Shown: positions 1 through 59,148 of the stretch, piece by piece
How the letters are laid out: the number at the start of each line of letters is the position of its first letter
How positions within the stretch are numbered: position 1 is the first letter of the stretch
IMG/VR virus record: IMGVR_UViG_3300005512_000034
Span: 1-59,148 of that record
Strand: one strand, 5' to 3'
Length of the DNA stretch: 59,148 nucleotides
DNA from: a virus
Lineage: Duplodnaviria > Caudoviricetes
Translations under genes and position numbers: made by a program
Notes under the pieces: generated by a model
The model's input: only the letters and a program-made list of their open reading frames with translations
Database searches by the model: none
Told to the model about the DNA's origin: nothing

Positions 1-111
1 GTCAGCATGCCGGCGCTACCTCCGGTCCCCTGTGGACGCCCGCCTCGACAGGAGCGAGGCAGGCGTCGGCCGCGAGGGGGCGCGACCGAGAGCACCCTAC
101 CCCGCGCGATC
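1..111 (+). repeat. Terminal direct repeat / circular assembly overlap, left copy
   Basis: 1-91 identical to 59038-59128; the following 20 nt match with 4 mismatches. Confidence 0.95.
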
Positions 112-165
112 GTCCCCTTGCATCTTCACGACCCGCCCGCTACTATGTCCGTGTAGCAACGGAGA
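108..165 (+). promoter_or_regulatory. Cassette promoter with GCTAC-N9-GTAGC operator
   Basis: GATC 108, TTGCAT 118, 17 nt, TACTAT 141; GCTAC 139 / GTAGC 153; GGAG then ATG 171. Confidence 0.85.
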
Positions 166-170
166 CCGAC

Positions 171-350
171 ATGACCGACGCCCGCCTCGACAGCATCCTC
201 AGCAAGTTCGACAACCTGACCACCAGCGACGACCTCTGCACGGTGCTCTCTGTCCTCGCCGCGAGCCGCCCCACCGATGCGCAGTGGAGCCGGATCCAGC
301 CGGCCGCCAAGGCGGCGCTCGACAGGATCAAGGCTGACCAGCCCGCGTGA
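171..350 (+). CDS. Small hypothetical protein (59 aa, MTDARLDSILSKFD...)
   Basis: Read by hand; motif promoter and RBS upstream; converges on the methyltransferase 3' end. Confidence 0.7.
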   Translation: MTDARLDSILSKFDNLTTSDDLCTVLSVLAASRPTDAQWSRIQPAAKAALDRIKADQPA

Positions 351-2166
351 ATCGGGCCCGGATGATGTCGCAGTAGGCGGGCTCCATCTCGGCGCAGATG
401 GAGGTCACGCCCTCGGCGTCCGCTGCGAGCAGGTCGGTGCCGGAGCCCCCGAACGGGTTGTAGACCGTGCCGCCCGGAGGGGTGACCAGGCGGGTGATCC
501 AGCGCATCAGGCGGATCGGCTTGACTGTGGGGTGCGTGTTGCCCTCGCGCTCCGCGCCCGCTGGCTTGGGGCAGGCGTAGACGTTGGCGGGGAAGCGGCC
601 GGCGGGGTGCCCCTCACTCACAGTACCGTCGCGCGCAGTCGCGCCCAGGAACTTGGCATTTTGAAACGAGGGGTTTGCCACCGGCTCAACCGCGCTACCT
701 GGCCACGCCGGATCCCCCGGCGCGATCCGACACCCGTCCACGTTGATCCCACCGGTGCCCCACTTCAGGACGTTGGCGGCGACGGTGTCCTCGCTCAGCG
801 GCTTGCGGCAGACGATGGCGGGCTCGATCGCGGGCTTGAGCGCGGTGCCCCAGCCGTCCCAGCGCTTGGCCTCGTCGGTGGCGGGCGCGGTAATTGCAAC
901 GTCACCCGTAGCGCTTCCGCCCACCCCTTGGGACATGAGCCCCCCTTTGGATGCTGAGAAGTCCTTCGTCCGCTTGGTGCCGATCACCTCACGCTCGGCC
1001 CCTGCCGCCTTGTCGATCGCCTTGCCGATGTCGAGGCTCTTGGGGAAGCCCTGGTAGTGGAGCCAGTTGAGGCTGTCGCGCACCTCGAAGCCGGCGTCCT
1101 CCAGGGCGCACACCATGCGGTGCTGGGTCCGCGTCCCGCAGAAGATGACCAGGTGACCGCCTGGCTTGAGCACGCGCAGCATGGCGTCGGCCCACTCTCG
1201 ACCGGGCACGCCCGCGTCCCATGCCTTGCCCATGAACCCGGTGCGGGTCGACTGCATCGCGGCCAACTCGTCCCAGGTCCGGGCCCGACCGTCGGGGCTC
1301 AGACCATAGGGGGCGTCGCCGACGATGGCGTCCACGCTGTTCTCGTCCATGGCATTGGCCACGTCGATGCAGGACGCGCAGTGCAGCGTGTGCCGCCCGA
1401 GCACCAGCGACTCGCCCGCCTGGGTGATGACGGGCACCTCGTCGGGGATGTCGTCGCCCGCGTCCGGCGTCTCGGTGGTCGGCGTTGTCGTGCCGCCAGC
1501 CTGCTCCTCCTCGGTCGTCTCGGGCTGCTCAGCGAACAGGTCGTCCAACTCCTCCGGCGTCCAGCCCATGTCGGCCGCGACCTCGTCGGGCACGTCCTCG
1601 ATCTGCGCCTCCAGGATCTCCCAGTCCCAGGTCGCGAGCTCCTGGAGCCGGTTGTCGCTCAGCGCCGCGGCGCGGAAGGCGGTCAGGTCGGCGAACTCGC
1701 GCCAGACGACCGGGACCAGTCCGGGGCGCGGGGCGCCGTCGATGACGTGCGGCCCGTCCTCCTCGGTCCGGGCGTGCCACCCGATGATCGCGCCGGCGTC
1801 GTCCAGGTCTGGGGCGTGCCGCTCCAGGAACAGCAGCGCCTTGCGCCGGAGGTGCCCCTTGGCGATCCAACTGTTCTCGGTCCACACGACGAGCGGCTGG
1901 TCGAAGCCGTTGCGCCAGATGACGCGCGCAGCTGCCTCGACGGCGTGGTCGTTGACGCGCGGGTTGTCGGGCCAGGGCACCAGCGACCCGAGCGGAGCCC
2001 AGACTGCGGAGGGCGTGAACATCGATTTGTCGACGTGCTTGCGCCAGTTCCGGACGGTCCCCTCGTTGAGGTCGATGCCGCGCCTCGCGAAGTGCAGGTG
2101 CGTCGCCTTGGCGCCCTCGCCGGTGCGCTGCATGTAGTCGATCGCCTGCTGCTTGTAGTCGCTCAC
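328..2166 (-). CDS. ParB-like N-terminal domain fused to N6/N4 DNA methyltransferase
   Basis: PWPDNPRVND...GHLRRKA...DNRL (ParB-like); DAPY catalytic motif, HPTVKP, NPFGGSGT SAM-binding motif. Confidence 0.88.
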   Translation of the reverse strand: MSDYKQQAIDYMQRTGEGAKATHLHFARRGIDLNEGTVRNWRKHVDKSMFTPSAVWAPLGSLVPWPDNPRVNDHAVEAAARVIWRNGFDQPLVVWTENSWIAKGHLRRKALLFLERHAPDLDDAGAIIGWHARTEEDGPHVIDGAPRPGLVPVVWREFADLTAFRAAALSDNRLQELATWDWEILEAQIEDVPDEVAADMGWTPEELDDLFAEQPETTEEEQAGGTTTPTTETPDAGDDIPDEVPVITQAGESLVLGRHTLHCASCIDVANAMDENSVDAIVGDAPYGLSPDGRARTWDELAAMQSTRTGFMGKAWDAGVPGREWADAMLRVLKPGGHLVIFCGTRTQHRMVCALEDAGFEVRDSLNWLHYQGFPKSLDIGKAIDKAAGAEREVIGTKRTKDFSASKGGLMSQGVGGSATGDVAITAPATDEAKRWDGWGTALKPAIEPAIVCRKPLSEDTVAANVLKWGTGGINVDGCRIAPGDPAWPGSAVEPVANPSFQNAKFLGATARDGTVSEGHPAGRFPANVYACPKPAGAEREGNTHPTVKPIRLMRWITRLVTPPGGTVYNPFGGSGTDLLAADAEGVTSICAEMEPAYCDIIRARFTRAGQP

Positions 2167-2431
2167 GTTTGGCCTCCGCTACGCGCGCAGCACTGGGGGC
2201 TGCGTTCCGGTTCTGATAGCACAACGCGCGTAGGATCGGCCGCCGTGGCGGGTTCGCACGTAGGTCGAACCCGATTACAAGACGCGCGAACGCCCCGAGG
2301 GTTGCCCGGGGCGCTGCCTTCCTGGTCTTCTCCTCGGGTCCTACGCCGCAGAGATCGCAGGGTGAAGGGGTGCCCGGACTGGGGTGCCGGGGCGAGCGCG
2401 GCAGGAGTCCGCTCTCCGACCGCGCGGAAAC

Positions 2432-2584
2432 TCAGGGCTCGGCGGGGTCCGCGGGGCCCATGCCGAGGGCGCGACCCATCAAGCGGCGCGCGTGCCCGTA
2501 GATCGGCGCCTCCTCGGGCGCGTCGCGTTCGATCGACACCGTGACCGCCTGCGGTCCATCGCCGACGGTGATCGTCGTCTTCAT
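2432..2584 (-). CDS. Small hypothetical protein (50 aa, MKTTITVGDG...)
   Basis: Read by hand; preceded by variant operator and AAGGAG. Confidence 0.6.
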   Translation of the reverse strand: MKTTITVGDGPQAVTVSIERDAPEEAPIYGHARRLMGRALGMGPADPAEP

Positions 2585-2590
2585 GCCCTC

Positions 2591-2614
2591 TCCTTGCTAC
2601 ATGAACTGTGTATC
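2591..2614 (-). promoter_or_regulatory. Variant operator GATAC-N9-GTAGC plus AAGGAG RBS
   Basis: One mismatch to the consensus palindrome. Confidence 0.55.
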
Positions 2615-3371
2615 ACGTCCGCGCGCCCCAGACCCGGGTGATCAGGTCGGCGCACTCGTGGATGTCGGCCCGGACGTGCTTCTCGATGTGGTCGAACCGG
2701 CCCTGGCAGGCCCAGCGATACACGTCGGCCCCGCTACCCTCGTCGGCGCGCTCGGGGATCCCCATGAAGTCGAGGATCTTGGGCAGACTGGTCCACCGGC
2801 GGCCCGTTCCAGCCCACGCGACCATCGTGTCCAGGATGCGATCCCCGACGATCCACGGCTTCTCGCCCGGGTCCGGCCAGGGCAGCCACGACCGGGCTCC
2901 GAGGTTGTACTTGATCGACCGCAAGGCCCAGACCGGCAAGTCGAACCCTGCGACGTTGTGCCCGGCGATCGTGAGGATGTTGGCGATCCGGCCCATGCCC
3001 TGGGCTTGCGCCTCGGCGGCGATCGCCTCCTGCAAGGCGACGAGCAAGTCGCGCTCAGTTGCATCCCACCCCGCACGGTCGGCCGGCAGCGCAGTCAGCA
3101 CGGAGGACCGGACCTCGCCGAAGTCCCCGCCGACGGGTCGACCGCTGCGGTCCTGGAGCGCCGGGCGCAGGGAGAATCCCCACGCGACAACGCGGCACCG
3201 GGTCGGATCGACGGCCGTCTTCTGCCACGCCTCCCAGTCGTCCGAGGGGGTGGACGCCGTCGAGGGCCCAGAATCGTCCCCAGGCCACTCAGGCTGGCCG
3301 AACCAGGGCGAGGCCGGGTCTGGGCACGTCTCGAAGTCCACGACCAACAGGGGGCGCTGTAGGGGCTTCAC
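2613..3371 (-). CDS. Predicted 3'-5' exonuclease (DEDD/PolB-like)
   Basis: VVDFET (ExoI), GHNVAGFDLP (ExoII), ILDTM, HVRADI (ExoIII); GTG start overlapping upstream stop. Confidence 0.8.
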   Translation of the reverse strand: MKPLQRPLLVVDFETCPDPASPWFGQPEWPGDDSGPSTASTPSDDWEAWQKTAVDPTRCRVVAWGFSLRPALQDRSGRPVGGDFGEVRSSVLTALPADRAGWDATERDLLVALQEAIAAEAQAQGMGRIANILTIAGHNVAGFDLPVWALRSIKYNLGARSWLPWPDPGEKPWIVGDRILDTMVAWAGTGRRWTSLPKILDFMGIPERADEGSGADVYRWACQGRFDHIEKHVRADIHECADLITRVWGART

Positions 3372-3622
3372 GGGACACGCTCGCCGTAGACCTTGTCCCA
3401 AGTGCTCGCCAGCACCGGGCCGGGCCGCATGAGCGCGTCCCAATCCGCGTCGGTCAGCGGTTGGCACGCGCCCCAGGGCGCCCCGCAGCGGCAGCGGTAG
3501 CGGTCCACGTTGCGGCGCACAGCCTCGATCCGCGGCGTGACTCGGGCGGCCCGGTCGGGCGTGTGGATCACGGTGCGCGATGCGTTCTCGCGCGCTCGGT
3601 CGTTCCAGGGTTGGCGCTTCAT
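3368..3622 (-). CDS. Hypothetical protein with CxC...C motif
   Basis: ATGA/GTGA coupling on both sides. Confidence 0.55.
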   Translation of the reverse strand: MKRQPWNDRARENASRTVIHTPDRAARVTPRIEAVRRNVDRYRCRCGAPWGACQPLTDADWDALMRPGPVLASTWDKVYGERVP

Positions 3623-3825
3623 GGGCAGTCCCTCGCGTAGTTGCGTTTGACGGCGATCCCGCCGTTCTCGGTCTCGAACACCTCGACGGAGCACGCCTTG
3701 TCGGCGCAGCGCCAGGCCCCGGGGAGGGGCTTCGCGCGCTCCAGCATGACCCCGAGGCCAGCGCCACCAGTAAGACCCAGGACCCAGCAGCACGCCATCA
3801 CCACGAGCAGTCGGCCGCGGGTCAC
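3619..3825 (-). CDS. Small membrane/secreted hypothetical protein
   Basis: N-terminal hydrophobic helix; translational coupling. Confidence 0.55.
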   Translation of the reverse strand: MTRGRLLVVMACCWVLGLTGGAGLGVMLERAKPLPGAWRCADKACSVEVFETENGGIAVKRNYARDCP

Positions 3826-4454
3826 GACCGCTCCCGCTGGATCGGCTCGCCGCGCTTGAGCGCCCGGACGGCCCGCGCACCCTTGGGGGTCAGGCCCCAG
3901 ACTCCGGCGCGCGGGGGCAGGTCTGCGACCCGGTCGGCACGCTTGCCCGAAAGCGACACGCGCGGGATCCGCTCCAGGTAGCCCTCGCCGGTCGCGACCC
4001 GAAGGCGGACCGCAGCGGCGCCGGGGGTGACATCGTCGGCCTGGAGCCAGGTCACCGCGATCAGGCCCTCGTTCTCCGATGCGAGCATCAGCGTCGACTC
4101 CAGCGCGGGGCTCGGCGGGATCGCCCGCTTGCCGGCCTCGACGAACACGGAGATCAGCGCGTCTCGGTCGTCGGGCTCCAGGGCGAGCAGCGTCGCCAGG
4201 GCGGCCTCGACCTCGGGGGAGGCTTCGCGGCCGGTCAGGATCCAGTGCGGCGAGCAGTCGAGGATCTCGCTGATCTCGGCGACCCGGTCGCGGGGCAGTG
4301 GGCGCCGGCCCAACTCGACCCGGCAGAGGTGCGAGGCGTTGAAGCCGAGGTCTCGGCCCATCTGCGCCTGCGAGATCCCGAGTAGTTCACGCTTCCAGCG
4401 GATCCTGGACCCGGGCGTCAGCGCCTCCTCCAGCGTGATGATCGGCGCGTTCAT
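3822..4454 (-). CDS. XRE-family helix-turn-helix transcriptional regulator
   Basis: RIRWKRELLGISQAQMGRDLGFNASHLCRVELGRR...ILDCSPHWILTG. Confidence 0.85.
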   Translation of the reverse strand: MNAPIITLEEALTPGSRIRWKRELLGISQAQMGRDLGFNASHLCRVELGRRPLPRDRVAEISEILDCSPHWILTGREASPEVEAALATLLALEPDDRDALISVFVEAGKRAIPPSPALESTLMLASENEGLIAVTWLQADDVTPGAAAVRLRVATGEGYLERIPRVSLSGKRADRVADLPPRAGVWGLTPKGARAVRALKRGEPIQRERS

Positions 4455-4843
4455 TTCGCCTCCAGGGCGGCGCCGATGGACGGCGTCAGTTCAGGCCAGC
4501 GGGCGTCGAGCGCCATCGCGACGCCGACGATCAGGGCGACGCCGGCCAGGAGCGCCAGCAGCCAGGCCGGGCCCATAGGGCGCGCGATCGTCGTGTTCGG
4601 CTCGGCGCTCGTGCGGGCGTTCCGCAGGAAGCGGATCCGCTGGTGCATCGCGGCCTCGGCGTCGATCGACGCGGCCTCGGGCGTGGGGCACCCGGTGATC
4701 GAGGAGTGCCGGAACTCGCCCCCGTGCGCGTCCTCGACGGTCCAGCGCCATCGGCCGCCTACGTCCTTCCAGACCTCGCCGACCACGCCGCCATCGGTCC
4801 GCCTGTAGGCGCGCAGCAGCGGCGCCCATCTCCATCCGATCAT
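4451..4843 (-). CDS. Hypothetical protein with C-terminal TM helix
   Basis: MIGWRWAPLL...; coupled start and stop. Confidence 0.55.
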   Translation of the reverse strand: MIGWRWAPLLRAYRRTDGGVVGEVWKDVGGRWRWTVEDAHGGEFRHSSITGCPTPEAASIDAEAAMHQRIRFLRNARTSAEPNTTIARPMGPAWLLALLAGVALIVGVAMALDARWPELTPSIGAALEAK

Positions 4844-5187
4844 GATTTCCCCCTGGGCGTCACGGTGCGGACGGGGATCCCCGCGTCGCACGCCGCGCGC
4901 AGCACGTCCCAGCCGTCGTCGCGGCCGGGCTCCATGAATCCGAGGCACAGGTGCGCCCCGTCGTTGATCAACTTCGCGACCGCAAAGGCCCCGGAACCCG
5001 GGTGCTCCTCGATGTCGTCTCCAACCGCGCGCGCGGTCTCGGCCGCCATCTCCGCGGCCCCGGGCCAGCCGTTGTGGACCACGACCACGTCGGCGCGCCG
5101 GCCGATGTAATGCCGCATCGCGGAGACCACGGTCTCTCGCTCCGACCAGGTCCTCGACCCGGTCACGATGACGCGGAAGTCGCTCAC
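4840..5187 (-). CDS. YspA/DUF2493 SLOG-like protein
   Basis: RVIVTGSRTW...VVVHNG..GAAEMA pattern. Confidence 0.7.
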   Translation of the reverse strand: MSDFRVIVTGSRTWSERETVVSAMRHYIGRRADVVVVHNGWPGAAEMAAETARAVGDDIEEHPGSGAFAVAKLINDGAHLCLGFMEPGRDDGWDVLRAACDAGIPVRTVTPRGKS

Positions 5188-5384
5188 GACTTGAACTCAG
5201 CGACTGCGCGGTTGTGCGCCTCCTGCCACGTCTCCTCGTCGTAGAACAGCACTTGGAGAGCGGCGTACTGCGCGCTCGGCCCGAACTGCTGACAGCGGCG
5301 CTTGTGGGCGATCTCGTGCGCAATGCGGATCGCGCGGCCTTGGATTCCGTCGGGCAGCGCCCGGACCTTCTCGACCCAGGTCAT
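5184..5384 (-). CDS. Hypothetical protein (MTWVEKVRALPD...)
   Basis: GGAGG RBS, ATGA coupling. Confidence 0.6.
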   Translation of the reverse strand: MTWVEKVRALPDGIQGRAIRIAHEIAHKRRCQQFGPSAQYAALQVLFYDEETWQEAHNRAVAEFKS

Positions 5385-6469
5385 GGGGCCTCCTGTGATT
5401 GCTCGATCTGCATCAGGACACGGCCAGCGACGAACCCACACAGGGGCACCACGGCATTGCCCAGCGCCTTGCCGCGGGACTTCCAATCCTGCCCCTTGGG
5501 GGCTACGCGGGGGGTGTCTCCCTCCCAGGGCTGCCAGGGGCGCTCTCCGGGTCGGCCTGCGTGAGACTGATCGTTTCCCCGGACAACAGCAAGTAGGTCC
5601 CCTCGGCCGCCTTTGTCGGTGTCGCTGGCCTTGGGGGTAGGGAAGTCCACCCGGGCGGGAAGCCCATCAGCAACTCCACCCAATCCGGGTTGAGCCTGCC
5701 GCGCTGCCCCGGCTCCGTCTGGCTGGACAGTTGGCCCCGCCGCTGCTCTGGGGTGTTGCTGCCCTTGTGGTCCGTGCTGCTGGGGGTGGCCCACGTAGCG
5801 CCAGGGGGCGGCGTAGCGCGCGGCGCGGATGGCGCTGCTCCAGTCGCACCCGGAAGGGTCGGATAGATCCGACCCTTCGACCGCTGGTAGCCGCAGCCGG
5901 TGTTGATCTCGGCCACCGTTGGCGTAGGCCACGATGAAGACGCGGTCCCGCCTGTGAGGGGCGCCGACGGCTGACGCGAGCACACAGTCCCAGACTGCAT
6001 CGAACCCGAGCGCGGCCAGCGTCCACAGAACGGCGCCGAACGCCCCGTGAAGAGGCCGAGTTGGTCTGTCACCCAGCCAGCCGAGGTCAGGCGGCACAAC
6101 GGGGGACTGGTCGCTGAGGAGTCCTGGGACATTCTCGATCACCACGTAGAGGGGTTGGGTTGCATGGATGAGTCGCGCGTAGTGCCACCACAAGCCGGAC
6201 CGCTCACCGTCCAGCCCTGCTCGGTTGCCGGCGTGGCTGAGGTCCTGGCATGGGAAGCCGCCGCACAGCACGTCAATGGGCGGCAGGTCGGCAGGGTCAA
6301 CGGTGGTCACGTCTTCGAAGCGCGGCACGTCGGGCCAGTGCTTCGCCAGCACGTCGCGGCAGAAGGGCTCTTTCTCGACCTGGAAGACGGTCTGACCAAC
6401 GCCAGCCATTTCCAAGCCGAGTTCAAGCCCACCGATACCGCTGAACAGGGAGCCGATTCGGAGGTTCAC
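5381..6469 (-). CDS. C5 cytosine DNA methyltransferase, large (alpha) polypeptide
   Basis: SLFSGIGG (I), GGFPCQD (IV), IENVPG (VI), HRRDRVF (VIII), LGNAVVP (X); motif IX absent in this frame. Confidence 0.92.
   Translation of the reverse strand: MNLRIGSLFSGIGGLELGLEMAGVGQTVFQVEKEPFCRDVLAKHWPDVPRFEDVTTVDPADLPPIDVLCGGFPCQDLSHAGNRAGLDGERSGLWWHYARLIHATQPLYVVIENVPGLLSDQSPVVPPDLGWLGDRPTRPLHGAFGAVLWTLAALGFDAVWDCVLASAVGAPHRRDRVFIVAYANGGRDQHRLRLPAVEGSDLSDPSGCDWSSAIRAARYAAPWRYVGHPQQHGPQGQQHPRAAAGPTVQPDGAGAARQAQPGLGGVADGLPARVDFPTPKASDTDKGGRGDLLAVVRGNDQSHAGRPGERPWQPWEGDTPRVAPKGQDWKSRGKALGNAVVPLCGFVAGRVLMQIEQSQEAP
5503..6132 (-). CDS. Overlapping alternative-frame polypeptide of the C5 methyltransferase (beta subunit carrying motif IX)
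   Basis: Nested ORF with WPRSG, WPTP/WATP repeats and RLNPDWVELLMGFPPGWT. Confidence 0.65.
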   Translation of the reverse strand: MSQDSSATSPPLCRLTSAGWVTDQLGLFTGRSAPFCGRWPRSGSMQSGTVCSRQPSAPLTGGTASSSWPTPTVAEINTGCGYQRSKGRIYPTLPGATGAAPSAPRATPPPGATWATPSSTDHKGSNTPEQRRGQLSSQTEPGQRGRLNPDWVELLMGFPPGWTSLPPRPATPTKAAEGTYLLLSGETISLTQADPESAPGSPGRETPPA

Positions 6470-6648
6470 CGGTCCCACTGCGGGTACACGCCCGGCTGAT
6501 CGAGGTACTCGGTGGAGCCGCACACCAGCACGCCGTCGGAGGCGACCACGCAGCGGCGACCGTCTTCGAGTTCGAGCCACGGGGTGGGCTCGGGCGCAGG
6601 CTCGGGGGCGCAGGCCAGGGCCAACAGAACGGCGAACACCAGCCTCAC
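6466..6648 (-). CDS. Small putative lipoprotein
   Basis: Signal peptide with LALAC lipobox-like end. Confidence 0.5.
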   Translation of the reverse strand: MRLVFAVLLALACAPEPAPEPTPWLELEDGRRCVVASDGVLVCGSTEYLDQPGVYPQWDR

Positions 6649-6848
6649 GACTGGAGCCGGGCGTACACGTCGTCCAGGATGGCGGTGCGGTTCGCTCGCA
6701 TCTTCGCGAGCACCCGGTCCGGCGCTGCGGCGAAGGCGACCTCGAAGGTCTCGCCCGCCTCGATGCCGGCCACGGTGGCCGCGAGGAGCGCATCCGCGCT
6801 CGCCTTGTCTGCGCCCATGCTGATCAGGATGTTGGCTGCTTCGCTCAT
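6645..6848 (-). CDS. Small hypothetical protein
   Basis: First gene after motif promoter, AAGGAG RBS. Confidence 0.7.
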   Translation of the reverse strand: MSEAANILISMGADKASADALLAATVAGIEAGETFEVAFAAAPDRVLAKMRANRTAILDDVYARLQS

Positions 6849-6855
6849 GTCGTTC

Positions 6856-6910
6856 TCCTTGCTACACGGACACTGTAGCTACTGCGGACGAGTAGCGCAA
6901 GCGGGTGATC
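6856..6910 (-). promoter_or_regulatory. Cassette promoter with two overlapping operators
   Basis: GATC-N6-TTGCGC-17-TACAGT; GCTAC-N9-GTAGCTAC-N9-GTAGC (6861-6896). Confidence 0.85.
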
Positions 6911-7196
6911 ACCCTCGGTCCTTTGGGTCGCACCCGGACGCAACGGCCCACGCGTGCGTGTAGCGGCACTGCCCGCACGTCACGGCATCCGGGTCCGTCA
7001 CCGTCCTGACGGTGCGGGTGTTGTTTTTCCCGCACGCTGTGTGCCCGCTCATGCGGATCCAGTGGGTCTCCTTGCTCGGTCGGCCACCGCCCAACCGGCC
7101 GAACCCATGGCGGGCCCGCCAGCACGGGTCACCCTTGCCATTTTTGAGCCCGCATCCGTGGGAGCAGGTGCCCCCGTCGGCGCACGCGCCCCTCAC
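6909..7196 (-). CDS. Cys-rich putative zinc-binding protein
   Basis: Multiple CxxC/HTACG motifs; GTGA coupling. Confidence 0.55.
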   Translation of the reverse strand: MRGACADGGTCSHGCGLKNGKGDPCWRARHGFGRLGGGRPSKETHWIRMSGHTACGKNNTRTVRTVTDPDAVTCGQCRYTHAWAVASGCDPKDRG

Positions 7197-7612
7197 TCCG
7201 CGAGGTTTCTGGCCAGCCATGGGCGCTCCTGGATGTACATGGGATCCGCGTCCCACTTGGTGAGGATCCCGACCACCTCGAACTGAACGGCGGGGTGCTT
7301 GTCGAACCGCTCCCGGGTGGCCGGGCCGACGCGATCGTCGTTCCGGTACTGCTCGACCAGCGCGTCGTGTGCCGCTTGACACGCTGCCTCGTGGGCGCGC
7401 TGTGCTGCGCGCTTGGCCTCACGCTTCGCCGCTGTGCGGGCGCGTGCCTTGACTGCGGCGGGCGCGTTGCTGATCTCAAAGTAGCCGACCCCGTGACACG
7501 AGAAGCACCGGCCGGCGCTCACGTGGCGGAAGGCGCTGATAAAGCCCGTCCCGTTGCACTTGCCGCAGGGCTTGCGGGTGGTCGGGGCGGCGGTCTTGGT
7601 TGCGGTCGTCAT
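7193..7612 (-). CDS. Protein with DnaJ-type CxxCxGxG zinc finger
   Basis: CGKCNGTG...CFSCHGVG. Confidence 0.75.
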   Translation of the reverse strand: MTTATKTAAPTTRKPCGKCNGTGFISAFRHVSAGRCFSCHGVGYFEISNAPAAVKARARTAAKREAKRAAQRAHEAACQAAHDALVEQYRNDDRVGPATRERFDKHPAVQFEVVGILTKWDADPMYIQERPWLARNLAE

Positions 7613-7621
7613 GGTGTCGGT

Positions 7622-7676
7622 CCCTTGCTACACGGACACTGTAGCTACTGCGGACGAGTAGCGCAAGAGGGCGATC
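7622..7676 (-). promoter_or_regulatory. Cassette promoter with two overlapping operators
   Basis: About 45 bp identical to the 6856-6910 promoter. Confidence 0.85.
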
Positions 7677-7881
7677 GTTTGAGCCACGCGGTGTACTGGT
7701 CCTGGCCGCCAGACTGCGCCAACAGCCGGTAGAACTGGCGCTCGCTCAGCCCGTACTCAGCGCAGTAGGCGCGGCGCTGCTTGGACATCCACGCGATGTA
7801 GTCGACCACCTTGGCGCCCTCGACCGCAGCGCCCGTCGCGTCGAGGAATGCCCGAAAGCGCGGCTGGTAGCGGGTGCTCAC
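7645..7881 (-). CDS. Hypothetical protein (VSTRYQPRFRAF...)
   Basis: GTGA coupling to the DnaB stop. Confidence 0.55.
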   Translation of the reverse strand: MSTRYQPRFRAFLDATGAAVEGAKVVDYIAWMSKQRRAYCAEYGLSERQFYRLLAQSGGQDQYTAWLKRSPSCATRPQ

Positions 7882-9212
7882 GACGATCCGCGTGCAAGGA
7901 ACCGGGTCCGGTCCCCGTCCCAGCGCAGCGCGGGCTTCTGCCCGGTCCCGCCGTCCCGGCCCTTCCCGATGACCGCATACGCCTCGTCGGCGGCCCGTTC
8001 GGGCGAGTACACGTGAGGCCGGAACGGGAAGATGATCGTGTGCGCCTCCTGCTCCAGGGTGCCGCTGTCGCGCAGGTCGGAGGGCATCGGCGTCTTGTCC
8101 GATCGCTGCTCGACGGCGCGGTTCAACTGCGCCAGCACGATCACGCACACGTCGAGTTCCTTGCCCATCGCGGTCAGGCCGGAGATGGACGCGGCGACCT
8201 CCTGCTCCCGCGATCGGTGTCCAGGCTCGGAGCCCATGATCTGCACGTAGTCCAGCGCGATCACCCGCAGCGACGGGTCGCGCCGCTTGAGGGACCGGGC
8301 GCGGGCCCGGATCTGCGACACGGGCAACTGCGGCGTGTCGTCGATGTAGATGGGCAGGCCGTGGAGCGAGTTGTGCCCGTCGTCGAGTTTCTCCCAGTCC
8401 AGGTTCGTCAGGCCCTTCCCGGTCCGGATCTTGGTCCCGAAGACGCCCGTGGCGCCCACCCACAGCCGCTCCGCGAGCCGCAGGTCGCGCATCTCCAGGG
8501 AGAAGATCCCGGCCGTGTTGCCGGCGCGCGCCATGTGTTCGACCAGGTTGGCCATGAGCGCGGTCTTGCCCATCCCGGGGCGCGCAGCGATCACGATCGG
8601 CCCGTCCCCGACGGCGAAGCCGCCGCCCAGCGCCGTGTCGAGCGCGGGGTAGCCAGTGCTGATCACCGGGGCCTTCGTCGTTCCGTCGGCGATCTGTTGC
8701 GTGCGCTCTACAAGCCGCATCATCACGTCGTTAAGGTGCTTCCAGCCCGACGAGGTGCGGCTCTCGGCGTCGTACAGCGAGTCCAACTCGCCCGCGGCAT
8801 AGGCGAGCAGGTCAAGCCCCGGCTCGTTGGTCATGGCGCGCTGTCGCAGTTCGGCGCCCAGCACCATCAGCGACCTGGACAGGGCGGCGCCCCGGATCAG
8901 GCGGGCGTAGTTCACCAGGTTCTCGGTGCTCGGGCAGTGCTCGGGAAGCCCCGTCGCATACGAGATCCCGCCGAACTCCTCAACCATGCCGGACCGCAGG
9001 ATGTGCCCCGACAGCGAGATCACGTCCACGGACTCGCCGCCCCGGCTCAGGATCCAGGTGTAGATCCGACGGTGCGCGCCGCCGAAGAACGCCTCCGGGC
9101 GCGGGAGGATCTGGCGGATGGGGTCGATCTGAGTGTCGTCCAGGAGCAGCCCGCCGAGCAGCGCGCGCTCCGCGTCGAGGGCTGCCGGCGACGCGGCCAG
9201 GGCCGCGCTCAC
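7878..9212 (-). CDS. dnaB: Replicative DNA helicase DnaB
   Basis: AERALLGGLL N-terminus, AARPGMGKT Walker A, FSLEM, DYVQIM, LAQLNR, SDLRDSGTLEQEA. Confidence 0.95.
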   Translation of the reverse strand: MSAALAASPAALDAERALLGGLLLDDTQIDPIRQILPRPEAFFGGAHRRIYTWILSRGGESVDVISLSGHILRSGMVEEFGGISYATGLPEHCPSTENLVNYARLIRGAALSRSLMVLGAELRQRAMTNEPGLDLLAYAAGELDSLYDAESRTSSGWKHLNDVMMRLVERTQQIADGTTKAPVISTGYPALDTALGGGFAVGDGPIVIAARPGMGKTALMANLVEHMARAGNTAGIFSLEMRDLRLAERLWVGATGVFGTKIRTGKGLTNLDWEKLDDGHNSLHGLPIYIDDTPQLPVSQIRARARSLKRRDPSLRVIALDYVQIMGSEPGHRSREQEVAASISGLTAMGKELDVCVIVLAQLNRAVEQRSDKTPMPSDLRDSGTLEQEAHTIIFPFRPHVYSPERAADEAYAVIGKGRDGGTGQKPALRWDGDRTRFLARGSS

Positions 9213-9868
9213 GACCGCACCAAGTGCAGCGGCGTCGCGTTCAGCGCCAGCAGCGGGCCCTGGGTGCCGACGTTGGCGCGCTTGCACTCCAGGAGCACGC
9301 GCTGCGCGTCCCGCAACGGGGGCAGGGGGCGGGTCGCGAACCGTGCGCCAGCTGCGCGGGCCCGGCCCTGCGCCGACTGGAAGCCGCGCCGGAACTCGGC
9401 CTGGACGACGCCCAGGGTCTCCGGGGTCGCCTGCCCGATGCGGAAAAACCCGCCGCACGACAGCAGCGCAGACCGCAGGCACTCGTCCATCACGGGGCAG
9501 CACGAGATCGGCTCGCCCCGGGCGTGCAAGGTGCCCATCTCGGCGGACCACATCGGCCGGGTCAAGCCCAGCACGTAGCCCCACGCCTCCGCGCTCCAGT
9601 CCGCCCGTGCCGCCTGTGCGGCCTGCGCCAGACGCGGGATCCGGTCGAGCAGCGGCTTGAGGCCCTGCGGCCAGCCGGTGCCGGTCGCCAGGTAGTCGCT
9701 CACCGCGTCCAGCCACTCCTCGACGGTCACGGCGCGCTTGGCCAGCGTGGCGTGCCAGGCGCGGGCGGTCAGGTCCAGGATCGCGGGGTCCTTCAGGTCT
9801 CGGGGGGACGTGAACGAGCCGATCAAGACGGCCATGCCCTGGCGGATGTGTTGTGGTTCGAGGGTCAT
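9209..9868 (-). CDS. Putative helicase loader/inhibitor
   Basis: Lies between initiator and DnaB; AEAWG..V pattern. Confidence 0.5.
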   Translation of the reverse strand: MTLEPQHIRQGMAVLIGSFTSPRDLKDPAILDLTARAWHATLAKRAVTVEEWLDAVSDYLATGTGWPQGLKPLLDRIPRLAQAAQAARADWSAEAWGYVLGLTRPMWSAEMGTLHARGEPISCCPVMDECLRSALLSCGGFFRIGQATPETLGVVQAEFRRGFQSAQGRARAAGARFATRPLPPLRDAQRVLLECKRANVGTQGPLLALNATPLHLVRS

Positions 9869-10839
9869 GGCTGCGGCTCCGGGTTGACGATGATTCGTTC
9901 GGCAGGGGTCTCGTAGAGGGGCGGCGAGTCGCCGAGCAGGTAGGCGCCTGCTGCCGTGCTGCCGTTCGTGCGGCCGTAGCCGTTGCTCCGCTTCGGCCTG
10001 TTCGGGTTGGCGACCCAGGCCAGGGCCTCACGGGCTCGGGTCAAGCGGGTGGTCGGGTCGTTGTTGGGGCCGCCGATGGCGAGCACCAGCGGGTCGGATC
10101 CGGCTCGCTCTCGGAGCCAGGAGGCGTCAGGGCTCAGGTAGACCCAGCGGGCAACGGACCCCAGCACGGTCAGCGGGTCACCGAGGTCTTCGTCCTGGAT
10201 CTCCTTCAGAAACCGGTCGACCTTGCGGAGCAGGGCGGTGGTCGCCTTCGTGCCGGGCTTCGCCCACGTGAGGCTCGGGGGGCTGCCGGTCGCTTCGGCG
10301 TGAAACTCCAGCCGGGCGTCTCGGAGGATCTGGAGACCCTGCTCGGCGCGCTCGTTCCGCTTCGACGGCTTCCGGGTCTTGGGCTTCGGCTTGGGGGGTG
10401 GGTCCTGGGCTTGAGAGACAAACAGGCTGGGCGCGGAATCCGCGTCCTTGTTCTCTCTAAACTCTGAGTTCTTCTTCTTAGAAGAAGGATCGCGCGCGTC
10501 ATGAGTGTCCCGCACCTGTCCCGCACCTGTCCCAGCACCACCCCAAGGATCCCCACCATCAGCGGATCGCTTGTCCCGACCTTGTCCCAGGTCTGTCCCG
10601 GTTCTGTCCCAGATCTGTCCCACGCCCTTTTTGAGGGCCCGTTGCACCCTGGAGCGGCTCCATCCCCATTGATTCGCGAGGTCTCGGACGGTCTGGTCCT
10701 CCATGGCTCCGGTCGCCAGTAGTGCAGCGAGGTGAAGGTCTACGACCACGGTCGGGGCGGGGTTCTCGCGGCTCCAGGTGGTCACCGTCATGCGGGCCAG
10801 GAGGATCTGAGAATCGATTTTCAGGAAGGGCAGTGTCAC
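9865..10839 (-). CDS. Putative replication initiator (lambda O-like architecture)
   Basis: HTH TVRDLANQWGWSRSRVQR, internal iteron linker, upstream of loader and DnaB; start uncertain. Confidence 0.65.
   Translation of the reverse strand: MTLPFLKIDSQILLARMTVTTWSRENPAPTVVVDLHLAALLATGAMEDQTVRDLANQWGWSRSRVQRALKKGVGQIWDRTGTDLGQGRDKRSADGGDPWGGAGTGAGQVRDTHDARDPSSKKKNSEFRENKDADSAPSLFVSQAQDPPPKPKPKTRKPSKRNERAEQGLQILRDARLEFHAEATGSPPSLTWAKPGTKATTALLRKVDRFLKEIQDEDLGDPLTVLGSVARWVYLSPDASWLRERAGSDPLVLAIGGPNNDPTTRLTRAREALAWVANPNRPKRSNGYGRTNGSTAAGAYLLGDSPPLYETPAERIIVNPEPQP
10445..10625. promoter_or_regulatory. Putative replication origin: TGTCCC iterons in 11-bp register plus AT-rich tract
   Basis: TGTCCC at 10506, 10517, 10528, 10572, 10583, 10594, 10605, 10616; AT-rich 10448-10490. 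Confidence 0.7.
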
Positions 10840-10927
10840 GGGCGCACCAGTGGCGCACCGGGCTTCCGGGTGTCTTCGGGCATGGTTGTTCCAGGACTTG
10901 AGGGTTGTGGAGCCGGCCCGTTTCCAC

Positions 10928-10953
10928 CCTCCCCCGGAGCAACCCGGGGGAGG
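10928..10953. terminator. GC-rich hairpin, possible terminator/attenuator
   Basis: CCTCCCCCGG-AGCAAC-CCGGGGGAGG in intergenic DNA; no clear U tract. Confidence 0.4.
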
Positions 10954-11019
10954 TACCGCACTCGCGGTCACTGGAAACGATCTCAGCCACGGAGACCCTA
11001 CCGGGCCCCCGGTTTGGGG

Positions 11020-11415
11020 TCAAGCGGCAGCCTGGCCCCGATGTTCGGCGATCAGCGCTTCGATCTGCTCGTGCGAGTGGACGGCACAGAAGACCATCCC
11101 GCCGCCGGTCAGTTGCCAGCGGCCACCCCGGAGTCGGTAGACCTCGGCCTTGCCGAACTCCTCGATGGTGCTCAGCGCGACGACCGCGGGGGCTCCGGTG
11201 TCAGGGTGCGTGTCGACGCGCACCGAGATCCCGTGACCGCACATCCGGGTCTGACCCTTGACTGCTCGGCGGGGCCGGCAGGAGGGGCACAGGGTGGCGC
11301 GGCGCACGCTGCCGTCCCAGAAGATGGGGGCGCCGCGCTCGAAGCGGGCCCCACACAGGCAGCTGCCCGGGTACTTGGCGGCGAAGGGGCGGGGGCTGCG
11401 GTTGCGGTAGTTCAT
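11020..11415 (-). CDS. Hypothetical zinc-binding protein (MNYRNRSPRPFAAKYPGSCLCG...)
   Basis: AKYPGxCxC...CPSC; motif promoter upstream. Confidence 0.7.
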   Translation of the reverse strand: MNYRNRSPRPFAAKYPGSCLCGARFERGAPIFWDGSVRRATLCPSCRPRRAVKGQTRMCGHGISVRVDTHPDTGAPAVVALSTIEEFGKAEVYRLRGGRWQLTGGGMVFCAVHSHEQIEALIAEHRGQAAA

Positions 11416-11421
11416 GTCGGT

Positions 11422-11478
11422 CTCCGTTGCTACACAGGTATAGTAGCAGACACGGGACGCAGGGGCAACCAAACGATC
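11422..11478 (-). promoter_or_regulatory. Cassette promoter with operator
   Basis: GATC-N6-TTGCCC-17-TACTAT; palindrome 11429-11447. Confidence 0.85.
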
Positions 11479-11752
11479 ATCCCGCGATCACCTTCGCCCG
11501 TGCGGCACCCAGCGGATCCGCGATGTCGACCGGCCACGTCTCGACTACGTGCCCCGGTTGGGTGGCCGCCCACGCTTCCGCCTTGGCCACGTCCGCGGCC
11601 GTACCGCTCAGAAGCCACACGACAGCATGCGCGACCTGCACCGTCCGCATCTTCACCCGGACGCCGAGGTCGATCCGGACGGTGGCAGGGTCCTCGGCCG
11701 GGACCTGCTGGCCCTCGGCCCAAGCGACCGTAATGCACACCCGGGCGCCCAT
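11477..11752 (-). CDS. Hypothetical protein
   Basis: TGATG coupling with upstream gene. Confidence 0.5.
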   Translation of the reverse strand: MGARVCITVAWAEGQQVPAEDPATVRIDLGVRVKMRTVQVAHAVVWLLSGTAADVAKAEAWAATQPGHVVETWPVDIADPLGAARAKVIAG

Positions 11753-11919
11753 CAGGACACGCCCTGGGCCCACTGGTCGGCCTTGTCGTTGGCCCACTCG
11801 TTGGCCTGCTCCGCGGTGATGTCACCGGAGCGGACCATGTCGGCCAGGTCGCTCTGGAGTTCGCGCATCATGCGAGCGGTGCGGGTGTCGTTGATGCGGT
11901 CGAAGTCGGTCTTGGTCAT
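11752..11919 (-). CDS. Small hypothetical protein (55 aa, MTKTDFDRIND...)
   Basis: Read by hand; AAGGAG RBS and motif promoter. Confidence 0.7.
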   Translation of the reverse strand: MTKTDFDRINDTRTARMMRELQSDLADMVRSGDITAEQANEWANDKADQWAQGVS

Positions 11920-11924
11920 GTTGG

Positions 11925-11980
11925 CTCCTTGCTACACACTCATAGTAGCTACTGCGGGTGCGTAGCGCAAGGAAACGATC
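11925..11980 (-). promoter_or_regulatory. Cassette promoter with two overlapping operators
   Basis: GATC-N6-TTGCGC-17-TACTAT; double palindrome 11931-11966. Confidence 0.85.
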
Positions 11981-11986
11981 GGGGGG

Positions 11987-12199
11987 TCAAGCCGCGCCGC
12001 GGCTCAGGTACTCGGCGACGGTGTAGAACCACGGGAAGGGCAAGCCGCCCGCGGAGCCGTAGAGTTCGCCGCTGTCCCAATCGGGCCAGATCGAGACAGG
12101 GCCGTGCGGGCCCCGGAAGACGAGGCCCTCGTCGTCGTGGCTGACGAGGACGCCGAGACGGCGCGCCTCGGCGATCAGGTCCAGTACGTGCTTGCTCAT
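11987..12199 (-). CDS. Hypothetical protein (MSKHVLDL...)
   Basis: ATGA coupling. Confidence 0.55.
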   Translation of the reverse strand: MSKHVLDLIAEARRLGVLVSHDDEGLVFRGPHGPVSIWPDWDSGELYGSAGGLPFPWFYTVAEYLSRGAA

Positions 12200-12516
12200 G
12201 CCGGCACCGAGGCGGGGTTCAGCCGCACCGCGAGGTCGCACATCTTCCACCGGGTGGCGACGCTCAGGTCCCGCCCGTTGCGGCCCATCGCGGCGTCGTA
12301 GGCGGGCGCCGTGTCAGCTGCGCCGGCCATGTGCGCCAGGGCCGCCTCGCAGGCCAGCAGCAGGACGCTCTCGGCCTCGTCGAGCAGGGTCGCGACGCGC
12401 TCCCACTCGGCGTCGGTGCAGTTGCCGTCCTCGATTGCGTCGTCGGTCACGTCCATCAGCGCCTTGGCGGTGGTGTAGGCGGCCTGGGCGGTCTTGAGGG
12501 TGGCTCGCTTGCTCAT
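12196..12516 (-). CDS. Hypothetical protein
   Basis: Motif promoter and GGAG RBS. Confidence 0.7.
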   Translation of the reverse strand: MSKRATLKTAQAAYTTAKALMDVTDDAIEDGNCTDAEWERVATLLDEAESVLLLACEAALAHMAGAADTAPAYDAAMGRNGRDLSVATRWKMCDLAVRLNPASVPA

Positions 12517-12522
12517 GTTCGG

Positions 12523-12589
12523 CTCCGGTTTGGTGTCTCGCTACACCCACAAGGTAGCGGGTGCGCGTGTCGGATGCAAGCAGGCGATC
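12523..12589 (-). promoter_or_regulatory. Cassette promoter with operator (GTAGCGAGACACC leader class)
   Basis: GATC-N6-TTGCAT-17-TACCTT; palindrome 12540-12558. Confidence 0.85.
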
Positions 12590-12616
12590 GGGGGTGATCG
12601 TCTGGGCGCTCCGCGC

Positions 12617-12662
12617 TTGCGTCGGGCGGGGCGATCCGCTACTATGGACTCGTAGCAAGGAG
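12617..12662 (+). promoter_or_regulatory. Cassette promoter with operator, divergent from the previous one
   Basis: TTGCGT-17-TACTAT; palindrome 12638-12656; AAGGAG. Confidence 0.85.
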
Positions 12663-12667
12663 CCAAC

Positions 12668-12850
12668 ATGCAGACGACCAAGCGCGAAGCCCGCATCCAC
12701 AACAACGGCGGGGCCCGCCCCTTCATGGTGTTCTTCGGGCACGTCGAGCGGACCGGCGAGTTCATCGTGGCTCGCAGCCGCCCCACCCGGAACTACAAGA
12801 CCGAGGCCGGCGCGAAGCGCGCGGTCAAGCGCTGGGAGGCGGGAGCATGA
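12668..12850 (+). CDS. Small basic hypothetical protein
   Basis: Motif promoter; RNYKTEAGAKRA. Confidence 0.7.
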   Translation: MQTTKREARIHNNGGARPFMVFFGHVERTGEFIVARSRPTRNYKTEAGAKRAVKRWEAGA

Positions 12851-12904
12851 GCGGCGAGCGCATGACGGCCCGCCTCGACTGGACCGTGGTGTGGGGGCTG
12901 GTCG

Positions 12905-13207
12905 ATGGCGCGGCCTGACCTGTCCGACTACGGCGTCCGCATGGGGCGCTCTCGTCGCGTCGAGGGGCAACCGGGCGTGGTCGTGGATTTCGACTGCTCC
13001 GAGTTAGTTGCCAAGTTGGAGCGTCTGCGCGACGCGATCGAGGACCTGCCTCCAGCGATCCGCGAGCGGTTGTCGATAGTCTACGGCGACCCGACCATCG
13101 TCGACGACGGCCCCTGCGAGTGGTGCCTGGAGGCCCGCGGGGCCGCACGCCGTGCCGGCGACCCGCAGGCGCACCTGGTCACCTGCGAGGAGCACCGACG
13201 AGGATGA
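12905..13207 (+). CDS. Hypothetical protein with CxxC...CxxH
   Basis: ORF downstream in the cassette; converges on the Dam-like gene. Confidence 0.5.
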   Translation: MARPDLSDYGVRMGRSRRVEGQPGVVVDFDCSELVAKLERLRDAIEDLPPAIRERLSIVYGDPTIVDDGPCEWCLEARGAARRAGDPQAHLVTCEEHRRG

Positions 13208-14093
13208 CCTCGCGCACTGCGCCGCGCTTGCTGGCGTCGCGGTTGATCGTTCGGGCGACCGGCATCTCGTGGGCCTCGAAGCCCTCCGCGGCGTAGCGGG
13301 CGATCCACCCGTCGTTCCAGTGGTTCGTCGAGATGACGTGCGCGCCCGCGTCCCGCAGCTGCGCGAGGAGCTCGAGCAGGTCGACCTGGTCCTGACTGTT
13401 GAAGCCGGCCGCGGTGTACCCGGTCCAGGACTCCTTGACGGCGGGCCCGAACAGGCCAGGAGACGCGCCGTCGTCCTGGAGCCCCCAATAGGGCGGGTCG
13501 ACGAACAGCAGCAGCCGCTCGCCAGCCTGAGCGCGCGCCAGGGCCGCCCGCAGGGTCAGCCTGAAGTCGCGGCAGTGGATCTCCGCGTTGGTCAGCTGCA
13601 TGTGGTCCGAACACGCCCGCAGCGCGTCGGCGAACAGCACCCGGTGATCGGGCGGCACCTTGCCCCAGGGCGTGTTGACGCCGCCCTCGGCGTTGGTCCG
13701 GTAGAGCCCGTTGAAGCCGCACCGGTTGACGTAGATCATGTCGGCCGCGATCTGCACACTCGACTTGCACGGCCCCTTCGCCTTGGAGCACTCGGAAAGC
13801 CGGTCGCGAGCACGCAGAAACACCGGCTTGCTGACCTTCATCCCGCCCAACACACTAACTACAGACTCCACGCTGTCTCGTACACTAGTGTACATCGCCA
13901 CCAACGGGCGCACGGCGTCGCCGAGCAGGGCGTCTCCGGCCATGTGCTGACCGAACGCGAAGTAGAACGCGCCGCCCCCGGTGAAGGGCACGACCAGGCT
14001 CCGGCTCGTCCAGTCCTCGGGCATGTGCGGTTGAATGTGACTCAACACAGACCGCTTGCCGCCTGCCCACTTGACCATCGGCTTGGCTTCCAT
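13179..14093 (-). CDS. dam: Dam-like (D12 class) DNA adenine methyltransferase
   Basis: KWAGGK, PFTGGGA, YVNRCGFNGLYRTN, FVDPPY, GFNSQDQVDL. Confidence 0.9.
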   Translation of the reverse strand: MEAKPMVKWAGGKRSVLSHIQPHMPEDWTSRSLVVPFTGGGAFYFAFGQHMAGDALLGDAVRPLVAMYTSVRDSVESVVSVLGGMKVSKPVFLRARDRLSECSKAKGPCKSSVQIAADMIYVNRCGFNGLYRTNAEGGVNTPWGKVPPDHRVLFADALRACSDHMQLTNAEIHCRDFRLTLRAALARAQAGERLLLFVDPPYWGLQDDGASPGLFGPAVKESWTGYTAAGFNSQDQVDLLELLAQLRDAGAHVISTNHWNDGWIARYAAEGFEAHEMPVARTINRDASKRGAVREVILVGAPRR

Positions 14094-14163
14094 CTCGACT
14101 CCCCAAAGAGCAACGCCCAGGTCATCGACCCGGGCGCGCTGTGTGCTTCGCTGTGGCGACCCC

Positions 14164-15108
14164 TCAGAGGGTCTTGGTGGCTTCGTCCAATGCCCGCGAC
14201 GTGTAGGGCGCGAACATCTCCAACTGCCCGGTGCGGGTGATGTCCCACGCCTCCAGACGGTCGCCGGTGCTCGGGTGCGCCTGCACGCTGACCGCGGCCT
14301 GCGCCTGCTCCTTCGTCTGAGCGCCGAAGCGCGCCATAGTGGCGACGAAGCCGACCACGTCGGGCTGGCGCTTGTAGGGCACCAGGCCGCCGCTCTTGTT
14401 GGTCTTGACGCCGCAGTACATCAGGGCGTTGTGCATCGCGGCGCGGCGCTGCTCGGGAGTAGCGATCAGCCAGTAGGCGAGCGACAACTCGACGACGAAC
14501 AGGGGCGCCTCGGGCGCGCTGCCGTCGTAGCAGTCCCGGTCGATCAGGCGGACCACCTTCGCGGTCCCGGTCAACAGGTTGCCCCGCTGCTTGCGGATCC
14601 GGGTGAACCACCGGACCTCGATCGGGCACTTGCGCAGGGCGCCGAACTCCTCCGAGCAGCCCGAGCGCAACTCGCGGAGCACGTCCATCGCGCCGACGAT
14701 GTTCCGCTGCGACGGGATCACCGTGTAGGGCAACTGCTGGTCGAACTCGTCGTCCTCGGCGAGCGCCTCGTACCACTGCGTCGAGTGCAACTGCCCGCCC
14801 GGGATGTACTTGGGCCAGTCCTCCAGCAACTCGGCCGCGCGCTCCAGGGCGTAGGCGGTCGTCCCGTGCTCTCGGGCGATGTACTCGGCCTGCTGGCAGG
14901 CGGTCTCGAAGGCGACGCGCTGGTCTTTGACCTTGGCGCCCCACGGGACGGCGGCAGAGGGCTCCTCGCCATCTCCGTCGTCGTTCTCGTGTGTCACGTC
15001 GATCTCGGTCGTGTCGGGGGGCGCGCCATCGGCGGGCGGCTCGCCCAAGACCAGGACCTCTCGGTCGCTGTCCGGGCTGGGTGGGAGGTTGGAAACGTGT
15101 CGCATCAT
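14164..15108 (-). CDS. Putative phage metallopeptidase-like protein (degenerate active site)
   Basis: W..ATPEQRRAAMHNALMYCG...PDVVGF...ARFG pattern. Confidence 0.55.
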   Translation of the reverse strand: MMRHVSNLPPSPDSDREVLVLGEPPADGAPPDTTEIDVTHENDDGDGEEPSAAVPWGAKVKDQRVAFETACQQAEYIAREHGTTAYALERAAELLEDWPKYIPGGQLHSTQWYEALAEDDEFDQQLPYTVIPSQRNIVGAMDVLRELRSGCSEEFGALRKCPIEVRWFTRIRKQRGNLLTGTAKVVRLIDRDCYDGSAPEAPLFVVELSLAYWLIATPEQRRAAMHNALMYCGVKTNKSGGLVPYKRQPDVVGFVATMARFGAQTKEQAQAAVSVQAHPSTGDRLEAWDITRTGQLEMFAPYTSRALDEATKTL

Positions 15109-15138
15109 GGGTTCCTCGCTGTGGCCATTCGGCCGGGT

Positions 15139-15702
15139 TCAGATGTTGAGAGCGGCGGCGCCGACGCCCAGGGCTTGCCATCCATGGGACGCAACCCCGA
15201 AGAGTGGGCCCGGAGCAGCCTTGCGCCCGACGGCGACCGCCTTGCAGCCGCCCCAAGTGTTGATCAGCCACGCGCGGACCTGGGAGTCGCGCGAGCCGCC
15301 GGAGATGTGCATGTGCTTGAGGACCTCGCGCCGGGTGACCATGCAGACGGTCATCCCCAGGAGCAACGCGCGGCCGCGCATCGAGCCGGACTCCTCCGCG
15401 GTCGCGATCAGGTCCGAGCCAGCTGCCGACGAGGTCTTGGAGTGCCCGTAGAACAGGCACCGCTCGATCGCAACCAGCGTGCGCGCGTGTCGGGCCTGGC
15501 TGATCAGCGCTCGCACATCGGCGTTGGGCATCGCCTTCTCGGCACGCTCGACGCGCCACGGCGGGCTCCATGTGCCGTTGGGCAACTGCTGCGCCTTCGC
15601 CTTGCGCAGGACCGCGACGCCGCTGTTGAGCGGGCCAGGGTCGATGCACACGGCGAGCAGGAACTCGCCGGCAGGCGCGCGCGGGTAGAACGTCCCGGGC
15701 AC
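15139..15702 (-). CDS. RuvC-like Holliday junction resolvase
   Basis: CIDPGPLNSGVAV, LVAIER, RREVLKH, HGWQALGVG. Confidence 0.7.
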   Translation of the reverse strand: MPGTFYPRAPAGEFLLAVCIDPGPLNSGVAVLRKAKAQQLPNGTWSPPWRVERAEKAMPNADVRALISQARHARTLVAIERCLFYGHSKTSSAAGSDLIATAEESGSMRGRALLLGMTVCMVTRREVLKHMHISGGSRDSQVRAWLINTWGGCKAVAVGRKAAPGPLFGVASHGWQALGVGAAALNI

Positions 15703-16337
15703 TACTCGGCCGGCGCGGCCTTCGCCGCCTGGGCTTGGTGCGCGTCGAAGGCGTCCCGCGTGTGCCGGAGCACGGTCACGTCGGACACGCCGAACCGCTC
15801 GGCGATGACCCGCAGCGGGGTCTCGTCGATGCGCAGTTTGAGCATCTCCCCGACCTGGGCGCGCGAGACCTTGCGGCGCGACTGCGCCCGGTCCTTGCGG
15901 GCCAACTTCGACTTCATCTGCGAGCGGGCGACCATCTTGGCGATCTCCGCGGCGGGGCGCGGGTTGTCCAGCATCGCGCGGTGCGCGTCGTCGAGCCACC
16001 CGAACATCGGGCACGAGCCCTCCGACTCGATGTGCTGCTCGGCGGCCCACAGTAGGGTCGGGGACTGCCCGGACCGGTCCACATCGCCCACGGGCACAGC
16101 CGAGAACGATTCGACCTGCGCGCGGACCTCGGGCGGGAGCCAGTCCATGACGCGCACGGCGCCCCCGGTGGCCTGCTCGATCTCCACGGCGCGGTCGAGA
16201 CGCGGGGTCCGACCCTGCCGCAGGTAGGAGCCGACGGCCCCCGTCGATAGGCCGATCAGGTCGGCGTATCCCTGCACGGTGATCCCGAGTTCCTCTCGGT
16301 GTTGGGCCATGCGGCCGCCGGGCACAAAGGTGCTCAC
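15702..16337 (-). CDS. Two-HTH transcriptional regulator (Cro/XRE-like N-terminus)
   Basis: ITVQGYADLIGLSTGAVGSYLRQGRTP...IEQATGGAV; C-terminal LRVIAERFGVSDVTV. Confidence 0.8.
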   Translation of the reverse strand: MSTFVPGGRMAQHREELGITVQGYADLIGLSTGAVGSYLRQGRTPRLDRAVEIEQATGGAVRVMDWLPPEVRAQVESFSAVPVGDVDRSGQSPTLLWAAEQHIESEGSCPMFGWLDDAHRAMLDNPRPAAEIAKMVARSQMKSKLARKDRAQSRRKVSRAQVGEMLKLRIDETPLRVIAERFGVSDVTVLRHTRDAFDAHQAQAAKAAPAE

Positions 16338-16343
16338 GTCATG

Positions 16344-16424
16344 CTCCTCGCTACAGGTTCAGGCGGGTGATCGCCTGCCTTGCATTGATAGTAGCGCGTG
16401 CTACACTGCGTAGCAAGCGAGGAG
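16344..16424. promoter_or_regulatory. Divergent control region with variant operator sites
   Basis: GATC-N7-TTGCAT-16-TACACT, GCTAC-N5-GTAGC, extra half sites at 16350 and 16391. Confidence 0.65.
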
Positions 16425-16429
16425 AACGT

Positions 16430-16678
16430 GTGCCGGTTTCAGACCGAACGCGAGGGCGTGTCGTGCGCAACCTGATCAAGACCTACGGGCTCGAACGCAC
16501 CGAGAGGTTCATCGCGGCGCTGTCCATCAGCAACGCCGCGGGGGCTCGCGTCCTGGGCGTGTCCAGGTCCCGGGGCGGCCAGTTGGCCAAGATCCTCGGC
16601 GCGCGCATCTCGACCTACACCGTTGACCCCGTCGTCCAGCGCATCGCGGACGAGCAAGACTCACAGAGCGAGGAGTAG
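16430..16678 (+). CDS. Small HTH-like protein
   Basis: SNAAGARVLGVSRSRGGQL; GAGGAG RBS. Confidence 0.6.
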   Translation: MPVSDRTRGRVVRNLIKTYGLERTERFIAALSISNAAGARVLGVSRSRGGQLAKILGARISTYTVDPVVQRIADEQDSQSEE

Positions 16679-16682
16679 CCAC

Positions 16683-17882
16683 ATGGCACAGCGATCGACA
16701 GCAATCCAGAAGGGCGACCAGCGCCTCGACACCACCGTCCACGACCCGCGCCTGCGGATCGACATGGGCGCCAACGGCATCGCCTACCGGACGACGCAGG
16801 AGGTGCGCCTGTACAAGGACCGCGACCTCTACTGCCTGCGCCGGAGCCCGAGCGCCGACGACAAGCACAACATCTGGGGCTCGGGCTGCTCCAAGATCGT
16901 GGCGGCCATGGGCGGCCGGCTTGAACCGCTGCCGAGCAGCATCGACCCGGAGACCCAGGAGCCCCGGGCCGGCATGCGCTGGACGCTCGACGAGGTCAGC
17001 GGGACGATCAAGGTCATCGAGTGCGACGCGATCTGCGCCGTGCGGAACCCGATGACCGGCGAGTGGAGCGTCGGCGTGGCGACCGCCTACGAGGACATCG
17101 ACGGCTTCCTGCTGCGGGAACTGGTCAAACTGTCCAGCCACAACGGCGAGGCGGCGCGGCTGCTGACCCAGCGGGGCATGGAGAAACTGCGGGACAGCGA
17201 GGACGGCGACGGCTGGCTGATCAAGCCCTACTCCGAGGGCGTGTGGCTCTGCGCGAACCTGGCCAAGGAGACCGTGCGGGACGCGCTCAAGAAGCACCGT
17301 GAGTTCGCCGACGTGAAGACCCTGGCCCCGCGCATCCGGTCCAAGGCGCTGCGGCACGCCTTTCTCGCCAACCCGGTGACCCGGCAGTACGCGAGCGTCG
17401 AGCACGGCTACCTCCGGCAGATCGACGGGCCGCCGTGCTGGCGCGTCATGGTCAAGGCGTGGATCGAGCATGTGCCCCGGAACCAGGTCGAGACGATCCT
17501 CGCGCGCATGGTCGCCGAGGGCGGCTTCAACACCGCGCCCGTCGCGCTGCTGGAGAACGACGACAACGTGATGGACATGGAGTTCGAGGACGCCCAGATC
17601 GACGACGACGAGCGCGCGCCCGAGCCCATCGAGGAGACGACCCCGGTGCGCCGACCCAAGGCCGCGGCGAAGCCCCAGGCGAAGCGGTCCAAGCCCGCGC
17701 CCCAGCCGGTGGACGAGGACGAGCACATGCGGGTCGCCGCGCTGGTCGCCGAGTACGCCGCGACCATGTCGTCCGTGGACGTGGAGGTCGCCATGGCCAA
17801 GGCGGGGGTCGCAGACCTCAACGACGCGTCGGTCGATGAACTCCGCGAGGTGCTCGCCGAGTTGAGGGCGGCGCAGGCGTGA
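16683..17882 (+). CDS. Hypothetical protein, possible ssDNA-annealing/recombination protein
   Basis: GAGGAG RBS; globular N-terminus with acidic flexible tail; upstream of SbcC-like gene. Confidence 0.55.
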   Translation: MAQRSTAIQKGDQRLDTTVHDPRLRIDMGANGIAYRTTQEVRLYKDRDLYCLRRSPSADDKHNIWGSGCSKIVAAMGGRLEPLPSSIDPETQEPRAGMRWTLDEVSGTIKVIECDAICAVRNPMTGEWSVGVATAYEDIDGFLLRELVKLSSHNGEAARLLTQRGMEKLRDSEDGDGWLIKPYSEGVWLCANLAKETVRDALKKHREFADVKTLAPRIRSKALRHAFLANPVTRQYASVEHGYLRQIDGPPCWRVMVKAWIEHVPRNQVETILARMVAEGGFNTAPVALLENDDNVMDMEFEDAQIDDDERAPEPIEETTPVRRPKAAAKPQAKRSKPAPQPVDEDEHMRVAALVAEYAATMSSVDVEVAMAKAGVADLNDASVDELREVLAELRAAQA

Positions 17883-18052
17883 GCCGCGTCCTGCTGCCGG
17901 TTGTCGCCCCGTCTGCCGTCCTCGCTGCTGCGATGGCGGTGGACGTGGGTGTCAGCCTGTGCGACGCCCACAAGGGGCTCGGCCGCTGGTGGGGTGGGCT
18001 CATGGCCGACCTGATCATCAACGGAGCCCGGTAGCCCCTGCGCTCCTGCTGC

Positions 18053-18077
18053 GCTATGCTTTCCGTGTAGCAAGGAG
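18053..18077 (+). promoter_or_regulatory. Variant operator GCTAT-N9-GTAGC plus AAGGAG
   Basis: One mismatch; -10 TATGCT. Confidence 0.65.
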
Positions 18078-18084
18078 CGACACC

Positions 18085-20073
18085 GTGACGACCCGTCTGA
18101 CTTCCATCTCCACGTCCGGCCTCAAGGGCCAGACCTTCACAGAGCCCCTGACGGGGCTCGACCTGTTCGCGGGGCCCAACGGCAGCGGCAAGACGGCGCG
18201 CTTGCAGGTGGTCTCGGCCGCCCTTCGGGGCATCGCGGACACCAGCACCGACCGCGCGCGCGACTGGTTCGGTCCGACCCGCCCCCGAGGCACCGTGTGC
18301 GCCCTGTTCGACGTGCGCGGTGTGCGCCACCGGATCGAGCGGGACCTGCGCGACAGCAACCGCACGAAGCGGGCCGCAGCTGTGACCACGCTCGCGACCA
18401 GCATCGCGGGCGACCACCTGATCCGGTGGGACCTGGACGACTTCGCCAACGCGCCCGACCGGGCCCGCGCGTCGCTACTGACCGAGGCCGCCCGGTGTGC
18501 CGATGTGGCCGGCGCGTGGGACGCGGCCGCCGAGATCAACCGCCTGCGGATGCTGCCGCACCACGCGGGGCGCACCGAGACCGTCCTCGACGCGCTGCTG
18601 CCCGAGGGGGCTGTGCCCGTGTCGTGGATCGACACCGCGATCTCGAAGGCGTCCGACCTGGCCCGCGAGTACAACGCCGCGAAGACCGTCGCCGCCAAGA
18701 CCGTCGAGCGCATGACCGCGGAGGGCCGCCCCACCATGCGGGGGACGCTGGCGCAGGCCCGCGCCCGGGTGCAGGCTGCCGAGGAGCAGGTCGCCGACCT
18801 GAACGCGCAGCAGCGCGAGGCCCAGCAGTCCGACCGGCTCGCGGCCGAGTCGAAGGCGTCGCACGAGGCGTTGCTCCAGCAGGCCGCGTTCGCGCAGGGG
18901 CTCGTCGAGCGGTTGCAAGCCATCATCGACGCCGGACCGGACAAGCCGATCGCGGACCTGGAGCGCGAGATCGACGAGGCTCGGGGCAAGTACGAGCGGG
19001 CGCGCGACCGCCTGCGCCGCGCCAAGGACCGCGCGCTGGAGTTGAAGGCACAGATCGAGATCGCAACCACGACCGAGCCGCCCGAGGTCGAGGGATGGGA
19101 GGTCCTGCCCGACGGGACCTGGCGACACGACGGCGTGTCCTGCGTGTGGGCTTCGACCGACGGCGGGGGGGAGTTGGCTGTCGAGCCCGGCAACGCCGGG
19201 GCGCTGCTCGTGCCCTTCGAGATCATCGACTACATCCGGGGCGGCGGGTCTGGCCCCGCTGCGGTCGAGGCGCTGGAGGTGCAACGCGCCAAGGCGATCC
19301 GGGCAGTGGGTGACGCCCAGGAGTTGGTCGACCTGCTCAGCAAGCGCCTCGTGGCTGCCCGCGGGGCGCGCGAGGATGCGCTGTCGGCCGCCGACGCCAG
19401 GAAGTCGATCGTCAAGGTGCGCGAGGACGTGCGGGCCGCCCAGGCGGCGCTGGAGGCGTGGAGCGAGCGCCAGACGAACGGCGGGACGGTGCTCGCGCCG
19501 AACCCGGCGCACATGGGGGCCGCATACGCCGGCCTGCGGGAAGCGCGCGCCGCGCTGGAGACCCTGGTCAAGGGTAGCGAGTGGGAGAGCATCATGCAGG
19601 GCGCGGTCGCTGACCGGGAGCGCGCGACCCTGGCGTGGCGACAGGCCAAGGAGATCAAGGCCGCGCTCGTCGCGCTCAAGGCCCGGCTCGCGTCCGCCGC
19701 CTACGAGCCGATCGCGCAACTGGCGCAGGAGGTCCTGGACGGGGTCGCGTCGTGGGGCGCGTCCATCTACATCGACGGGCCCGACTCGCTGGGCGTGGTC
19801 GTGGACGGCAAGCGGATCGACCTGTGGGGGCTCTCGCGGTCCGAGCGGGCGATCTTCGGTGCCGCCCTGGCGTCGGCGCTGGCACGCATCACCAAGCAGC
19901 CCTGGCGCGCGGTCGTGCTGGACAACCTGGAGGCGATCAACCCGGGCCGGCTCGCGGAGTTGGTCGCGGTGCTCCAGACCATGGTCGACGACGGCCGGCT
20001 CGACAACGTGATCGGGGCGTTCGCCGCCGAGACGCCGGAGCAGGCGCCCCCGGGTGCCCGGTGGATCGGGTGA
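18085..20073 (+). CDS. SbcC/Rad50-like coiled-coil ABC ATPase
   Basis: GPNGSGKT Walker A, long coiled coil, LSRSE signature, VVLDNLE Walker B. Confidence 0.85.
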   Translation: MTTRLTSISTSGLKGQTFTEPLTGLDLFAGPNGSGKTARLQVVSAALRGIADTSTDRARDWFGPTRPRGTVCALFDVRGVRHRIERDLRDSNRTKRAAAVTTLATSIAGDHLIRWDLDDFANAPDRARASLLTEAARCADVAGAWDAAAEINRLRMLPHHAGRTETVLDALLPEGAVPVSWIDTAISKASDLAREYNAAKTVAAKTVERMTAEGRPTMRGTLAQARARVQAAEEQVADLNAQQREAQQSDRLAAESKASHEALLQQAAFAQGLVERLQAIIDAGPDKPIADLEREIDEARGKYERARDRLRRAKDRALELKAQIEIATTTEPPEVEGWEVLPDGTWRHDGVSCVWASTDGGGELAVEPGNAGALLVPFEIIDYIRGGGSGPAAVEALEVQRAKAIRAVGDAQELVDLLSKRLVAARGAREDALSAADARKSIVKVREDVRAAQAALEAWSERQTNGGTVLAPNPAHMGAAYAGLREARAALETLVKGSEWESIMQGAVADRERATLAWRQAKEIKAALVALKARLASAAYEPIAQLAQEVLDGVASWGASIYIDGPDSLGVVVDGKRIDLWGLSRSERAIFGAALASALARITKQPWRAVVLDNLEAINPGRLAELVAVLQTMVDDGRLDNVIGAFAAETPEQAPPGARWIG

Positions 20074-20330
20074 CCCGGCCTGAGCGCTACATCCTGCACG
20101 GCGCCTTCACGGTCGACCCGGACCTCTGGTACTCGGTCGGCCGGGCCTCCGGCTCTGGCCCGTGGACGGTGTTCTCGGGCGGCATGAGCAAGGAGCAGGC
20201 GATGCGCCTGGACTGGACCGCGCCGAGTGCCGTCGCGCACGGCACCCTCGGGACCCGGTCGGGGGCTGAGATCCTCAAGGCGATCGCCTCCTTGCATGCG
20301 CCGGCCTGCCCCGCTACTATGTCCGTGTAG
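20070..20330 (+). CDS. Hypothetical protein
   Basis: GTGA coupling. Confidence 0.5.
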   Translation: MTRPERYILHGAFTVDPDLWYSVGRASGSGPWTVFSGGMSKEQAMRLDWTAPSAVAHGTLGTRSGAEILKAIASLHAPACPATMSV

Positions 20331-20337
20331 CAAGGAG
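20282..20337 (+). promoter_or_regulatory. Cassette promoter with operator
   Basis: GATC-N6-TTGCAT-17-TACTAT; palindrome 20313-20331. Confidence 0.85.
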
Positions 20338-20344
20338 CCGACAC

Positions 20345-20560
20345 ATGCAGACCCCCCGCAACATCCCCTGCCCCGCCTGCAACGGGCAGCACTTCGCCGA
20401 GACCGACGCGCCGACCGGGCGCTTCGAGTACGGGCAGCGGGTGACCATCCTGCTGACCCGCGAGTGCGAGCACTGCCCCGAGGACGGGCTGCTGACGCCC
20501 GCGCAGGCGGACGCCCTCAACGCCGAGACCAAGGAGACGACCGATGACCTCCCCTTCTGA
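20345..20560 (+). CDS. Small zinc-ribbon protein ending in DDLPF
   Basis: CPAC...CEHC; SSB-like acidic C-terminus. Confidence 0.72.
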   Translation: MQTPRNIPCPACNGQHFAETDAPTGRFEYGQRVTILLTRECEHCPEDGLLTPAQADALNAETKETTDDLPF

Positions 20561-20657
20561 TCGCCGCCTCAACCTCCGCGCCGAGCGGTTGGGATTCGTC
20601 GGCTTCGTGCTGGCGCAGGTCGCCCTGTTCGGGTGGGCGGTCTTCATCGTCGCCTAA
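20544..20657 (+). CDS. 37-aa single-TM protein
   Basis: Read by hand; AAGGAG RBS; LGFVGFVLAQVALFGWAVFIVA. Confidence 0.5.
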   Translation: MTSPSDRRLNLRAERLGFVGFVLAQVALFGWAVFIVA

Positions 20658-21331
20658 AGTAGCCCCGGCGCCGCCCGCCCGATGACCTCGGCGTACTCGG
20701 CGCGGGAGTGCCGGGACCCGGGCAGCACGATCGCCCGCCCCCCGTGCCGATAGGGGGACGACGGCAGCCTGGCCAGCAGGTCCCCGCGCAGCGCGACGCG
20801 GGTCACGTTGTCCGAGTCGAGCGCCCGCGAGATCCGCCTGGTCCCCAACTTCGGCGCGCCGAACGTCACGCACCGCGAGTCGGGCTCGACCAGCCAGAAG
20901 CCGGTCGCCATGGCGCCGCCCAGCGAGAACCCGGTGACCCACAGGGTGCTCGGCTTGTACCCGTTCACCACACGCATGACCGGGTCGTAGACCTTGCCCA
21001 GCAGCGCCCACCAGCCGGCATGAACCCGGCCGGGCAGGCGAAGCCCCAGGGGGCGCGTCGGGATCGCGAGCGCGTCGGCCAGGACGTTCGTCGCGGTCTC
21101 CTCCTGCGTGTCCGCCACCGTGCCCCGGAAGGCGACGACGACGTGCGGCCCGAGTGTGCCGTCCTCGTGGTCCATGCTGGCGACAAGGGCCCGGGTCGAG
21201 GACAGGGTCGGCTCGACCAACTCGGCGCGGTCGTAGCCCAGGGCCAGGGCCTCGCGGACCGGCTGCGTGGGCTCGGAGACGGCGTCGCACACGGCGAGCA
21301 GGTGCAGGAGATCGGCGCGGGTGTGCTTCAT
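20654..21331 (-). CDS. Class 3 lipase (alpha/beta hydrolase)
   Basis: VVAFRGT, VHAGW, VTGFSLGGAMA (GxSxG), TFGAPKLG, DLLARLP, YRHGG. Confidence 0.88.
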   Translation of the reverse strand: MKHTRADLLHLLAVCDAVSEPTQPVREALALGYDRAELVEPTLSSTRALVASMDHEDGTLGPHVVVAFRGTVADTQEETATNVLADALAIPTRPLGLRLPGRVHAGWWALLGKVYDPVMRVVNGYKPSTLWVTGFSLGGAMATGFWLVEPDSRCVTFGAPKLGTRRISRALDSDNVTRVALRGDLLARLPSSPYRHGGRAIVLPGSRHSRAEYAEVIGRAAPGLL

Positions 21332-21336
21332 GCGGC

Positions 21337-21392
21337 GATCGTACCGTTGCGCCCGTGGGCCTGCTGCGCTACTATGCCCGTGTAGCAAGGAG
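21337..21392 (+). promoter_or_regulatory. Cassette promoter with operator, overlapping divergent leaderless -10 of the lipase
   Basis: GATC-N6-TTGCGC-17-TACTAT; palindrome 21368-21386; minus strand TACGAT-N6-ATG. Confidence 0.85.
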
Positions 21393-21397
21393 ACAGC

Positions 21398-21652
21398 ATG
21401 AACGACCGCGCCGACATCACCATCACCGACTCCTCCGGTGCCCCCTTCGCCATCCTGAGCCTGGTTGTCCACCGCGACCGCCGCCGTGGATTCGAGGGGG
21501 CCTTCGTCCGCCTCCCCGGGATTGCCACCAACGGTGGCTACCGCGCAGCCACCAACGGCCGCGCCTTCATCTCGGAGCGCGAACTGCTCCCCATTCTGAG
21601 GGCCGCCCACAAGTACCCCAGCGTCTTCAACCCTCGCCCCGTGGGGGCCTGA
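21398..21652 (+). CDS. Hypothetical protein
   Basis: Motif promoter and RBS. Confidence 0.7.
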   Translation: MNDRADITITDSSGAPFAILSLVVHRDRRRGFEGAFVRLPGIATNGGYRAATNGRAFISERELLPILRAAHKYPSVFNPRPVGA

Positions 21653-21653
21653 C

Positions 21654-23357
21654 ATGAGCCTCGACGCACACCAGCAGCACGCCGCGACGGTCGAAGCCGA
21701 TCGCCTGTCCATCCAGGCGGGCCCCGGCGCCGGCAAGACGCGGACGCTGGTCGCCCGGGTCGCGGGCCTGCTCCGCTCCGGCGTGACCGGCCCCGAGATC
21801 CTGTGCCTGACCTTCACGTCCGCAGCTGCGGCCGAACTCAAGCAGCGCGTCGCCGACGACTACGCCCAGGGCCTCACCGGTCGGCGCAAGTCCGAGGCCG
21901 CCGCCCGGGTCCGGGGCATCACCTGCTCGACGATCCACGCGCTCGCGCTGCGCCTGATCAACGAGATGCAGGTCGGGACCGGCCTCCGCACGTCAGTGCT
22001 CGACTCGGTGCGCGACGACGCGGTCCTCGCCTACGCGGCGGTCGAGTTGGGGCAGTACCCCGCGACGCTGGCCGCCGACGCGGCGTTGAGCGGCATGGCC
22101 CCGCGCACGCGCCGACGCCTCCAGCGGATCGGAGGCGTGACCCGACGGGCATCGCAACTGCGCGACACGCTGGCCGCCGAGTCCTTCGAGGGCTTGGAGC
22201 ACGCGCTCCAGCAGGCGGTCGACGGGGCGCACCCGGCCGTGTGCAAGCGCTGGGCGCACATCCTGGTCGACGAGGCGCAGGACCTCACCGAGGCGCAGCG
22301 GCGGTTGATCCTGTCGCTCGCGGACCTGTCTCCAGGCTGCACGGTGACGCTGGTCGCGGACCCGGCGCAGTCGATCTACGCGTTCCGCGGCGCCGACCCC
22401 GAGGGGCTGCTCGACCTGGTCGACGGCGACGAGTGGGCCCGGGCGACGCTGCCGATCAACTACCGGAGCGCGTCGGAGATCGTGCTCGCGCTGAACAACC
22501 TGGGCTCGCACATGGCGCGGCCGGCGCTCTGGCTGGCGGACGCCCAACACCCGCTCGACCTGGACGCGCGAGACGCGCAGGCGGTCTACGCGCAGGACCC
22601 CGACCTCCTGCTGTCCTGCCTCGCGGGGAACGGGTACCGGGGCGCGGTGCTGGCGCGGACCTGGCGCGAACTGGAGGCCCTGGCCGCCGAGTTGGACCGG
22701 ATGCCCGACCCGCCCGAGTACGCGATCGGCAGGCGCGTCGCCGACTCCTGGCACACGCCCGCGGTGCGCTGGGTCATGGCGCTGGTGTCCTGGTCGCTCG
22801 ACCCGAGCCTCCGTGTAGACGCCTGGGCGGCATGGTCGCACCTGCTGCCCTACGCCGACTGCGTGACCCTCGCGCGCGAACCTGCGGCGCTGCGTGCGCA
22901 CAGGGAACCCCGTGTGGCTGCGCTGGCGGCCCTGTGCCGGGAGATCGGCGCGTCCGGGCCTCTCAACTGGCCCGCGCTGACAGAAGCGCTCCTGGCGGCT
23001 CCTGACGCGATGGTGCCGCACGCCGAGGCAACACACGTCCTGCTCGCCGGTTGGCGCGAGGAGCACGGGGACGACGCGACCGCGCGCGACCTGCTCGACT
23101 GGTGGGAGTCCCTGGCGACCGAGTCGGTCCGGCCCGAGGCTCCGCTGGTGCTCACGACCATTCACGGCGCAAAGGGGCTGGAGTTCCCTGTCGTGTGGAT
23201 CCTCGGATGCCACGACGACGGGCGGCCGATCACCGACGAGCACCGGCGCGTGCTCTACGTGGGGGTCTCCCGCGCGCAGGAGCGCTGCTTCCTGGTCCAC
23301 CGGGACCCGCCGAGCCCGCTTCTTGCGGAGTTGTCTGAGCCGAAGGAGGCGCTGTGA
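21654..23357 (+). CDS. UvrD/Rep-family SF1 helicase
   Basis: AGPGAGKT, LTFT, ILVDEAQD, DPAQSIYAFRGA, NYRS, TIHGAKGLEF, YVGVSRA. Confidence 0.92.
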   Translation: MSLDAHQQHAATVEADRLSIQAGPGAGKTRTLVARVAGLLRSGVTGPEILCLTFTSAAAAELKQRVADDYAQGLTGRRKSEAAARVRGITCSTIHALALRLINEMQVGTGLRTSVLDSVRDDAVLAYAAVELGQYPATLAADAALSGMAPRTRRRLQRIGGVTRRASQLRDTLAAESFEGLEHALQQAVDGAHPAVCKRWAHILVDEAQDLTEAQRRLILSLADLSPGCTVTLVADPAQSIYAFRGADPEGLLDLVDGDEWARATLPINYRSASEIVLALNNLGSHMARPALWLADAQHPLDLDARDAQAVYAQDPDLLLSCLAGNGYRGAVLARTWRELEALAAELDRMPDPPEYAIGRRVADSWHTPAVRWVMALVSWSLDPSLRVDAWAAWSHLLPYADCVTLAREPAALRAHREPRVAALAALCREIGASGPLNWPALTEALLAAPDAMVPHAEATHVLLAGWREEHGDDATARDLLDWWESLATESVRPEAPLVLTTIHGAKGLEFPVVWILGCHDDGRPITDEHRRVLYVGVSRAQERCFLVHRDPPSPLLAELSEPKEAL

Positions 23358-23458
23358 TCCGCTGATGGGCGCCTCCGCTTCTACGAGCGCTCTCGGTTGG
23401 AGCGCTTGATCCCGGGCACATGGGATGCCCACCCTGAACCTGTAGCGAGGAGTTGAGA

Positions 23459-23971
23459 ATGGCGAGCGATACGAAGATCGAGTGGTGCGACGCGACCTGG
23501 AACCCCGTCCGGGGCTGCGAGAAGGTCAGCCCAGCCTGCAAGAACTGCTATGCGGAGTCGTGGTCAGCACGGTGGGGCAAGGGCGCCAAGGCTGTACGCC
23601 GGGCACGGGTGGCGGCATGACCTCCATCCGATGCGGTGCAGCCCCAGGTCTGCGGGAGTTCGCCGAGGGCTACCTCGGCCTGCCTGAGCATGAGGACGGC
23701 GACCGGTGGTGGCATCTCCCGTCGGGCTGTGCGTGGTGGGGGCGTGGTAACCGTCCCAATGTGCTGGTGCCGGTGGTGCCTCTCACCTGTGCGGCTGGGC
23801 GTGACTGTGTGGTGCGGTACCTCGCAGAGCAAGACCTTGACTACGGGTGGGCTCGGGACATCCCGGGCGCGCTGGTGGATGGGGTGCGGCGGCATGTGGC
23901 GGGGGAGCCTCCGCTGCTGGCACAAGGCGGGCCGCCTGCTCGACGGGCGCACCTGGGACGAACTCCCGTGA
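23459..23971 (+). pseudogene. Remnant of a DUF5131 (phage Gp37/Gp68) gene: N-terminus 23459-23620 and C-terminus 23921-23971
   Basis: [33 protein letters not shown] and [15 protein letters not shown]; core missing. Confidence 0.75.
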
Positions 23972-24105
23972 TGGTCCGCCACAGGGCCGGGATGGCGCTG
24001 CTCGCGATGCTGCGTCACCCGGATCTGGAGCACTGCCGCGCCTTGCTGGCGCGCGCCTACGTGGCACATGTGGCGTCCCTTGCGGAGTTGGCCGAGGGGG
24101 CGTAG
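23617..24105 (+). CDS. Hypothetical protein overlying the DUF5131 remnant
   Basis: ATGA coupling at 23617. Confidence 0.45.
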
Positions 24106-24115
24106 CCTGAACCCC

Positions 24116-24301
24116 ATGTCCATCTGCGAGCTGTGCGGACGCCCACACGACGAGGTCGGCCCCTGTGACGAGTACCTTCGCGCCGAGGCCCTGGAGCGCG
24201 TCAAGGCCGCAGACCGAGAGGTACGGCGCCTCATCGCTGCCCTGACCCACGCGAGGGCTGAGCAGCGGGACGCCCAAGCAGCCTACGCCCTCGTCAGGTA
24301 G
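24116..24301 (+). CDS. Small hypothetical protein (CxxC plus coiled coil)
   Basis: MSICELCGRPH... Confidence 0.55.
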   Translation: MSICELCGRPHDEVGPCDEYLRAEALERVKAADREVRRLIAALTHARAEQRDAQAAYALVR

Positions 24302-24578
24302 GACACCGACATCTCGCCGAGCACCGGGTCACTGGCGACGACCGACCCGTTACGCAGGGTGACGGTGGAGGTGGGGGAGAGGAAGCCGGCAGCGGAGAGT
24401 AGGGCGAGGGCTGAGAACAGGTCGGACATGGAGCCTCCAGGCTGGAGACAACCTATCGCACCGCCCGGTTGCACTTGCAGTGCTGCAACCGGAGCGCCCC
24501 GAGTCGCGGTGCTGCAACGCCCGAGACGGACCGAGGCCGACTATCGGCCGGTGGCACGCCCCCTGCAACGTGTGAGGC

Positions 24579-24902
24579 ATGGACTATGTCAGTTGGGAAT
24601 CCGCGCGAAGCCGCGCATGGGGCGAGTTGAAGCGGGCGAGGTCCGACCTGCTGGTCGCGACCGACGCGCTCAGCGACCCGCCGACGCGGGACGACCTCCG
24701 CGAGTGGGGCAATTGCCTGGAGCGCGTCGCGCACCACCTCGACAACCTGATCCTGATCCTGTCGGTCGAGCCCCCGCGGGCGCCCGCTCCGGAGCCTCGG
24801 ATCCGCGACCTGGTGCGCCGCAAGATCCGCCGCAAGGCTCAGGGGTTGAGGACCGCCGCGACAGCGAGGCACAGGGCAGCCTGGGCTCGGTTCGCCACGT
24901 AG
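24579..24902 (+). CDS. Hypothetical protein
   Basis: GAGG RBS, helical composition. Confidence 0.5.
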   Translation: MDYVSWESARSRAWGELKRARSDLLVATDALSDPPTRDDLREWGNCLERVAHHLDNLILILSVEPPRAPAPEPRIRDLVRRKIRRKAQGLRTAATARHRAAWARFAT

Positions 24903-25016
24903 AGCAGCGGCGTCTTGCGGCCCGCGGTCATCTCGAAGCCGACGACGGCGGGCCCTGGGAAGGTGTCCTCGACCGCCGCGTGGAGGCCGCCGTTGTCCAG
25001 TGATGCGTTGCCCATC

Positions 25017-25208
25017 TCAGTGCCTCCTGGTGCGGGAGGTGACGGCGGCCGGTGGCTTGAGGCACTCGACCTGCTCGCAGGATGCGCGCTTCGGGCAGGT
25101 GCGGCACACGTCGGCCGGCGTTCTTGGAGCGCTCGTGCGGGCTTCCTCGGCGTAGACCTCGCACTGGTGCGCGACGGCCACCCACTTACTCTCCGCTGGC
25201 GCCATCAT
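25017..25208 (-). CDS. Small Cys-rich hypothetical protein
   Basis: ATGA coupling; CRTCPKRASC. Confidence 0.4.
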   Translation of the reverse strand: MMAPAESKWVAVAHQCEVYAEEARTSAPRTPADVCRTCPKRASCEQVECLKPPAAVTSRTRRH

Positions 25209-25624
25209 CCTGGATGCTCCTCTGGTGCGGGCTGTAGCACACCGGGCACGTCGAACGAGACGCGGCTCCACGTCAGGTAGCCGCCCCATGTGAGCGCGGC
25301 GGCCAGGGCCAGCACGACCAGCGGGATGAACACCGTCGGCTTGAGCATCGCCGCGCGCCGTTGCTGCACGAGCGTCTTGGCTGCGATGTGCTCGGCCCAT
25401 GCGTCGGTGATGGGTCGGAACTCGGCCTTGAGCTCGTCGGTTGCTGTCTTCGACGACTCGATCTGCGCCTGAGCCGCGCCGGCCGCGGTGGTCGCTGTCC
25501 CCAGGACCTCCCACATGCGCGCGGTCGTGTTCGCCTGCTCGTCGGCGAGCCTGGCCACGTTGGCCGCAGTCGCGCGCTGGTCAGCGGCGAGTCCGTCGAG
25601 CGTCCGTCGCAGGTCGTCGTCCAC
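25205..25624 (-). CDS. Coiled-coil plus TM protein, possible holin/XhlA-like
   Basis: Heptad N-terminus, one C-terminal TM, follows the tail genes. Confidence 0.5.
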   Translation of the reverse strand: MDDDLRRTLDGLAADQRATAANVARLADEQANTTARMWEVLGTATTAAGAAQAQIESSKTATDELKAEFRPITDAWAEHIAAKTLVQQRRAAMLKPTVFIPLVVLALAAALTWGGYLTWSRVSFDVPGVLQPAPEEHPG

Positions 25625-25626
25625 GA

Positions 25627-26460
25627 CTACTCCGCGGCGCCGGGCCCGAAGTTGACCGTGGGGCTGTCGTTGTAGGTCACGCTCGCACCGTCGCTGCCGT
25701 GCCCCGCGATGCTGGCGAGGTAGGCGTGCCCCTTCTGGAGGCCGCCCACGTCGAAGCGCTCGTAGAACCCGAACCCGGTCAGGCTGTACGAGGTCTTCCC
25801 TGCCTCCCAGACGCAGCCCGTCGGGCTGTTGCTGCCGCTGGTCTTGCCCTGCCAGAACAGGTGCAGGGTCGCCGAGACCGGGTCAGCGTCGCAGGCCAGC
25901 ACGCCGGTGCCCGTCGCGCTGATCGCCACCGAGTAGTCGGTCGTCAGGGGGTTGGTGCCGTCGTAGCCGAAGACGCGCAGGGTCACGGCCGCGTTGCCGC
26001 CTGCCGCGGTGCCGCTGGTCACGGCGCCCGCCGAGTCGAGCAGTTCGCTGCTGACGACCTGGTTCGCGCCAGCTGCGCCGCCCACTGTCGCGTCGGCCGC
26101 GATCTTCGCCGCCATCGCAACGAGCACCGCGTCCACGTCCGCGAAGGACCCCGCCGTAGTGGCGATCGCCGTGCCGTTGATCGTGACCGTGTAGTTCGCG
26201 GACCCGTCGAAGCTGGTCACCGTGATCCGGGCGCGCCGGTGCTGAACCGCCTCGCGGAGCCCCACCTTGACCAGGGCCACGACCGCGTTGTCCAGGTCGA
26301 CGCCTGCGCTCTCAGCGGCGGGGGGCCGGCTCCACTCGGTCGGGCTGGCGTCCGCCTGCGTCACCCACTGCGGGTTGCGCCCAGCGGCGCGGACGACGAG
26401 TTCGTTTGCGGTCTCGGCGCTGCTGCTCATGGGGCCGGCTCCGGTGTCGCGGCTCACCAT
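25627..26460 (-). CDS. Putative virion structural protein (start may be 26430)
   Basis: Ala/Thr/Gly-rich beta-type sequence after the tail genes. Confidence 0.65.
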   Translation of the reverse strand: MVSRDTGAGPMSSSAETANELVVRAAGRNPQWVTQADASPTEWSRPPAAESAGVDLDNAVVALVKVGLREAVQHRRARITVTSFDGSANYTVTINGTAIATTAGSFADVDAVLVAMAAKIAADATVGGAAGANQVVSSELLDSAGAVTSGTAAGGNAAVTLRVFGYDGTNPLTTDYSVAISATGTGVLACDADPVSATLHLFWQGKTSGSNSPTGCVWEAGKTSYSLTGFGFYERFDVGGLQKGHAYLASIAGHGSDGASVTYNDSPTVNFGPGAAE

Positions 26461-26487
26461 AGCCTATGGTCACGTCAAGGGCTTTGC

Positions 26488-26542
26488 GATCGTCCGCTTG
26501 CGTTCTGGCGTGTATGCGCTACTATGTCCGTGTAGCAAGGAG
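26488..26542 (+). promoter_or_regulatory. Cassette promoter with operator, copy 1
   Basis: GATC-N6-TTGCGT-16-TACTAT; palindrome 26518-26536. Confidence 0.85.
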
Positions 26543-26547
26543 CCAAC

Positions 26548-26736
26548 ATGACCCGCGCCGACCTCAACGCAGCCCGCATCGAAGCCAGCCAGAAGCACGC
26601 GCGCGCGCTCAAGCGGTGGGAGCGTGCCCGCGCGACGAAGACCTGGGGCCCGCTGGGCGCCGAGCGCTACCAGCAGGCGACTCTGGACATGCGCCGGACC
26701 TACCGCGCCCGCGAGGCCGCATACGGGCGAGCCTGA
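26548..26736 (+). CDS. Small basic hypothetical protein, copy 1
   Basis: 62 aa, AAGGAG RBS. Confidence 0.75.
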   Translation: MTRADLNAARIEASQKHARALKRWERARATKTWGPLGAERYQQATLDMRRTYRAREAAYGRA

Positions 26737-26775
26737 GCAATGGCAGCACGCCCCAGAGTAGCGAAGCCCCCTTGC

Positions 26776-26830
26776 GATCGTCCGCTTGCGTTCTGGCGTG
26801 TATGCGCTACTATGTCCGTGTAGCAAGGAG
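26776..26830 (+). promoter_or_regulatory. Cassette promoter with operator, copy 2
   Basis: Identical to copy 1. Confidence 0.85.
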
Positions 26831-26835
26831 CCAAC

Positions 26836-27024
26836 ATGACCCGCGCCGACCTCAACGCAGCCCGCATCGAAGCCAGCCAGAAGCACGCGCGCGCGCTCAA
26901 GCGGTGGGAGCGTGCCCGCGCGACGAAGACCTGGGGCCCGCTGGGCGCCGAGCGCTACCAGCAGGCGACTCTGGACATGCGCCGGACCTACCGCGCCCGC
27001 GAGGCCGCATACGGGCGAGCCTGA
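26836..27024 (+). CDS. Small basic hypothetical protein, copy 2
   Basis: Identical translation to 26548-26736. Confidence 0.75.
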   Translation: MTRADLNAARIEASQKHARALKRWERARATKTWGPLGAERYQQATLDMRRTYRAREAAYGRA

Positions 27025-27052
27025 GCAATGGCAGCACGCCCCAGAGTAGCGA

Positions 27053-27070
27053 AGCCCCCTTGCGGGGGCT
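27053..27070. terminator. Hairpin between convergent genes
   Basis: AGCCCCC-TTGC-GGGGGCT. Confidence 0.6.
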
Positions 27071-27127
27071 CCAGCGCCGTGGCGCTCACTGCCGAATTCT
27101 AAGCCCAGCGAGCGGACCGTAGCACGC

Positions 27128-28369
27128 TCACTGCTTGAGGGGATGCACGATCAGGTTCGGCCACGCCCAGAAGTAGTCGGCCGAGGGCTGGCGCTTGAAC
27201 ACGCGGGCGCTGCCTTGGGCGCCGAACTTGGTGTACTTGCTGACCCGGCTCGACGCGGTCGGGTCCTCGATGAGGTAGACCCCCTCAGGGTCCACGTCGA
27301 AGTCGTCGATCGTGTTCGCGCCGGTGCCCGGGACGTACTTGAAGATCGGCCCGTCCAGGTTGGGCGTGTACACGTCGATCCGGTCGAGGGCGGGGTCGCT
27401 CGCGTAGACGTAGTGCAGGTCGGCGCGCAGCTGCGAGACCGGGTTCGCCCGAGTGACCTGCGTCTGCACGGCGCCCGTGTACGTGTTGATCTGAAAGAGC
27501 TCGTGCGTGCCGGTGGTGTCCCCGCTCGCATAGAGCCAGTCGCCGTTGTACGCGAGGAACAGGTCGCCCGCGCCCGGGGTGAGGCCCGCGGGGGCCACGT
27601 CCCAGACCCAGGTGAAGCCCGAGGTGCCGAGGCCGCCCTCGTTGGCCAGGTCCGATCCGCTGACTGCCTCGATGCAGCGGATCGTCGCCCCGCTGGCGTG
27701 CCCGCTCGCCGCTCCGATCAGGAAGCACTGCTCGCCGTTGCTGTACAGGCGGCGGACGGCGGCGTTGTGGTTGTACGGACCCCACTCGGCCGCGCCGGTG
27801 TTGGCGACCAGGCTGTAGGCGTTGTTGCCCGAGGAGCACAGCACGCGCTGACCGTCGCAGTGGAGCGGGCGGTAGGCGACCGCGACGTTCCACTCCTGCG
27901 AGAGGTCCGACAGCAGGTAGGACCGGACGAAGGTCGCGGCGTCGCTGTAGATGACCCGCACGCCGTCGGTGCATCGGATCGTACCGGTCGTGCCGGTCGT
28001 GATGGTGCCGACCAGGGTCATGTCGCTGGTCTTCAGGATGTAGATCGCGGTCCCGGTCGTGTCCTGCGTGATCACGTACTGGCCGGTCGTCAGGACCGCG
28101 GTGCGCCCGCTGGTGTTGAACGCCTTTGCGGTGGCTGGCGCTACCGTCGTGTCCAGCGTCGGGATCTGCGCCTGCTGCCCGTCGGCCATGCGGTTCGCGG
28201 CGTCGTGGCACGACAGGAACAGCAGATCGCGGTGACCGAGTAGGTAGTTCAGTTCGGCGTTCGTCATGATCGCGCCACCCATGAAGCCGGGCGACTCGAT
28301 GCCGAGCGCGGGCTGCTGGATGTCGGACGCGACCGCGTCGTAGGCGAAGGAAATCTCGGAGCCAGCCAT
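27128..28369 (-). CDS. Putative tail fibre/receptor-binding protein with beta-propeller-like repeats
   Basis: Follows baseplate wedge genes; repeated DG.RV/W beta units. Confidence 0.65.
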   Translation of the reverse strand: MAGSEISFAYDAVASDIQQPALGIESPGFMGGAIMTNAELNYLLGHRDLLFLSCHDAANRMADGQQAQIPTLDTTVAPATAKAFNTSGRTAVLTTGQYVITQDTTGTAIYILKTSDMTLVGTITTGTTGTIRCTDGVRVIYSDAATFVRSYLLSDLSQEWNVAVAYRPLHCDGQRVLCSSGNNAYSLVANTGAAEWGPYNHNAAVRRLYSNGEQCFLIGAASGHASGATIRCIEAVSGSDLANEGGLGTSGFTWVWDVAPAGLTPGAGDLFLAYNGDWLYASGDTTGTHELFQINTYTGAVQTQVTRANPVSQLRADLHYVYASDPALDRIDVYTPNLDGPIFKYVPGTGANTIDDFDVDPEGVYLIEDPTASSRVSKYTKFGAQGSARVFKRQPSADYFWAWPNLIVHPLKQ

Positions 28370-28372
28370 GGA

Positions 28373-28975
28373 TCAAACCTCTCGGGCAATGCGGCCGAGC
28401 CCGACCCCGGAGGGGCCGAAGTCAGCGAAGGGGGACGGGGCGAGCCCGCTGGGATCGGCGACGCCGTCGAAGCCCACAGGGGCCTCCACGATGCGCGCGT
28501 AGACCCCGGCAGGGCTCCCGCTCTGGAACATGCGCCGGACCTCGGCGCGGCGCGTCTCGCGCATCAGCGACGGGCGCAGGGCGTAGATCGTGAACGCAGC
28601 GGGGAACAGGTCCCGATACCAGACCTTGATCGGGTCCATGGTGTGCTGCGCCATCAGGATCATCTCGTCGGGGTGGCCCTGGCCGATGTTGTGGATCACC
28701 CGGGCCGCGATGAAGCCCCGGTACTCGGCGTCGCTGAAGTCGAGCCGCTGCTGGCCGACGATCTCGCCCCACTGGTCGAGGCTCTTGCCGGTGGCCAGGC
28801 CGAACGCGGTCCCGGTCAGGACCTCCCAGCCGAGGTCCTCCATGACCTGGAGCCCGCCCTCGGAGAGCCCGCGGATCAGCGCCTGAAAGTTCGGCTTGTT
28901 GCGAAACTGCGAGTAGAGCCGCCCCAGCGCGGTGTCGTTGCGGGACGGGTTGTAGACGTATGGCCAGTCGCTCAT
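28373..28975 (-). CDS. Baseplate wedge protein (DUF2612-like)
   Basis: LYSQFRNKPNF, ATGKSLDQWGEIVGQ.R, DAEYR. Confidence 0.8.
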   Translation of the reverse strand: MSDWPYVYNPSRNDTALGRLYSQFRNKPNFQALIRGLSEGGLQVMEDLGWEVLTGTAFGLATGKSLDQWGEIVGQQRLDFSDAEYRGFIAARVIHNIGQGHPDEMILMAQHTMDPIKVWYRDLFPAAFTIYALRPSLMRETRRAEVRRMFQSGSPAGVYARIVEAPVGFDGVADPSGLAPSPFADFGPSGVGLGRIAREV

Positions 28976-29049
28976 GCCCGCAGCCTATCCGATCGTGGGT
29001 GATCGTCTGCTTGCACTTCCTGTTGGACCTGCTACTATGACGGGGTAGC
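28976..29049. promoter_or_regulatory. Back-to-back promoters: leaderless (minus) and cassette/operator (plus)
   Basis: Minus GATCGGA-TAGGCT-N6-ATG; plus GATC-N6-TTGCAC-16-TACTAT, palindrome 29031-29049. Confidence 0.85.
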
Positions 29050-29075
29050 GAGACACCGACCAACCGGAGCCGACC

Positions 29076-29273
29076 ATGACCATGACCACCAAGATCCACG
29101 CCCTCTCCACCGTCGCTCACTCGATGGGCACCGACCTTACCTCCATGCGGGCGGACGGTCGCCGCCTGTTCTGGTGCGCCTGCACCGGCGGCGAGCATAG
29201 GGTTCGCGAGGTCAACACCTCAAGCGCGTGGTCGGTTGACCTCGTGACCGGCTCGGTGCGGGTGCTGTCGTGA
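29076..29273 (+). CDS. Small hypothetical protein
   Basis: Motif promoter, GGAG RBS. Confidence 0.65.
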   Translation: MTMTTKIHALSTVAHSMGTDLTSMRADGRRLFWCACTGGEHRVREVNTSSAWSVDLVTGSVRVLS

Positions 29274-29479
29274 GGCCGCCCGCCTTTGGCGTCCGTCCGA
29301 GCGTTGGCGCCTGGGTCGGCGTTGAGTTGGCCGAGGGTTCGGAGGTCGCAGTCTTGACGGCGCGTCACCGTAGTCCTGCCGCTGCCAGGCGTGCGCTGCG
29401 GCGAGTGTTGGGCGGCTATGTGGAAGGCGGCATCTTGGCGGCTGTTCCAAGGTCGCTGCCCGTTGTGGCTTACCCGTGA
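29270..29479 (+). CDS. Hypothetical protein
   Basis: GTGA coupling on both ends. Confidence 0.5.
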   Translation: MRPPAFGVRPSVGAWVGVELAEGSEVAVLTARHRSPAAARRALRRVLGGYVEGGILAAVPRSLPVVAYP

Positions 29480-29952
29480 ATGTGGCGCTTGCCAACGGGA
29501 GCATCAGCGCCGGACTACGCGCCAGGCTTCGCACGCTTGCTCGCGCAGCCCGCCGGTGTGGGTGGGAGATCCTGGATGTCGATATCGACGTGGCGAGTCG
29601 CCACGTAAGCATAGACCTCATCCGAGGCCCGCTGAATGCACCAGATCGGAGGCTGGTTATCCGTGGAACGTGGGACCTGGCGCACCTGGAGCGCTTCACC
29701 TACAACCGCGGCCACGAGCCCAGGGGGCGACGTGGTGATCGCTACATGGCCGCGACTTGCACCCCCGTCTTCCTGGGGCGTCAAAGTGGGCACTTGCGCG
29801 ATGTCTTGGGACTGCTCGGCCGCTACATCGAGGACAATCAGGCGACGGTGATCGTACCCGCCGTCGCCACAGCGGTCGCGTCCACCGCGGTGTCGGTCGC
29901 GGGGACCAGGGTCACGCCGACCACGCCGTCCACGCCGCCGATCGCGGTCTGA
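29476..29952 (+). CDS. Hypothetical protein, 3' end runs antisense into baseplate J
   Basis: GTGA coupling; atypical codon usage. Confidence 0.5.
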   Translation: MNVALANGSISAGLRARLRTLARAARRCGWEILDVDIDVASRHVSIDLIRGPLNAPDRRLVIRGTWDLAHLERFTYNRGHEPRGRRGDRYMAATCTPVFLGRQSGHLRDVLGLLGRYIEDNQATVIVPAVATAVASTAVSVAGTRVTPTTPSTPPIAV

Positions 29953-30992
29953 AGCGCCAGCACGCGCAGGTCCTCGCCCACGCCGAGCCCGGTGAACACG
30001 CCGGTGATCGCCGCCTCGACTGCGGCGGACACGTCCGCGAGGACGTACCCGGTGGCCAGCACGACCGTCGCGGTGACGTTGACCGGGGTCGCCGTCGCCC
30101 AATCCCAGCGCACGGTGCGCGAGGACCCTGCAACGTCGGTGACCGTCTTCTCGACATCGGTCCCCATCTGCTTGATCCCCGCGGTCGCGCCCGTGTAGAG
30201 CGTCTGCGCGACGGTGTCCTGCTGCGCCGAGGTCAGCGTCGAGGGGTAGATCACGACCGCGATGCTGTTGGGCTCCAGGAGCTTCCCTTCGATGGTCTCT
30301 GGGACCCGGCTCGCGTTCTGGAGCACGATGCAGGCGAGCACGCCCTCGACGGCCAGCACCGCAGAGCGGATGGCGCCGGGGCTGTTCTTGCCGGGCTTCT
30401 GCAACTCGGTCGCGATGCGCCCGCGCAAGGCCGCGTCGGTCTCCTCGTCGCGCCCAGGGGTCGCGGCTGCGGCGTTGCTGACGGTGCTCCAGCCGGTGCG
30501 CGTGGTCACGATCTTGTCGATGGCGGCTGCGTCCGCGGTGATGGACCCAGCGTCGACGCAGGTGACGACGACGGTGTCCGAGCCCGCGCCGGTGAAGGTC
30601 TTGGACTCGCTGATCTCCCAGCGCTGGCGGTCGTCGGCCCCGCCGCCCTCGACTAAGTCGCCCTGGTGGATGACCGTCGCCTCGGTCACGGTCAGCGTGA
30701 CGGTCGCCGAGGACTTCGACGCAGCCAGGCGGGTCACGCCGACCAGGGCTGCGAGCCCGTCGAGCGGGACGCCCACGGCGTTGCTCCGGTCGCGCTGGTC
30801 GTAGGTCGCCTGCTGCGTGTCGGACAGGTCGCCAAGCTCAGCGGCGAGCGCAGCGACGAGGGACGACGTGACCACGTCGCTGGTCCAGTCGATGGTCACG
30901 CCGAGCGCCGTCTCGATGCGCGACCGCATGGACGCGACGAAGTCCGCGGTGCGAGGGACAGCCAGGCCGGTCGAGGTCAGGTAGGACGCCAT
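29838..30992 (-). CDS. Baseplate J/gp47-family protein
   Basis: AVGVPLDGLAALVGVTR, GRDEETDAALRGR, AIRSAVLAVEGV. Confidence 0.9.
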   Translation of the reverse strand: MASYLTSTGLAVPRTADFVASMRSRIETALGVTIDWTSDVVTSSLVAALAAELGDLSDTQQATYDQRDRSNAVGVPLDGLAALVGVTRLAASKSSATVTLTVTEATVIHQGDLVEGGGADDRQRWEISESKTFTGAGSDTVVVTCVDAGSITADAAAIDKIVTTRTGWSTVSNAAAATPGRDEETDAALRGRIATELQKPGKNSPGAIRSAVLAVEGVLACIVLQNASRVPETIEGKLLEPNSIAVVIYPSTLTSAQQDTVAQTLYTGATAGIKQMGTDVEKTVTDVAGSSRTVRWDWATATPVNVTATVVLATGYVLADVSAAVEAAITGVFTGLGVGEDLRVLALQTAIGGVDGVVGVTLVPATDTAVDATAVATAGTITVA

Positions 30993-31067
30993 GCGCGCAG
31001 CCTATCCGATCAGTGGGCGATCGTTTGCTTGCATCCTGCGGCCATAGTGCTACTATGAGTGTGTAGC
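30993..31067. promoter_or_regulatory. Back-to-back promoters: leaderless (minus) and cassette/operator (plus)
   Basis: Minus GATCGGA-TAGGCT-N6-ATG; plus GATC-N6-TTGCAT-16-TACTAT, palindrome 31049-31067. Confidence 0.85.
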
Positions 31068-31089
31068 GAGACACCAACCGGGAGCCAAC

Positions 31090-31359
31090 ATGACCAGCGA
31101 CCTCAACCCCATCTTCCACGTCAACACCATCAGCGCTGGACGCCGCAACACGCGGCAGTCGGTGCATGACCTTGTTCGCGCGGGCTTGGTTTGGACCGGG
31201 GCGCAACACAGCGCCCTCGCGTCTACCCCGACCCGGGCGATTCAGGCCCGCCTGGGGCGCTTGCCCGGTTGTGTGCCCCCCTCCATGTCCGAACGCACGC
31301 TCGCGGAGTGGCGCATCGTGCCTGGGGCGCACCCTCTCAGCCCTACAACGGAGCGATAG
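31090..31359 (+). CDS. Hypothetical protein
   Basis: Motif promoter, GGAG RBS. Confidence 0.65.
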   Translation: MTSDLNPIFHVNTISAGRRNTRQSVHDLVRAGLVWTGAQHSALASTPTRAIQARLGRLPGCVPPSMSERTLAEWRIVPGAHPLSPTTER

Positions 31360-31768
31360 GCCCGCTTCGGCTGAACCAGTACCACTGCGGTGCCTGGTTC
31401 AGCGCGCGCCCGTCGCGGGGCTTCGTGCCGATCTCCAGTTCGCCCTCGTCGGTCAGCACCGTGACGGTGATCGCCAGCGTCTCGGTCGCCGCGGTGAAGG
31501 TCGCCTGGTAGTCCGAGATGGACTGCACGCCGCGCACGCCCAGGATCGTCGAGCGGATGCCCGCCGAGATGGACGACAACGGCGGCGGCTTGATCTGCAT
31601 CCAGTCGAGCCAGGGCACGCCCTCGCGGGTGTCGAGCAGGTACTCGCCGACGTGCAGTTGCAGCGCGACCTGGATCCGCTGCCCGATCAGTTCGAGCCCG
31701 GTGATCAGGCGGGGCTGGAGGGGCCAGTCTCCATCGGTGGTCAGGCCCACGTCGGCATAGGTCGGCAT
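31343..31768 (-). CDS. Baseplate wedge / sheath initiator (gp25-like)
   Basis: QRIQVAL...GEYLLDTREGVPW...IRSTILGVRGV; leaderless TAGACT-N6-ATG. Confidence 0.8.
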   Translation of the reverse strand: MPTYADVGLTTDGDWPLQPRLITGLELIGQRIQVALQLHVGEYLLDTREGVPWLDWMQIKPPPLSSISAGIRSTILGVRGVQSISDYQATFTAATETLAITVTVLTDEGELEIGTKPRDGRALNQAPQWYWFSRSGPIAPL

Positions 31769-31784
31769 GCGGGCAGTCTATCCC

Positions 31785-32048
31785 CTACGTGATCTCGCCG
31801 CCCGACGCGGTGATGTTGGTCGGCGCGTCGCCGGCGTCGTCGGTCCCGCCGAAGTCGCCCGCGCTGAACCCGACCTCGGCGTCGTCGAGCATGTCGCGGA
31901 TCATCGCCTCGATCGCGTCGAAGATGGGCTCCGCGTTGGCGTCGAACTCGGCGCCGTCGAAGTCGCCCCCGTGCAGGGTGGCCATGGCGGCCTTGGCGGC
32001 TGCGCGCGCGATGTCGGCGTAGTGGTTGGTCGTGCCGTTGAGTGCCAT
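31785..32048 (-). CDS. Small baseplate-region protein
   Basis: Between spike and gp25-like genes. Confidence 0.65.
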   Translation of the reverse strand: MALNGTTNHYADIARAAAKAAMATLHGGDFDGAEFDANAEPIFDAIEAMIRDMLDDAEVGFSAGDFGGTDDAGDAPTNITASGGEIT

Positions 32049-32052
32049 GCCG

Positions 32053-32730
32053 CTACTCCGCTTTCACCCGCGTCGCTGCGAAGTCGCTCGACGTGGTGCT
32101 GGTTGGGTTGACCTGCGGGACCGCAGAGGGGGATGTGGGCGCGCCCAGGTTGCCCGTGTGGACGTGCGCGTTGAACACTGTCACCATGGCTTGGACCTGG
32201 GTGATCAGCGTGTTGAGCCGGGTGCTGGTCTTCTGCGCGAGGGCGACGAACTCCGACGCAGCTGACGACCCGAGGAGCACCGAGAGCCCCTCGACGACCA
32301 GCGCGGAGCCGTCCCGGCCAGACGACGGCACCGGGCCCGCGACCGCCACCGGGAGCACAACCGAGTCGCGCAGGTCGAAGCGCCGGAGGTCCTGCGGGGT
32401 CGCGTCGCTGCTGGGCTTGTCCAGGTACTCGTCGAGCGAGCGCTCCGCGACCAGCAGTAGGCACTCGTCGCCGACCGCCAGCGGGAACGTGAGCGCGTAG
32501 CCCGACGCCATCGGGAACATGACGGGGCGCGAGGCGATGGGGAGGTGCTGCTCCTGGACCACCTTGCCCGAGGCGTCCCGGTAGGCGTGGCGGATCGCGA
32601 TCTGCACGGTCGCGCGCTGCGTGGCGTGGTCGTAGGCGGTGATGATCGCCGGGATCGCCGTGCGCACCCTGGCCACCTCGGACCGGGCGAGCGCCTTCGT
32701 AGCGCCGAACTCGTCGAGCGGGTCGGACAT
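32053..32730 (-). CDS. Baseplate spike, Gp138-like N-terminal domain
   Basis: RTAIPAII..YD, PVMFP...LTFPLAVGDECLL..AERSLD, RRFDLRD, C-terminal HVH. Confidence 0.85.
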   Translation of the reverse strand: MSDPLDEFGATKALARSEVARVRTAIPAIITAYDHATQRATVQIAIRHAYRDASGKVVQEQHLPIASRPVMFPMASGYALTFPLAVGDECLLLVAERSLDEYLDKPSSDATPQDLRRFDLRDSVVLPVAVAGPVPSSGRDGSALVVEGLSVLLGSSAASEFVALAQKTSTRLNTLITQVQAMVTVFNAHVHTGNLGAPTSPSAVPQVNPTSTTSSDFAATRVKAE

Positions 32731-32756
32731 GGAGCCTCCGCGCGTAGGGTAGCCGC

Positions 32757-32803
32757 TTGCGTGGCTGGAGCGCACGCGCTACCGTTCCGGTGTAGCGAAG
32801 GAG
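32757..32803 (+). promoter_or_regulatory. Cassette promoter with operator
   Basis: TTGCGT-17-TACCGT; palindrome 32778-32796; AAGGAG. Confidence 0.8.
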
Positions 32804-32807
32804 CAGC

Positions 32808-33401
32808 ATGAACCGCAGCGACACCGAGTCCGGCGCCGTCTTCTGGCCCCGCGACGACGAGAGCGCCGCCTACCGCCCGCGCTTGTGGCGCACCTGGGAC
32901 GCCCCCAAGCCCCGGGTCGCCTTCGTCGGGCTCAACCCCAGCACCGCGACCGCGGACGCCCTGGACCCCACTGTGCGGCGCTGCGTGAACTACGCGAAGG
33001 CGTGGGGCTTCGGCGGAATGGAGATGCTCAACCTCTGGGCGATCCGCTCGACCGACCCGGCCGGCTTGTGGGCGGAACTCCGCGCTGGCGGCGACGCTGG
33101 AGCAGCCGCGCAGGACGACGGGATCCGCGAGGCGCTCTCGGAGCGCGTGACGCTGGTCGTGTTCGCCTCGGGGCCAGGGTCGAAGGGCAAGGCCGAGGAC
33201 CGCAGGCGGCTCGGCGCGCGCCGGCGCGAGGTCTGGGAACTGGTCCACGCGGCTGGCGTCCAGGCGTCGGCGCTGGTGCTGACCTCGGACGGGTCGCCGG
33301 GGCACCCTCTGTACCTCAAGAAGACGCTCGTGCCGCGCGCGTGGAAGCCGGGGGAATCGGGCCTGGCGTTGCCGGTTCAGTTGCCTTGCAAGGCCGCCTG
33401 A
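32808..33401 (+). CDS. DUF1643 family protein
   Basis: YR..LWR.W, FVGLNPSTA...DPTVRRC, NLWAIRSTDP, GSPGHPLY. Confidence 0.88.
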   Translation: MNRSDTESGAVFWPRDDESAAYRPRLWRTWDAPKPRVAFVGLNPSTATADALDPTVRRCVNYAKAWGFGGMEMLNLWAIRSTDPAGLWAELRAGGDAGAAAQDDGIREALSERVTLVVFASGPGSKGKAEDRRRLGARRREVWELVHAAGVQASALVLTSDGSPGHPLYLKKTLVPRAWKPGESGLALPVQLPCKAA

Positions 33402-34205
33402 TCACCCGACCGGGTGCCCCTCCGCGATGACGTACCAGGGCGTCGCGTGGGTGTCGCCCTGGAAGCGCACGGTGTCCGCGATGTAGGTCCCCGACAGCCG
33501 CTCCGCTTCGACGGTGTAGCGGTTGCCGGGGCGCAGCTGCGGGACGATCAAGCCGGTCACCTCGACCCCGTTCGCCAACTTCGCCGGCTCGCCGATCAGG
33601 TTCCGCGTGCGGCTGCTGAACTGCACGATCGCCTCGGTCGTCGCGCCGCCCTGCTCGACCAGGACGAAGGCGCCGTCTCGGATCATCCAGTCCGACGAGG
33701 TCGAGTCGGCGAGTCGGTCCAGCAGGTCCCGGGCGGGCCCGTCGAAGTAGAACCCCTGCGTGAGGCTCGCCGTCAGGTCCGTCCGGACCGAGCCCCGAGG
33801 CAGGCCCAACTGGACCAGGGCCGCGTCGAGCACCTCCTGGAAGGTCACCGACGTGTCCCAATTCAGCGAGACGCGCGCCTCGCGGTAGGTCTTGCCGCCG
33901 TCCTCGACCTCGATGGTCGTGACCCGGTCAGGCCCGCTCCGGCGCGTCACCACGCCGCCCGGGACCGGCGAACCCACGAAGATCGCGTGCGGGGCGTTGT
34001 AGCCGACCAGGAGCCGCACGGTCGTATCGTCGGCCTCCAGCATCCCGAGCGAGTCGCGCGAGAGGTTGTAGACCTCGATCCGGCCCGCGCTGGGCGTGCT
34101 GCCCCGGTGGTGCTCGACCATGAACCGGGTCCGCAGCCCCGAGACGGATCGGCCGACCTGGCCCGAGGGGCCGAACTGGATCGAAGCGGAGCGGCCGAAG
34201 GGCAT
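33402..34205 (-). CDS. Baseplate hub protein
   Basis: IEVYNLS, LLVGY...IFVG, IEVEDG, GDTH..PWY; leaderless TAGGCT-N5-ATG. Confidence 0.8.
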   Translation of the reverse strand: MPFGRSASIQFGPSGQVGRSVSGLRTRFMVEHHRGSTPSAGRIEVYNLSRDSLGMLEADDTTVRLLVGYNAPHAIFVGSPVPGGVVTRRSGPDRVTTIEVEDGGKTYREARVSLNWDTSVTFQEVLDAALVQLGLPRGSVRTDLTASLTQGFYFDGPARDLLDRLADSTSSDWMIRDGAFVLVEQGGATTEAIVQFSSRTRNLIGEPAKLANGVEVTGLIVPQLRPGNRYTVEAERLSGTYIADTVRFQGDTHATPWYVIAEGHPVG

Positions 34206-34227
34206 GGGGCAGCCTATCCGATCGGGC

Positions 34228-34569
34228 TCAGGACACGTACAGCGTCTCGGTCTCCGACGCGGGCAACTCGTCGGTCGGGTAGAACATCAGGAACGTGGTC
34301 ACACCGATGTCCTCGCGCCGGGGCTCCGCGTTGCCCCGCACGTAGATCACGCCCGCGAGCCCGGTGATGCCGTGGCTCTCGAAGGGGGCCCACGACGTGG
34401 TCAGGCGCACGCCCTGCACGATCGGCGTCCCGGTCGAGTCGCCGAGGTCCATGTACCAGGCGGCCAGCCGTTCGCGCCAGACGAAGCGCAGGGTGTACAC
34501 GGCGTCGCCGAGCGTGACCGTGTAGGAGTGCTCGGGCAGGTCGGGGAAGGCGGGCAGGCGGGTCGGCAT
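34228..34569 (-). CDS. Baseplate plug-like protein
   Basis: YTVTLGDAVYTLRFVWRER..AWYMDL. Confidence 0.75.
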   Translation of the reverse strand: MPTRLPAFPDLPEHSYTVTLGDAVYTLRFVWRERLAAWYMDLGDSTGTPIVQGVRLTTSWAPFESHGITGLAGVIYVRGNAEPRREDIGVTTFLMFYPTDELPASETETLYVS

Positions 34570-35150
34570 CAGATCCCCACTACCCTTGCGGCGACGCTTC
34601 GGTCGCGCGGGAGCGTGGCGCGCATGATTGCCTTGTCCTTTGCGGCAGCCTGGGCGTCGTCCACGACCTCGGCGCCTTGCTGCCCGAGGTTCTGCGCGGA
34701 CGCAGCGCCCGGGACCGCCACAACGGCGACCGGGACCTCGACCGTGAGCACCGTCGCGAACTCGACCTGCTGGAGCACCATGTCGAAGACCAGCGCTCGG
34801 GTCTGGCCCTCGTCGTGCGCGTAGGACTGGATCAGCAGGTCGCGCTTGTCGCCGAGCTTCGAGCCCAGCAGGGTCACGGGGCGACCGATGCTCTCGTCCA
34901 GCCAGTCACGCGCAGCCTGGAGCCTGGCGGCCCCCACGAGGGGTACAGCGCCCGCGGCCGGCGTGTAGGGGGTCTCGGTCACCGCGAGGGTCACGAGCAG
35001 CGTGAGCGGCTGCCTGACGGCGTGGTCCACGACGCTGGAGCCGTCCTCGATCGGGTGCTGCGTCAACTGGACCACCGGCCGGTGCCCCACGCGCATCACG
35101 TTGCCGACCAAGGTCGCGCCGTCGTCTTGTCGGAAGAGGACCATCGCCAT
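34569..35150 (-). CDS. Baseplate/tail tube initiator (Dit-like)
   Basis: TQHPIEDGSSVVDHAVRQP; follows tape measure; leaderless TAGGCT-N6-ATG. Confidence 0.8.
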   Translation of the reverse strand: MAMVLFRQDDGATLVGNVMRVGHRPVVQLTQHPIEDGSSVVDHAVRQPLTLLVTLAVTETPYTPAAGAVPLVGAARLQAARDWLDESIGRPVTLLGSKLGDKRDLLIQSYAHDEGQTRALVFDMVLQQVEFATVLTVEVPVAVVAVPGAASAQNLGQQGAEVVDDAQAAAKDKAIMRATLPRDRSVAARVVGI

Positions 35151-35226
35151 GTGCGCAGCCTATCCGATCGCGGGGCGATCACCTGCTTGCAGTCTCTCGC
35201 CGGGTCCGCTACTGTATCCGTGTAGC
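35151..35226. promoter_or_regulatory. Back-to-back promoters: leaderless (minus) and operator promoter without RBS (plus)
   Basis: Plus GATC-N6-TTGCAG-17-TACTGT; palindrome 35208-35226. Confidence 0.8.
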
Positions 35227-35315
35227 GAAGACAACCCCTTGAGTTCCGCCGGGACCTCTCCGTCCTGCAACTCCCCCCCCCCTTCGTTGACGGGGTTGGA
35301 GAGGCCCGGCCTTGC
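35220..35315 (+). ncRNA. Candidate small RNA: long hairpin with C10 loop
   Basis: GCCGGG(A)CCTCTCC 35248-35261 pairs with GGAGAGGCCCGGC 35298-35310; inner CAAC/GTTG; loop TC10TTC; no RBS/ATG. Confidence 0.45.
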
Positions 35316-37121
35316 TCAGATTGCGGCGCCCGTGAGCGCGGCGCTGGTGCGGCGAGCCTTGGCCCGCGACTCACGCTGGAGCACCTGCTCCAACTGCGCC
35401 TCGTTCATGCCCCCGCCCCCGTTTACGGTGACGCTGTTGGTGTCCCCGCCGAAGGTGTTGGACGTGCTCGATGCGTTGTTGGTGGTGTTCGTCGCGCTGG
35501 TGATCGAGCGGACCAGGTTCGCGCCGGGGATCTGAGACGCGACCGCGCTGGAGAAGCCCCCGCCCAACCCGCCCGCGAGCAACTCGAAGCCGGGGCCCGA
35601 CATGATCTGGTCCTGGAGTGCCGCGATCGCTGCCTTGACCCGGCCGATCGTCTTGCTGATCCGGTCGGCGTTGTCGTCGAGCCGCTCGAAGCCACCCGCC
35701 AGGGCATCCACCCCAGCGGTCGCCGACTCCACGATGAAGATCAGCCCGTCCAGCGCGGTCCCGACCTCGGGCACGGCGATGCCGGCCAGGTTGGCCAGCC
35801 CGTTGATCACCAACTGGAGCCCCGCCTGCACCAAGTCCACCAGCACAGCGCGCAGCGGCGCGGTCGACTCCCACAGATGCCCGAACGCCGCCGCGAGTTC
35901 TCCGGCCGCCTTGCGCAGGTCGCCCGCCTTGTCGGTCAGCCCGTCGAAGCCCTCGACTTGGCTCAGGAAGTGCCCGAGCACCGAGTCGCCGCCCCGGAGG
36001 AACACCATCACGTCCTGGACGGCGAGGGCGATCAGCGTGATGGCCGCCGCTGCGGCGGCGATGGCGGCCACGATCTCGGCTGCCCCGATGCTGCTGATCG
36101 CCGCCACGACCGGGAGCACGACCTCCAGGGCGACCGCCAGGGCCTCGGTCAGTTTGATCACCCACAGCGTGATCTGTGCGCCCGCGATCACGCCTGCGGC
36201 TGCGGTGAACGCCGCCCCGATGCCGAGCACGATGGGAGCCCAACCGCCGATGGTGTCCCGCACGACGCGGTCAGCCCCGACGACGACCCGCTGCACGAGG
36301 CGAATCCCAGCGACCACGCGGTCGGTCCACTTCTCGATCCGCTGCTGGATCAGGTCCCGGTTCGCGACGAACCACTCGCGGAAGCCCGTCAGCATCTCGG
36401 TCAACACCGGCATCAACTCGACGCCGATCGCGTTCTTGAGTCCGCCGACGGCGTCCTTCGCGTCTGCGAGGCGGTCGATGAACTCCTCGCCGGCCGCGGT
36501 CGCTTCCTGGTTGAACACGATCCCGAGTTCGCGCGCCTGGCGCCGCATCTCCTCGATGCCGGCGGCGCCCTGGTTCAGCAGCGGAAGCAACTTCGAGCCG
36601 CCCCGCCCGAAGATCTCCTGTGCAGCTGCCGTCCGCTTGTGCCCCTCCTCCAGGGTCAGCAGCCCGTCGGCGATGCGCTGGAAGGACTCCTCGGGGGCCA
36701 GGTCGACCAGGTCCGCCGCGGCAAGCCCGATGTCTCGGAGCGCGTCCGCCTGGGCCGTCGAGCCCTTCGACGCCTCGACGAGCGTCTGCGCCATCCGACG
36801 GAAGCCCGTCTCCAGGTCGCCCATCTCGGCGCCGGACAACTCCGCGGCCTTGGCGAGCTCCTGGAAGGGCTCGACCGCGAGCCCGAGGCGCTGCGCAGCC
36901 TTCGCCACGTCGTCGAACGTGGAGGCGGTCGTGAGGACCGTCGCGCCGATCGCGCCCATGGCGATCCCGATGCCGGCCGCGACCGTCTTGGCGACCCCGA
37001 GCACGTCGCCCATGGCCCCCTTGATATCGCCGAGGGCGCTGTCGAAGTTCTTGAGGCCCTTGTCGTCGACCTCGACGCCCAACTTGACGAGCAGTTCTCG
37101 GATCGTGTTGCGCTCAGCCAC
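35316..37121 (-). CDS. Tail tape measure protein
   Basis: IRELLVKLG, Ala-rich helical, AAQEIFGRGG..LLPLL; position after chaperone. Confidence 0.9.
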   Translation of the reverse strand: MAERNTIRELLVKLGVEVDDKGLKNFDSALGDIKGAMGDVLGVAKTVAAGIGIAMGAIGATVLTTASTFDDVAKAAQRLGLAVEPFQELAKAAELSGAEMGDLETGFRRMAQTLVEASKGSTAQADALRDIGLAAADLVDLAPEESFQRIADGLLTLEEGHKRTAAAQEIFGRGGSKLLPLLNQGAAGIEEMRRQARELGIVFNQEATAAGEEFIDRLADAKDAVGGLKNAIGVELMPVLTEMLTGFREWFVANRDLIQQRIEKWTDRVVAGIRLVQRVVVGADRVVRDTIGGWAPIVLGIGAAFTAAAGVIAGAQITLWVIKLTEALAVALEVVLPVVAAISSIGAAEIVAAIAAAAAAITLIALAVQDVMVFLRGGDSVLGHFLSQVEGFDGLTDKAGDLRKAAGELAAAFGHLWESTAPLRAVLVDLVQAGLQLVINGLANLAGIAVPEVGTALDGLIFIVESATAGVDALAGGFERLDDNADRISKTIGRVKAAIAALQDQIMSGPGFELLAGGLGGGFSSAVASQIPGANLVRSITSATNTTNNASSTSNTFGGDTNSVTVNGGGGMNEAQLEQVLQRESRAKARRTSAALTGAAI

Positions 37122-37123
37122 GG

Positions 37124-37387
37124 CTACTCCTGCGCCCGCTCCTCCTCAGCGATATCGAGCGCGTCGAGGGCGAGATGCGCCTCCAGCATATCCCCCAGGG
37201 TCCAATGGTCCCGGACCTCGACCAACGTGCAGGGCCAGCGCTGGTCGAGCACGGGCCGCAAGATCCACCAATTCACGCCCCCTCGGGCTGCCCGGTCGAA
37301 GGCGCGGCGGGTGCGAACGCTGAGCCCTCGATCCTCGTCTGACTGCTCGGTCAGTCCTTGGATGTACCGGGCAGCGGCAGAAAACGG
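37124..37387 (-). CDS. Tail assembly chaperone extension, probably reached by -1 frameshift
   Basis: Open -1 frame from CCGTTTT (37381-37387) to ...WTLGDMLEAHLALD; no obvious own RBS. Confidence 0.6.
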   Translation of the reverse strand, partial: PFSAAARYIQGLTEQSDEDRGLSVRTRRAFDRAARGGVNWWILRPVLDQRWPCTLVEVRDHWTLGDMLEAHLALDALDIAEEERAQE

Positions 37388-37758
37388 TTGAGCCGGATCA
37401 CGTTCCACAGCGCCTGGTAGAGCTCCATGTAGTTGCCGAGGTAGGCGGCGTCGAAGTCCAGGTCGTTGCTGAGCGCCTTGCCCGCGCGCATCGTGTTGGA
37501 GAGGGTGTCGCGGATCAGGCCGACCAACTCGGGCGAGGCCAGGGCCTTGGAGATGGTGTCGCCGAAGGCGGACAGGTCGCCCACGTCGCCGTCGCCGTCC
37601 ATGGCGCCGATCAGGTCCATCGCGGGCGCCGCGGTGCGCATCCACGCCAGGGAGACAGGCATGCCCGTCAACGCCCCGTGCAGGACGACCTGGTACTTGA
37701 CCGACTGCCCGCTGGCGTCGGGCACGGTGAACTCTCGTAGGTTCTGCTTGCTGTCCAT
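37351..37758 (-). CDS. Tail assembly chaperone
   Basis: Between tube and tape measure; DFDAAYLGNY.EL...NRF; GAGGAGG RBS. Confidence 0.75.
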   Translation of the reverse strand: MDSKQNLREFTVPDASGQSVKYQVVLHGALTGMPVSLAWMRTAAPAMDLIGAMDGDGDVGDLSAFGDTISKALASPELVGLIRDTLSNTMRAGKALSNDLDFDAAYLGNYMELYQALWNVIRLNRFLPLPGTSKD

Positions 37759-37877
37759 TCTGGACCTCCTCGCTGTCGGGAGCATAGCGGACGGGACCCC
37801 AGAACGCACCAACGCCGCCCCAGGTTGCCCCAGGACGGCGTTTCAGGCCCTCGACCGCCCTGACGGGCGCGGAAGGC

Positions 37878-38336
37878 TCAGACGAACAGCAGGGAGCCGT
37901 GTGCGGCCTTGCTCTTGAACTGCGGCAGGGCGATGCGCCAGACCCGGTCGCCCGCCGTCTTGCCCTTGTCCATCGTGGGGGGCGAGATGAAGGTCGCGTA
38001 CTGCGACGCGCCCGCGTCCCCGTTGACGGTGTCGAGCATCTGGAAGTTGAGCGGCGGGATGGCACCCACGCTGCGAGCGGTCCGCTGCGCGGCGTACAGG
38101 GTCCCGAGCAACTTGTTGGCCAGGCTCGTCTCTTTGACCGTGATGTTCGCGTATGCCAGCGTCGAGTTGAGGACGTTCGCGATGGATTGGCCGTCGGCGG
38201 TCTCCATCATCTCCACGTCGTCCTGGCTGTACTCGAACGCGATCACGCCGCCCTCGGCGCCGCCCGTGACGCGGACGGTGCCGACCATCAGGAAGACGAG
38301 ATCGAGGTTGTAGGTCTTGAGGGGTGCAGCAGCCAC
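37878..38336 (-). CDS. Tail tube protein (DUF3277-like)
   Basis: LKTYN...ADG...ITVKETSLANKLL...RVWRI; follows sheath. Confidence 0.8.
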   Translation of the reverse strand: MAAAPLKTYNLDLVFLMVGTVRVTGGAEGGVIAFEYSQDDVEMMETADGQSIANVLNSTLAYANITVKETSLANKLLGTLYAAQRTARSVGAIPPLNFQMLDTVNGDAGASQYATFISPPTMDKGKTAGDRVWRIALPQFKSKAAHGSLLFV

Positions 38337-38348
38337 GGGGGCCTCCTA

Positions 38349-39434
38349 TCAGGCAGCGAGAGAGGTCTGGCTGGCGTAGACGTTGACGGTGAAGGTCCGG
38401 GCCCCGACTGCGAGCTTGGCGCGCACGGTGAAGCGCAGGCGCTCGGCCGCGATGTCCGCCGCGGTGATGGTCTCGGCGACCGCGGAGACCTCCTCGGGGT
38501 CCGGGTCGAAGTGGTTGGCGCCCTGGCCCTGGGCGAGCCGCCCGTTGAGGATGGCCAAGATCATCGCCTGGCCGCGCCCGTCGATCGTGATCTTCTCGCC
38601 TCGGTTGGACGTGTCGACCACGGCGGCCGCGATATCCTCCTCGACCCGGGTGGCGAACCAGTCGGTCGTGACGATCTCGTAGAGCGCCCGGCCCACGATG
38701 TTCTTGCCGTCGTCGACGAAGTAGCCCTCGGTCGCGTAGGCGAGCCCGACGTTGGCGCCGTTGGTGAAGATGTACTGGCGCTCGGTCTCGGAGATGTCGG
38801 TCGTGAGGCTGTCGCCGCTCTTGACCCGCCCGTACCAGGGCGCGCTCTGGAAGTCCGGGTCGAAGGCACCGCGCGAGGCGGCCCAGCCCATGTCGTTCCA
38901 GTCGGCGTCGGTGTCGTGGTAGAGCCAGCCGGTGCGCTCGTAGGCGGCCGCGCTGCTGAACGCCGAGGGCTGGCCGGAGGTCTTCCAGTCGGCGTTGCTG
39001 GACTGGAAGATCCCGAGCATCTTCTTGTCGTTGGTCTCGATGGCGGCAGCGACCGCGATGGTGTCCGCGTCGGTCCGGCTCTCGTAGCAGACGATGTAGA
39101 AGTCGGGGTCGTGCGCGATGATCGCGGTCAGCGCCGCGGCCTCGGTCTCGGCGGGGCTGGACACGTCGTCGATGTACCCGACCTTCACCTTGGACGGGCT
39201 CGGCGACTGCGCGAACATCCGGGTGACCATGGCCAGCGTGTTCGCGTGGATGTAGCCGGCCGTGTTCGCCGCGGTCGCCTCGGAGAGCGACGAGTAGGTC
39301 GCCGTGCGCTGGCCGTTGAGGCTGTTGTTCGACAGCGCCACGATGATCATGGGCGTCGTGAAGGAAGCCCGGGGGACCGCCAGCGCCGACAGGAAGATCG
39401 TGACCGTGATGTTTGCGTCGTGGGTGAGCGCCAT
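38349..39434 (-). CDS. Tail sheath protein (DUF3383-like, compact)
   Basis: MFAQSPSPSKVKVG, DWF..RVEEDI, KITIDGRG. Confidence 0.8.
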   Translation of the reverse strand: MALTHDANITVTIFLSALAVPRASFTTPMIIVALSNNSLNGQRTATYSSLSEATAANTAGYIHANTLAMVTRMFAQSPSPSKVKVGYIDDVSSPAETEAAALTAIIAHDPDFYIVCYESRTDADTIAVAAAIETNDKKMLGIFQSSNADWKTSGQPSAFSSAAAYERTGWLYHDTDADWNDMGWAASRGAFDPDFQSAPWYGRVKSGDSLTTDISETERQYIFTNGANVGLAYATEGYFVDDGKNIVGRALYEIVTTDWFATRVEEDIAAAVVDTSNRGEKITIDGRGQAMILAILNGRLAQGQGANHFDPDPEEVSAVAETITAADIAAERLRFTVRAKLAVGARTFTVNVYASQTSLAA

Positions 39435-39445
39435 GCGTCAGCCTC

Positions 39446-40021
39446 TCAGGGGTAGGTCGAGGTGTTGACGAGGGCGTCGGGATCGACCTCGTCGAGAGGG
39501 AGCACCTGGGTGGTGATCGTCGTGACAGCCGTCGCGAGGGCCGTCTGCGTCTCCGCGTCGGGCTGGGTGCTGTGGATGTACTCGATCTCCACGTCCTGGC
39601 TCCATCGGGGCTCAAAGCCGGTGTCGAGCAGCTGCGCGATGTTCCTGCGACCGCCGCCCGCGCGGATAGTAACCCCTTGCGCCGTCAAGAGCGCAAGGCT
39701 GGCGGGGCTGCCCAGCAGCATGAACGCGCGCTCCATCCACTCGCCCGCGTCCGTGCCGTAGCCCTGGAGGCTGATCGTCATGCGCCGGAACTGCTTGTAG
39801 TAGACGATGGGGTCCGCGCCCGAGAGGCTGTTGCACTCCTGCCGGTCGCCGACTCCGACGTTCGCGAGTTCGCGCACCGTGACGTAGGCAGCCGAGGAGC
39901 GCGGCGCGTCTCCGGTCGGCTCGGCCATGCGCACCTGGGCGTCAGCCAGGCCCGCGGCGTCGCCCATCGCCTTGAACCAGACCCGGAAGCCCTGGATCGC
40001 CTGCTCGCTGGTCGACGCCAT
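39446..40021 (-). CDS. Neck/tail terminator protein
   Basis: RMTISLQGYG...LLDTGFEPR; upstream of sheath. Confidence 0.7.
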   Translation of the reverse strand: MASTSEQAIQGFRVWFKAMGDAAGLADAQVRMAEPTGDAPRSSAAYVTVRELANVGVGDRQECNSLSGADPIVYYKQFRRMTISLQGYGTDAGEWMERAFMLLGSPASLALLTAQGVTIRAGGGRRNIAQLLDTGFEPRWSQDVEIEYIHSTQPDAETQTALATAVTTITTQVLPLDEVDPDALVNTSTYP

Positions 40022-40386
40022 CAGGGGGCCTCCTGGACCTTGGTCACCAGCGCCTCGGAGCCCGGGATCAGGAACGACCCGTAGTCCTCGACCAGCGACA
40101 CGTCGTAGGTCCCGGCGTAGAGCCCGGACGCGATCACGACTTGGTCTCCGCGCGACCCGCTGGACTGCGACGCCGTCTGGAGCGCGCCGGTGTCGACGAA
40201 CACGCGCAGGGTGCTCCGGGTCCGGTAGCCCTCGGGGAGCCGCTGGAGGTCCTGCTGCCGGGCCGGCTGCACGTCGCACGCGACCGTGGTGTCCGTCGCG
40301 GCCCCATCGACCGGGCGCCCGTCGGTGCCGGTCGTCCCCGCAGCGTAGCGGCGGCGCGTGACGTTGTGCGTGGGGAACAGCGGCAT
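40021..40386 (-). CDS. Head closure protein
   Basis: VQPARQQDLQRLPEGYR; leaderless TACGGT-N6-ATG. Confidence 0.75.
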   Translation of the reverse strand: MPLFPTHNVTRRRYAAGTTGTDGRPVDGAATDTTVACDVQPARQQDLQRLPEGYRTRSTLRVFVDTGALQTASQSSGSRGDQVVIASGLYAGTYDVSLVEDYGSFLIPGSEALVTKVQEAP

Positions 40387-40467
40387 GCCGCAACCGTACC
40401 CGATCGCCGGGCGATCGTCCCCTTGCACGGTGCGCCCATTGTGCTACTATGTGCTCGTAGCAAGGAG
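40387..40467. promoter_or_regulatory. Back-to-back promoters: leaderless (minus) and cassette/operator (plus)
   Basis: Plus GATC-N6-TTGCAC-16-TACTAT; palindrome 40443-40461. Confidence 0.85.
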
Positions 40468-40473
40468 CCGAAC

Positions 40474-40956
40474 ATGAGGGACGCAGACACCCTGCCGCTG
40501 CTGGCCGCCCACCGTGGGCACGCCATCGCGGTCCACGCGCAGCGGGTCTTCCGCGAGACGCACGACGAGTGCAACTACGACGAGCAGCCGCTCGACCTGG
40601 CACTCCAGGCCGCCGTCGACTGGCAGGCGCGGTCGCTCGCTGCTGCGGTCGCCCGTGCGTCCCGGGGCGCGGCACCCAAGACGGCAGGCGCGGCGGTCCT
40701 CGGGGCGCGCGCGCTGCTGGCCTCGACCGTTGACGCCGGCATGTCCGGTATGTCGATCCGGATCGAGCGCATCGTCGGAGACCGCGCCGTGATCCTCGAC
40801 ACCATGGCCCACGAGTACCAGCGCTACAGCATCGAGGCGTGGGCCTGGTACGACCTGTGCGAGTGGGCCATGTGGGACCAGGCGCAGCGGGACAACTACG
40901 GCGACTGCGACAAGCCGCCGCCCCCGTTCCCGCGTCCCGAAGTCGGGGCGGCGTGA
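40474..40956 (+). CDS. Hypothetical protein (MRDADTLPLL...)
   Basis: Motif promoter, AAGGAG. Confidence 0.7.
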   Translation: MRDADTLPLLAAHRGHAIAVHAQRVFRETHDECNYDEQPLDLALQAAVDWQARSLAAAVARASRGAAPKTAGAAVLGARALLASTVDAGMSGMSIRIERIVGDRAVILDTMAHEYQRYSIEAWAWYDLCEWAMWDQAQRDNYGDCDKPPPPFPRPEVGAA

Positions 40957-41213
40957 TGGGCCGCGCGAACTGGTGGACGACCACGGGCCGCGCTGCGCTC
41001 GCCGCGCTGGAGATCAACCAAGCGCAGAACGCTATGGAGTTGCTCAGGCACTCGATCGCCTACGCCTGGGACATCGCGGGCCCCGCGCCCAGCGCCATCA
41101 CGAAGGCGTCGGCGTGCCTGGAGGGCGGCGTGGTGATGGTCGACGGCGGCGCGTTGACGCTCAGCGAGCGGGCAGTCGACGACGCGATCGCGGAGTTGCG
41201 CCGGCTGGGTTGA
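40956..41213 (+). CDS. Hypothetical protein
   Basis: TGATG coupling. Confidence 0.6.
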   Translation: MGRANWWTTTGRAALAALEINQAQNAMELLRHSIAYAWDIAGPAPSAITKASACLEGGVVMVDGGALTLSERAVDDAIAELRRLG

Positions 41214-41215
41214 CC

Positions 41216-41671
41216 TCAGCCCGTCCTGATTTCGTAGTCGATGGACTGACGCAAGCGCCCATCCCTAATCAGCGGGTTGTCGGCCCCCTTGGCTCGGATC
41301 GTCGACTCCGCATTGGGCGGGTCGTCGAGTTGGCGCATGGTCTCTTGCACGTCGGCGACTGCGCCCAGGCCGATCCGGTTGAGGCCCACAGCCAGCGCCG
41401 GCAACCCGCCCCCGTCGACGACCTCTTCCAAGACCTCGGCGATCTGGTCCTCGTAGACTTCCTGCTTGCTGTCCACGGTGGAGCGCAGGAACGACCGCTC
41501 GGGGATCGTCCGGGTCCCGAACTCGTTGGCGGCAGCCACGACCGCGAGCGGCGTCCCGTCCGCGGAGTCGCCCGCGTCCCCCCGGATGCCGACGAAGATC
41601 CCCGTGTCGGGCAGGCCGAGCAACGCGGCGAGCAGTTGCCGGTAGCCCAGGTCGTTGTCGCGGATGGTCAC
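41216..41671 (-). CDS. Neck / tail completion (virion morphogenesis) protein
   Basis: NEFGT..IPERSFLR, PNAESTIRAKG.DNPLI.DG.LRQSI. Confidence 0.85.
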   Translation of the reverse strand: MTIRDNDLGYRQLLAALLGLPDTGIFVGIRGDAGDSADGTPLAVVAAANEFGTRTIPERSFLRSTVDSKQEVYEDQIAEVLEEVVDGGGLPALAVGLNRIGLGAVADVQETMRQLDDPPNAESTIRAKGADNPLIRDGRLRQSIDYEIRTG

Positions 41672-42069
41672 GGCACCGCGGGCACGACCCGCATGACGAC
41701 CTGCCGCTTGCGGAGCGCCAGGTAGAGCCGCCCGTACTTGGTCTCCATCAGCTGCGCCTCCTCGGCGGTCCCTGCGGACGAGACCGGAGAGGCGTAGGCG
41801 ATGGCGCGCGAGCCCTCCCGCTTGGAGGACACGGGGCCTCCTGCGGTCGCGCTGGCGGCGCTTGCAGCGCTGGGGGATGCTGCGGCCGCGTCCGCCATCG
41901 TGAGCAGGTGCGCGGCGTAGTACGCCATCGCGGTCGCGTAGGTGCCGACCGACCAAGCCGACGCGGTGTGAACCCCGGTCGCGATCAGGATGAACTGGTC
42001 CAGCGTTGCCGTGGAGACGCCCGCCATCTCGGGCGCCAGGCTGATCAGCAGGTCGGTCGACGCCGACAT
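41668..42069 (-). CDS. Head-tail adaptor (DUF4054-like)
   Basis: YYAAHLL, VSSKREG...Y, TKYGRLYLAL. Confidence 0.82.
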   Translation of the reverse strand: MSASTDLLISLAPEMAGVSTATLDQFILIATGVHTASAWSVGTYATAMAYYAAHLLTMADAAAASPSAASAASATAGGPVSSKREGSRAIAYASPVSSAGTAEEAQLMETKYGRLYLALRKRQVVMRVVPAVP

Positions 42070-42401
42070 CAGCTGAACAGTCCCTTGCCGCCGCCCTGGC
42101 TCGCCGAAAGCGTCTGGTCGTCGAACAGCGACTTGTTGCCAGGGTTCTCGCGGAGCAGCGCCCAGACCTCGGGGGTGACAGCGACGCTCGGCTGCGGGAG
42201 CGGACGACCGGCCTTGTCGACGCGGCCCGTGTCCAGGCTGGAGCCGATCATGACCTCGACGGTGTAGCCCTGCCCTGGAGCCGCCATCTGGCGCGCGTGC
42301 GCCATGTACGGCGCCTTCACGCCGTCCTTCGTGTAGGCGGTCTCGGGCAGGACCGCGGCGAGCGTGACCTGGGCCTCGGTGTTGTTGCGGATCTGGATCA
42401 T
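42069..42401 (-). CDS. Hypothetical head-region protein
   Basis: GGAGG RBS; follows capsid. Confidence 0.65.
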   Translation of the reverse strand: MIQIRNNTEAQVTLAAVLPETAYTKDGVKAPYMAHARQMAAPGQGYTVEVMIGSSLDTGRVDKAGRPLPQPSVAVTPEVWALLRENPGNKSLFDDQTLSASQGGGKGLFS

Positions 42402-42566
42402 GGTGCTGGGCCTCCTGTGCCCCGGAACACCCTACCGCGGCGCGAACAGCAGCGCCCAGAGCAAGTCCGCCCCCCTCGCTGTCATGGCGAGGAGGGCGGC
42501 GGGCTGCGACGAGCGACCATGTTGTAGCGAGGAGACCGAGCAGCCCGGCCTCCACACTGTAGCCGA

Positions 42567-43763
42567 TCAGGAGGCCGCGGTCACCAACAGCAACAGGTTG
42601 TTGCCGGCGTCGCGCATCACGATGCCGCCCGTTGCCATCCACAGGTGGGTGACGTTGTCGTACCCGAAGGACTGCTGCGGGAGCACGTTGAGGCCGCCCA
42701 TGGTCTCGTGGACCACGCTGTCGGCGTCGTCGTTGTAGAACAGGATCCCGTCGACCGCGGCCGAGGAGCCGATGCCCTTCATCTCGTAGGCGGTCTCGAT
42801 GCGGCTGATCTCGGGGTGGTAGTCCAGGAACTTCTGCCCGATCGACTTGTCCGACGCGGTGCTGTACTCGGTCTGCATCAGGTAGTTGCGGACGCGGATC
42901 GAGGTCACCATCCGGTTCGGCCCGAAGACCCCACCGGACTGCTCCTGCGCGTAGTTGCTCGCGCTGTTGAGCGCGGCCAGCACGTTGGCGTTGCTCGCGG
43001 ACCCGTCGAAGGCGACGGCCTCGACCTTCTTGGCGAGCCACGGGTAGGTCAGGACGCCGTAGTAGTCCTGCGCGGTGTCGCCGTTCCAGAGCTTGTCGTT
43101 CAGGAACTGGTCCATCGCCCGGCGAGCCGAGCGCATCTTGCGCTCCAACTCGTTGATCCCGGCCATGCGGGCGGACATCATCTGAAAGACGGACGTGCGG
43201 ACCGAGGTCACGACGTAGCGCACGGGGAACGTCTGCTCCTTCTGCGCGTAGCCGGCCTGCTTGTTCTGGTCGGACGAGCCGCGATACCAGCCCGCCTCGC
43301 CGTTGTCCAGGAAGCGGCGCACGGTGTGCGTGCGGGCCCCGAGGGGGATGCCGGCGCCGGTGCGGAACATGCGGAAGGCGTTGAGCGGCTTGGCCTTCTC
43401 CTCCAGCACCTTGCGGTGGATGTAGTCCAGGTCGCGGGCCAGGACGGCGCCGCCTGCCGTGCTGAACGCGTCGGCGCGCTGGTCGTCCACGCGGATGCCG
43501 CCAGACTCGGCGATCTTGCGGGCCAGGTCGGGGCTGCGCTCCAACTCGCGATCGAAGACCGCGGCGTTGCGGGCCTGGACGTACTCGATCCACGCCTGCT
43601 GCGGGTCGACGCCGACGCCGGGGTCACTCGCGTCGGCGCGCATGCTGCCACCAGCGCGCAGCACCGCGTCGTTGAGCATGCCGTGGAGGCGGTCGCCGTG
43701 CTCCCAGGGGCGCGCCTCGAAGCGGCCGCCGGTGTTGTCGAGGTACAGGGCTCGGATGGTCAT
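42567..43763 (-). CDS. Major capsid protein (DUF2184-like)
   Basis: ARDLDYI, ARRAMD..LN..LWNGD....YGVLTYP, LPQQ, TGGIVM; position. Confidence 0.85.
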   Translation of the reverse strand: MTIRALYLDNTGGRFEARPWEHGDRLHGMLNDAVLRAGGSMRADASDPGVGVDPQQAWIEYVQARNAAVFDRELERSPDLARKIAESGGIRVDDQRADAFSTAGGAVLARDLDYIHRKVLEEKAKPLNAFRMFRTGAGIPLGARTHTVRRFLDNGEAGWYRGSSDQNKQAGYAQKEQTFPVRYVVTSVRTSVFQMMSARMAGINELERKMRSARRAMDQFLNDKLWNGDTAQDYYGVLTYPWLAKKVEAVAFDGSASNANVLAALNSASNYAQEQSGGVFGPNRMVTSIRVRNYLMQTEYSTASDKSIGQKFLDYHPEISRIETAYEMKGIGSSAAVDGILFYNDDADSVVHETMGGLNVLPQQSFGYDNVTHLWMATGGIVMRDAGNNLLLLVTAAS

Positions 43764-43842
43764 GGGGGGCTCCTGGGGGCCGGGCTGTCCCCGGCTTGAG
43801 GGGTTGGCGGCGAGCCCGGAGTGGGCCCGCCGCAAGGGTGGA

Positions 43843-45036
43843 TCAGACGGACGCGACGGCGTTGGCGGCAGCCTTCAGGCCGGCCTGGCTCATCTGCAAG
43901 GCGCCGATGTTGTCAGTGCTGGTGCGGCCGGCGCGGATCCAACTCCAACCCGGGACCAGCAGGCGAGTGCTGGAGTCCGTGTTGTAGAAGTGCCCGTTGA
44001 GCGAGGCGCTGCCGTCCAACTCGATGTAGACCGACTGCCCGAAGGCGACGGTCTCCGAGGCGTCGGTCGCGACCCAGATCGGCTCGTCGTAGACGGCGAT
44101 GCAGCCCGAGTTGGCCTTGTACGCGACAGCGGTCCCGCCGACGGTCTCGGTCTCCACGTCGTCCCGGCGCTCCGAGACGCCGACGAGCGAGCGCAGCAGG
44201 CTGGTCGCCGGGCTGGGCCCGGTCGTCAGGGTCTTGATCACGGCGGTCGTGCCGTTGTCGTCGGCCTTGATCGCGGCGTCGAACTCGAAGCCGGCGATCT
44301 CGGCGGTCAGGTTGATCTCGTCGCCCGCGCCCGCGTCAGCGGCGAGCACCGAGTTGGCCGGCAGCTGCGCGTTGAGGATGGCGACGATGGCGGCCGTGCT
44401 CGTGGGCTTGTCGGTCGCCAGCGTGTACGAGGTCTCGGCGATCACGGCGCCGCTGTGCTTGTCCAGGATGGAGATGTGGACCACGTCGCCCGCGTTGTAG
44501 GTGTAGTCCAACTGCATCACCTGAGCGGTGTACAGGCTGTCGAGCGCCTGGGCGCCGGGCTGCGCGTCCTCGCCCGCGGCGAACACGGTCGAGACGACAC
44601 CGACACCGAAGGCGACGGTGGACGCCTCCGCGTTGGCGGTCGTGGTCGCGATGGACAGTTGCGCGTCGGCCTCGGTGAACGTGAACGACTCGCCGGGCCA
44701 CCGGCTGGTCAGGATGCACTCGGTCGCGGTCGAGGTCGCGATGACCTGGCCACCGACCAGGGCCTCGGCGTTGACGGCGGCCGCAAGGCCAGCGGCGATC
44801 TCGGCGATCGTGGCGCTGGAGTCGGCCGTGTAGGACACGGTGAAGCCGTTGACGACGACGCTGTAGACCTTGTCGTTGGTCGCGCCGGACACGGTGCAGG
44901 TCATCACCTGCTTGGCCTGGCTCTGGCTGTTGATCAGTGAGAGGCGGCGGACGTGGTGGCTGTTGTTCACGATGTCGCCGGCCCGCGCCTCCAGGGGGCG
45001 GCCTCGAACGTCGCTGGCCTGCTGGGAGATGGTCAT
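43843..45036 (-). CDS. Head decoration/cement protein with inserted domains
   Basis: Between DUF2213 and capsid; VAFGVGV and IWV...VAFGQSVY segments. Confidence 0.65.
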   Translation of the reverse strand: MTISQQASDVRGRPLEARAGDIVNNSHHVRRLSLINSQSQAKQVMTCTVSGATNDKVYSVVVNGFTVSYTADSSATIAEIAAGLAAAVNAEALVGGQVIATSTATECILTSRWPGESFTFTEADAQLSIATTTANAEASTVAFGVGVVSTVFAAGEDAQPGAQALDSLYTAQVMQLDYTYNAGDVVHISILDKHSGAVIAETSYTLATDKPTSTAAIVAILNAQLPANSVLAADAGAGDEINLTAEIAGFEFDAAIKADDNGTTAVIKTLTTGPSPATSLLRSLVGVSERRDDVETETVGGTAVAYKANSGCIAVYDEPIWVATDASETVAFGQSVYIELDGSASLNGHFYNTDSSTRLLVPGWSWIRAGRTSTDNIGALQMSQAGLKAAANAVASV

Positions 45037-45094
45037 GGAAAGCTCCTGTTGGGCTGGACGCCCGGGGGGTCAGGGTGGATGGGTGCCGCTGGGC

Positions 45095-46336
45095 TCAGCC
45101 CTTGGCCTTCTGATCGTCGAAGACGCCGTTGTAGCCCTTGGTCCCGTCGACCGGGGAGTCGGCGCGGGTGTTCTTGTCGTCGTCGCCCTTGGGCGGGGTC
45201 TTCGGGATCTTGATCCCGCCCCAGCCGCCCGCGTCGCCGTCGGCGCGCTGCTTGGTCGGGTCGGGGAGCATGCTGTAAGCAGCCCGGATGAAGGTCTCGT
45301 CGTCAGCGGAGTCGGCGCGCAGATCCGGCTTGGCCTTGAGGACGATCGCCTTGCGCAGGTCCGCGCTCGACATCTTGGCCAGGGCCTCGTCGTCGCCGTC
45401 GACCTTGTAGAGCTCCGCCTTGGCCTCCAGGTCGGCGCGGTCGGCGTGCCACGCCATCAGGGCGTCGTGGTCCATGGCGTCGGCGCGCGCAGCGTCGCGG
45501 TCGGTCTCGGCCTTCACCTTGGCGGCGTCGGCCTCGTCGGCGCGGGTGGTCGCGGCGGTCAGGTCGGCCTCCAGGGAGTCGACCCGGTCGGCCTTGGCCT
45601 TGAGGTCCTTGACGCCTTCGAGCAGCGCGGCACCTGCGGCCGCCTCGTCGGCGTCGGCGCGGAGGGAGAGGCCCATGGTGGCGGCCAAGATCAGGAGGGA
45701 CTGCATGGATATGCTCCGGGTGTCGGGCGGATCGCCCTCGGGGGTGACTTCTTCGGCCTCGTCGACGCGCAGTTGCAGGCTGGAGCCGCCCCGTGCCCGG
45801 TCGACGATGGCGATGTGATCGTAGCGCCGGTCGCGCTGGATTGCGTCGTACTCGCCATAGACGGCATGCACGCCGGGGGTGTTGTAGAGGCGCACCTGGT
45901 AGCCCGGGGACAACTGCCGCTTGCCCGCGCGCACGTCGCGGATCGCCTGGGCCTCGCGGATCACGACCTTGCCGCGGAGCGGCCCGGACTCCAGCGCGCG
46001 CACGTTGGACACGTCGCCGACCTGTAGCCGCTGGACGTTGTCCTTCGTGACGGGCCGGTCTGCCGGCTCGGGGTGCCCATTGGTCGCCGGCTTGTGCTCC
46101 ATGCTGGCGACGCTGGCGGGGTCGGCCAGGTCCTCGGGGAGCACCAGTTCGCGGCGCATCGAACCATCGGCGCGACGGTAGAGCAGGATGCCGGGGCGCG
46201 CCATGTCGCCTTCGAGCACCAAGTAGCCCTCGGGCGTGACCACGGGTTCGCCGAGCGGCTCCATGCGGTCGAAGCGCCACTCCTCGGCGCCTTCATCGGC
46301 CTCGTCGGCCCGGTACTGGCTGCCCTGCTGGGTCAT
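45095..46336 (-). CDS. DUF2213 prohead protease/scaffold
   Basis: TPEGYL, KPATNGHP, QLSPGY, YDAIQR, DHIAIVDRARGG; RAD repeats. Confidence 0.9.
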   Translation of the reverse strand: MTQQGSQYRADEADEGAEEWRFDRMEPLGEPVVTPEGYLVLEGDMARPGILLYRRADGSMRRELVLPEDLADPASVASMEHKPATNGHPEPADRPVTKDNVQRLQVGDVSNVRALESGPLRGKVVIREAQAIRDVRAGKRQLSPGYQVRLYNTPGVHAVYGEYDAIQRDRRYDHIAIVDRARGGSSLQLRVDEAEEVTPEGDPPDTRSISMQSLLILAATMGLSLRADADEAAAGAALLEGVKDLKAKADRVDSLEADLTAATTRADEADAAKVKAETDRDAARADAMDHDALMAWHADRADLEAKAELYKVDGDDEALAKMSSADLRKAIVLKAKPDLRADSADDETFIRAAYSMLPDPTKQRADGDAGGWGGIKIPKTPPKGDDDKNTRADSPVDGTKGYNGVFDDQKAKG

Positions 46337-46433
46337 CGCCACCTCTTGACGCCACAAGAGATACCACCGGTGAAAGGGGCGGGCAATGGGCAGCGGGGCG
46401 ATCGTGGGCTTGACAGGCGCCGGATTCCCTTGA

Positions 46434-47300
46434 TCACCGAACAGGCGTAGCCGTGCAGCGGCAGAGGATCGGCTGCCCCGGGATCCCCTCCGTGGGGTGC
46501 CCCTGCGGGTAGTCGAAGACCTCGCCGTCGATCTCCTCGTGCAGCGGGCGCACGCGCTGGTCCCCGCTGTCGCGCCACCGGAACCGGGTGAACCCCGCCG
46601 CCATCTGTCGGGTCCGCGTGATCTGCGCGTTGAGGTGCCCGACCTGGTCGCGACCGATCAGGTCCGCCTTGCGCCGCGCGATGGCGAAGCGCTCGTTGAG
46701 CACCTTGCCCAGGTCGCGGGTCAGGAGGCCCTCGGTCTCGGCGCGCACGACGGCGCGGGACAGGTCGTCGAGGATCCGCGCGTCCATGCCTTGGATCAGC
46801 GCGGCGTTCTCGCGAGCCCAGATCCGCAGCTGCGCCTGGGTGACGGCGCCGCGCTCGACCGACTGCCCGAGTTGTCGCGAGACGTTGCGCGCGTTGATCC
46901 GGTCGACCTGGTTGGCGATGCTGCCCATGCGGTCGGCGGACACCGGGAACACGGTCACGAGCCGGCCCCGGATGCGCTGCACCAGCGCCAGGAACTCGGC
47001 GACGAGTGACTGGTCAACGTCGCCTCGGATCGCGGTCTCCAGCAGGTCACCATGGACAGGCAGCACGGCGCGGCCGTCGTACCAGCGCTCGGCGCGCCAG
47101 GGGTCGACGGGCCAGTAGAGGGCCTCGGGGTCGAGGGCGTCCACCCGGTCCCGGTCGCGCTCGATGCCGGCCGACAGGATGGGCTCGGCCTGCTCCAGGA
47201 TGATGCCCTTGAGCAGCGCCACGCGGCGCCGCAGCATGGCGGCATACACGCGCTCGGCGGCCATGGGCCAGGGGCCGGCTCGCCGGAGGGACTGCGACAT
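46434..47300 (-). CDS. Minor head protein (SPP1 gp7 / Mu F-like)
   Basis: LIGRDQV, FRWRDSGDQRVRPLH, PGQPILCRCTA. Confidence 0.9.
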   Translation of the reverse strand: MSQSLRRAGPWPMAAERVYAAMLRRRVALLKGIILEQAEPILSAGIERDRDRVDALDPEALYWPVDPWRAERWYDGRAVLPVHGDLLETAIRGDVDQSLVAEFLALVQRIRGRLVTVFPVSADRMGSIANQVDRINARNVSRQLGQSVERGAVTQAQLRIWARENAALIQGMDARILDDLSRAVVRAETEGLLTRDLGKVLNERFAIARRKADLIGRDQVGHLNAQITRTRQMAAGFTRFRWRDSGDQRVRPLHEEIDGEVFDYPQGHPTEGIPGQPILCRCTATPVR

Positions 47301-48061
47301 CAGTCCGCCAGACTGAGGCCCCGAGCCTCCATCGCGGCGACCAACTGCTCCAGGGTCGCGGGGCCCATGCCGGCGCGGGCGGCGATCTCGGCCTTGCTGT
47401 CGCCGTCGAGCAGCATCAGGTCGGCGATCTGGTTGTCGTCGAGCCAGCGCTGGAGTCGGGGCGGGATGGCGTCAGCCTCGGGCGGGTCAGGGAAGGTCAG
47501 CGCGTTCTCGGCGGGCAGGTTCCCATCGGGGTCGAGCAGGTCGCGCGCGTCCTCGGCCTTGAGGTCGTCGCGCACGATGCGGTCCAGCGTCTCGCGGGGC
47601 AGGTCCAGGTCGTCGAGGCCCCAGCCCAGGTCGACCAGCGCGTTGACGTGCTCCTCGGTCAGCGAGATCGGCACCTCGGTGCGCGCGTCGTCGTTGTCGC
47701 CGCCCTCGACCAGCGCCAGGTCGGGCCCCTCGCGCTCGGCCGCCATGGCGTCGGAGACGATCGTGTCCATGATGCGGTCGGACCGACGGAAGGCAAGCCC
47801 ACGCGCCAGCACCAGCACCGTCTCGGGGTTGTCCCGCACGGCGGGGTTGGACCTGAACGCGTCCTTGGCGACCCGGCGCGCGTCGGCGAGGTCCTGCGCC
47901 AGGTGCTCCAGGTGGGCGGGGTCAAGCGCCCAGAACAGCAGCGCAGACAGGGCGGCCGGCGTCAGTAGCGACTTGCTCAGCCCGAAGTTCTCAGCCCAAA
48001 GCCGCTGCGCGACCCGCGCGGCCTCGTCGATCAGGTCGATGTCGTCAGAACGGTCGAGCAT
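47300..48061 (-). CDS. Acidic protein with C-terminal RNAP alpha-CTD/HhH-like domain
   Basis: LQRWLDDNQIADL..L...SKAEIAARAGMGPATLEQLVAAMEARGLSLA; GAGGAGG RBS. Confidence 0.6.
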   Translation of the reverse strand: MLDRSDDIDLIDEAARVAQRLWAENFGLSKSLLTPAALSALLFWALDPAHLEHLAQDLADARRVAKDAFRSNPAVRDNPETVLVLARGLAFRRSDRIMDTIVSDAMAAEREGPDLALVEGGDNDDARTEVPISLTEEHVNALVDLGWGLDDLDLPRETLDRIVRDDLKAEDARDLLDPDGNLPAENALTFPDPPEADAIPPRLQRWLDDNQIADLMLLDGDSKAEIAARAGMGPATLEQLVAAMEARGLSLAD

Positions 48062-48126
48062 AGTCGCCTCCTCGCGTGGTGCAGCGTAGCGACCGCAGAC
48101 GTAGCACGTCAACGCGCACAGGGGCG

Positions 48127-49641
48127 CTACTCCTCGCCCGGGTCATCGTCGCCCGGGGCGGGGTCGTTGCCCTCGACCAGCGCCCGCGCGAGTTCCTCCT
48201 CCAGGCGCAGGACCTCCGACGCCTCGCGGGCGTCGCGCTCCTCGGCGGCGGCGGCAGCGTCGTAGGGCTGCATGTCCGGGCTGTAGCCGGTCGCGGTGAA
48301 GCGGCTTTGGCCGACGTGGTCGGGGGTGACCACCTGCTTGTCGATGTAGATCCCGTCGGTCTCGGCAACGGTCTTCCGCAGCGCGGCCTTCTGCGTCTCG
48401 GTCATCTCGTCGAGCGGGTTGAACTCCAGCACCCAGCCCTCGGGCGCGCTGCCCTCGAAGGGGCCCGCCTGCGCGGCGAAGATCAGCGAGTAGATGCGCT
48501 CCAGCGGCTCGCGGAGGTCCTCGTCCTGGATCGCCGAGATCACCATCGCCCACCAGGACCGGCCTGCGTTGTCGTCGGTCGAGAGCCCGCCCGGGGACGC
48601 CCCGAACAGGCTCGTGATGGGGCGCCCGGTCACAGCTGCGAGCGACGCCTGGGTCGCGGCGTCCATCGAGTCGAAGCCCGACGCGCTCGACTCCATGTGC
48701 TGGTACTCGTCGTCCTTGCCGAGCACGACCATGCGGATCGCCGAGAGCCCCTTGGCGATGACCCCCAAGCGGGTGTTCAGCGCGGCGGCCGCGTCGCTGG
48801 TCGCCTTCGCGTCGAGCCCGGCGACCTTGACCACGTCGCGGGTCATCTGCTGCGACTGGATGGCGACGCCCTGGTCGAAGCCCGTCCGGTTGCGCACCTG
48901 GTCGTAGATCGCCTGGATCTTGCTGTCGGCGACGCACCTGTTCCGCCACATCTCCGACGGCGGCAGGTTGGCGCCCTCGAACAGCACGCAGCGCGAGGCG
49001 TGGACGATGGTGCCGGACATGGTCAAGGACCCGGTCGGGCTGATCGTGTAGGTCTTGGCGCCGCGGAACGTGGGGGACGCGATGTCGTCGTCGACCTCGT
49101 AGACCTCGAACTCGCGCCGGTCGAGCACGACCAGGTTGACCAGGCGCCCGACCTTGTCGTCCTCCAAGGGCTTCGAGAGGTCCTGCCCACCCTCGACCAT
49201 GTCGGCGGTCACCAGCACGATCAGGGACGCGCCGTACAGCCCCGCCCAGGTCATCGCCCACTTGCACCGGTTGCGGACGCACAGGCGCTTCTCCTCCTCG
49301 GCGAGCCCCTCCACGGCGAGAGCGTCCACGGTCAGCGACCAGCCCTTGCGGGTCGCGTCGTTGGGGACCGCGCCGATGATCTCGCGGACGTACCCGTTGA
49401 AGCGCCACAGGGCGGTCAGCTGGGCGTCGCTCAACTTGACGCGGGCCGTGTCGGGCAGCGCAGCGGCGCCCTTGTCGATCGAGGTCCCGATGCCGCTCAG
49501 GGCGTTGGTGATCGAGTCGGCGCGCATGTGGATCGGGAGGGCCGGTGCTTCGTCGACACGGGCGAGGCTCGTCTCGTCGCTCGGCGCGGGGTCTGCGACG
49601 GGGTGAGAGAACCACGAGCGCAAGGTCGTCATCATGGACAC
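48127..49641 (-). CDS. Portal protein (DUF1073-like)
   Basis: DSITNALSGIG, PNDATRKG, LYGASLIV, VHASR, PITSLFGASPGGL, EFNPL. Confidence 0.9.
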   Translation of the reverse strand: MSMMTTLRSWFSHPVADPAPSDETSLARVDEAPALPIHMRADSITNALSGIGTSIDKGAAALPDTARVKLSDAQLTALWRFNGYVREIIGAVPNDATRKGWSLTVDALAVEGLAEEEKRLCVRNRCKWAMTWAGLYGASLIVLVTADMVEGGQDLSKPLEDDKVGRLVNLVVLDRREFEVYEVDDDIASPTFRGAKTYTISPTGSLTMSGTIVHASRCVLFEGANLPPSEMWRNRCVADSKIQAIYDQVRNRTGFDQGVAIQSQQMTRDVVKVAGLDAKATSDAAAALNTRLGVIAKGLSAIRMVVLGKDDEYQHMESSASGFDSMDAATQASLAAVTGRPITSLFGASPGGLSTDDNAGRSWWAMVISAIQDEDLREPLERIYSLIFAAQAGPFEGSAPEGWVLEFNPLDEMTETQKAALRKTVAETDGIYIDKQVVTPDHVGQSRFTATGYSPDMQPYDAAAAAEERDAREASEVLRLEEELARALVEGNDPAPGDDDPGEE

Positions 49642-49699
49642 GGCGGCCCTCCTGCTGCTCGGCAGGATAGGCGGCCCTGCTCAGGCGGGCAACGCTGGG

Positions 49700-49828
49700 T
49701 CAGAACAGGGAGGGCTGCGCACCCTTGGAGATCGCGAGAGTCGCCAGCCCATCGGCCAGCGTGGGGGCCACGTCTTCGAACCCGGCGCAGTACACGTCGG
49801 CGCGGGGGGTGGAGAGGACAGGCGTCAC
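49700..49828 (-). pseudogene. Possible internally deleted DNA methyltransferase remnant (42 aa)
   Basis: ADVYCAGFEDVAPTLADG..TLAI joined to AQPSLF. Confidence 0.35.
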
Positions 49829-50043
49829 GACGCCGCCCGGATGTGCTTGAGGCCGACAACCCGGAGCATCGCCCCCGCAGGGGCGCCCGGGGCGCGGTAG
49901 TGCGCGTCGGCGACGTTGACGGCGGCGGGCGTGCCCACGATGGCGAACCGCTCGACAGTGACGATCGTCCCGTCGGGCAGGATGGCTCGCCGGCCCGCGG
50001 CGATGATGGCTTCCGCCTTGGCGGTGGCTTCGAGGAAGGTCAC
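49825..50043 (-). CDS. Hypothetical protein
   Basis: GAGG RBS, GTG start, GTGA coupling. Confidence 0.5.
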   Translation of the reverse strand: MTFLEATAKAEAIIAAGRRAILPDGTIVTVERFAIVGTPAAVNVADAHYRAPGAPAGAMLRVVGLKHIRAAS

Positions 50044-50143
50044 GCGGCACCTCGGGTCTGGACGGGCCGGCGGCTGGTGCAACTGCCGAACAGGTGGACT
50101 TGCGCCCAGATTCCTGGCGGTCGTCTGGCGGCTTGCTGGCTCA

Positions 50144-50623
50144 TCACTCCTCCTCGGCGGTAGTCGGCGTCTCGCGGCCCATCCACCAGCCATCAGCCCA
50201 GGCAACCACGGCCACGGGCGCCGGGTCGCACATGTGGGTCGCGGTCAGCGCCCTCCAGCCAGAGGCCCGAAGCCGCTCGCATCGGTCGCGGTACCCCTGG
50301 ATGGTGTCGCCTGTGAGGTGCCCAGGCCCGATGGACGCGATCGGCCAGGACGCGCCGCCGCATGGCTGCGTCTCCTGGTCTGCGGGCCAATCCCACAGGG
50401 CCTTTTCGGCGCTCTTGTCGTAGCAGGCGAGCAGGAGCCAATCGTGCGCGTCGGCAGCACGGCAGGCGCGGAGCCAGTGCAGCACGTCGGAGTGGACCGA
50501 CACCTCCACGCCGAGATGTAGCCATTCGTCGATGGCTGGCAGCCAGTCGGAGTAGCGGCGGGTGAGCACGCAGACCAAGAAGCGGTCGCCGGGGTCGAAG
50601 GGGCTGGCGGACCAGTCAATCAT
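50144..50623 (-). CDS. Hypothetical Trp-rich protein
   Basis: GGAGGAG RBS, ATGA coupling. Confidence 0.6.
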   Translation of the reverse strand: MIDWSASPFDPGDRFLVCVLTRRYSDWLPAIDEWLHLGVEVSVHSDVLHWLRACRAADAHDWLLLACYDKSAEKALWDWPADQETQPCGGASWPIASIGPGHLTGDTIQGYRDRCERLRASGWRALTATHMCDPAPVAVVAWADGWWMGRETPTTAEEE

Positions 50624-50949
50624 GGCTCGTCTCCTCCTGGGTCACGCTCGTCCGCGAGGTCCCGGAGTCGGCGGTACTCGGCCACCGTCAGCACCACCAC
50701 GTCCTGGTGCTCAAGGGTGCCCACCTCGTACAGCGCAGCACGGTCACCGGTCAGCAGCACGCCCTCGGGGCCGGCCTCCCTGACGGTCAGGGTGCGGCGT
50801 GTGGGGTCGGGGGTCACGGTGCCCCCATGCGCAGCGCCAGCGTGACGCGGTTGGGCGGGATCTCCAACAGGTCCACCAACTCCTGAAGTTCGTGAGCCAG
50901 CGGTGGGGTGGTCCCGCTCTCCAGGTGCTTCCTTCGTCTTCCTGGCCAT
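50620..50949 (-). CDS. Hypothetical protein
   Basis: First ATG after motif promoter. Confidence 0.55.
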   Translation of the reverse strand: MARKTKEAPGERDHPTAGSRTSGVGGPVGDPAQPRHAGAAHGGTVTPDPTRRTLTVREAGPEGVLLTGDRAALYEVGTLEHQDVVVLTVAEYRRLRDLADERDPGGDEP

Positions 50950-50954
50950 GCCGG

Positions 50955-51000
50955 CTCCTTGCTACGCCTGCACTGTAGCCCCCGCGCGCAGCGGGCGCAA
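50955..51000 (-). promoter_or_regulatory. Cassette promoter with operator
   Basis: TTGCGC-17-TACAGT; palindrome 50961-50979; AAGGAG. Confidence 0.8.
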
Positions 51001-51002
51001 GC

Positions 51003-52577
51003 CTACAGCCCGAGCGCGGCCGAGATCGCGGCGGTCGTCGCCTCGACGGTCGTGGTCGTCTTCTGCGTCCAGCGGCAGTGCAACTGCGAGGCGGCGTCGA
51101 CCTTGTCATTCGGTTTGCCGGGGAACTCCAGGTGCTCGTCGAGCCAGGACTTGACCCAGGCGGCGGCGGTCTGGTGATCGTCGGCGGGGATGTAGACGAA
51201 CCCGGCCTCGGCGACGCTCTCGGTGTACGCGGCGCGGGCCTCCTTTCCGCCGACCGAGCCGGGGCGGAAGTCCACGACGGGGATCCCCCGCTGCCGCGCA
51301 GCGTCCGCCAGCGCGAAGCCGTTGGAGGCCGCCTCGATGATCACCTCAGACACGCCGAACGGGGCCCACTGGTTCCACAGGGCGGCGAGCTCCATGTCCT
51401 GCTGCGGGCTGCGCCACTGCCCGCCGATGGAGTCGAGCAGCACGCGCTTGCCGCCCTTCATCATCCCCCACACCTGCATGCTGGTGTAGTCGGCAGTCTC
51501 CTTGTCGGACGCGGCGCAGTCGACCGTGATCGCGAGCCGGTGGCACAGGTTGGCCATGGCTGCCGGCGAGGCGTTGTAGCGCTTGAACCAGCCGCGCTTG
51601 AACCGCTTTCCCTGCGCGGGGCGCGGCCACTGCTGGCCCTGGGCGTGCCAGGCCCGGCCCCACCGTTTGCGCATGATCGCGACCTCGGCCGGGCCCCACC
51701 GGGCCGGCATCAGCAACTCGCCCTTCACGGTGCGCGGGTCGCCCGGGTAGCGGTGCGGGTGCTCCGGGTCGAACTCCATGGGCAGCACGATCGCCTGTCC
51801 GCCCAGGGTGTTGTCGGTCCACTCGGGGCGCTTCAGGAACTCGCCGGCCATGTCGTTCTGGTGGAGACGCTGCATGACCAGCACGCGCGCCGAGGTCTTC
51901 GGGTCGTTGAGCCGGGAGTCCAGCGTCTCGTCGAAGGTCTGCACGCCGGCGCGCATCATCCGCTCTTGGACCTGGAGCGAGTGCTTGACCACCTGCGAGG
52001 CGTCGTAGGGGTCATCGACGAGCAGTTGGTCCCCGCGCTTGCCGGTGATGGCGGCGCGGATGCCGATGCACTGGCGCGCGCCCTGGAGCGTGTTGCCCCA
52101 GTTGGTCACAGCTGCGCGGTCCAGGACGAGCCCCCACGGGCGGCCACCGGTGCGGTCTGCCCACGACGCGCGGCGCGTCTCGATGCCGTAGGCGAGCAGC
52201 GCTCGGTACAGCCGGGACTGCACGATGTCGCGGGTCTTGCGGCTGGCCTCCTTGGCCAGGTCCACGGTGTTGGACACGCACAGGGTGCGCAGGCTCGGGT
52301 TGTGGAGCATCTGCCACGCCTGCCACATGACCGAGACGATCAGGGTCTTCATGGACCCGGGCGGGATGCAGATCACGAGGCGCCGGATCTCGCCGCGGGT
52401 GACGCGCTCCAGTTCCTTGCAGACGGCTTCGACGTGCCAGGTCGGCACGAAGTCGCGGCCCGGTTCGACGACGCTCCAGAACACGCGCAGGAACCAGTAG
52501 AGCGAGCGCCACGCCATCTCCAGACGGGCGCGCGTCCGGACTGCTGCTCGCTGCTGGGCCGGAAGGCGGACGGTCAC
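51003..52577 (-). CDS. terL: Terminase large subunit
   Basis: IPPGSMKT Walker A, LLVDDP Walker B, VMQRLHQND, ITVDCA, IIEAASNG, DKVDAASQ; leaderless TAGCCT-N6-GTG. Confidence 0.95.
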   Translation of the reverse strand: MTVRLPAQQRAAVRTRARLEMAWRSLYWFLRVFWSVVEPGRDFVPTWHVEAVCKELERVTRGEIRRLVICIPPGSMKTLIVSVMWQAWQMLHNPSLRTLCVSNTVDLAKEASRKTRDIVQSRLYRALLAYGIETRRASWADRTGGRPWGLVLDRAAVTNWGNTLQGARQCIGIRAAITGKRGDQLLVDDPYDASQVVKHSLQVQERMMRAGVQTFDETLDSRLNDPKTSARVLVMQRLHQNDMAGEFLKRPEWTDNTLGGQAIVLPMEFDPEHPHRYPGDPRTVKGELLMPARWGPAEVAIMRKRWGRAWHAQGQQWPRPAQGKRFKRGWFKRYNASPAAMANLCHRLAITVDCAASDKETADYTSMQVWGMMKGGKRVLLDSIGGQWRSPQQDMELAALWNQWAPFGVSEVIIEAASNGFALADAARQRGIPVVDFRPGSVGGKEARAAYTESVAEAGFVYIPADDHQTAAAWVKSWLDEHLEFPGKPNDKVDAASQLHCRWTQKTTTTVEATTAAISAALGL

Positions 52578-52586
52578 ACCCGCAGG

Positions 52587-52790
52587 CTATCGCGCGGCCT
52601 CGGAAGCCGAGGGACTAGGCCCTCTGTGATGGGTGCCGACGCGGGTGACCTTGAGGTCACGCCTCCGCCGAACGGGGTCCGTGTTTCGGGCTTCGGCCAC
52701 ACTCCAGGCAGCCACGACGAAGCGTTGGTACTCGCCCAAACGGGCATTGTCCTGCCGCTCGACCAAGTAGATGGATCGGCTCGTGCTCAT
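52587..52790 (-). CDS. Small hypothetical protein
   Basis: IYLVER...FVVAA.SVAEAR; motif promoter. Confidence 0.7.
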   Translation of the reverse strand: MSTSRSIYLVERQDNARLGEYQRFVVAAWSVAEARNTDPVRRRRDLKVTRVGTHHRGPSPSASEAAR

Positions 52791-52796
52791 GCGTTG

Positions 52797-52841
52797 CTCC
52801 TGCTACCCGCTAACGGTAGCGCACTACGCCAGGAACATCAA
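52797..52841 (-). promoter_or_regulatory. Cassette promoter with operator
   Basis: TTGATG-17-TACCGT; palindrome 52802-52820; AGGAG. Confidence 0.75.
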
Positions 52842-53264
52842 GAGCACGATCCGGCGCCCGGCGTGCGGCGGGACCGCGTGCGGCTCCCGCGTGCCCATGA
52901 CGACGGCGGCCAGGTGGTGCTCGGCGGCGCTGACCTCCCACCCCTCCCCCACAATCGACGGGCCCGCCTGCTCGAGCTCGCCCGGGGCGGTCAGCAGCAC
53001 CGAGACGGACCGCCGGACCCAGGGCATGTGCGGCCCCGCGTCGTGGTGCAGGGCGTGCCCTGCGGGCTTGTGCTCGACCCGGGCGTAGGACGGGGACACC
53101 GGGGCGGGTTCGCCCAGCAACGCCAGCAGGCGGCGCACAGGGCCCGCCACGAGCGGCCGGGTGAGCATCGCCGGGCCGACTACCGTCGAGAGGGCCCCAG
53201 CGTCGTAGGCGGCGACCAGGCCCGCGGCCTCGGCGGCGGTCAGGACGCCCGGGAGGAGGGTCAC
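52824..53264 (-). CDS. Putative 2OG-Fe(II) oxygenase
   Basis: HHD...SVSVLL...HAV....RRIVL (HxD...H...R); GTGA coupling. Confidence 0.65.
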   Translation of the reverse strand: MTLLPGVLTAAEAAGLVAAYDAGALSTVVGPAMLTRPLVAGPVRRLLALLGEPAPVSPSYARVEHKPAGHALHHDAGPHMPWVRRSVSVLLTAPGELEQAGPSIVGEGWEVSAAEHHLAAVVMGTREPHAVPPHAGRRIVLLMFLA

Positions 53265-53848
53265 CCGTCGTCGCCCGACTCGATCAGCCGGATCACCTCG
53301 TCGGCCTCCCACTCGCTCAGGTCGATCACGACACGCGCGTCCGCGGTCTCCCCAGAGGGGTCGGGCGTCGTCGCGGGGTCGACGTGGACCTGCACGGGCT
53401 GCCGGCCCCAATCCTCCTTGAAGCGGCGCTCCAGCAGGAAGGCAGCTGCGCGCCAGTCGCCCCCGACCCGGACCTTGCGCAGCACCGGGTCGCCGTTCTC
53501 GTCGTAGCGCTCGACCACGTCGTAGGTCCCGCCCTGGGACGCCTTGTCGATGGTGATCACCCGGGCGGCCTCGCCCATGTGCCGGGCCCGGACCAGGCGG
53601 CGGAAGACCGCGAGGTAAAACACGTCGAACTCGTCCAGCGGCTCGCCGCGGTCCCGCTTGGCCTGCGCCAACTCGCCCGCCTTGAGCGCGCGGTAGAGGC
53701 TGGACCGGCTGATCCCCGAGAGGGCGGCCACGCCCGCGTAGGACGTGCAGAGCCGCATGTACTTCTCGGCCGACTCCAGCGCGCCGGGGATCGCAATGTC
53801 GGGGATCCGCCCGCGATCACCGGGCCATGCTGGGAGGGTCTCGGACAC
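53261..53848 (-). CDS. Terminase small subunit
   Basis: HTH AALSGISRSSLY, DWRAAAFLLERRF...WG; leaderless TACGAT-N6-GTG. Confidence 0.78.
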   Translation of the reverse strand: MSETLPAWPGDRGRIPDIAIPGALESAEKYMRLCTSYAGVAALSGISRSSLYRALKAGELAQAKRDRGEPLDEFDVFYLAVFRRLVRARHMGEAARVITIDKASQGGTYDVVERYDENGDPVLRKVRVGGDWRAAAFLLERRFKEDWGRQPVQVHVDPATTPDPSGETADARVVIDLSEWEADEVIRLIESGDDG

Positions 53849-54036
53849 GAGCCGATCGTAGCCCGCCCTGATCGGCGGCGTCTACGTCTTGCGCGGGATC
53901 AGCACCCAATCGAGTTCCGTGCCCGACAGGGTGAGGCCGGTCCGAGACGCGGTCGAGCCGATGCCGAAGGACCCGTGCAGGGCGCCTCCGGCGTCCAGAC
54001 GCCCGGGGGCGTGCAGGAATCGGATGGCCACCGGCA

Positions 54037-54693
54037 TCAGGCCGGCTCCAGGTCCGTGATCAGGTAGCTGCCGCTGTACTCGATGCTCCCCGCACCGCCG
54101 CCCGTGCTGCCGCCATGTCGGACCCACACGGCCAGGTAGATTGACGCTCCCGGGTCGGTGTCCACAGACCCGGTAGCCGTCGCGACCTCCACCGGAGACG
54201 CCCCGCTCATGTCCAGGTAGGTCGCCGCCCAGCGGCAGACCTTGCCGTTGCCATCCACCGACACCGTGAACCTCACAGCGTCTGCGTCCGCCGTTGTGGT
54301 CGCGCCCAGGGTGGTGCCCGTCAGCGTCAGCCGCTCCTGGCTCGAGGCGGTCTCCGAGATGCCCGCCGCGCCGTTCGCGCTTCCCCCCGCACTCAGCCCG
54401 ACCATCAACCCACACCGGTCGACGGCGCCGGCGTTGGTCCGCTCCAGCCACACGTCCAGGTGCTTGCCAGGCGCGACCTCGGGCGCGGTCGCATCGCCGC
54501 CGAGCCGGGTGAGCTTGGCGTAGGTGTCCGCGGCGAGGTCGGCGACCGCGATGCTGTCGGAGTCGACCGCGGTCACCAGGCTGGCCACGCTGCCGTCGGT
54601 GACGGTCCAGCTGGTCAGGTCCAGGGTGGTGCGGGTGAGTCCACCACCAGAGGCGGCCACAGGCTGGGCCCTGGACTTGGTCGGCATCGGCAT
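54037..54693 (-). CDS. Putative virion-associated beta-rich protein
   Basis: Thr/Gly/Ala-rich; TGATG coupling. Confidence 0.55.
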   Translation of the reverse strand: MPMPTKSRAQPVAASGGGLTRTTLDLTSWTVTDGSVASLVTAVDSDSIAVADLAADTYAKLTRLGGDATAPEVAPGKHLDVWLERTNAGAVDRCGLMVGLSAGGSANGAAGISETASSQERLTLTGTTLGATTTADADAVRFTVSVDGNGKVCRWAATYLDMSGASPVEVATATGSVDTDPGASIYLAVWVRHGGSTGGGAGSIEYSGSYLITDLEPA

Positions 54694-55082
54694 CAGCGCG
54701 CCTGCGATGCGTCGATCAGTTCGACCCGCACGTCCACGGTCCCCGCCTGCGCGGCGATCAAGAACTGCCAGGGCTGCGAGGTCGGCTTCTGCGCGCCGCC
54801 GTGGAACGTCGGGTAGTCGACCGTGCTCCAGCCGGCTTCGAGCCAAAGTTTGTGGGTGATCCCGCTGGCTGCATCACCGTCGGCGACGCCCTCCTCGGAG
54901 TCGGGCACGGCGGCCGTCTTCGGGGTGCCGCCCTGCGGGTACGCGAGCCAGGCCGCGGCGTTGACGTAGACCCGGGCCGTCGCCCACTCGGGGATCGTGA
55001 AGCCCTGGAAGTCGGTGTCTACAGCGGCCTGAACGAAGGGCCACGGGGCCTTGACTGCGGTGGTCAGGTCGATCTGTGCCAT
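54693..55082 (-). CDS. Putative structural protein
   Basis: MAQIDLT..., GGAG RBS. Confidence 0.6.
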   Translation of the reverse strand: MAQIDLTTAVKAPWPFVQAAVDTDFQGFTIPEWATARVYVNAAAWLAYPQGGTPKTAAVPDSEEGVADGDAASGITHKLWLEAGWSTVDYPTFHGGAQKPTSQPWQFLIAAQAGTVDVRVELIDASQAR

Positions 55083-55123
55083 GGGGTGCGCTCCGTCGTC
55101 GGTGCTCGCACCCTACCCCCGGG

Positions 55124-55471
55124 TCACCGGTAATGCACATCCACCGACGCGGCCCACGCGCTACCGTGGGGCTTCTGCGTGGGCTGGAAGTGCAGGTAGT
55201 CGCCGGGCAGCAGTTGCGCGTAGTCGGCGTCGAGCAGGGTGAAGCCGACCGTGTAGCCGTCGCTCTGCCCGCCTGCGATCGACACCGTCGCGATCCGGGT
55301 CATCGTGCCGTATGCGCTGCTCGCGCCGAAGGTCTGCCCTCGGTTGCGGAACACCTCGGCCTCCATCGTCCCGGTCGCGTGCGCCTCGTCCAGGTGCAGG
55401 TGGATGCTACTGATCTGCTTGGCGCTCTCGATGTAGACGCGCCCGAAGCTGGCGCCGGCCGCTGGGTCCAC
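55124..55471 (-). CDS. Hypothetical protein, possibly 5'-truncated
   Basis: Good codon usage but no RBS; begins at an apparent junction. Confidence 0.45.
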   Translation of the reverse strand: MDPAAGASFGRVYIESAKQISSIHLHLDEAHATGTMEAEVFRNRGQTFGASSAYGTMTRIATVSIAGGQSDGYTVGFTLLDADYAQLLPGDYLHFQPTQKPHGSAWAASVDVHYR

Positions 55472-55568
55472 CGCAGGTCTGCCTTGACGGCGTCAGCCGA
55501 CCACGGCTTGGCCAGCCCGTCGGCGATGTCGGGCCACCACCGGGGGTCAACGGCGAAGAACGGATCGC

Positions 55569-56135
55569 TCACCGGAGCATCCATGCACCGGGGGGAGCCT
55601 CGGCCGAGGTGAGCCCGAGGGCCCCGCGCAGGTCGGCCCCGTACAGGTTGGCCCCGGACAGGTCGGCCCCGCGCAGGTTGGCCCCGTACAGGTCGGCCCC
55701 GTACAGGTTGGCCCCGGACAGGTTGGCCCCGGACAGGTCGGCCCCGTACAGGTCGGCCCCGCGCAGGTTGGCCCCGGACAGGTCGGCCCCGTACAGGTCG
55801 GCCCCGTACAGGTTGGCCCCGGACAGGTCGGCCCCGGACAGGTCGGCCCCGCGCAGGTTGGCCCCGGACAGGTCGGCCTCGGACAGGTTGACCCAGCGCA
55901 GGTCGGCCCAGCGCAGGTTGGCCCGGGACCAGTTCTGTTTCGCCATGCTCCAGGCCGGGATGACCCCCAAACCACAAGCCCAGCCCAGCCAACGCGCCCC
56001 GCCAGCGGCGATCAGCCAGCGTTGGTGGTCTGCGGTCCAATCGCCGTCGAAGCCGTCAGGGAATGCGGCGTTGAACCATTCGAGGCCCTCTGCGCAGGCG
56101 TCGAGGGCTGTGAGGGTGTCTTCGGTGATCTTCAC
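55569..56135 (-). CDS. Pentapeptide repeat protein, copy A
   Basis: A(D/N)Lxx repeats in 15-bp units after an ACxEGLEWF N-terminal domain. Confidence 0.92.
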
Positions 56136-56602
56136 GGTGCCTCCGTCGGGGGGAGCCCGAGGGCCCCAGACAGGTCGGCCCCGGACAGGTCGGCCCCGGA
56201 CAGGTCGGCCCAGCGCAGGTCGGCCCCGCGCAGGTCGGCCCCGTACAGGTCGGCCCCGCGCAGGTTGGCCCCGTACAGGTCGGCCCAGCGCAGGTTGGCC
56301 CAGCGCAGGTCGGCCCCGCGCAGGTCGGCCCCGTACAGGTCGGCCCCGGACAGGTTGGCCCCGCGCAGGTTGGCCCGGCGCAGGTCAGCCCGGGACCAGT
56401 TCTGTTTCGCCATGCTCCAGGCCGGGAGTACCCCCAAACCACAGGCCCAGCCCAGCCAACGCGCCCCGCCAGCGGCGATCAGCCAGCGTTGGTGGTCTGC
56501 GGTCCAATCGCCGTCGAAGCCGTCAGGAAACGCGGCGTTGAACCATTCGAGGCCCTCTGCGCAGGCGTCGAGGGCTGTGAGGGTGTCTTCGGTGATCTTC
56601 AC
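56132..56602 (-). CDS. Pentapeptide repeat protein, copy B
   Basis: Near-identical N-terminus and RBS (GACGGAGGCACCGTG); shorter, reordered repeat array. Confidence 0.92.
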
Positions 56603-56630
56603 GGTGCCTCCGTCGAGAATCTGGCCCATT

Positions 56631-56993
56631 TCAGGCTCCCTTGTCGGTGATCACGATGTTGCGGGCGACCCCGTTGTCCTTCACGAAGCGGACCGAGAGG
56701 CCCGCCTTGCGCAGCGCGAGGCCCACGCGGGCGATGGACGCCGGGCCGGGCCCCTTGGAGCCGCTCCAGTCGCGCAGGCCGACCCACAAGCGCAGAGCGC
56801 CCGTGCTCTTGCTGCTGGTCCAGTGGTCCGCGTACAGCGCCAACTCGGGGAAGGTGGCGGCGAGTGCTTCGCCGAGCACGTCGGCGTGAGAGACGCGCCA
56901 GGTGCCCACGCTGTCGCACCAGTCCGGGCGGGTCTCCGGCGTGCTGCTGGTGAAGATGCCGGCGAAGTTGAGGGCGGTGGCTGCGTTGGTCAT
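56631..56993 (-). CDS. Hypothetical protein
   Basis: First gene after motif promoter. Confidence 0.7.
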
Positions 56994-57000
56994 GTCGTCT

Positions 57001-57059
57001 CCGGTGTCTCGCTACACCCATAAGGTAGCGCAGCACGACCGAGGACGCAAGAGACGATC
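57001..57059 (-). promoter_or_regulatory. Cassette promoter with operator (GTAGCGAGACACC class)
   Basis: GATC-N5-TTGCGT-17-TACCTT; palindrome 57011-57029. Confidence 0.85.
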
Positions 57060-57534
57060 ACCCAGGCGATCGCACCCGGTTGCCGTAGAGCACCACGTCC
57101 CACCCCGCCGCGATCAGCGCTGGCGCGAGGTGCTCCAGGTGGCACGCGTGGGTCCGCTTGGGCGACCCGGGCCGGGCGCAGGCGCAGCACAGCGTGTCGC
57201 CGCCCTCGACGCGCCTGGGGCGGCGTGCGCCCTCGCGCTTGGCCTCGGAGAACAGCAGCACCCCGGGCTTGAGCGCCGCGGTGCGGAGCCCCTTGCGGTA
57301 CTCGGCGAAGTAGCCCGCGTGCGACATGGTGCCGCGCCGGACCATGGAGAGCAGGTGCGCAGCTGGCGCGACCGCGAGGCACTGCCCGTCGCCGTGCTCC
57401 CATCGGCGGGGGTGGCGCATCGCGCACAGTCGCCGGCCCGAGCCCGCGTGCCCCTGCGTCCGGAGGCTGGACCAGTTGGTCAGGTACAGCACCGGGCGCG
57501 GCGGGGCGACGGGCTCGAACAGGTCGAGGCTCAC
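57058..57534 (-). CDS. DUF488-like protein
   Basis: MRHPR..., LAVAP...LL, YFAEY, TLCC...CH. Confidence 0.55.
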   Translation of the reverse strand: MSLDLFEPVAPPRPVLYLTNWSSLRTQGHAGSGRRLCAMRHPRRWEHGDGQCLAVAPAAHLLSMVRRGTMSHAGYFAEYRKGLRTAALKPGVLLFSEAKREGARRPRRVEGGDTLCCACARPGSPKRTHACHLEHLAPALIAAGWDVVLYGNRVRSPG

Positions 57535-57845
57535 GGCGAGTCCCGCTGGGCGTAGTGGCTCAGGTTCGACGTGGATGGGCAGTGCTCAGGGAGCCCGGTG
57601 GCGTAGGCGATCCCGCCCATGCGCTCGATGTTGTCCGAGCCCACCATGTAGTCGGACAGGCTGATGATGTCCGTGTGGCTGTTGGTCCGTGCCTGCTCAG
57701 TCAGCCACGCGAAGACGTGCCCGTGAGAGGCCACGTAGAAGTCCGCAGGCTTGAGGATGGCGGCCACCTCCGAGACCTGGACCGGGTCCATCAGCAGCCC
57801 ACCCAGCAGCGCGCGCTCTGCCCCTACAGCCTTGGGCGCGCTCAT
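57531..57845 (-). CDS. Stand-alone DnaB N-terminal domain
   Basis: AERALLGGLL...DIISLS...GGIAYATGLPEHCPST.NL; paralogous to the 7878-9212 N-terminus. Confidence 0.88.
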   Translation of the reverse strand: MSAPKAVGAERALLGGLLMDPVQVSEVAAILKPADFYVASHGHVFAWLTEQARTNSHTDIISLSDYMVGSDNIERMGGIAYATGLPEHCPSTSNLSHYAQRDSP

Positions 57846-58138
57846 GGCTCACCGCCGTCCACGAAAGGTCGAGGCGGCAGAACCCACTCCTCAGCCTTCT
57901 TCTTGGCGAGCATACCAAGCGGAGACATCTCCACGAGTTCAAGCACCTCGTCGGGTCGAGCCTTCATGGTGTTGTGGCTTTCCAGCCCGAACCACAAGTG
58001 CTCGCCGTCCTCGGACCACCTCATGTAGACGATCTGGTTGGCGAACGGTTCTCCACCCGCGACAGAAGACCAGACCCCGTAGCAGTACGGCACCACATCG
58101 CGGGCGGGAATCTTGACAGACTCAGGTTCAGCCATCAT
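57842..58138 (-). CDS. Hypothetical protein
   Basis: ATGA coupling on both sides. Confidence 0.6.
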   Translation of the reverse strand: MMAEPESVKIPARDVVPYCYGVWSSVAGGEPFANQIVYMRWSEDGEHLWFGLESHNTMKARPDEVLELVEMSPLGMLAKKKAEEWVLPPRPFVDGGEP

Positions 58139-58698
58139 GGTCCCTTCTTGTCATGAGCAGGGCATCCCTGCTTGTGCAGTCCCGGTCGCGGTGCCTCGAC
58201 ACCGCAATAGGGGCAGTAAGACCACTTGTCGGGTCCGACCCAACCTTCCTCCACGAGCCGGGACCGGACGCCACCACGAGCCTTCTGTGCCTGTTCCATT
58301 CGAGGGGCGTACAGACCAGCCTCGGCGAGCGCCTTGGCCAGCCGCAAGCGGTCGGCGTCGGTGACGCGCAGGCCGGAGACGACCCCGAAGTCCTGCCAGA
58401 GGTCCCGAGCGGTCGCCCAGGCGCGCGGCGTGTTTTTGCGGGCCTCGTCCTCGTCGGCGGTCGCCGCCAGCAGGCAGCGCAGCGCGAAGGCGAACCCGTT
58501 GGGCTGGTCCAGGTCGACGCGCTCGCGCTCGGAGCCAGGCTTCGGCCGCAGTTGGCCGGTCCATTGGATGGCTCCAGCGTCGTCGGCCAGGCCGCTCGCG
58601 ATGCCTTGCCGCGTAGGCGGCCCGACCCGGGCAAAGAACGGGGTCCCCAGGTCCGGCTTGACCGGGATGTGGGGGATGACTTCGATCCACTCGCGCAT
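58135..58698 (-). CDS. Hypothetical protein with C-terminal CPYC...H..GC
   Basis: Motif promoter and GAGG RBS. Confidence 0.65.
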   Translation of the reverse strand: MREWIEVIPHIPVKPDLGTPFFARVGPPTRQGIASGLADDAGAIQWTGQLRPKPGSERERVDLDQPNGFAFALRCLLAATADEDEARKNTPRAWATARDLWQDFGVVSGLRVTDADRLRLAKALAEAGLYAPRMEQAQKARGGVRSRLVEEGWVGPDKWSYCPYCGVEAPRPGLHKQGCPAHDKKGP

Positions 58699-58702
58699 GC
58701 TG

Positions 58703-58759
58703 TCCTCTCGCTACGCCTGCACAGTAGCGCAACGGCGCGAGGGCTGCAAGCGGGCGATC
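58703..58759 (-). promoter_or_regulatory. Cassette promoter with operator
   Basis: GATC-N6-TTGCAG-17-TACTGT; palindrome 58710-58728. Confidence 0.85.
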
Positions 58760-59045
58760 ACCCGGGCGCGTGCTGCGACTCGTCGACCGGGTGCCTCGGC
58801 GCACGCGAGGGGCGGCCCCGCTTGTGCTGGCGCTTCGCCTTGAGCTTCGCGGCCCGGCGCACGGCGCGGAAGTCGACCGGGTGCAGGTGCAGGTCGACCC
58901 GCCCGTCCGGGTGCGTGATCTCGACGTAGGAGCCCTGCCGGGCCCCGCCCTCGGCGCGGAGCACCTGGAGGCGCTTGCTCCCGACCTCCAGCCGGCCCAT
59001 CACCGTCTCGACCAGGTCCGTGACTACGTGTGTCTGCGTCAGCAT
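58758..59045 (-). CDS. Basic hypothetical protein (MLTQTHVV...)
   Basis: GGAGG RBS inside the terminal repeat. Confidence 0.55.
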   Translation of the reverse strand: MLTQTHVVTDLVETVMGRLEVGSKRLQVLRAEGGARQGSYVEITHPDGRVDLHLHPVDFRAVRRAAKLKAKRQHKRGRPSRAPRHPVDESQHAPG

Positions 59046-59148
59046 GCCGGCGCTACCTCCGGTCCCCTGTGGACGCCCGCCTCGACAGGAGCGAGGCAGG
59101 CGTCGGCCGCGAGGGGGCGCGACCGAGACCACCCCACCCCGCCCCATC
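59038..59148 (+). repeat. Terminal direct repeat / circular overlap, right copy
   Basis: Matches 1-111. Confidence 0.95.

Follow-up and report, generated by a model that had tools for sequence, protein, structure and literature searches.

The window analysed here, 59,148 nt in length, is the complete virus record (~59 kb) of an uncultured contractile-tailed phage with a high G+C content (70%). Its minus strand carries the head, neck and tail block, and matches to PHROGs and Pfam identify the neck/tail morphogenesis part at 25627-41956. From high to low coordinates, these minus-strand genes are the neck gene (41216-41956), adaptor (40021-40386), tail terminator (39446 to ~40024), sheath (38349-39434), tube (37878-38336), chaperone (37351-37812), an adjacent structural-block gene without assigned role (37124-37350), the tape measure (35316-37121), structural-block genes at 34569-35150 and 34228-34569, the baseplate hub (33402-34205), structural-block genes at 32053-32730 and 31785-32048, a gpW-like gene (31343-31768), a gpJ-like gene (29838-30992), a baseplate gene (28373-28975) and structural-block genes at 27128-28369 and 25627-26430/26460. 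Their GC3 values lie between 0.91 and 0.98, their N-termini are kept in the relative L009, and they leave true gaps at the sites of plus-strand cassettes. An earlier note had described such antisense cassettes interleaved in the tail block, which we confirm; five of its six cassette starts (26548, 29076, 31090, 32808 and 40474) are ATG codons after a GGAG-type Shine-Dalgarno (SD) sequence.

Each of the six junctions holds a module that appears to face both ways, with a rightward promoter copy on one side and a leftward TANNNT hexamer on the other. As the earlier note had proposed, the sequences at 28976-29049, 30993-31067, 35151-35226 and 40387-40467 can be aligned with one another as copies of a single module, of which 26461-26547 and 32731-32807 represent variants. 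At the junction of the 27128 and 25627 genes, the module (26461-26547) carries leftward TAGGCT (26461-26466) and a GACACC-GGAGCC leader to the ATG at 26430, and rightward GATCGT, a -35 TTGCGT (26498-26503) and a -10 TACTAT in a palindrome (26518-26536). It is followed by a plus-strand gene of 62 aa without a family match (26548-26736). In this assembly only, the 26548 cassette is tandemly duplicated: a 288-bp promoter and gene unit is repeated exactly (26484-27064; second gene copy 26836-27024), with the junction in a short shared TTGCG, and only one copy is present in an independent contig (L011) that matches 23306-33785 at 100% identity. Between the gpJ-like and 28373 genes (28976-29075), TAGGCT-GCGGGC-ATG leads into the start at 28975; a GATCG-N5-GATCG pair, a -35 TTGCAC, a palindrome (29031-29049) and a long rightward leader, GAGACACC...GGAGCC, precede a plus-strand cassette of three ORFs (29076-29952): ORF1 (29076-29273, 65 aa), ORF2 (29270-29479, 69 aa) and ORF3 (29476-29952, 158 aa), with GC3 of 0.88, 0.70 and 0.77, respectively. 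Homology to relatives ends at 29838. A search of 5.8 billion proteins gave three homologues of ORF3, 141-215 aa in length.

The module between the gpW-like and gpJ-like genes (30993-31089) combines TAGGCT-GCGCGC-ATG (start 30992) with a GATC pair, a -35 TTGCAT and a palindrome (31049-31067). Its plus-strand gene of 89 aa (31090-31359) has the motif GL(V/L)WTGAQH(S/A)AL in common with 3119-3355 (minus strand) of contig L012. A compact module without the GATCG pair lies between the hub and 32053 genes (32731-32807), reading GCTACCCTA (TACCCT at 32746-32751), GGAGG and the ATG at 32730 to the left, and a -35 TTGCGT and a palindrome (32778-32796) to the right; it precedes a plus-strand DUF1643 gene of 197 aa (32808-33401; PF07799, E 5.8e-31; phrog_3230), for whose protein no solved relative was found by sequence. 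Between the neck and adaptor genes (40387-40473) we find TACGGT-TGCGGC-ATG (start 40386), CGATCG-N5-CGATCG, a -35 TTGCAC and a palindrome (40443-40461), and then a plus-strand cassette (40474-41213) of two ORFs overlapping at start and stop (40474-40956, 160 aa; 40953/40956-41213, ~85 aa; GC3 0.90 and 0.82), for which neither a family match nor an Atlas lead was found. The module between the tape measure and the 34569 gene (35151-35315) has TAGGCT-GCGCAC-ATG (start 35150), a GATC pair, a -35 TTGCAG and a palindrome (35208-35226). The remaining proposed start, 35220, is rejected: it falls inside this promoter copy, downstream of which there is no cassette ORF but only a hairpin and a TTG frame that lacks an SD and runs antisense to the tape measure. 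In the relative R1, this junction holds a cassette gene of 88 aa.

High-GC DNA yields many open antisense frames, and one could regard the plus-strand ORFs as shadow ORFs of a 70% G+C genome, with non-functional repeats beside them. The weak GC3 of two ORFs (0.70 and 0.77, in a cassette range of 0.70-0.92) and the lack of a family match for most would agree with such an origin, which we nevertheless find barely credible. It is contradicted by our results: the cassette ORFs are real genes, because promoter, SD and ORF follow one another at 19 of 20 sites in a fixed geometry, one product is a clear DUF1643 protein, others have protein-level homologues in other contigs, and the structural genes are separated by real gaps where the cassettes lie.

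In the layout of the rightward promoter, GATCGT is followed by a -35 TTGC(A/G)N, 16-17 nt, a -10 TA(C)TAT inside GCTAC-N9-GTAGC, a short leader, GGAG and ATG. Both hexamers are kept across copies, and the spacer varies in sequence and length (16 or 17 nt). The exact palindrome occurs at 23 sites genome-wide, and GCTACNRTN6GTAGC with at most one mismatch has 25 matches, where 100 shuffles gave 0.17 on average; when other spacings (0-20) of the two arms were tried across the genome, none was found but one N5 site. An SD and an ATG-started ORF of 55-197 aa stand 11-26 nt downstream of the promoter-type sites (19/20). The earlier note had missed that the promoter recurs about 20 times genome-wide, including at early-region genes, and that four copies (58710, 57011, 52802 and 50961) are co-directional with packaging genes. 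It is thus more aptly seen as a general phage regulon promoter than as a device specific to the tail operon. A site repeated in this way at or near promoters implies control by a single, putative protein, and the second, overlapping palindrome within the spacer of three early promoters also points to protein binding. The palindrome is probably the operator of one regulator, which would place all units in one regulon. The dispersed repressor sites of other phages, such as the stoperators of cluster A and the conserved inverted repeats of phiC31, are likewise short and repeated at or near promoters; the putative operator here differs from them in being a 5+5 palindrome with a 9-nt gap that overlaps -10 and +1, and bears no sequence relation to either. 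Counting against the promoter reading, a generic sigma-70 scan of 25500-42500 yielded 0 promoters, since neither TTGCAN nor TACTAT reaches its threshold, set on the E. coli consensus; recognition of these elements by a sigma factor of the host is assumed.

On the opposite side of all six window modules, TANNNT is directed towards the structural gene. In four, exactly 6 nt separate it from an ATG that has no SD, as one would expect for a leaderless mRNA (TANNNT-S6-ATG, 4 matches against 0.18 expected), and in the remaining window modules, as in most modules of the relatives, it precedes a short leader with an SD. The sequence GGATAGGCTGC has exactly four copies, all on the minus strand and directly before tail-gene ATGs, and the one further copy with a single mismatch also immediately precedes a tail-gene ATG. 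T1, A2 and T6 are constant while the middle varies (TAGGCT, TAGACT, TACGGT, TACCCT, TAGCCT, TATGCT, TACTTT, TACGTT), and no recognisable -35 accompanies the element. Two stand-alone leftward copies occur without a cassette: GGATAGACTGC (TAGACT-GCCCGC-ATG, 31773-31783) before the gpW-like gene, at a junction where R1 has a cassette, and GATCGGATAGGCTGCCCC-ATG (34206-34227) ahead of the hub gene, where the intergenic gap measures 22 nt. With so few nucleotides (22) after the upstream stop codon, this copy, at 34209, would also fit a translation signal. For M. smegmatis, PMC6448022 describes a SigA -10 motif of TANNNT, 6-13 nt upstream of the transcription start and without base preference in NNN, and common leaderless mRNAs.

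Could the leftward element be a start-associated translation signal rather than a promoter, with one long late transcript running through plain antisense morons? The fixed 5-6 nt between element and ATG in the window, the copy at 34209 in its cassette-less intergenic gap and the presence of GGATAGG, similar to the SAS core GGGATAGGAGCCC located 3-7 bp before start codons (PMC3203893), speak for it. According to that paper, the SAS/ESAS of cluster K mycobacteriophages are short, conserved, asymmetric motifs a few bp before the starts of a subset of genes, sometimes with upstream inverted repeats, and contain the SD core AGGAG; they are described there only in the non-structural arm. Set against that description, the window motif also sits a few bp before start codons, but it precedes tail genes, has no SD and corresponds to TANNNT at positions -12 to -7. 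When at most two mismatches are allowed, the SAS consensus has a single match (1.78 expected), away from any gene start. The counterpart of the element in R1 and R2, GCGCTACCCTGA, stands at a constant distance from the GATCG pair, but its distance to the start codon ranges from 6 to ~26 nt and a separate canonical SD intervenes, so that it is not itself an SD. That only T1, A2 and T6 stay constant is what a -10 hexamer would show, rather than a sequence pairing with rRNA, and the element goes with cassette presence at the same junction across phages. In our estimation, a translation signal is unlikely.

The two related phages have the same two-faced module at tail junctions, and their cassette genes are different, absent or moved, the kind of variation that the earlier note had suggested looking for in related genomes. 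Across the three phages, read by eye, TANNNT faces the structural gene at 15/15 cassette-bearing and ~2/13 cassette-less junctions, a count that omits two modules facing another cassette instead of a structural gene, both without TANNNT, and in which junctions are not independent events, module copies being paralogues and those of relatives homologues. At the junction of the gpJ-like and next genes, for example, cassette and TANNNT are both present in R1 and in the window; R2 lacks a cassette there and shows a plain SD only. This distribution fits a restart promoter and non-polar insertion; the support for the earlier suggestion that a bidirectional module would make insertion non-polar is comparative only. 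Since cassette presence at each junction varies among relatives, no junction depends on its cassette.

Cassettes also appear to travel. Over 86 aa, ORF3 shares 73% identity with an L012 cassette at a different junction; in R2, the matching cassette sits at the junction that follows the M2 homologue. An R1 gene at the hub/next-gene junction matches a window early-region gene (12668-12850, 55%). It is conceivable that the module is chiefly a recombination linker by which cassettes shuffle between junctions and genomes, the promoter pairing being incidental. Such homologous genes at different junctions, the 60-90 bp of near-identical module sequence with its palindromic CGATCG-N5-6-CGATCG, the 73% identity of ORF3 between phages whose gpJ-like proteins share 55-56%, and the tandem duplication joined in TTGCG would all follow from it. 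However, a linker leaves unexplained why hexamers are kept beside a variable spacer and why the SD-ATG geometry is strict, and a search of the genome turned up neither a tyrosine nor a serine recombinase. We regard the linker as doubtful as the chief function of the module, although such a role is compatible with autonomous, promoter-bearing cassettes.

The 3' ends of the cassettes lie where the earlier note had placed them. The stops of the DUF1643 (33401) and hub (33402) genes abut, 2 nt separate the cassette end from the neck-gene stop at 41213/41216, the 31090 cassette shares its last 17 nt (31343-31359) with the gpW-like 3' end, and the last 115 nt of the 29076 cassette, within ORF3, are antisense to the gpJ-like 3' end (29838-29952). 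The statement that terminators were not visible holds for 33401/33402 and 41213/41216, where fold z-scores reveal no significant hairpin, but not for three of the six cassette ends. A GC-rich hairpin with the core GCCCCC-ttgc-GGGGGC (27049-27070) lies between the convergent ends 27024(+) and 27128(-) (minus strand z -2.96, 0/200 shuffles folding as well; plus strand z -0.75), a 14-bp hairpin (31370-31403; z -2.65, 1/200) stands 11 nt past the 31090 cassette stop, and a long hairpin with a C10 run at 35273-35282 (~35248-35310; plus strand z -3.61, 0/200; minus strand z -2.03, 4/200) follows the 35208 promoter and ends at the tape-measure stop. A local 10-bp stem is present at 29841-29868, in a segment with z only -1.3, and all of these structures lack a U-tract.

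These ends recall the excludon described in Listeria, in which long antisense transcripts run between oppositely oriented genes; the convergent units here likewise overlap or abut, two of them without a detectable terminator. As the earlier note had proposed, unterminated early cassette transcripts might run into the 3' ends of tail genes and silence them, through antisense RNA or colliding polymerases, for as long as the palindrome is not bound by a regulator. Consistent with this, all seven promoter copies between neck and tail genes are rightward and antisense to the block, as are all those seen in R1 and R2, and the 35208 module, which drives no ORF, could make only antisense RNA against the tape-measure 3' end. 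Yet several units have hairpins after them, the same promoter is co-directional with packaging genes, cassette presence varies at a given junction, and, unlike in the excludon, one promoter family recurs here in many such arrangements. Silencing of this kind as the main function seems improbable to us.

Phage morons are extra transcription units between the late genes of lambdoid and HK97-type phages. Like them, the extra genes of the window are flanked by conserved structural genes and have their own promoter-like elements, some with a hairpin after; relatives may have the same genes, others or none. They differ in being many (six junctions in 15 kb, and more in R1), in sharing one near-identical promoter that also drives early-region genes, in being all antisense within the tail block, in the outward -10-like element that each insertion directs at the downstream structural gene, and in belonging to a phage with no integrase found, so that lysogenic conversion is an improbable role for them. 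The leftward elements resemble the activator-dependent late promoters of Mu and P2/P4, which have a poor -35 and an upstream dyad bound by C or Ogr/Delta: here, too, a -10-like hexamer lacks a -35 and the CGATCG pair occupies its place. The pair, however, is also present at promoters without a divergent gene (57011, 12540 and 11429), and is therefore not assignable to the leftward promoter.

Drawing on the motif statistics, the reality of the genes and the way in which cassettes turn over in relatives while the module is kept, all directly observed, we favour, with somewhat better than even confidence, self-promoted moron-like cassettes that share one promoter and carry an outward element restarting the tail genes. 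From these we infer promoter activity in both directions, leaderless starts, operator function and timing. Each plus-strand unit would be a moron-like accessory cassette, transcribed autonomously from its own promoter copy, with the GCTAC-N9-GTAGC palindrome as the putative operator for one phage regulator. The far side of each inserted module would aim a -10-only TANNNT promoter at the structural gene downstream and, in four modules of the window, would yield a leaderless mRNA. Tail genes would then be expressed from several short, individually promoted units and not from one read-through late transcript, which would render antisense insertion non-polar. If so, cassettes could be gained, lost and swapped at the junctions between tail genes.

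Plus-strand accessory genes (cassettes) lying antisense between minus-strand neck and tail genes, and the two-faced intergenic module found with them, form a genuine arrangement, far in excess of chance expectation and also conserved in relatives. The window (CheckV completeness 100% for 59,148 bp; ~70% G+C) has the gene layout of a contractile-tailed phage. Third-codon-position GC analysis together with PHROGs/Pfam searches of the window delimited a minus-strand morphogenesis block with genes for the small terminase (53261-53848), large terminase (51003-52577), major head protein (42567-43835), neck (41216-41956), adaptor (40021-40386), tail terminator (39446-~40024), tape measure (35316-37121), baseplate hub (33402-34205), a gpW-like protein (31343-31768) and a gpJ-like protein (29838-30992), with more genes for baseplate or fibre proteins as far as 25627; the portal and protease genes, and the sheath, tube and chaperone genes between tail terminator and tape measure, were assigned by PHROGs/Pfam. 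The 227 nt that separate the chaperone gene from the start of the tape measure (37124-37350) have no ORF call of their own and by position fit the frameshift extension usual for tail chaperones. The left arm encodes two XRE-type HTH proteins (3822-4454 and 15702-16337), a UvrD-type helicase and two DNA methylases, and searches of the whole genome found no integrase, resolvase, sigma-70 region 2 or WhiB. A near-identity DNA search of 26000-42000 against a phage database gave zero matches, and the best matches found for the sheath protein are at 27-28%, in enterobacterial phages. Rfam at the gathering threshold returned zero families over the whole window, and the single tRNA, a tRNA-Arg(tct), was called at 20844-20934 (minus strand), within a long minus-strand ORF. 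A Dam/GATC-methylation switch, prompted by the D12-class (13179-14093) and 612-aa N6_N4 (328-2166) methylases, was rejected because GATC is neither depleted nor concentrated in the window (451 observed vs 410 expected). CTAG is almost absent (2 observed vs 68 expected) and AGCT is depleted (49 vs 179).

The cassettes follow a rightward promoter-like motif built around a palindrome. GCTACNRTN6GTAGC, with at most one mismatch, has 25 matches, where 100 shuffles averaged 0.17, and the exact form GCTAC-N9-GTAGC occurs at 23 sites; across the whole genome, other spacings from 0 to 20 yielded nothing but one N5 variant at 16400. At 20 of the 23 sites TTGC(A/G)N lies 16-17 nt upstream of TA(C/T)NNT, the hexamers being conserved and the spacer differing in sequence and, by a single base, in length, and in 19 of these 20 an ATG ORF of 55-197 aa with a Shine-Dalgarno sequence (SD) starts 11-26 nt after the promoter. 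The motif thus has the -35 and -10 elements, 16-18 nt apart and upstream of a gene, of a Sigma-70/SigA-type promoter. Against this stands a generic sigma-70 scan of 25500-42500 that reported no promoters; the hexamers score below its E. coli-consensus threshold. The other three palindromes are second copies inside the spacers of the early promoters 6861, 7627 and 11931, producing double overlapping palindromes (6861-6896, 7627-7662, 11931-11966) whose pairing suggests cooperative binding by a regulator. Mainly because these spacer copies are free of hexamer constraint, we interpret the palindrome as an operator bound by a protein rather than a by-product of the -10 element.

Promoter orientation is specific to each genomic block. 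All seven copies in the neck/tail region point rightward, antisense to the structural genes, and four (58710, 57011, 52802 and 50961, minus strand) are co-directional with the packaging genes, where copies precede small ORFs at the small terminase/large terminase and large terminase/portal junctions; the remaining copies precede small left-arm genes. Downstream of promoter 57011, two adjacent genes encode pentapeptide-repeat proteins (55569-56629, minus strand), with a possible role as DNA mimics or in counter-defence. The N5-spaced palindrome belongs to a variant promoter (GCTACACTGCGTAGC) at 16390-16440, between an HTH gene (15702-16337, minus strand) and rightward genes from ~16440, a divergent region that may be a genetic switch.

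Within the tail block, cassette genes begin with an ATG preceded by a GGAG-type SD at 26548, 29076, 31090, 32808 and 40474, as the earlier note had placed them; its further cassette at 35220 falls away, as this position lies within a promoter (35208-35226) followed by a hairpin, with neither SD nor ATG. Four intergenic stretches that the same note had equated do align as a single module. From left to right, this consists of CAT (the minus-strand structural start), GCGCAGCCTATCC, GATCG-N5-6-GATCG, TNNGC-TTGCA(N), 16-17 nt, GC-TACTAT-G...GTGTAGC, a leader, GGAGCC and ATG; the module at 32.8 kb, a compact variant, lacks the GATCG pair. The -10 elements of the two faces stand back to back, ~55-60 bp apart. 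Symmetry-driven bidirectional promoters have overlapping -10 elements on both strands and transcription start sites (TSSs) about 18 bp apart; this class was ruled out, as the -10 elements of the module are neither common nor overlapping. A two-faced module also occurs outside the tail block, at 21329-21386, with TACGAT-CGCCGC-ATG leftward and promoter 21368 rightward opposite.

The leftward face has a conserved element. GGATAGGCTGC has exactly four copies, all of them minus-strand copies that end 5-6 nt short of the tail-gene ATGs at 28975, 30992, 34205 and 35150, and a one-mismatch copy precedes the ATG at 31768. The tail genes behind GGATAGGCTGC have no GGAG/GAGG SD, whereas other structural genes do. 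Taken as TAGGCT-N6-ATG, GGATAGGCTGC is arranged like a -10 hexamer that would direct a leaderless mRNA. TANNNT stands six nucleotides before the SD-less starts at 28975, 30992, 35150, 40386 and 31768 and five before that at 34205, and the same layout is present at the terminase start 52577 and once in one relative; TANNNT-S6-ATG is observed four times against 0.18 expected. The adaptor gene has TACGGT-N6-ATG and the terminase TAGCCT-N6-GTG, in front of the 32730 gene TACCCT precedes GGAGG and ATG, and at the 25627 gene TAGGCT precedes a GACACC-GGAGCC leader resembling that of some cassettes. TANNNT some 6-7 nt before an SD-less start is what a leaderless, -10-only promoter requires, and it would place the putative TSS at the start codon. 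According to PMC6448022, the Mycobacterium smegmatis SigA -10 motif is TANNNT, 6-13 nt upstream of the TSS and without base preference at NNN, and leaderless mRNAs are prominent in that species. Alternatively, the element could be a start-associated translation signal in a late operon expressed by read-through, which we consider unlikely: GGATAGGCTGC has the GGATAGG core in common with the start-associated sequence (SAS) of cluster K phages, but the likeness ends with that core and falls short of the definition published in PMC3203893, and the SAS consensus GGGATAGGAGCCC, with up to two departures and 3-7 bp before starts, has one match against 1.78 expected, which is not at a gene start.

Two related phages, each known from short contigs alone, were recovered through gpJ-like protein and motif searches. 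The first (R1) comprises L015, L009 and the near-identical L010, and the second (R2) L012; their gpJ-like proteins are 55% and 56% identical, respectively, to that of the window. Motif scans of viral contigs found the module in L009 and L015 only, and the regex used detected none at the distant gpJ-like loci L013 and L014 (31-35% identity). Antisense units interrupt the structural genes of R1 and R2 as well. They bear the module of the window, which in the structural direction always reads CGATCG-N6-7-CGATCG, followed after 5-9 nt by GCGCTACCCTGA or one of its variants TACTTT, TATGCT and TACGTT. Downstream of the hexamer comes either a 6-nt gap to the ATG, as at the junction of the tape measure with the next gene, where the layout is that of the window, or a short leader containing a separate SD. 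The position of the hexamer is fixed relative to the module and not to the start codon; therefore, it is not an SD. In the three phages taken together, TANNNT faces the structural gene at all 15 structural junctions that bear a cassette and at ~2 of the 13 without one, counts read by eye from junctions that share ancestry and are not independent events, and that leave out two modules with another cassette on the far side, both lacking TANNNT.

Cassette content, in turn, is not conserved from junction to junction, and in the comparison that the earlier note had proposed, R1 and R2 keep the module while the cassettes differ. Downstream of the tape measure, the window has an ORF-less promoter and R1 an 88-aa gene; between the gpJ-like gene and its neighbour, the window has three ORFs, R1 a 58-aa ORF, and R2 no cassette, with a 12-nt gap and a plain SD. 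Between the structural genes labelled M3 and M2, the window has none (3-nt gap), R1 an 83-aa gene and R2 an 86-aa gene 82% identical to it; between M7 and the gpW-like gene, the window has a TAGACT element only and R1 a cassette (R2 gives no data at this junction or at the tape measure). The cassette gene at 29476-29952 (ORF3) is 73% identical over 86 aa to an R2 cassette gene, the 31090-31359 product has a clear motif in common with another, and these two R2 homologues adjoin each other at a different junction. The ORF3 homologue (L012 3370-3866, minus strand) is split over two reading frames, by either a frameshift or a sequencing error. One R1 tail-block cassette gene is 55% identical to an early-region gene of the window (12668-12850) that has the same promoter type. 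Directly upstream of its tape-measure gene, R1 carries at least two tandem antisense cassettes (L015 150-860; promoters ~805 and ~180), where the window has chaperone genes. The module might also act as a recombination linker, which has a low probability and would be compatible with our main reading.

At the cassette 3' ends the earlier note saw no terminators; shuffle-controlled folding agrees at 33401/33402 and 41213/41216, where no significant structure was found, but not elsewhere. Hairpins stand behind three units: 27049-27070, GC-rich (minus strand z -2.96); 31370-31403, 14 bp and 11 nt beyond the stop at 31359 (z -2.65, 1 of 200 shuffles); and ~35248-35310, behind the ORF-less promoter (plus strand z -3.61, 0 of 200 shuffles), whose end coincides with the tape-measure stop. 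At 29841-29868 there is a local stem of 10 bp. Every hairpin at a cassette end is without a U-tract. The last of the three contains a C10 run (35273-35282), where slippage or sequencing error could occur. The excludon-like silencing of tail genes put forward in the earlier note is hypothetical, and that such silencing is the main purpose of the arrangement we hold to be quite improbable.

The plus-strand cassette genes are real, with a GC3 (0.70-0.92) somewhat below that of the structural genes (0.91-0.98). The only family match among their products in PADLOC, PHROGs and Pfam is the DUF1643 protein (phrog_3230) at 32808-33401 (plus strand; E 5.8e-31), for which a PDB sequence search returned zero matches; none of the papers listed by a literature search on DUF1643 addressed its function. 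The other cassette proteins have zero family, defence-model or Atlas-cluster matches; the Atlas search with a 160-aa protein gave TM scores all below 0.5 and no usable lead, and ORF3 has three homologues (141-215 aa) among 5.8 billion proteins. The 26548 unit, a promoter with a 62-aa gene, forms an exact 288-bp tandem duplication (26484-27064), of which L011, an independent contig 100% identical over window positions 23306-33785, has a single copy; the difference reflects a polymorphism or else an artefact of assembly. The duplication junction falls within a shared TTGCG adjoining the predicted terminator loop.

The usual picture of a phage late operon is a long co-directional transcript that tolerates insertions only if they are co-oriented or terminator-free. 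With moderate confidence, and from sequence comparison, we propose that the plus-strand units are moron-like accessory cassettes of one regulon of about 20 promoters, which would enter the tail block antisense and bring with them an outward, -10-only promoter restarting the downstream structural gene. Such a restart would make insertion non-polar, permitting the observed gain, loss and relocation of cassettes; on this point the bidirectional module of the earlier note is borne out solely by the relatives, and promoter activity itself we infer. The cassettes belong among morons as a variant of that class, being extra genes between neighbours that are adjacent in relatives (gpJ-like/next gene, M3/M2). 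Morons have their own promoter, and here a strongly non-random promoter-like motif is present, whereas the generic sigma-70 scan was negative; morons also have their own terminator, and here hairpins stand behind three units, each without a U-tract, with no significant structure at 33401/33402 or 41213/41216. A more elaborate and rather unlikely version makes the module a two-way temporal toggle: one phage regulator would bind the GCTAC-N9-GTAGC palindrome and/or the CGATCG pair, shut off the ~20 dispersed early promoters and license the divergent -10-only, often leaderless promoters at the same sites, so that the tail would be expressed as a string of individually switched mini-units, earlier held off by antisense transcription. 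As the cassette carries both faces of the module, it would under this toggle be a self-compensating moron, able to enter an operon without polarity; if true, this would explain the rapid cassette turnover at tail-gene junctions.

In the window and its two relatives, up to seven antisense units break the contractile-tail block, with a two-faced module at each junction. Among the papers listed by a single literature search for morons in antisense orientation or divergent promoters between tail genes, nothing comparable came up; as evidence of novelty this is weak. With its 23 sites, the palindrome marks out, in an uncultured phage lineage, a testable candidate regulon of one regulator. The cassette genes, almost all of them orphans, turn over faster than the structural genes, as genes for host takeover or counter-defence would be expected to do. 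Should the outward element work as a promoter, the module would represent a general route for accessory genes into essential operons without polarity, and for high-GC hosts a bidirectional promoter part that is both natural and compact.

Follow-up and report, generated by a model that had tools for sequence, protein, structure and literature searches.

The window analyzed here, a stretch of 59,148 nucleotides, is a whole myovirus-like genome (59 kb, 70% GC). On its minus strand, a 165-nt spacer separates the tail tape measure gene (35316 to 37121 in the open reading frame list; best PHROG tape-measure match at 5e-41) from a Dit-like gene (PF21821, 3.2e-13), and this spacer houses a promoter-hairpin unit. 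The start region of the Dit-like gene (35148 to 35169) has its ATG at 35150-35148, with a conserved late -10-like element, TAGGCT (35162-35157, minus strand), 6 nt 5' of it. The motif GCAGCCTATCCGATC occurs exactly four times in the window (28980, 30997, 34209, and 35155), each time adjoining the first ATG of a minus-strand gene, and the spacing together with the TANNNT pattern suggests that the Dit-like gene is leaderless. The preliminary description had taken the late genes in general to be leaderless, which agrees with the first gene of each late unit (28984, 30992, 34205, 35150, and 40386) but not with the internal late genes, the tape measure gene among them, which possess SD sequences in the list of start regions. 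Two GATC elements (35166-35169 and 35177-35180) are common to the late promoter and to a divergent plus-strand promoter, and the GATC columns are invariant across an alignment of four divergent cassettes.

The plus-strand promoter belongs to a family of 22 oriented copies of one promoter-operator motif in the genome, composed of GATC, 5 to 7 nt, TTGCNN, 16 to 17 nt, and TACNNT within the palindrome GCTAC-N9-GTAGC. Every element of this family is found at 35177-35226: a GATC, which in most copies sits 5 to 7 nt 5' of the -35, the -35 TTGCAG (35187-35192), a 17-nt spacer, the -10 TACTGT (35210-35215), and, overlapping the latter, the operator-like palindrome (35208-35226), which is present in all family copies and doubled at 6861-6896, 7627-7662, and 11931-11966. 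The leave-one-out PWM score of 48.3 bits places the promoter 6th among 19 scored copies, 3 of the 22 being omitted from the ranking (the exact duplicate at 26806, and the copies at 2614 and 18053, both without a recognisable -35). As a whole, 35187-35215 is unique, with one match at up to three mismatches and 0 expected, and its -35 and -10 hexamers recur identically in the copy at 58728 (minus strand), which drives a gene with an SD and an ATG. The early observation that this copy (35187-35226, plus strand) is the only one without an RBS and ATG behind it proved correct, since an SD-like GGAG, AGGA, or GGGA and an ATG or GTG lie within 35 nt downstream in 21 of the 22 copies, the copy at 35208 being the sole exception. 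At the site of the SD and ATG of its siblings (35227-35241), GTAGC is followed by GAAGAC-AACCCC-TTG, which could mark a joint left by recombination or be the remains of a decayed translation signal, and the copies that resemble the orphan promoter lose similarity directly after GTAGCGAAG. The promoter is probably active, and transcription would start at about 35221-35223. Two HTH proteins encoded on the minus strand, at 3822-4454 and 15702-16337, are candidates for binding the operator-like palindrome.

About 26 nt 3' of the promoter begins a hairpin of 63 nt (35248-35310), with 22 pairs in four helical segments and one bulged A. Its arms (35248-35271 with 35286-35310) enclose a 14-nt loop (35272-35285, UCCCCCCCCCCUUC), and five extra outer pairs (35240-35244 with 35314-35318) stretch it to 35240-35318, so that the tape measure stop codon (35316-35318) lies within the outer stem. 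Folding thus bears out the stem-loop capped by C10 that had been proposed to end at the tape measure stop, its final base being 5 nt short of it. The suggested RNAfold-type check was also positive on the plus strand (minimum free energy, -44.8 kcal/mol; z, -3.63; 0 of 200 shuffles as good), and on the minus strand, z was -1.24 with 23 of 200 shuffles equally good. Compared with 23,628 80-nt windows of the genome after GC adjustment, the hairpin falls at percentile 0.30% (plus) and 1.1% (minus); its folding energy is strong but not unique in the genome. Three G.U pairs of the plus strand become A.C mismatches on the minus strand, and the outer 13 to 14 pairs are Watson-Crick on either strand. 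The C10 run (35273-35282) is the only homopolymer of at least 8 nt in the genome, where runs of C and G number 20 at length 6, one at length 7, none at lengths 8 or 9, and one at length 10. C10 is included in a second assembly (L006), the only match of the metagenome contig search, which is 100% identical across 34307-37650 and may derive from the same sample as the window.

The hairpin has the GC-rich stem-loop of an intrinsic terminator (22 to 27 pairs, -42.7 kcal/mol for 35240-35318), but a U tract after the stem is absent on both strands (tails CUUGCUCAG on the plus and GGAACUCAA on the minus strand), and a terminator scan of the genome reported nothing at 35248-35310. Canonical terminators are not enriched genome-wide (found versus expected, 7/5.4, 1/5.1, and 2/3.9), and the U-tract test of the hairpin therefore has little force. 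Another plus-strand cassette, carrying the open reading frame (ORF) 26836-27024, likewise has a GC hairpin at its end, again lacking a U tract; the three other plus-strand cassettes of the late region have no terminal hairpin and overlap or abut convergent late genes. Within the late operon, a further hairpin without a U tract lies in the gap between the tube and chaperone genes (37812-37845; -47.4 on the minus versus -31.6 on the plus strand). The 35248-35310 hairpin is not a REP-like multicopy element, being single copy in the window. Rfam gave no match at gathering score over the whole window, for 6C or any other family, and at E values up to 10 on 35100-35420 only two chance-level matches to unrelated families.

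Relatives of this slot were scarce. Neither megablast of 34000-37500 nor tblastn of the Dit-like protein matched any phage, tblastn of the tape measure and baseplate J proteins gave only matches below 35% identity, a search of viral contigs with a single protein gave none, and a word-indexed protein search recovered the query alone, while in an exhaustive HMMER search the best non-self match was 47% identical. The genome contig search returned six distant prophage-like loci without a host clue. The closest informative relative, L004, has a Dit-like protein 43% identical to that of the window and shares the promoter motif. Its slot holds the same antisense promoter, followed by AAGGAG-N6-ATG, an 88-aa ORF, and then a second, overlapping ORF. 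In all nine more distant Dit-like loci, the long ORF ends about -6 to 42 nt from the inferred Dit start, these distances having been corrected by hand; with no spacer in nine of nine, the spacer of the window would be an insertion. Motif scans of viral contigs found the full promoter motif only in L004 and in L084 (the contig of L007). Contigs of run X1 match the window at 80 to 99% identity, none of them spanning 35011-35344, and one such relative carries a promoter-like insert at 34224, where the window has the late motif alone. No RNA run is listed as carrying the sequence. Since the late motif at 34209 stands without an operator and without any plus-strand promoter, it is not obvious that the divergent partner needs such a promoter, or that the promoter is retained for its own benefit. 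Elsewhere in the window, another cassette shows an exact tandem duplication of 288 nt, and recombination is thus active.

A related hairpin was found at 1124-1182 of L106 (viral contig IMGVR_UViG_3300040985_000985), with the sequence CGCTGGGACCTCTCC...CTCCCCCCCC...GGAGAGGCCCGGC. It shares with the window hairpin 14 of 15 nt of the 5' arm (CGC[C/T]GGGACCTCTCC), all 13 nt of the 3' arm (GGAGAGGCCCGGC), the bulged A, CTCCCCCCCC in the loop region, and the strand bias of the z-score (-3.51 on the C strand and -0.86 on the other). It differs in that its run is C8 instead of C10, its outer stem is longer, and the inner helix is missing. The pattern used in the search specified none of the C8 run, the CGC and GGC flanks, and the longer stem, and we regard the L106 hairpin as a non-chance homologue, the only one known for the window hairpin. 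The contig is otherwise unrelated to the window (no blastn match; tblastx at most 38 bits), and the hairpin is single copy in that record too. It starts 8 nt past the stop of a two-gene plus-strand operon whose neighbour genes are also on the plus strand, so that the C strand is the transcribed strand there. Unlike in the window, the hairpin follows a sense-strand operon, with no promoter found just upstream.

Wider searches added no further member. A search with the 5' arm and C8 gave only two other matches, neither of them a hairpin, blastn of the hairpin against isolated phages gave a best E value of about 10, and looser hairpin patterns gave nine matches, below the prediction of a uniform model. 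Two candidates, L114 (13-pair stem, C9 loop) and L108 (CCUCUCC/GGAGAGG, C10 loop), resemble the design but were rejected because the pattern itself had dictated their stem and C run. A MAFFT/RNAalifold alignment of only four sequences retained 6 pairs with 0 compensatory changes, and among 16 C runs of at least 7 nt across 864 kb of other loci, none lies within a strong hairpin.

Taken together, the intact and sole orphan promoter, the better plus-strand fold, the sense of the C strand in L106, and the lack of a coding signal make a plus-strand noncoding RNA plausible. We propose, tentatively and with confidence somewhat short of even, that the unit is an "empty moron," in which a live promoter leads to a portable 3'-end hairpin and would yield an ncRNA of about 90 to 100 nt antisense to the tape measure/Dit spacer. 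This proposal draws on the integrity of the promoter (all conserved elements, PWM rank 6 of 19), on the filled slot of L004 and the spacer-free distant loci, on the plus-strand fold bias and the L106 homologue with its transcribed C strand, and on the GC hairpin, also U-tract-less, at the end of the ORF 26836-27024 cassette. In this model, a divergent promoter cassette would have entered the junction of the tape measure and Dit-like genes in the phage lineage, one side of it providing the Dit-like gene with its leaderless late promoter and the other being an oppositely directed, operator-controlled sigma-70-like promoter, which drives small ORFs in a relative. In the window the cargo would be missing, and the intact promoter would meet the portable C-loop hairpin after about 26 nt, the hairpin acting, on the C strand, to end or stabilise the transcript. 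The product, an untranslated plus-strand RNA extending from about 35222 to about 35311-35320, would be complementary over its full length to the 3' untranslated end of the tape measure mRNA. It would likely keep antisense transcription out of the tape measure gene, and whenever the promoter is on, the C10 loop could possibly pair with the G10 loop of the late mRNA. The absent U tract, the sibling plus-strand cassettes that have no hairpin, the 0.30% folding percentile, and the single homologue were counted against the empty moron.

A doubtful but serious alternative is that the hairpin ends or stabilises the minus-strand tape measure mRNA, the plus-strand promoter being kept for the operator and GATC that serve the late promoter and the plus-strand RNA being a by-product; for example, one regulator at the operator could shut the early promoter and activate the late one. 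With no SD on the Dit-like gene and TANNNT 6 nt before its ATG, read-through from the tape measure gene would be untranslated, and a stop at the hairpin would make sense. The Watson-Crick nature of the outer pairs on both strands is also in line with such a role, as is the second U-tract-less hairpin of the late operon at 37812-37845. Moreover, by hand count, the operator centre lies 66 to 67 nt from the late ATG in three of four cassettes and 56 nt from it in the fourth, about one helical turn shorter. However, the minus-strand fold of the 35248-35310 hairpin is no better than shuffles and its three G.U pairs turn into mismatches there, whereas the genuine late hairpin at 37812-37845 is strongly minus-strand specific; the genes that flank the L106 hairpin run antisense to its G-loop strand, and the late motif at 34209 lacks an operator. 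Given that the L106 hairpin lies 8 nt past an operon-end stop codon, a termination hairpin, which the preliminary description had listed as an alternative, is at least as well supported as the sRNA that it had put forward.

That sRNA would act in trans, its exposed C10 loop pairing with phage or host mRNAs at G-rich or SD sequences in the manner of 6C, whose C-rich loops, according to PMC6486639, bind G-rich ribosome binding sites in a chaperone-independent way. A single-stranded C-rich loop does exist, on the plus strand only, and a C-run loop is found again, as C8, in L106. Nevertheless, RNAduplex revealed no preference of the C loop for phage start regions, contrary to the targeting first suggested (mean of -7.30 over 66 start regions versus -7.04 over 1000 random windows; fraction at or below -12 kcal/mol, 0.091 versus 0.106), and shuffled loops paired better in 199 of 200 cases. 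The best in-genome complement of the loop is a 12-nt stretch at chance level (19165-19176, E 1.2), G runs are scarce in the genome (one G7, none longer), the hairpin has a single C loop and not two, and no Rfam family, 6C included, matched even at E values up to 10; such an sRNA is unlikely. We consider similarly improbable the bolder idea that the C-loop hairpin (GGGACCUCUCC, a C8 to C10 loop, and GGAGAGGCCC) is an RNA module portable between unrelated high-GC phages and, behind the bare promoter, a dedicated regulatory RNA, which would act through its C loop either by kissing the G10 loop of the tape measure mRNA, in tail-gene timing, or by 6C-like binding of host RBSs.

The unit could also be a neutral relic, in which the cargo was lost through a recent deletion or through recombination between promoter copies, leaving a promoter and a stray hairpin without selected function, and the intact promoter may be a mere sign of such an event at the motif edge. 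Cassettes are gained and lost among strains, as the run X1 insert at 34224 shows, the same slot carries cargo in L004, sibling similarity stops after GTAGCGAAG as expected for a joint at the motif edge, and the 288-nt duplication attests to active recombination. Against this, neither blastn-short nor tblastx, nor tblastn with the L004 ORFs, detected a cargo-gene remnant in 35227-35315, a homology search of this segment found nothing above chance, a non-chance homologue of the hairpin exists in an unrelated phage, and homopolymers are otherwise strongly avoided in the genome, making an unselected C10 unexpected; a relic thus seems to us a poor bet. Finally, it is very improbable that the promoter drives a 98-aa protein from TTG 35239 to 35535, antisense through the 3' end of the tape measure gene: the TTG lies 13 nt past GTAGC, matching the ATG position of the siblings, and 98 codons are open, but GAAGAC replaces the GGAG core upstream, the start codon is buried within the hairpin, no Pfam match was obtained at E values up to 0.1, and this only open frame is a shadow of the tape measure frame, sharing its third codon positions and having per-position GC of 0.56/0.59/0.90, the genome's shadow-frame signature.

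The empty moron can be set beside known systems. Lambda OOP, a short antisense RNA made from a promoter-plus-hairpin unit, is directed against the 3' end of cII. It works via RNase III-dependent cleavage (Krinke and Wulff 1987, 1990, cited in PMC5869508). Like OOP, the window unit is short, ORF-less, convergent with its neighbour, and complementary to the 3' end of the neighbour's mRNA; unlike OOP, it overlaps coding sequence by at most 3 nt, so that its target would be a 3' untranslated hairpin, and it has no U-tract terminator and bears no sequence relation to OOP. Morons are described as independent transcription units inserted between late genes (PMC3594210). The window unit resembles them in having its own promoter between genes that abut in distant relatives and in a slot content that varies between related strains, but it has no ORF, with no SD or ATG, is joined to a divergent late promoter, and is directed against the late operon. 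As for 6C, an sRNA of high-GC Gram-positive bacteria also named B11 (PMC10470900), the window's stable hairpin presents a C run in its loop as well, but it has one loop instead of two or three, is phage borne, matches nothing in Rfam, and found no targets among the phage start regions. The idea of C-rich stem-loops as possible alternative terminators in Gram-positive bacteria of high GC content is noted in PMC6486639.

Should the RNA be made, the locus would offer a clean natural example of a moron slot converted to an ncRNA gene inside a tail operon, in a phage lineage without a cultured member. To our knowledge, no sRNA chaperones are well described for high-GC marine hosts, in which canonical U-tract terminators are also scarce. 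An RNA made from this locus would also give a first hint that C-loop hairpins are modules common to phages of such hosts, and if the promoter is only an insulated dead end, the locus would still document the gain, emptying, and loss of promoter cassettes at gene boundaries.

The virus record is complete, with 59,148 nt at 70% GC and direct terminal repeats of 111 nt, and its genes for the tail sheath (38349-39434), tube (37878-38336), tail assembly chaperone (37351-37812), tape measure (35316-37121), Dit-like protein (34569-35150), baseplate plug (34228-34569), and baseplate hub (33402-34205) all lie on the minus strand. The tape measure and Dit-like genes flank a 165-nt spacer (35151-35315) that holds an orphan plus-strand promoter (35187-35226) followed by a hairpin. 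This promoter belongs to a motif recurrent on both strands, GATC, 5 to 7 nt, TTGCNN, 16 to 17 nt, and TACNNT inside the palindrome GCTAC-N9-GTAGC, and 21 of 22 oriented copies have an SD-like sequence and ATG or GTG at most 35 nt downstream. The sole exception, at 35208, reads GTAGC-GAAGAC-AACCCC-TTG, and the preliminary description was correct in calling it the only perfect copy with no RBS or ATG behind it. It is not a weak copy, ranking 6th of 19 by leave-one-out scoring (an exact duplicate and two copies lacking a recognisable -35 were left out), and its hexamers TTGCAG and TACTGT are those of the gene-driving copy at 58728(-).

A conserved GATC, often CGATCG, precedes the -35 in nearly every copy. 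The phage has genes for two methylases, a D12-class (Dam-like) adenine enzyme (13179-14093, minus strand) and an N6/N4 enzyme (328-2166, minus strand), and promoter control by methylation is conceivable. Three early-region promoters have two overlapping operator palindromes each (6861-6896, 7627-7662, and 11931-11966). A DUF1643 gene (32808-33401, plus strand) with its own motif promoter is inserted against the baseplate operon and abuts the hub gene stop. An exact 288-nt tandem duplication (26484-27059) comprises, in each copy, one motif promoter plus one 62-aa ORF (26548-26736 and 26836-27024), the second copy terminating in the hairpin GAAGCCCCCUUGCGGGGGCUC. Elsewhere, the window has a single tRNA gene, tRNA-Arg (TCT) at 20844-20934(-), and two neighbouring pentapeptide-repeat proteins (55569-56629, minus strand) that account for repeat family D1, which has a 15-nt period.

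Nucleotide and protein similarity searches found no close relative of the window. The same promoter motif is used by the small viral contigs L004 and L084 (L007 being the first 4,681 nt of the latter), and both encode Dit-like proteins 42 to 43% identical to that of the window. In L004, the one informative relative for this comparison, the slot from the tape measure gene (859-2643) to the start of the Dit-like gene (3170) contains the same antisense promoter, with AAGGAG-N6-ATG and an 88-aa ORF behind it and then another ORF that overlaps. In all nine more distant loci examined, a long ORF stops about -6 to 42 nt from the inferred Dit start (hand-corrected distances), which marks the spacer as a lineage-specific insertion. 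Altogether, the slot appears to be a plus-strand transcription unit, of which the window carries a version without cargo. At 3701-3760 (minus strand) in L007, a cassette ORF finishes in a C8 run that codes for Pro-Pro and lies in the loop of a 6-pair hairpin, GGCCUC...GAGGCC; the whole region folds no better than shuffles (z -0.04).

In the window hairpin, 35248-35271 pairs with 35286-35310 around the loop UCCCCCCCCCCUUC, and five additional outer pairs (35240-35244 with 35314-35318) take in the stop codon of the tape measure gene. On the plus strand, the folding energy of the 106-nt region is -44.8 kcal/mol (z -3.63; none of 200 shuffles as good), compared with a z of only -1.24 on the minus strand (23 of 200 as good), where three G.U pairs become A.C mismatches and the G run pairs elsewhere. 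Among all 23,628 80-nt windows of the genome, its GC-adjusted rank is 0.30% (plus) and 1.1% (minus), strong but not the strongest; the top outlier, 6350-6440(-) (z -5.3; -48.5 versus -27.9 kcal/mol), sits in a 1.28-kb stretch (5188-6465) without a confident ORF. The C10 run is the sole homopolymer of at least 8 nt in the genome. Among C/G runs, length six occurs 20 times and length seven once; lengths eight and nine are absent. A second assembly, possibly not independent, is identical, C10 included.

Scanning viral contigs for the two hairpin arms, with an unconstrained gap in the middle, returned a single match, L106 (IMGVR_UViG_3300040985_000985), which reads CGCTGGGACCTCTCC-AGTGATTCTCCCCCCCC-AGCAT-GGAGAGGCCCGGCGCGC. 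It has four features outside the search pattern, namely, a C8 run, CGC and GGC flanks, the same bulged A, and seven more outer pairs, and the strand bias is the same (z -3.51 for the C strand, with 1 of 200 shuffles as good; -0.86 for the other). The 5' arm with C8 alone matched two other sites, neither a hairpin, and by a rough estimate a chance match also having the 3' arm and flanks would be well below 1e-3. This hairpin is single copy in a record otherwise unrelated to the window, and no promoter was found just upstream. It begins 8 nt past the stop codon of an operon of two genes, which overlap by GTGA, and the neighbouring genes are on the strand of the C run. The C-loop form is thus transcribed there, at a transcript end. 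Although a single case, L106 offers the strongest argument at hand for the plus-strand RNA as the relevant form in the window too.

Four copies of a divergent cassette lie in the late region (near 29000, 31030, 35180, and 40420), with CAT-N-GCAGCCTATCCGATC-N-GGGCGATCG-N-TTGCA in common, and the orphan promoter forms one half of such a cassette. Its CAT corresponds to the start codon of a minus-strand late gene, and TAGGCT (TACGGT at 40420) six nt upstream of that start fits a -10 element of a leaderless start. A fifth copy of the late motif, GCAGCCTATCCGATC, stands solo ahead of the hub gene at 34209-34223, and no plus-strand promoter lies beside it (34203-34230). In a relative among contigs matching the window at 80 to 99% identity, itself 90 to 97% identical, a promoter-like sequence, TGGGTGATCGTCTGCTTGCGC..., is inserted exactly at this point, and hence the cassettes vary among strains. 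In the main rival explanation, which we consider unlikely although the strongest of the alternatives, the hairpin would serve the late mRNA and the plus-strand promoter would be retained for its operator. The cassette arrangement is compatible with it; the poorer minus-strand fold and the orientation in L106 point the other way. Another hairpin, at 37812-37845(-) in the tube/chaperone gap, has 14 pairs without a U tract and is strongly minus-strand specific (-47.4 versus -31.6 kcal/mol).

A trans-acting sRNA had been proposed, with the C loop pairing to SD sequences. It is improbable: with RNAduplex, the loop paired with 66 phage start regions at a mean of -7.30 kcal/mol versus -7.04 for 1,000 random windows (shares at or below -12 kcal/mol, 0.091 and 0.106), and 199 of 200 shuffled loops had a better mean, since G runs are scarce in the genome. 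The longest complementary stretch in the genome, 12 nt within a plus-strand gene (19165-19176), is at chance level (E 1.2). Nor are late genes immune as leaderless transcripts throughout; this holds only for the gene at the head of each late unit, the internal genes, tape measure included, carrying an SD. A neutral relic has a similarly small chance; similarity searches found no cargo remnant in 35227-35315. A small protein starting at TTG 35239 is very improbable.

We keep, as a tentative preference just short of even odds, the empty moron, a promoter unit inserted between late genes without its cargo gene and firing into a portable 3'-end hairpin. Its weakness is the absence of a U tract after the stem on either strand, tempered by the lack of enrichment of canonical terminators in genome-wide scans and by the bare GC hairpins that end other units (27045-27070 and 37812-37845). 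The unit works like a moron (PMC3594210) but has no gene, resembles lambda OOP (PMC5869508) as a short antisense unit against the 3' end of a neighbour, and recalls 6C sRNA by its C loop (PMC6486639); the latter report also brings up C-rich stem-loops as candidates for alternative terminators. With no Rfam match, no ORF, and an RNA that is predicted only, the unit is a member of none of these. In the empty moron, a live, operator-controlled promoter would yield an untranslated RNA of roughly 90 to 100 nt. This RNA would be the exact complement of the 3' hairpin in the tape measure mRNA, and hence a kissing interaction between the C10 and G10 loops could form.
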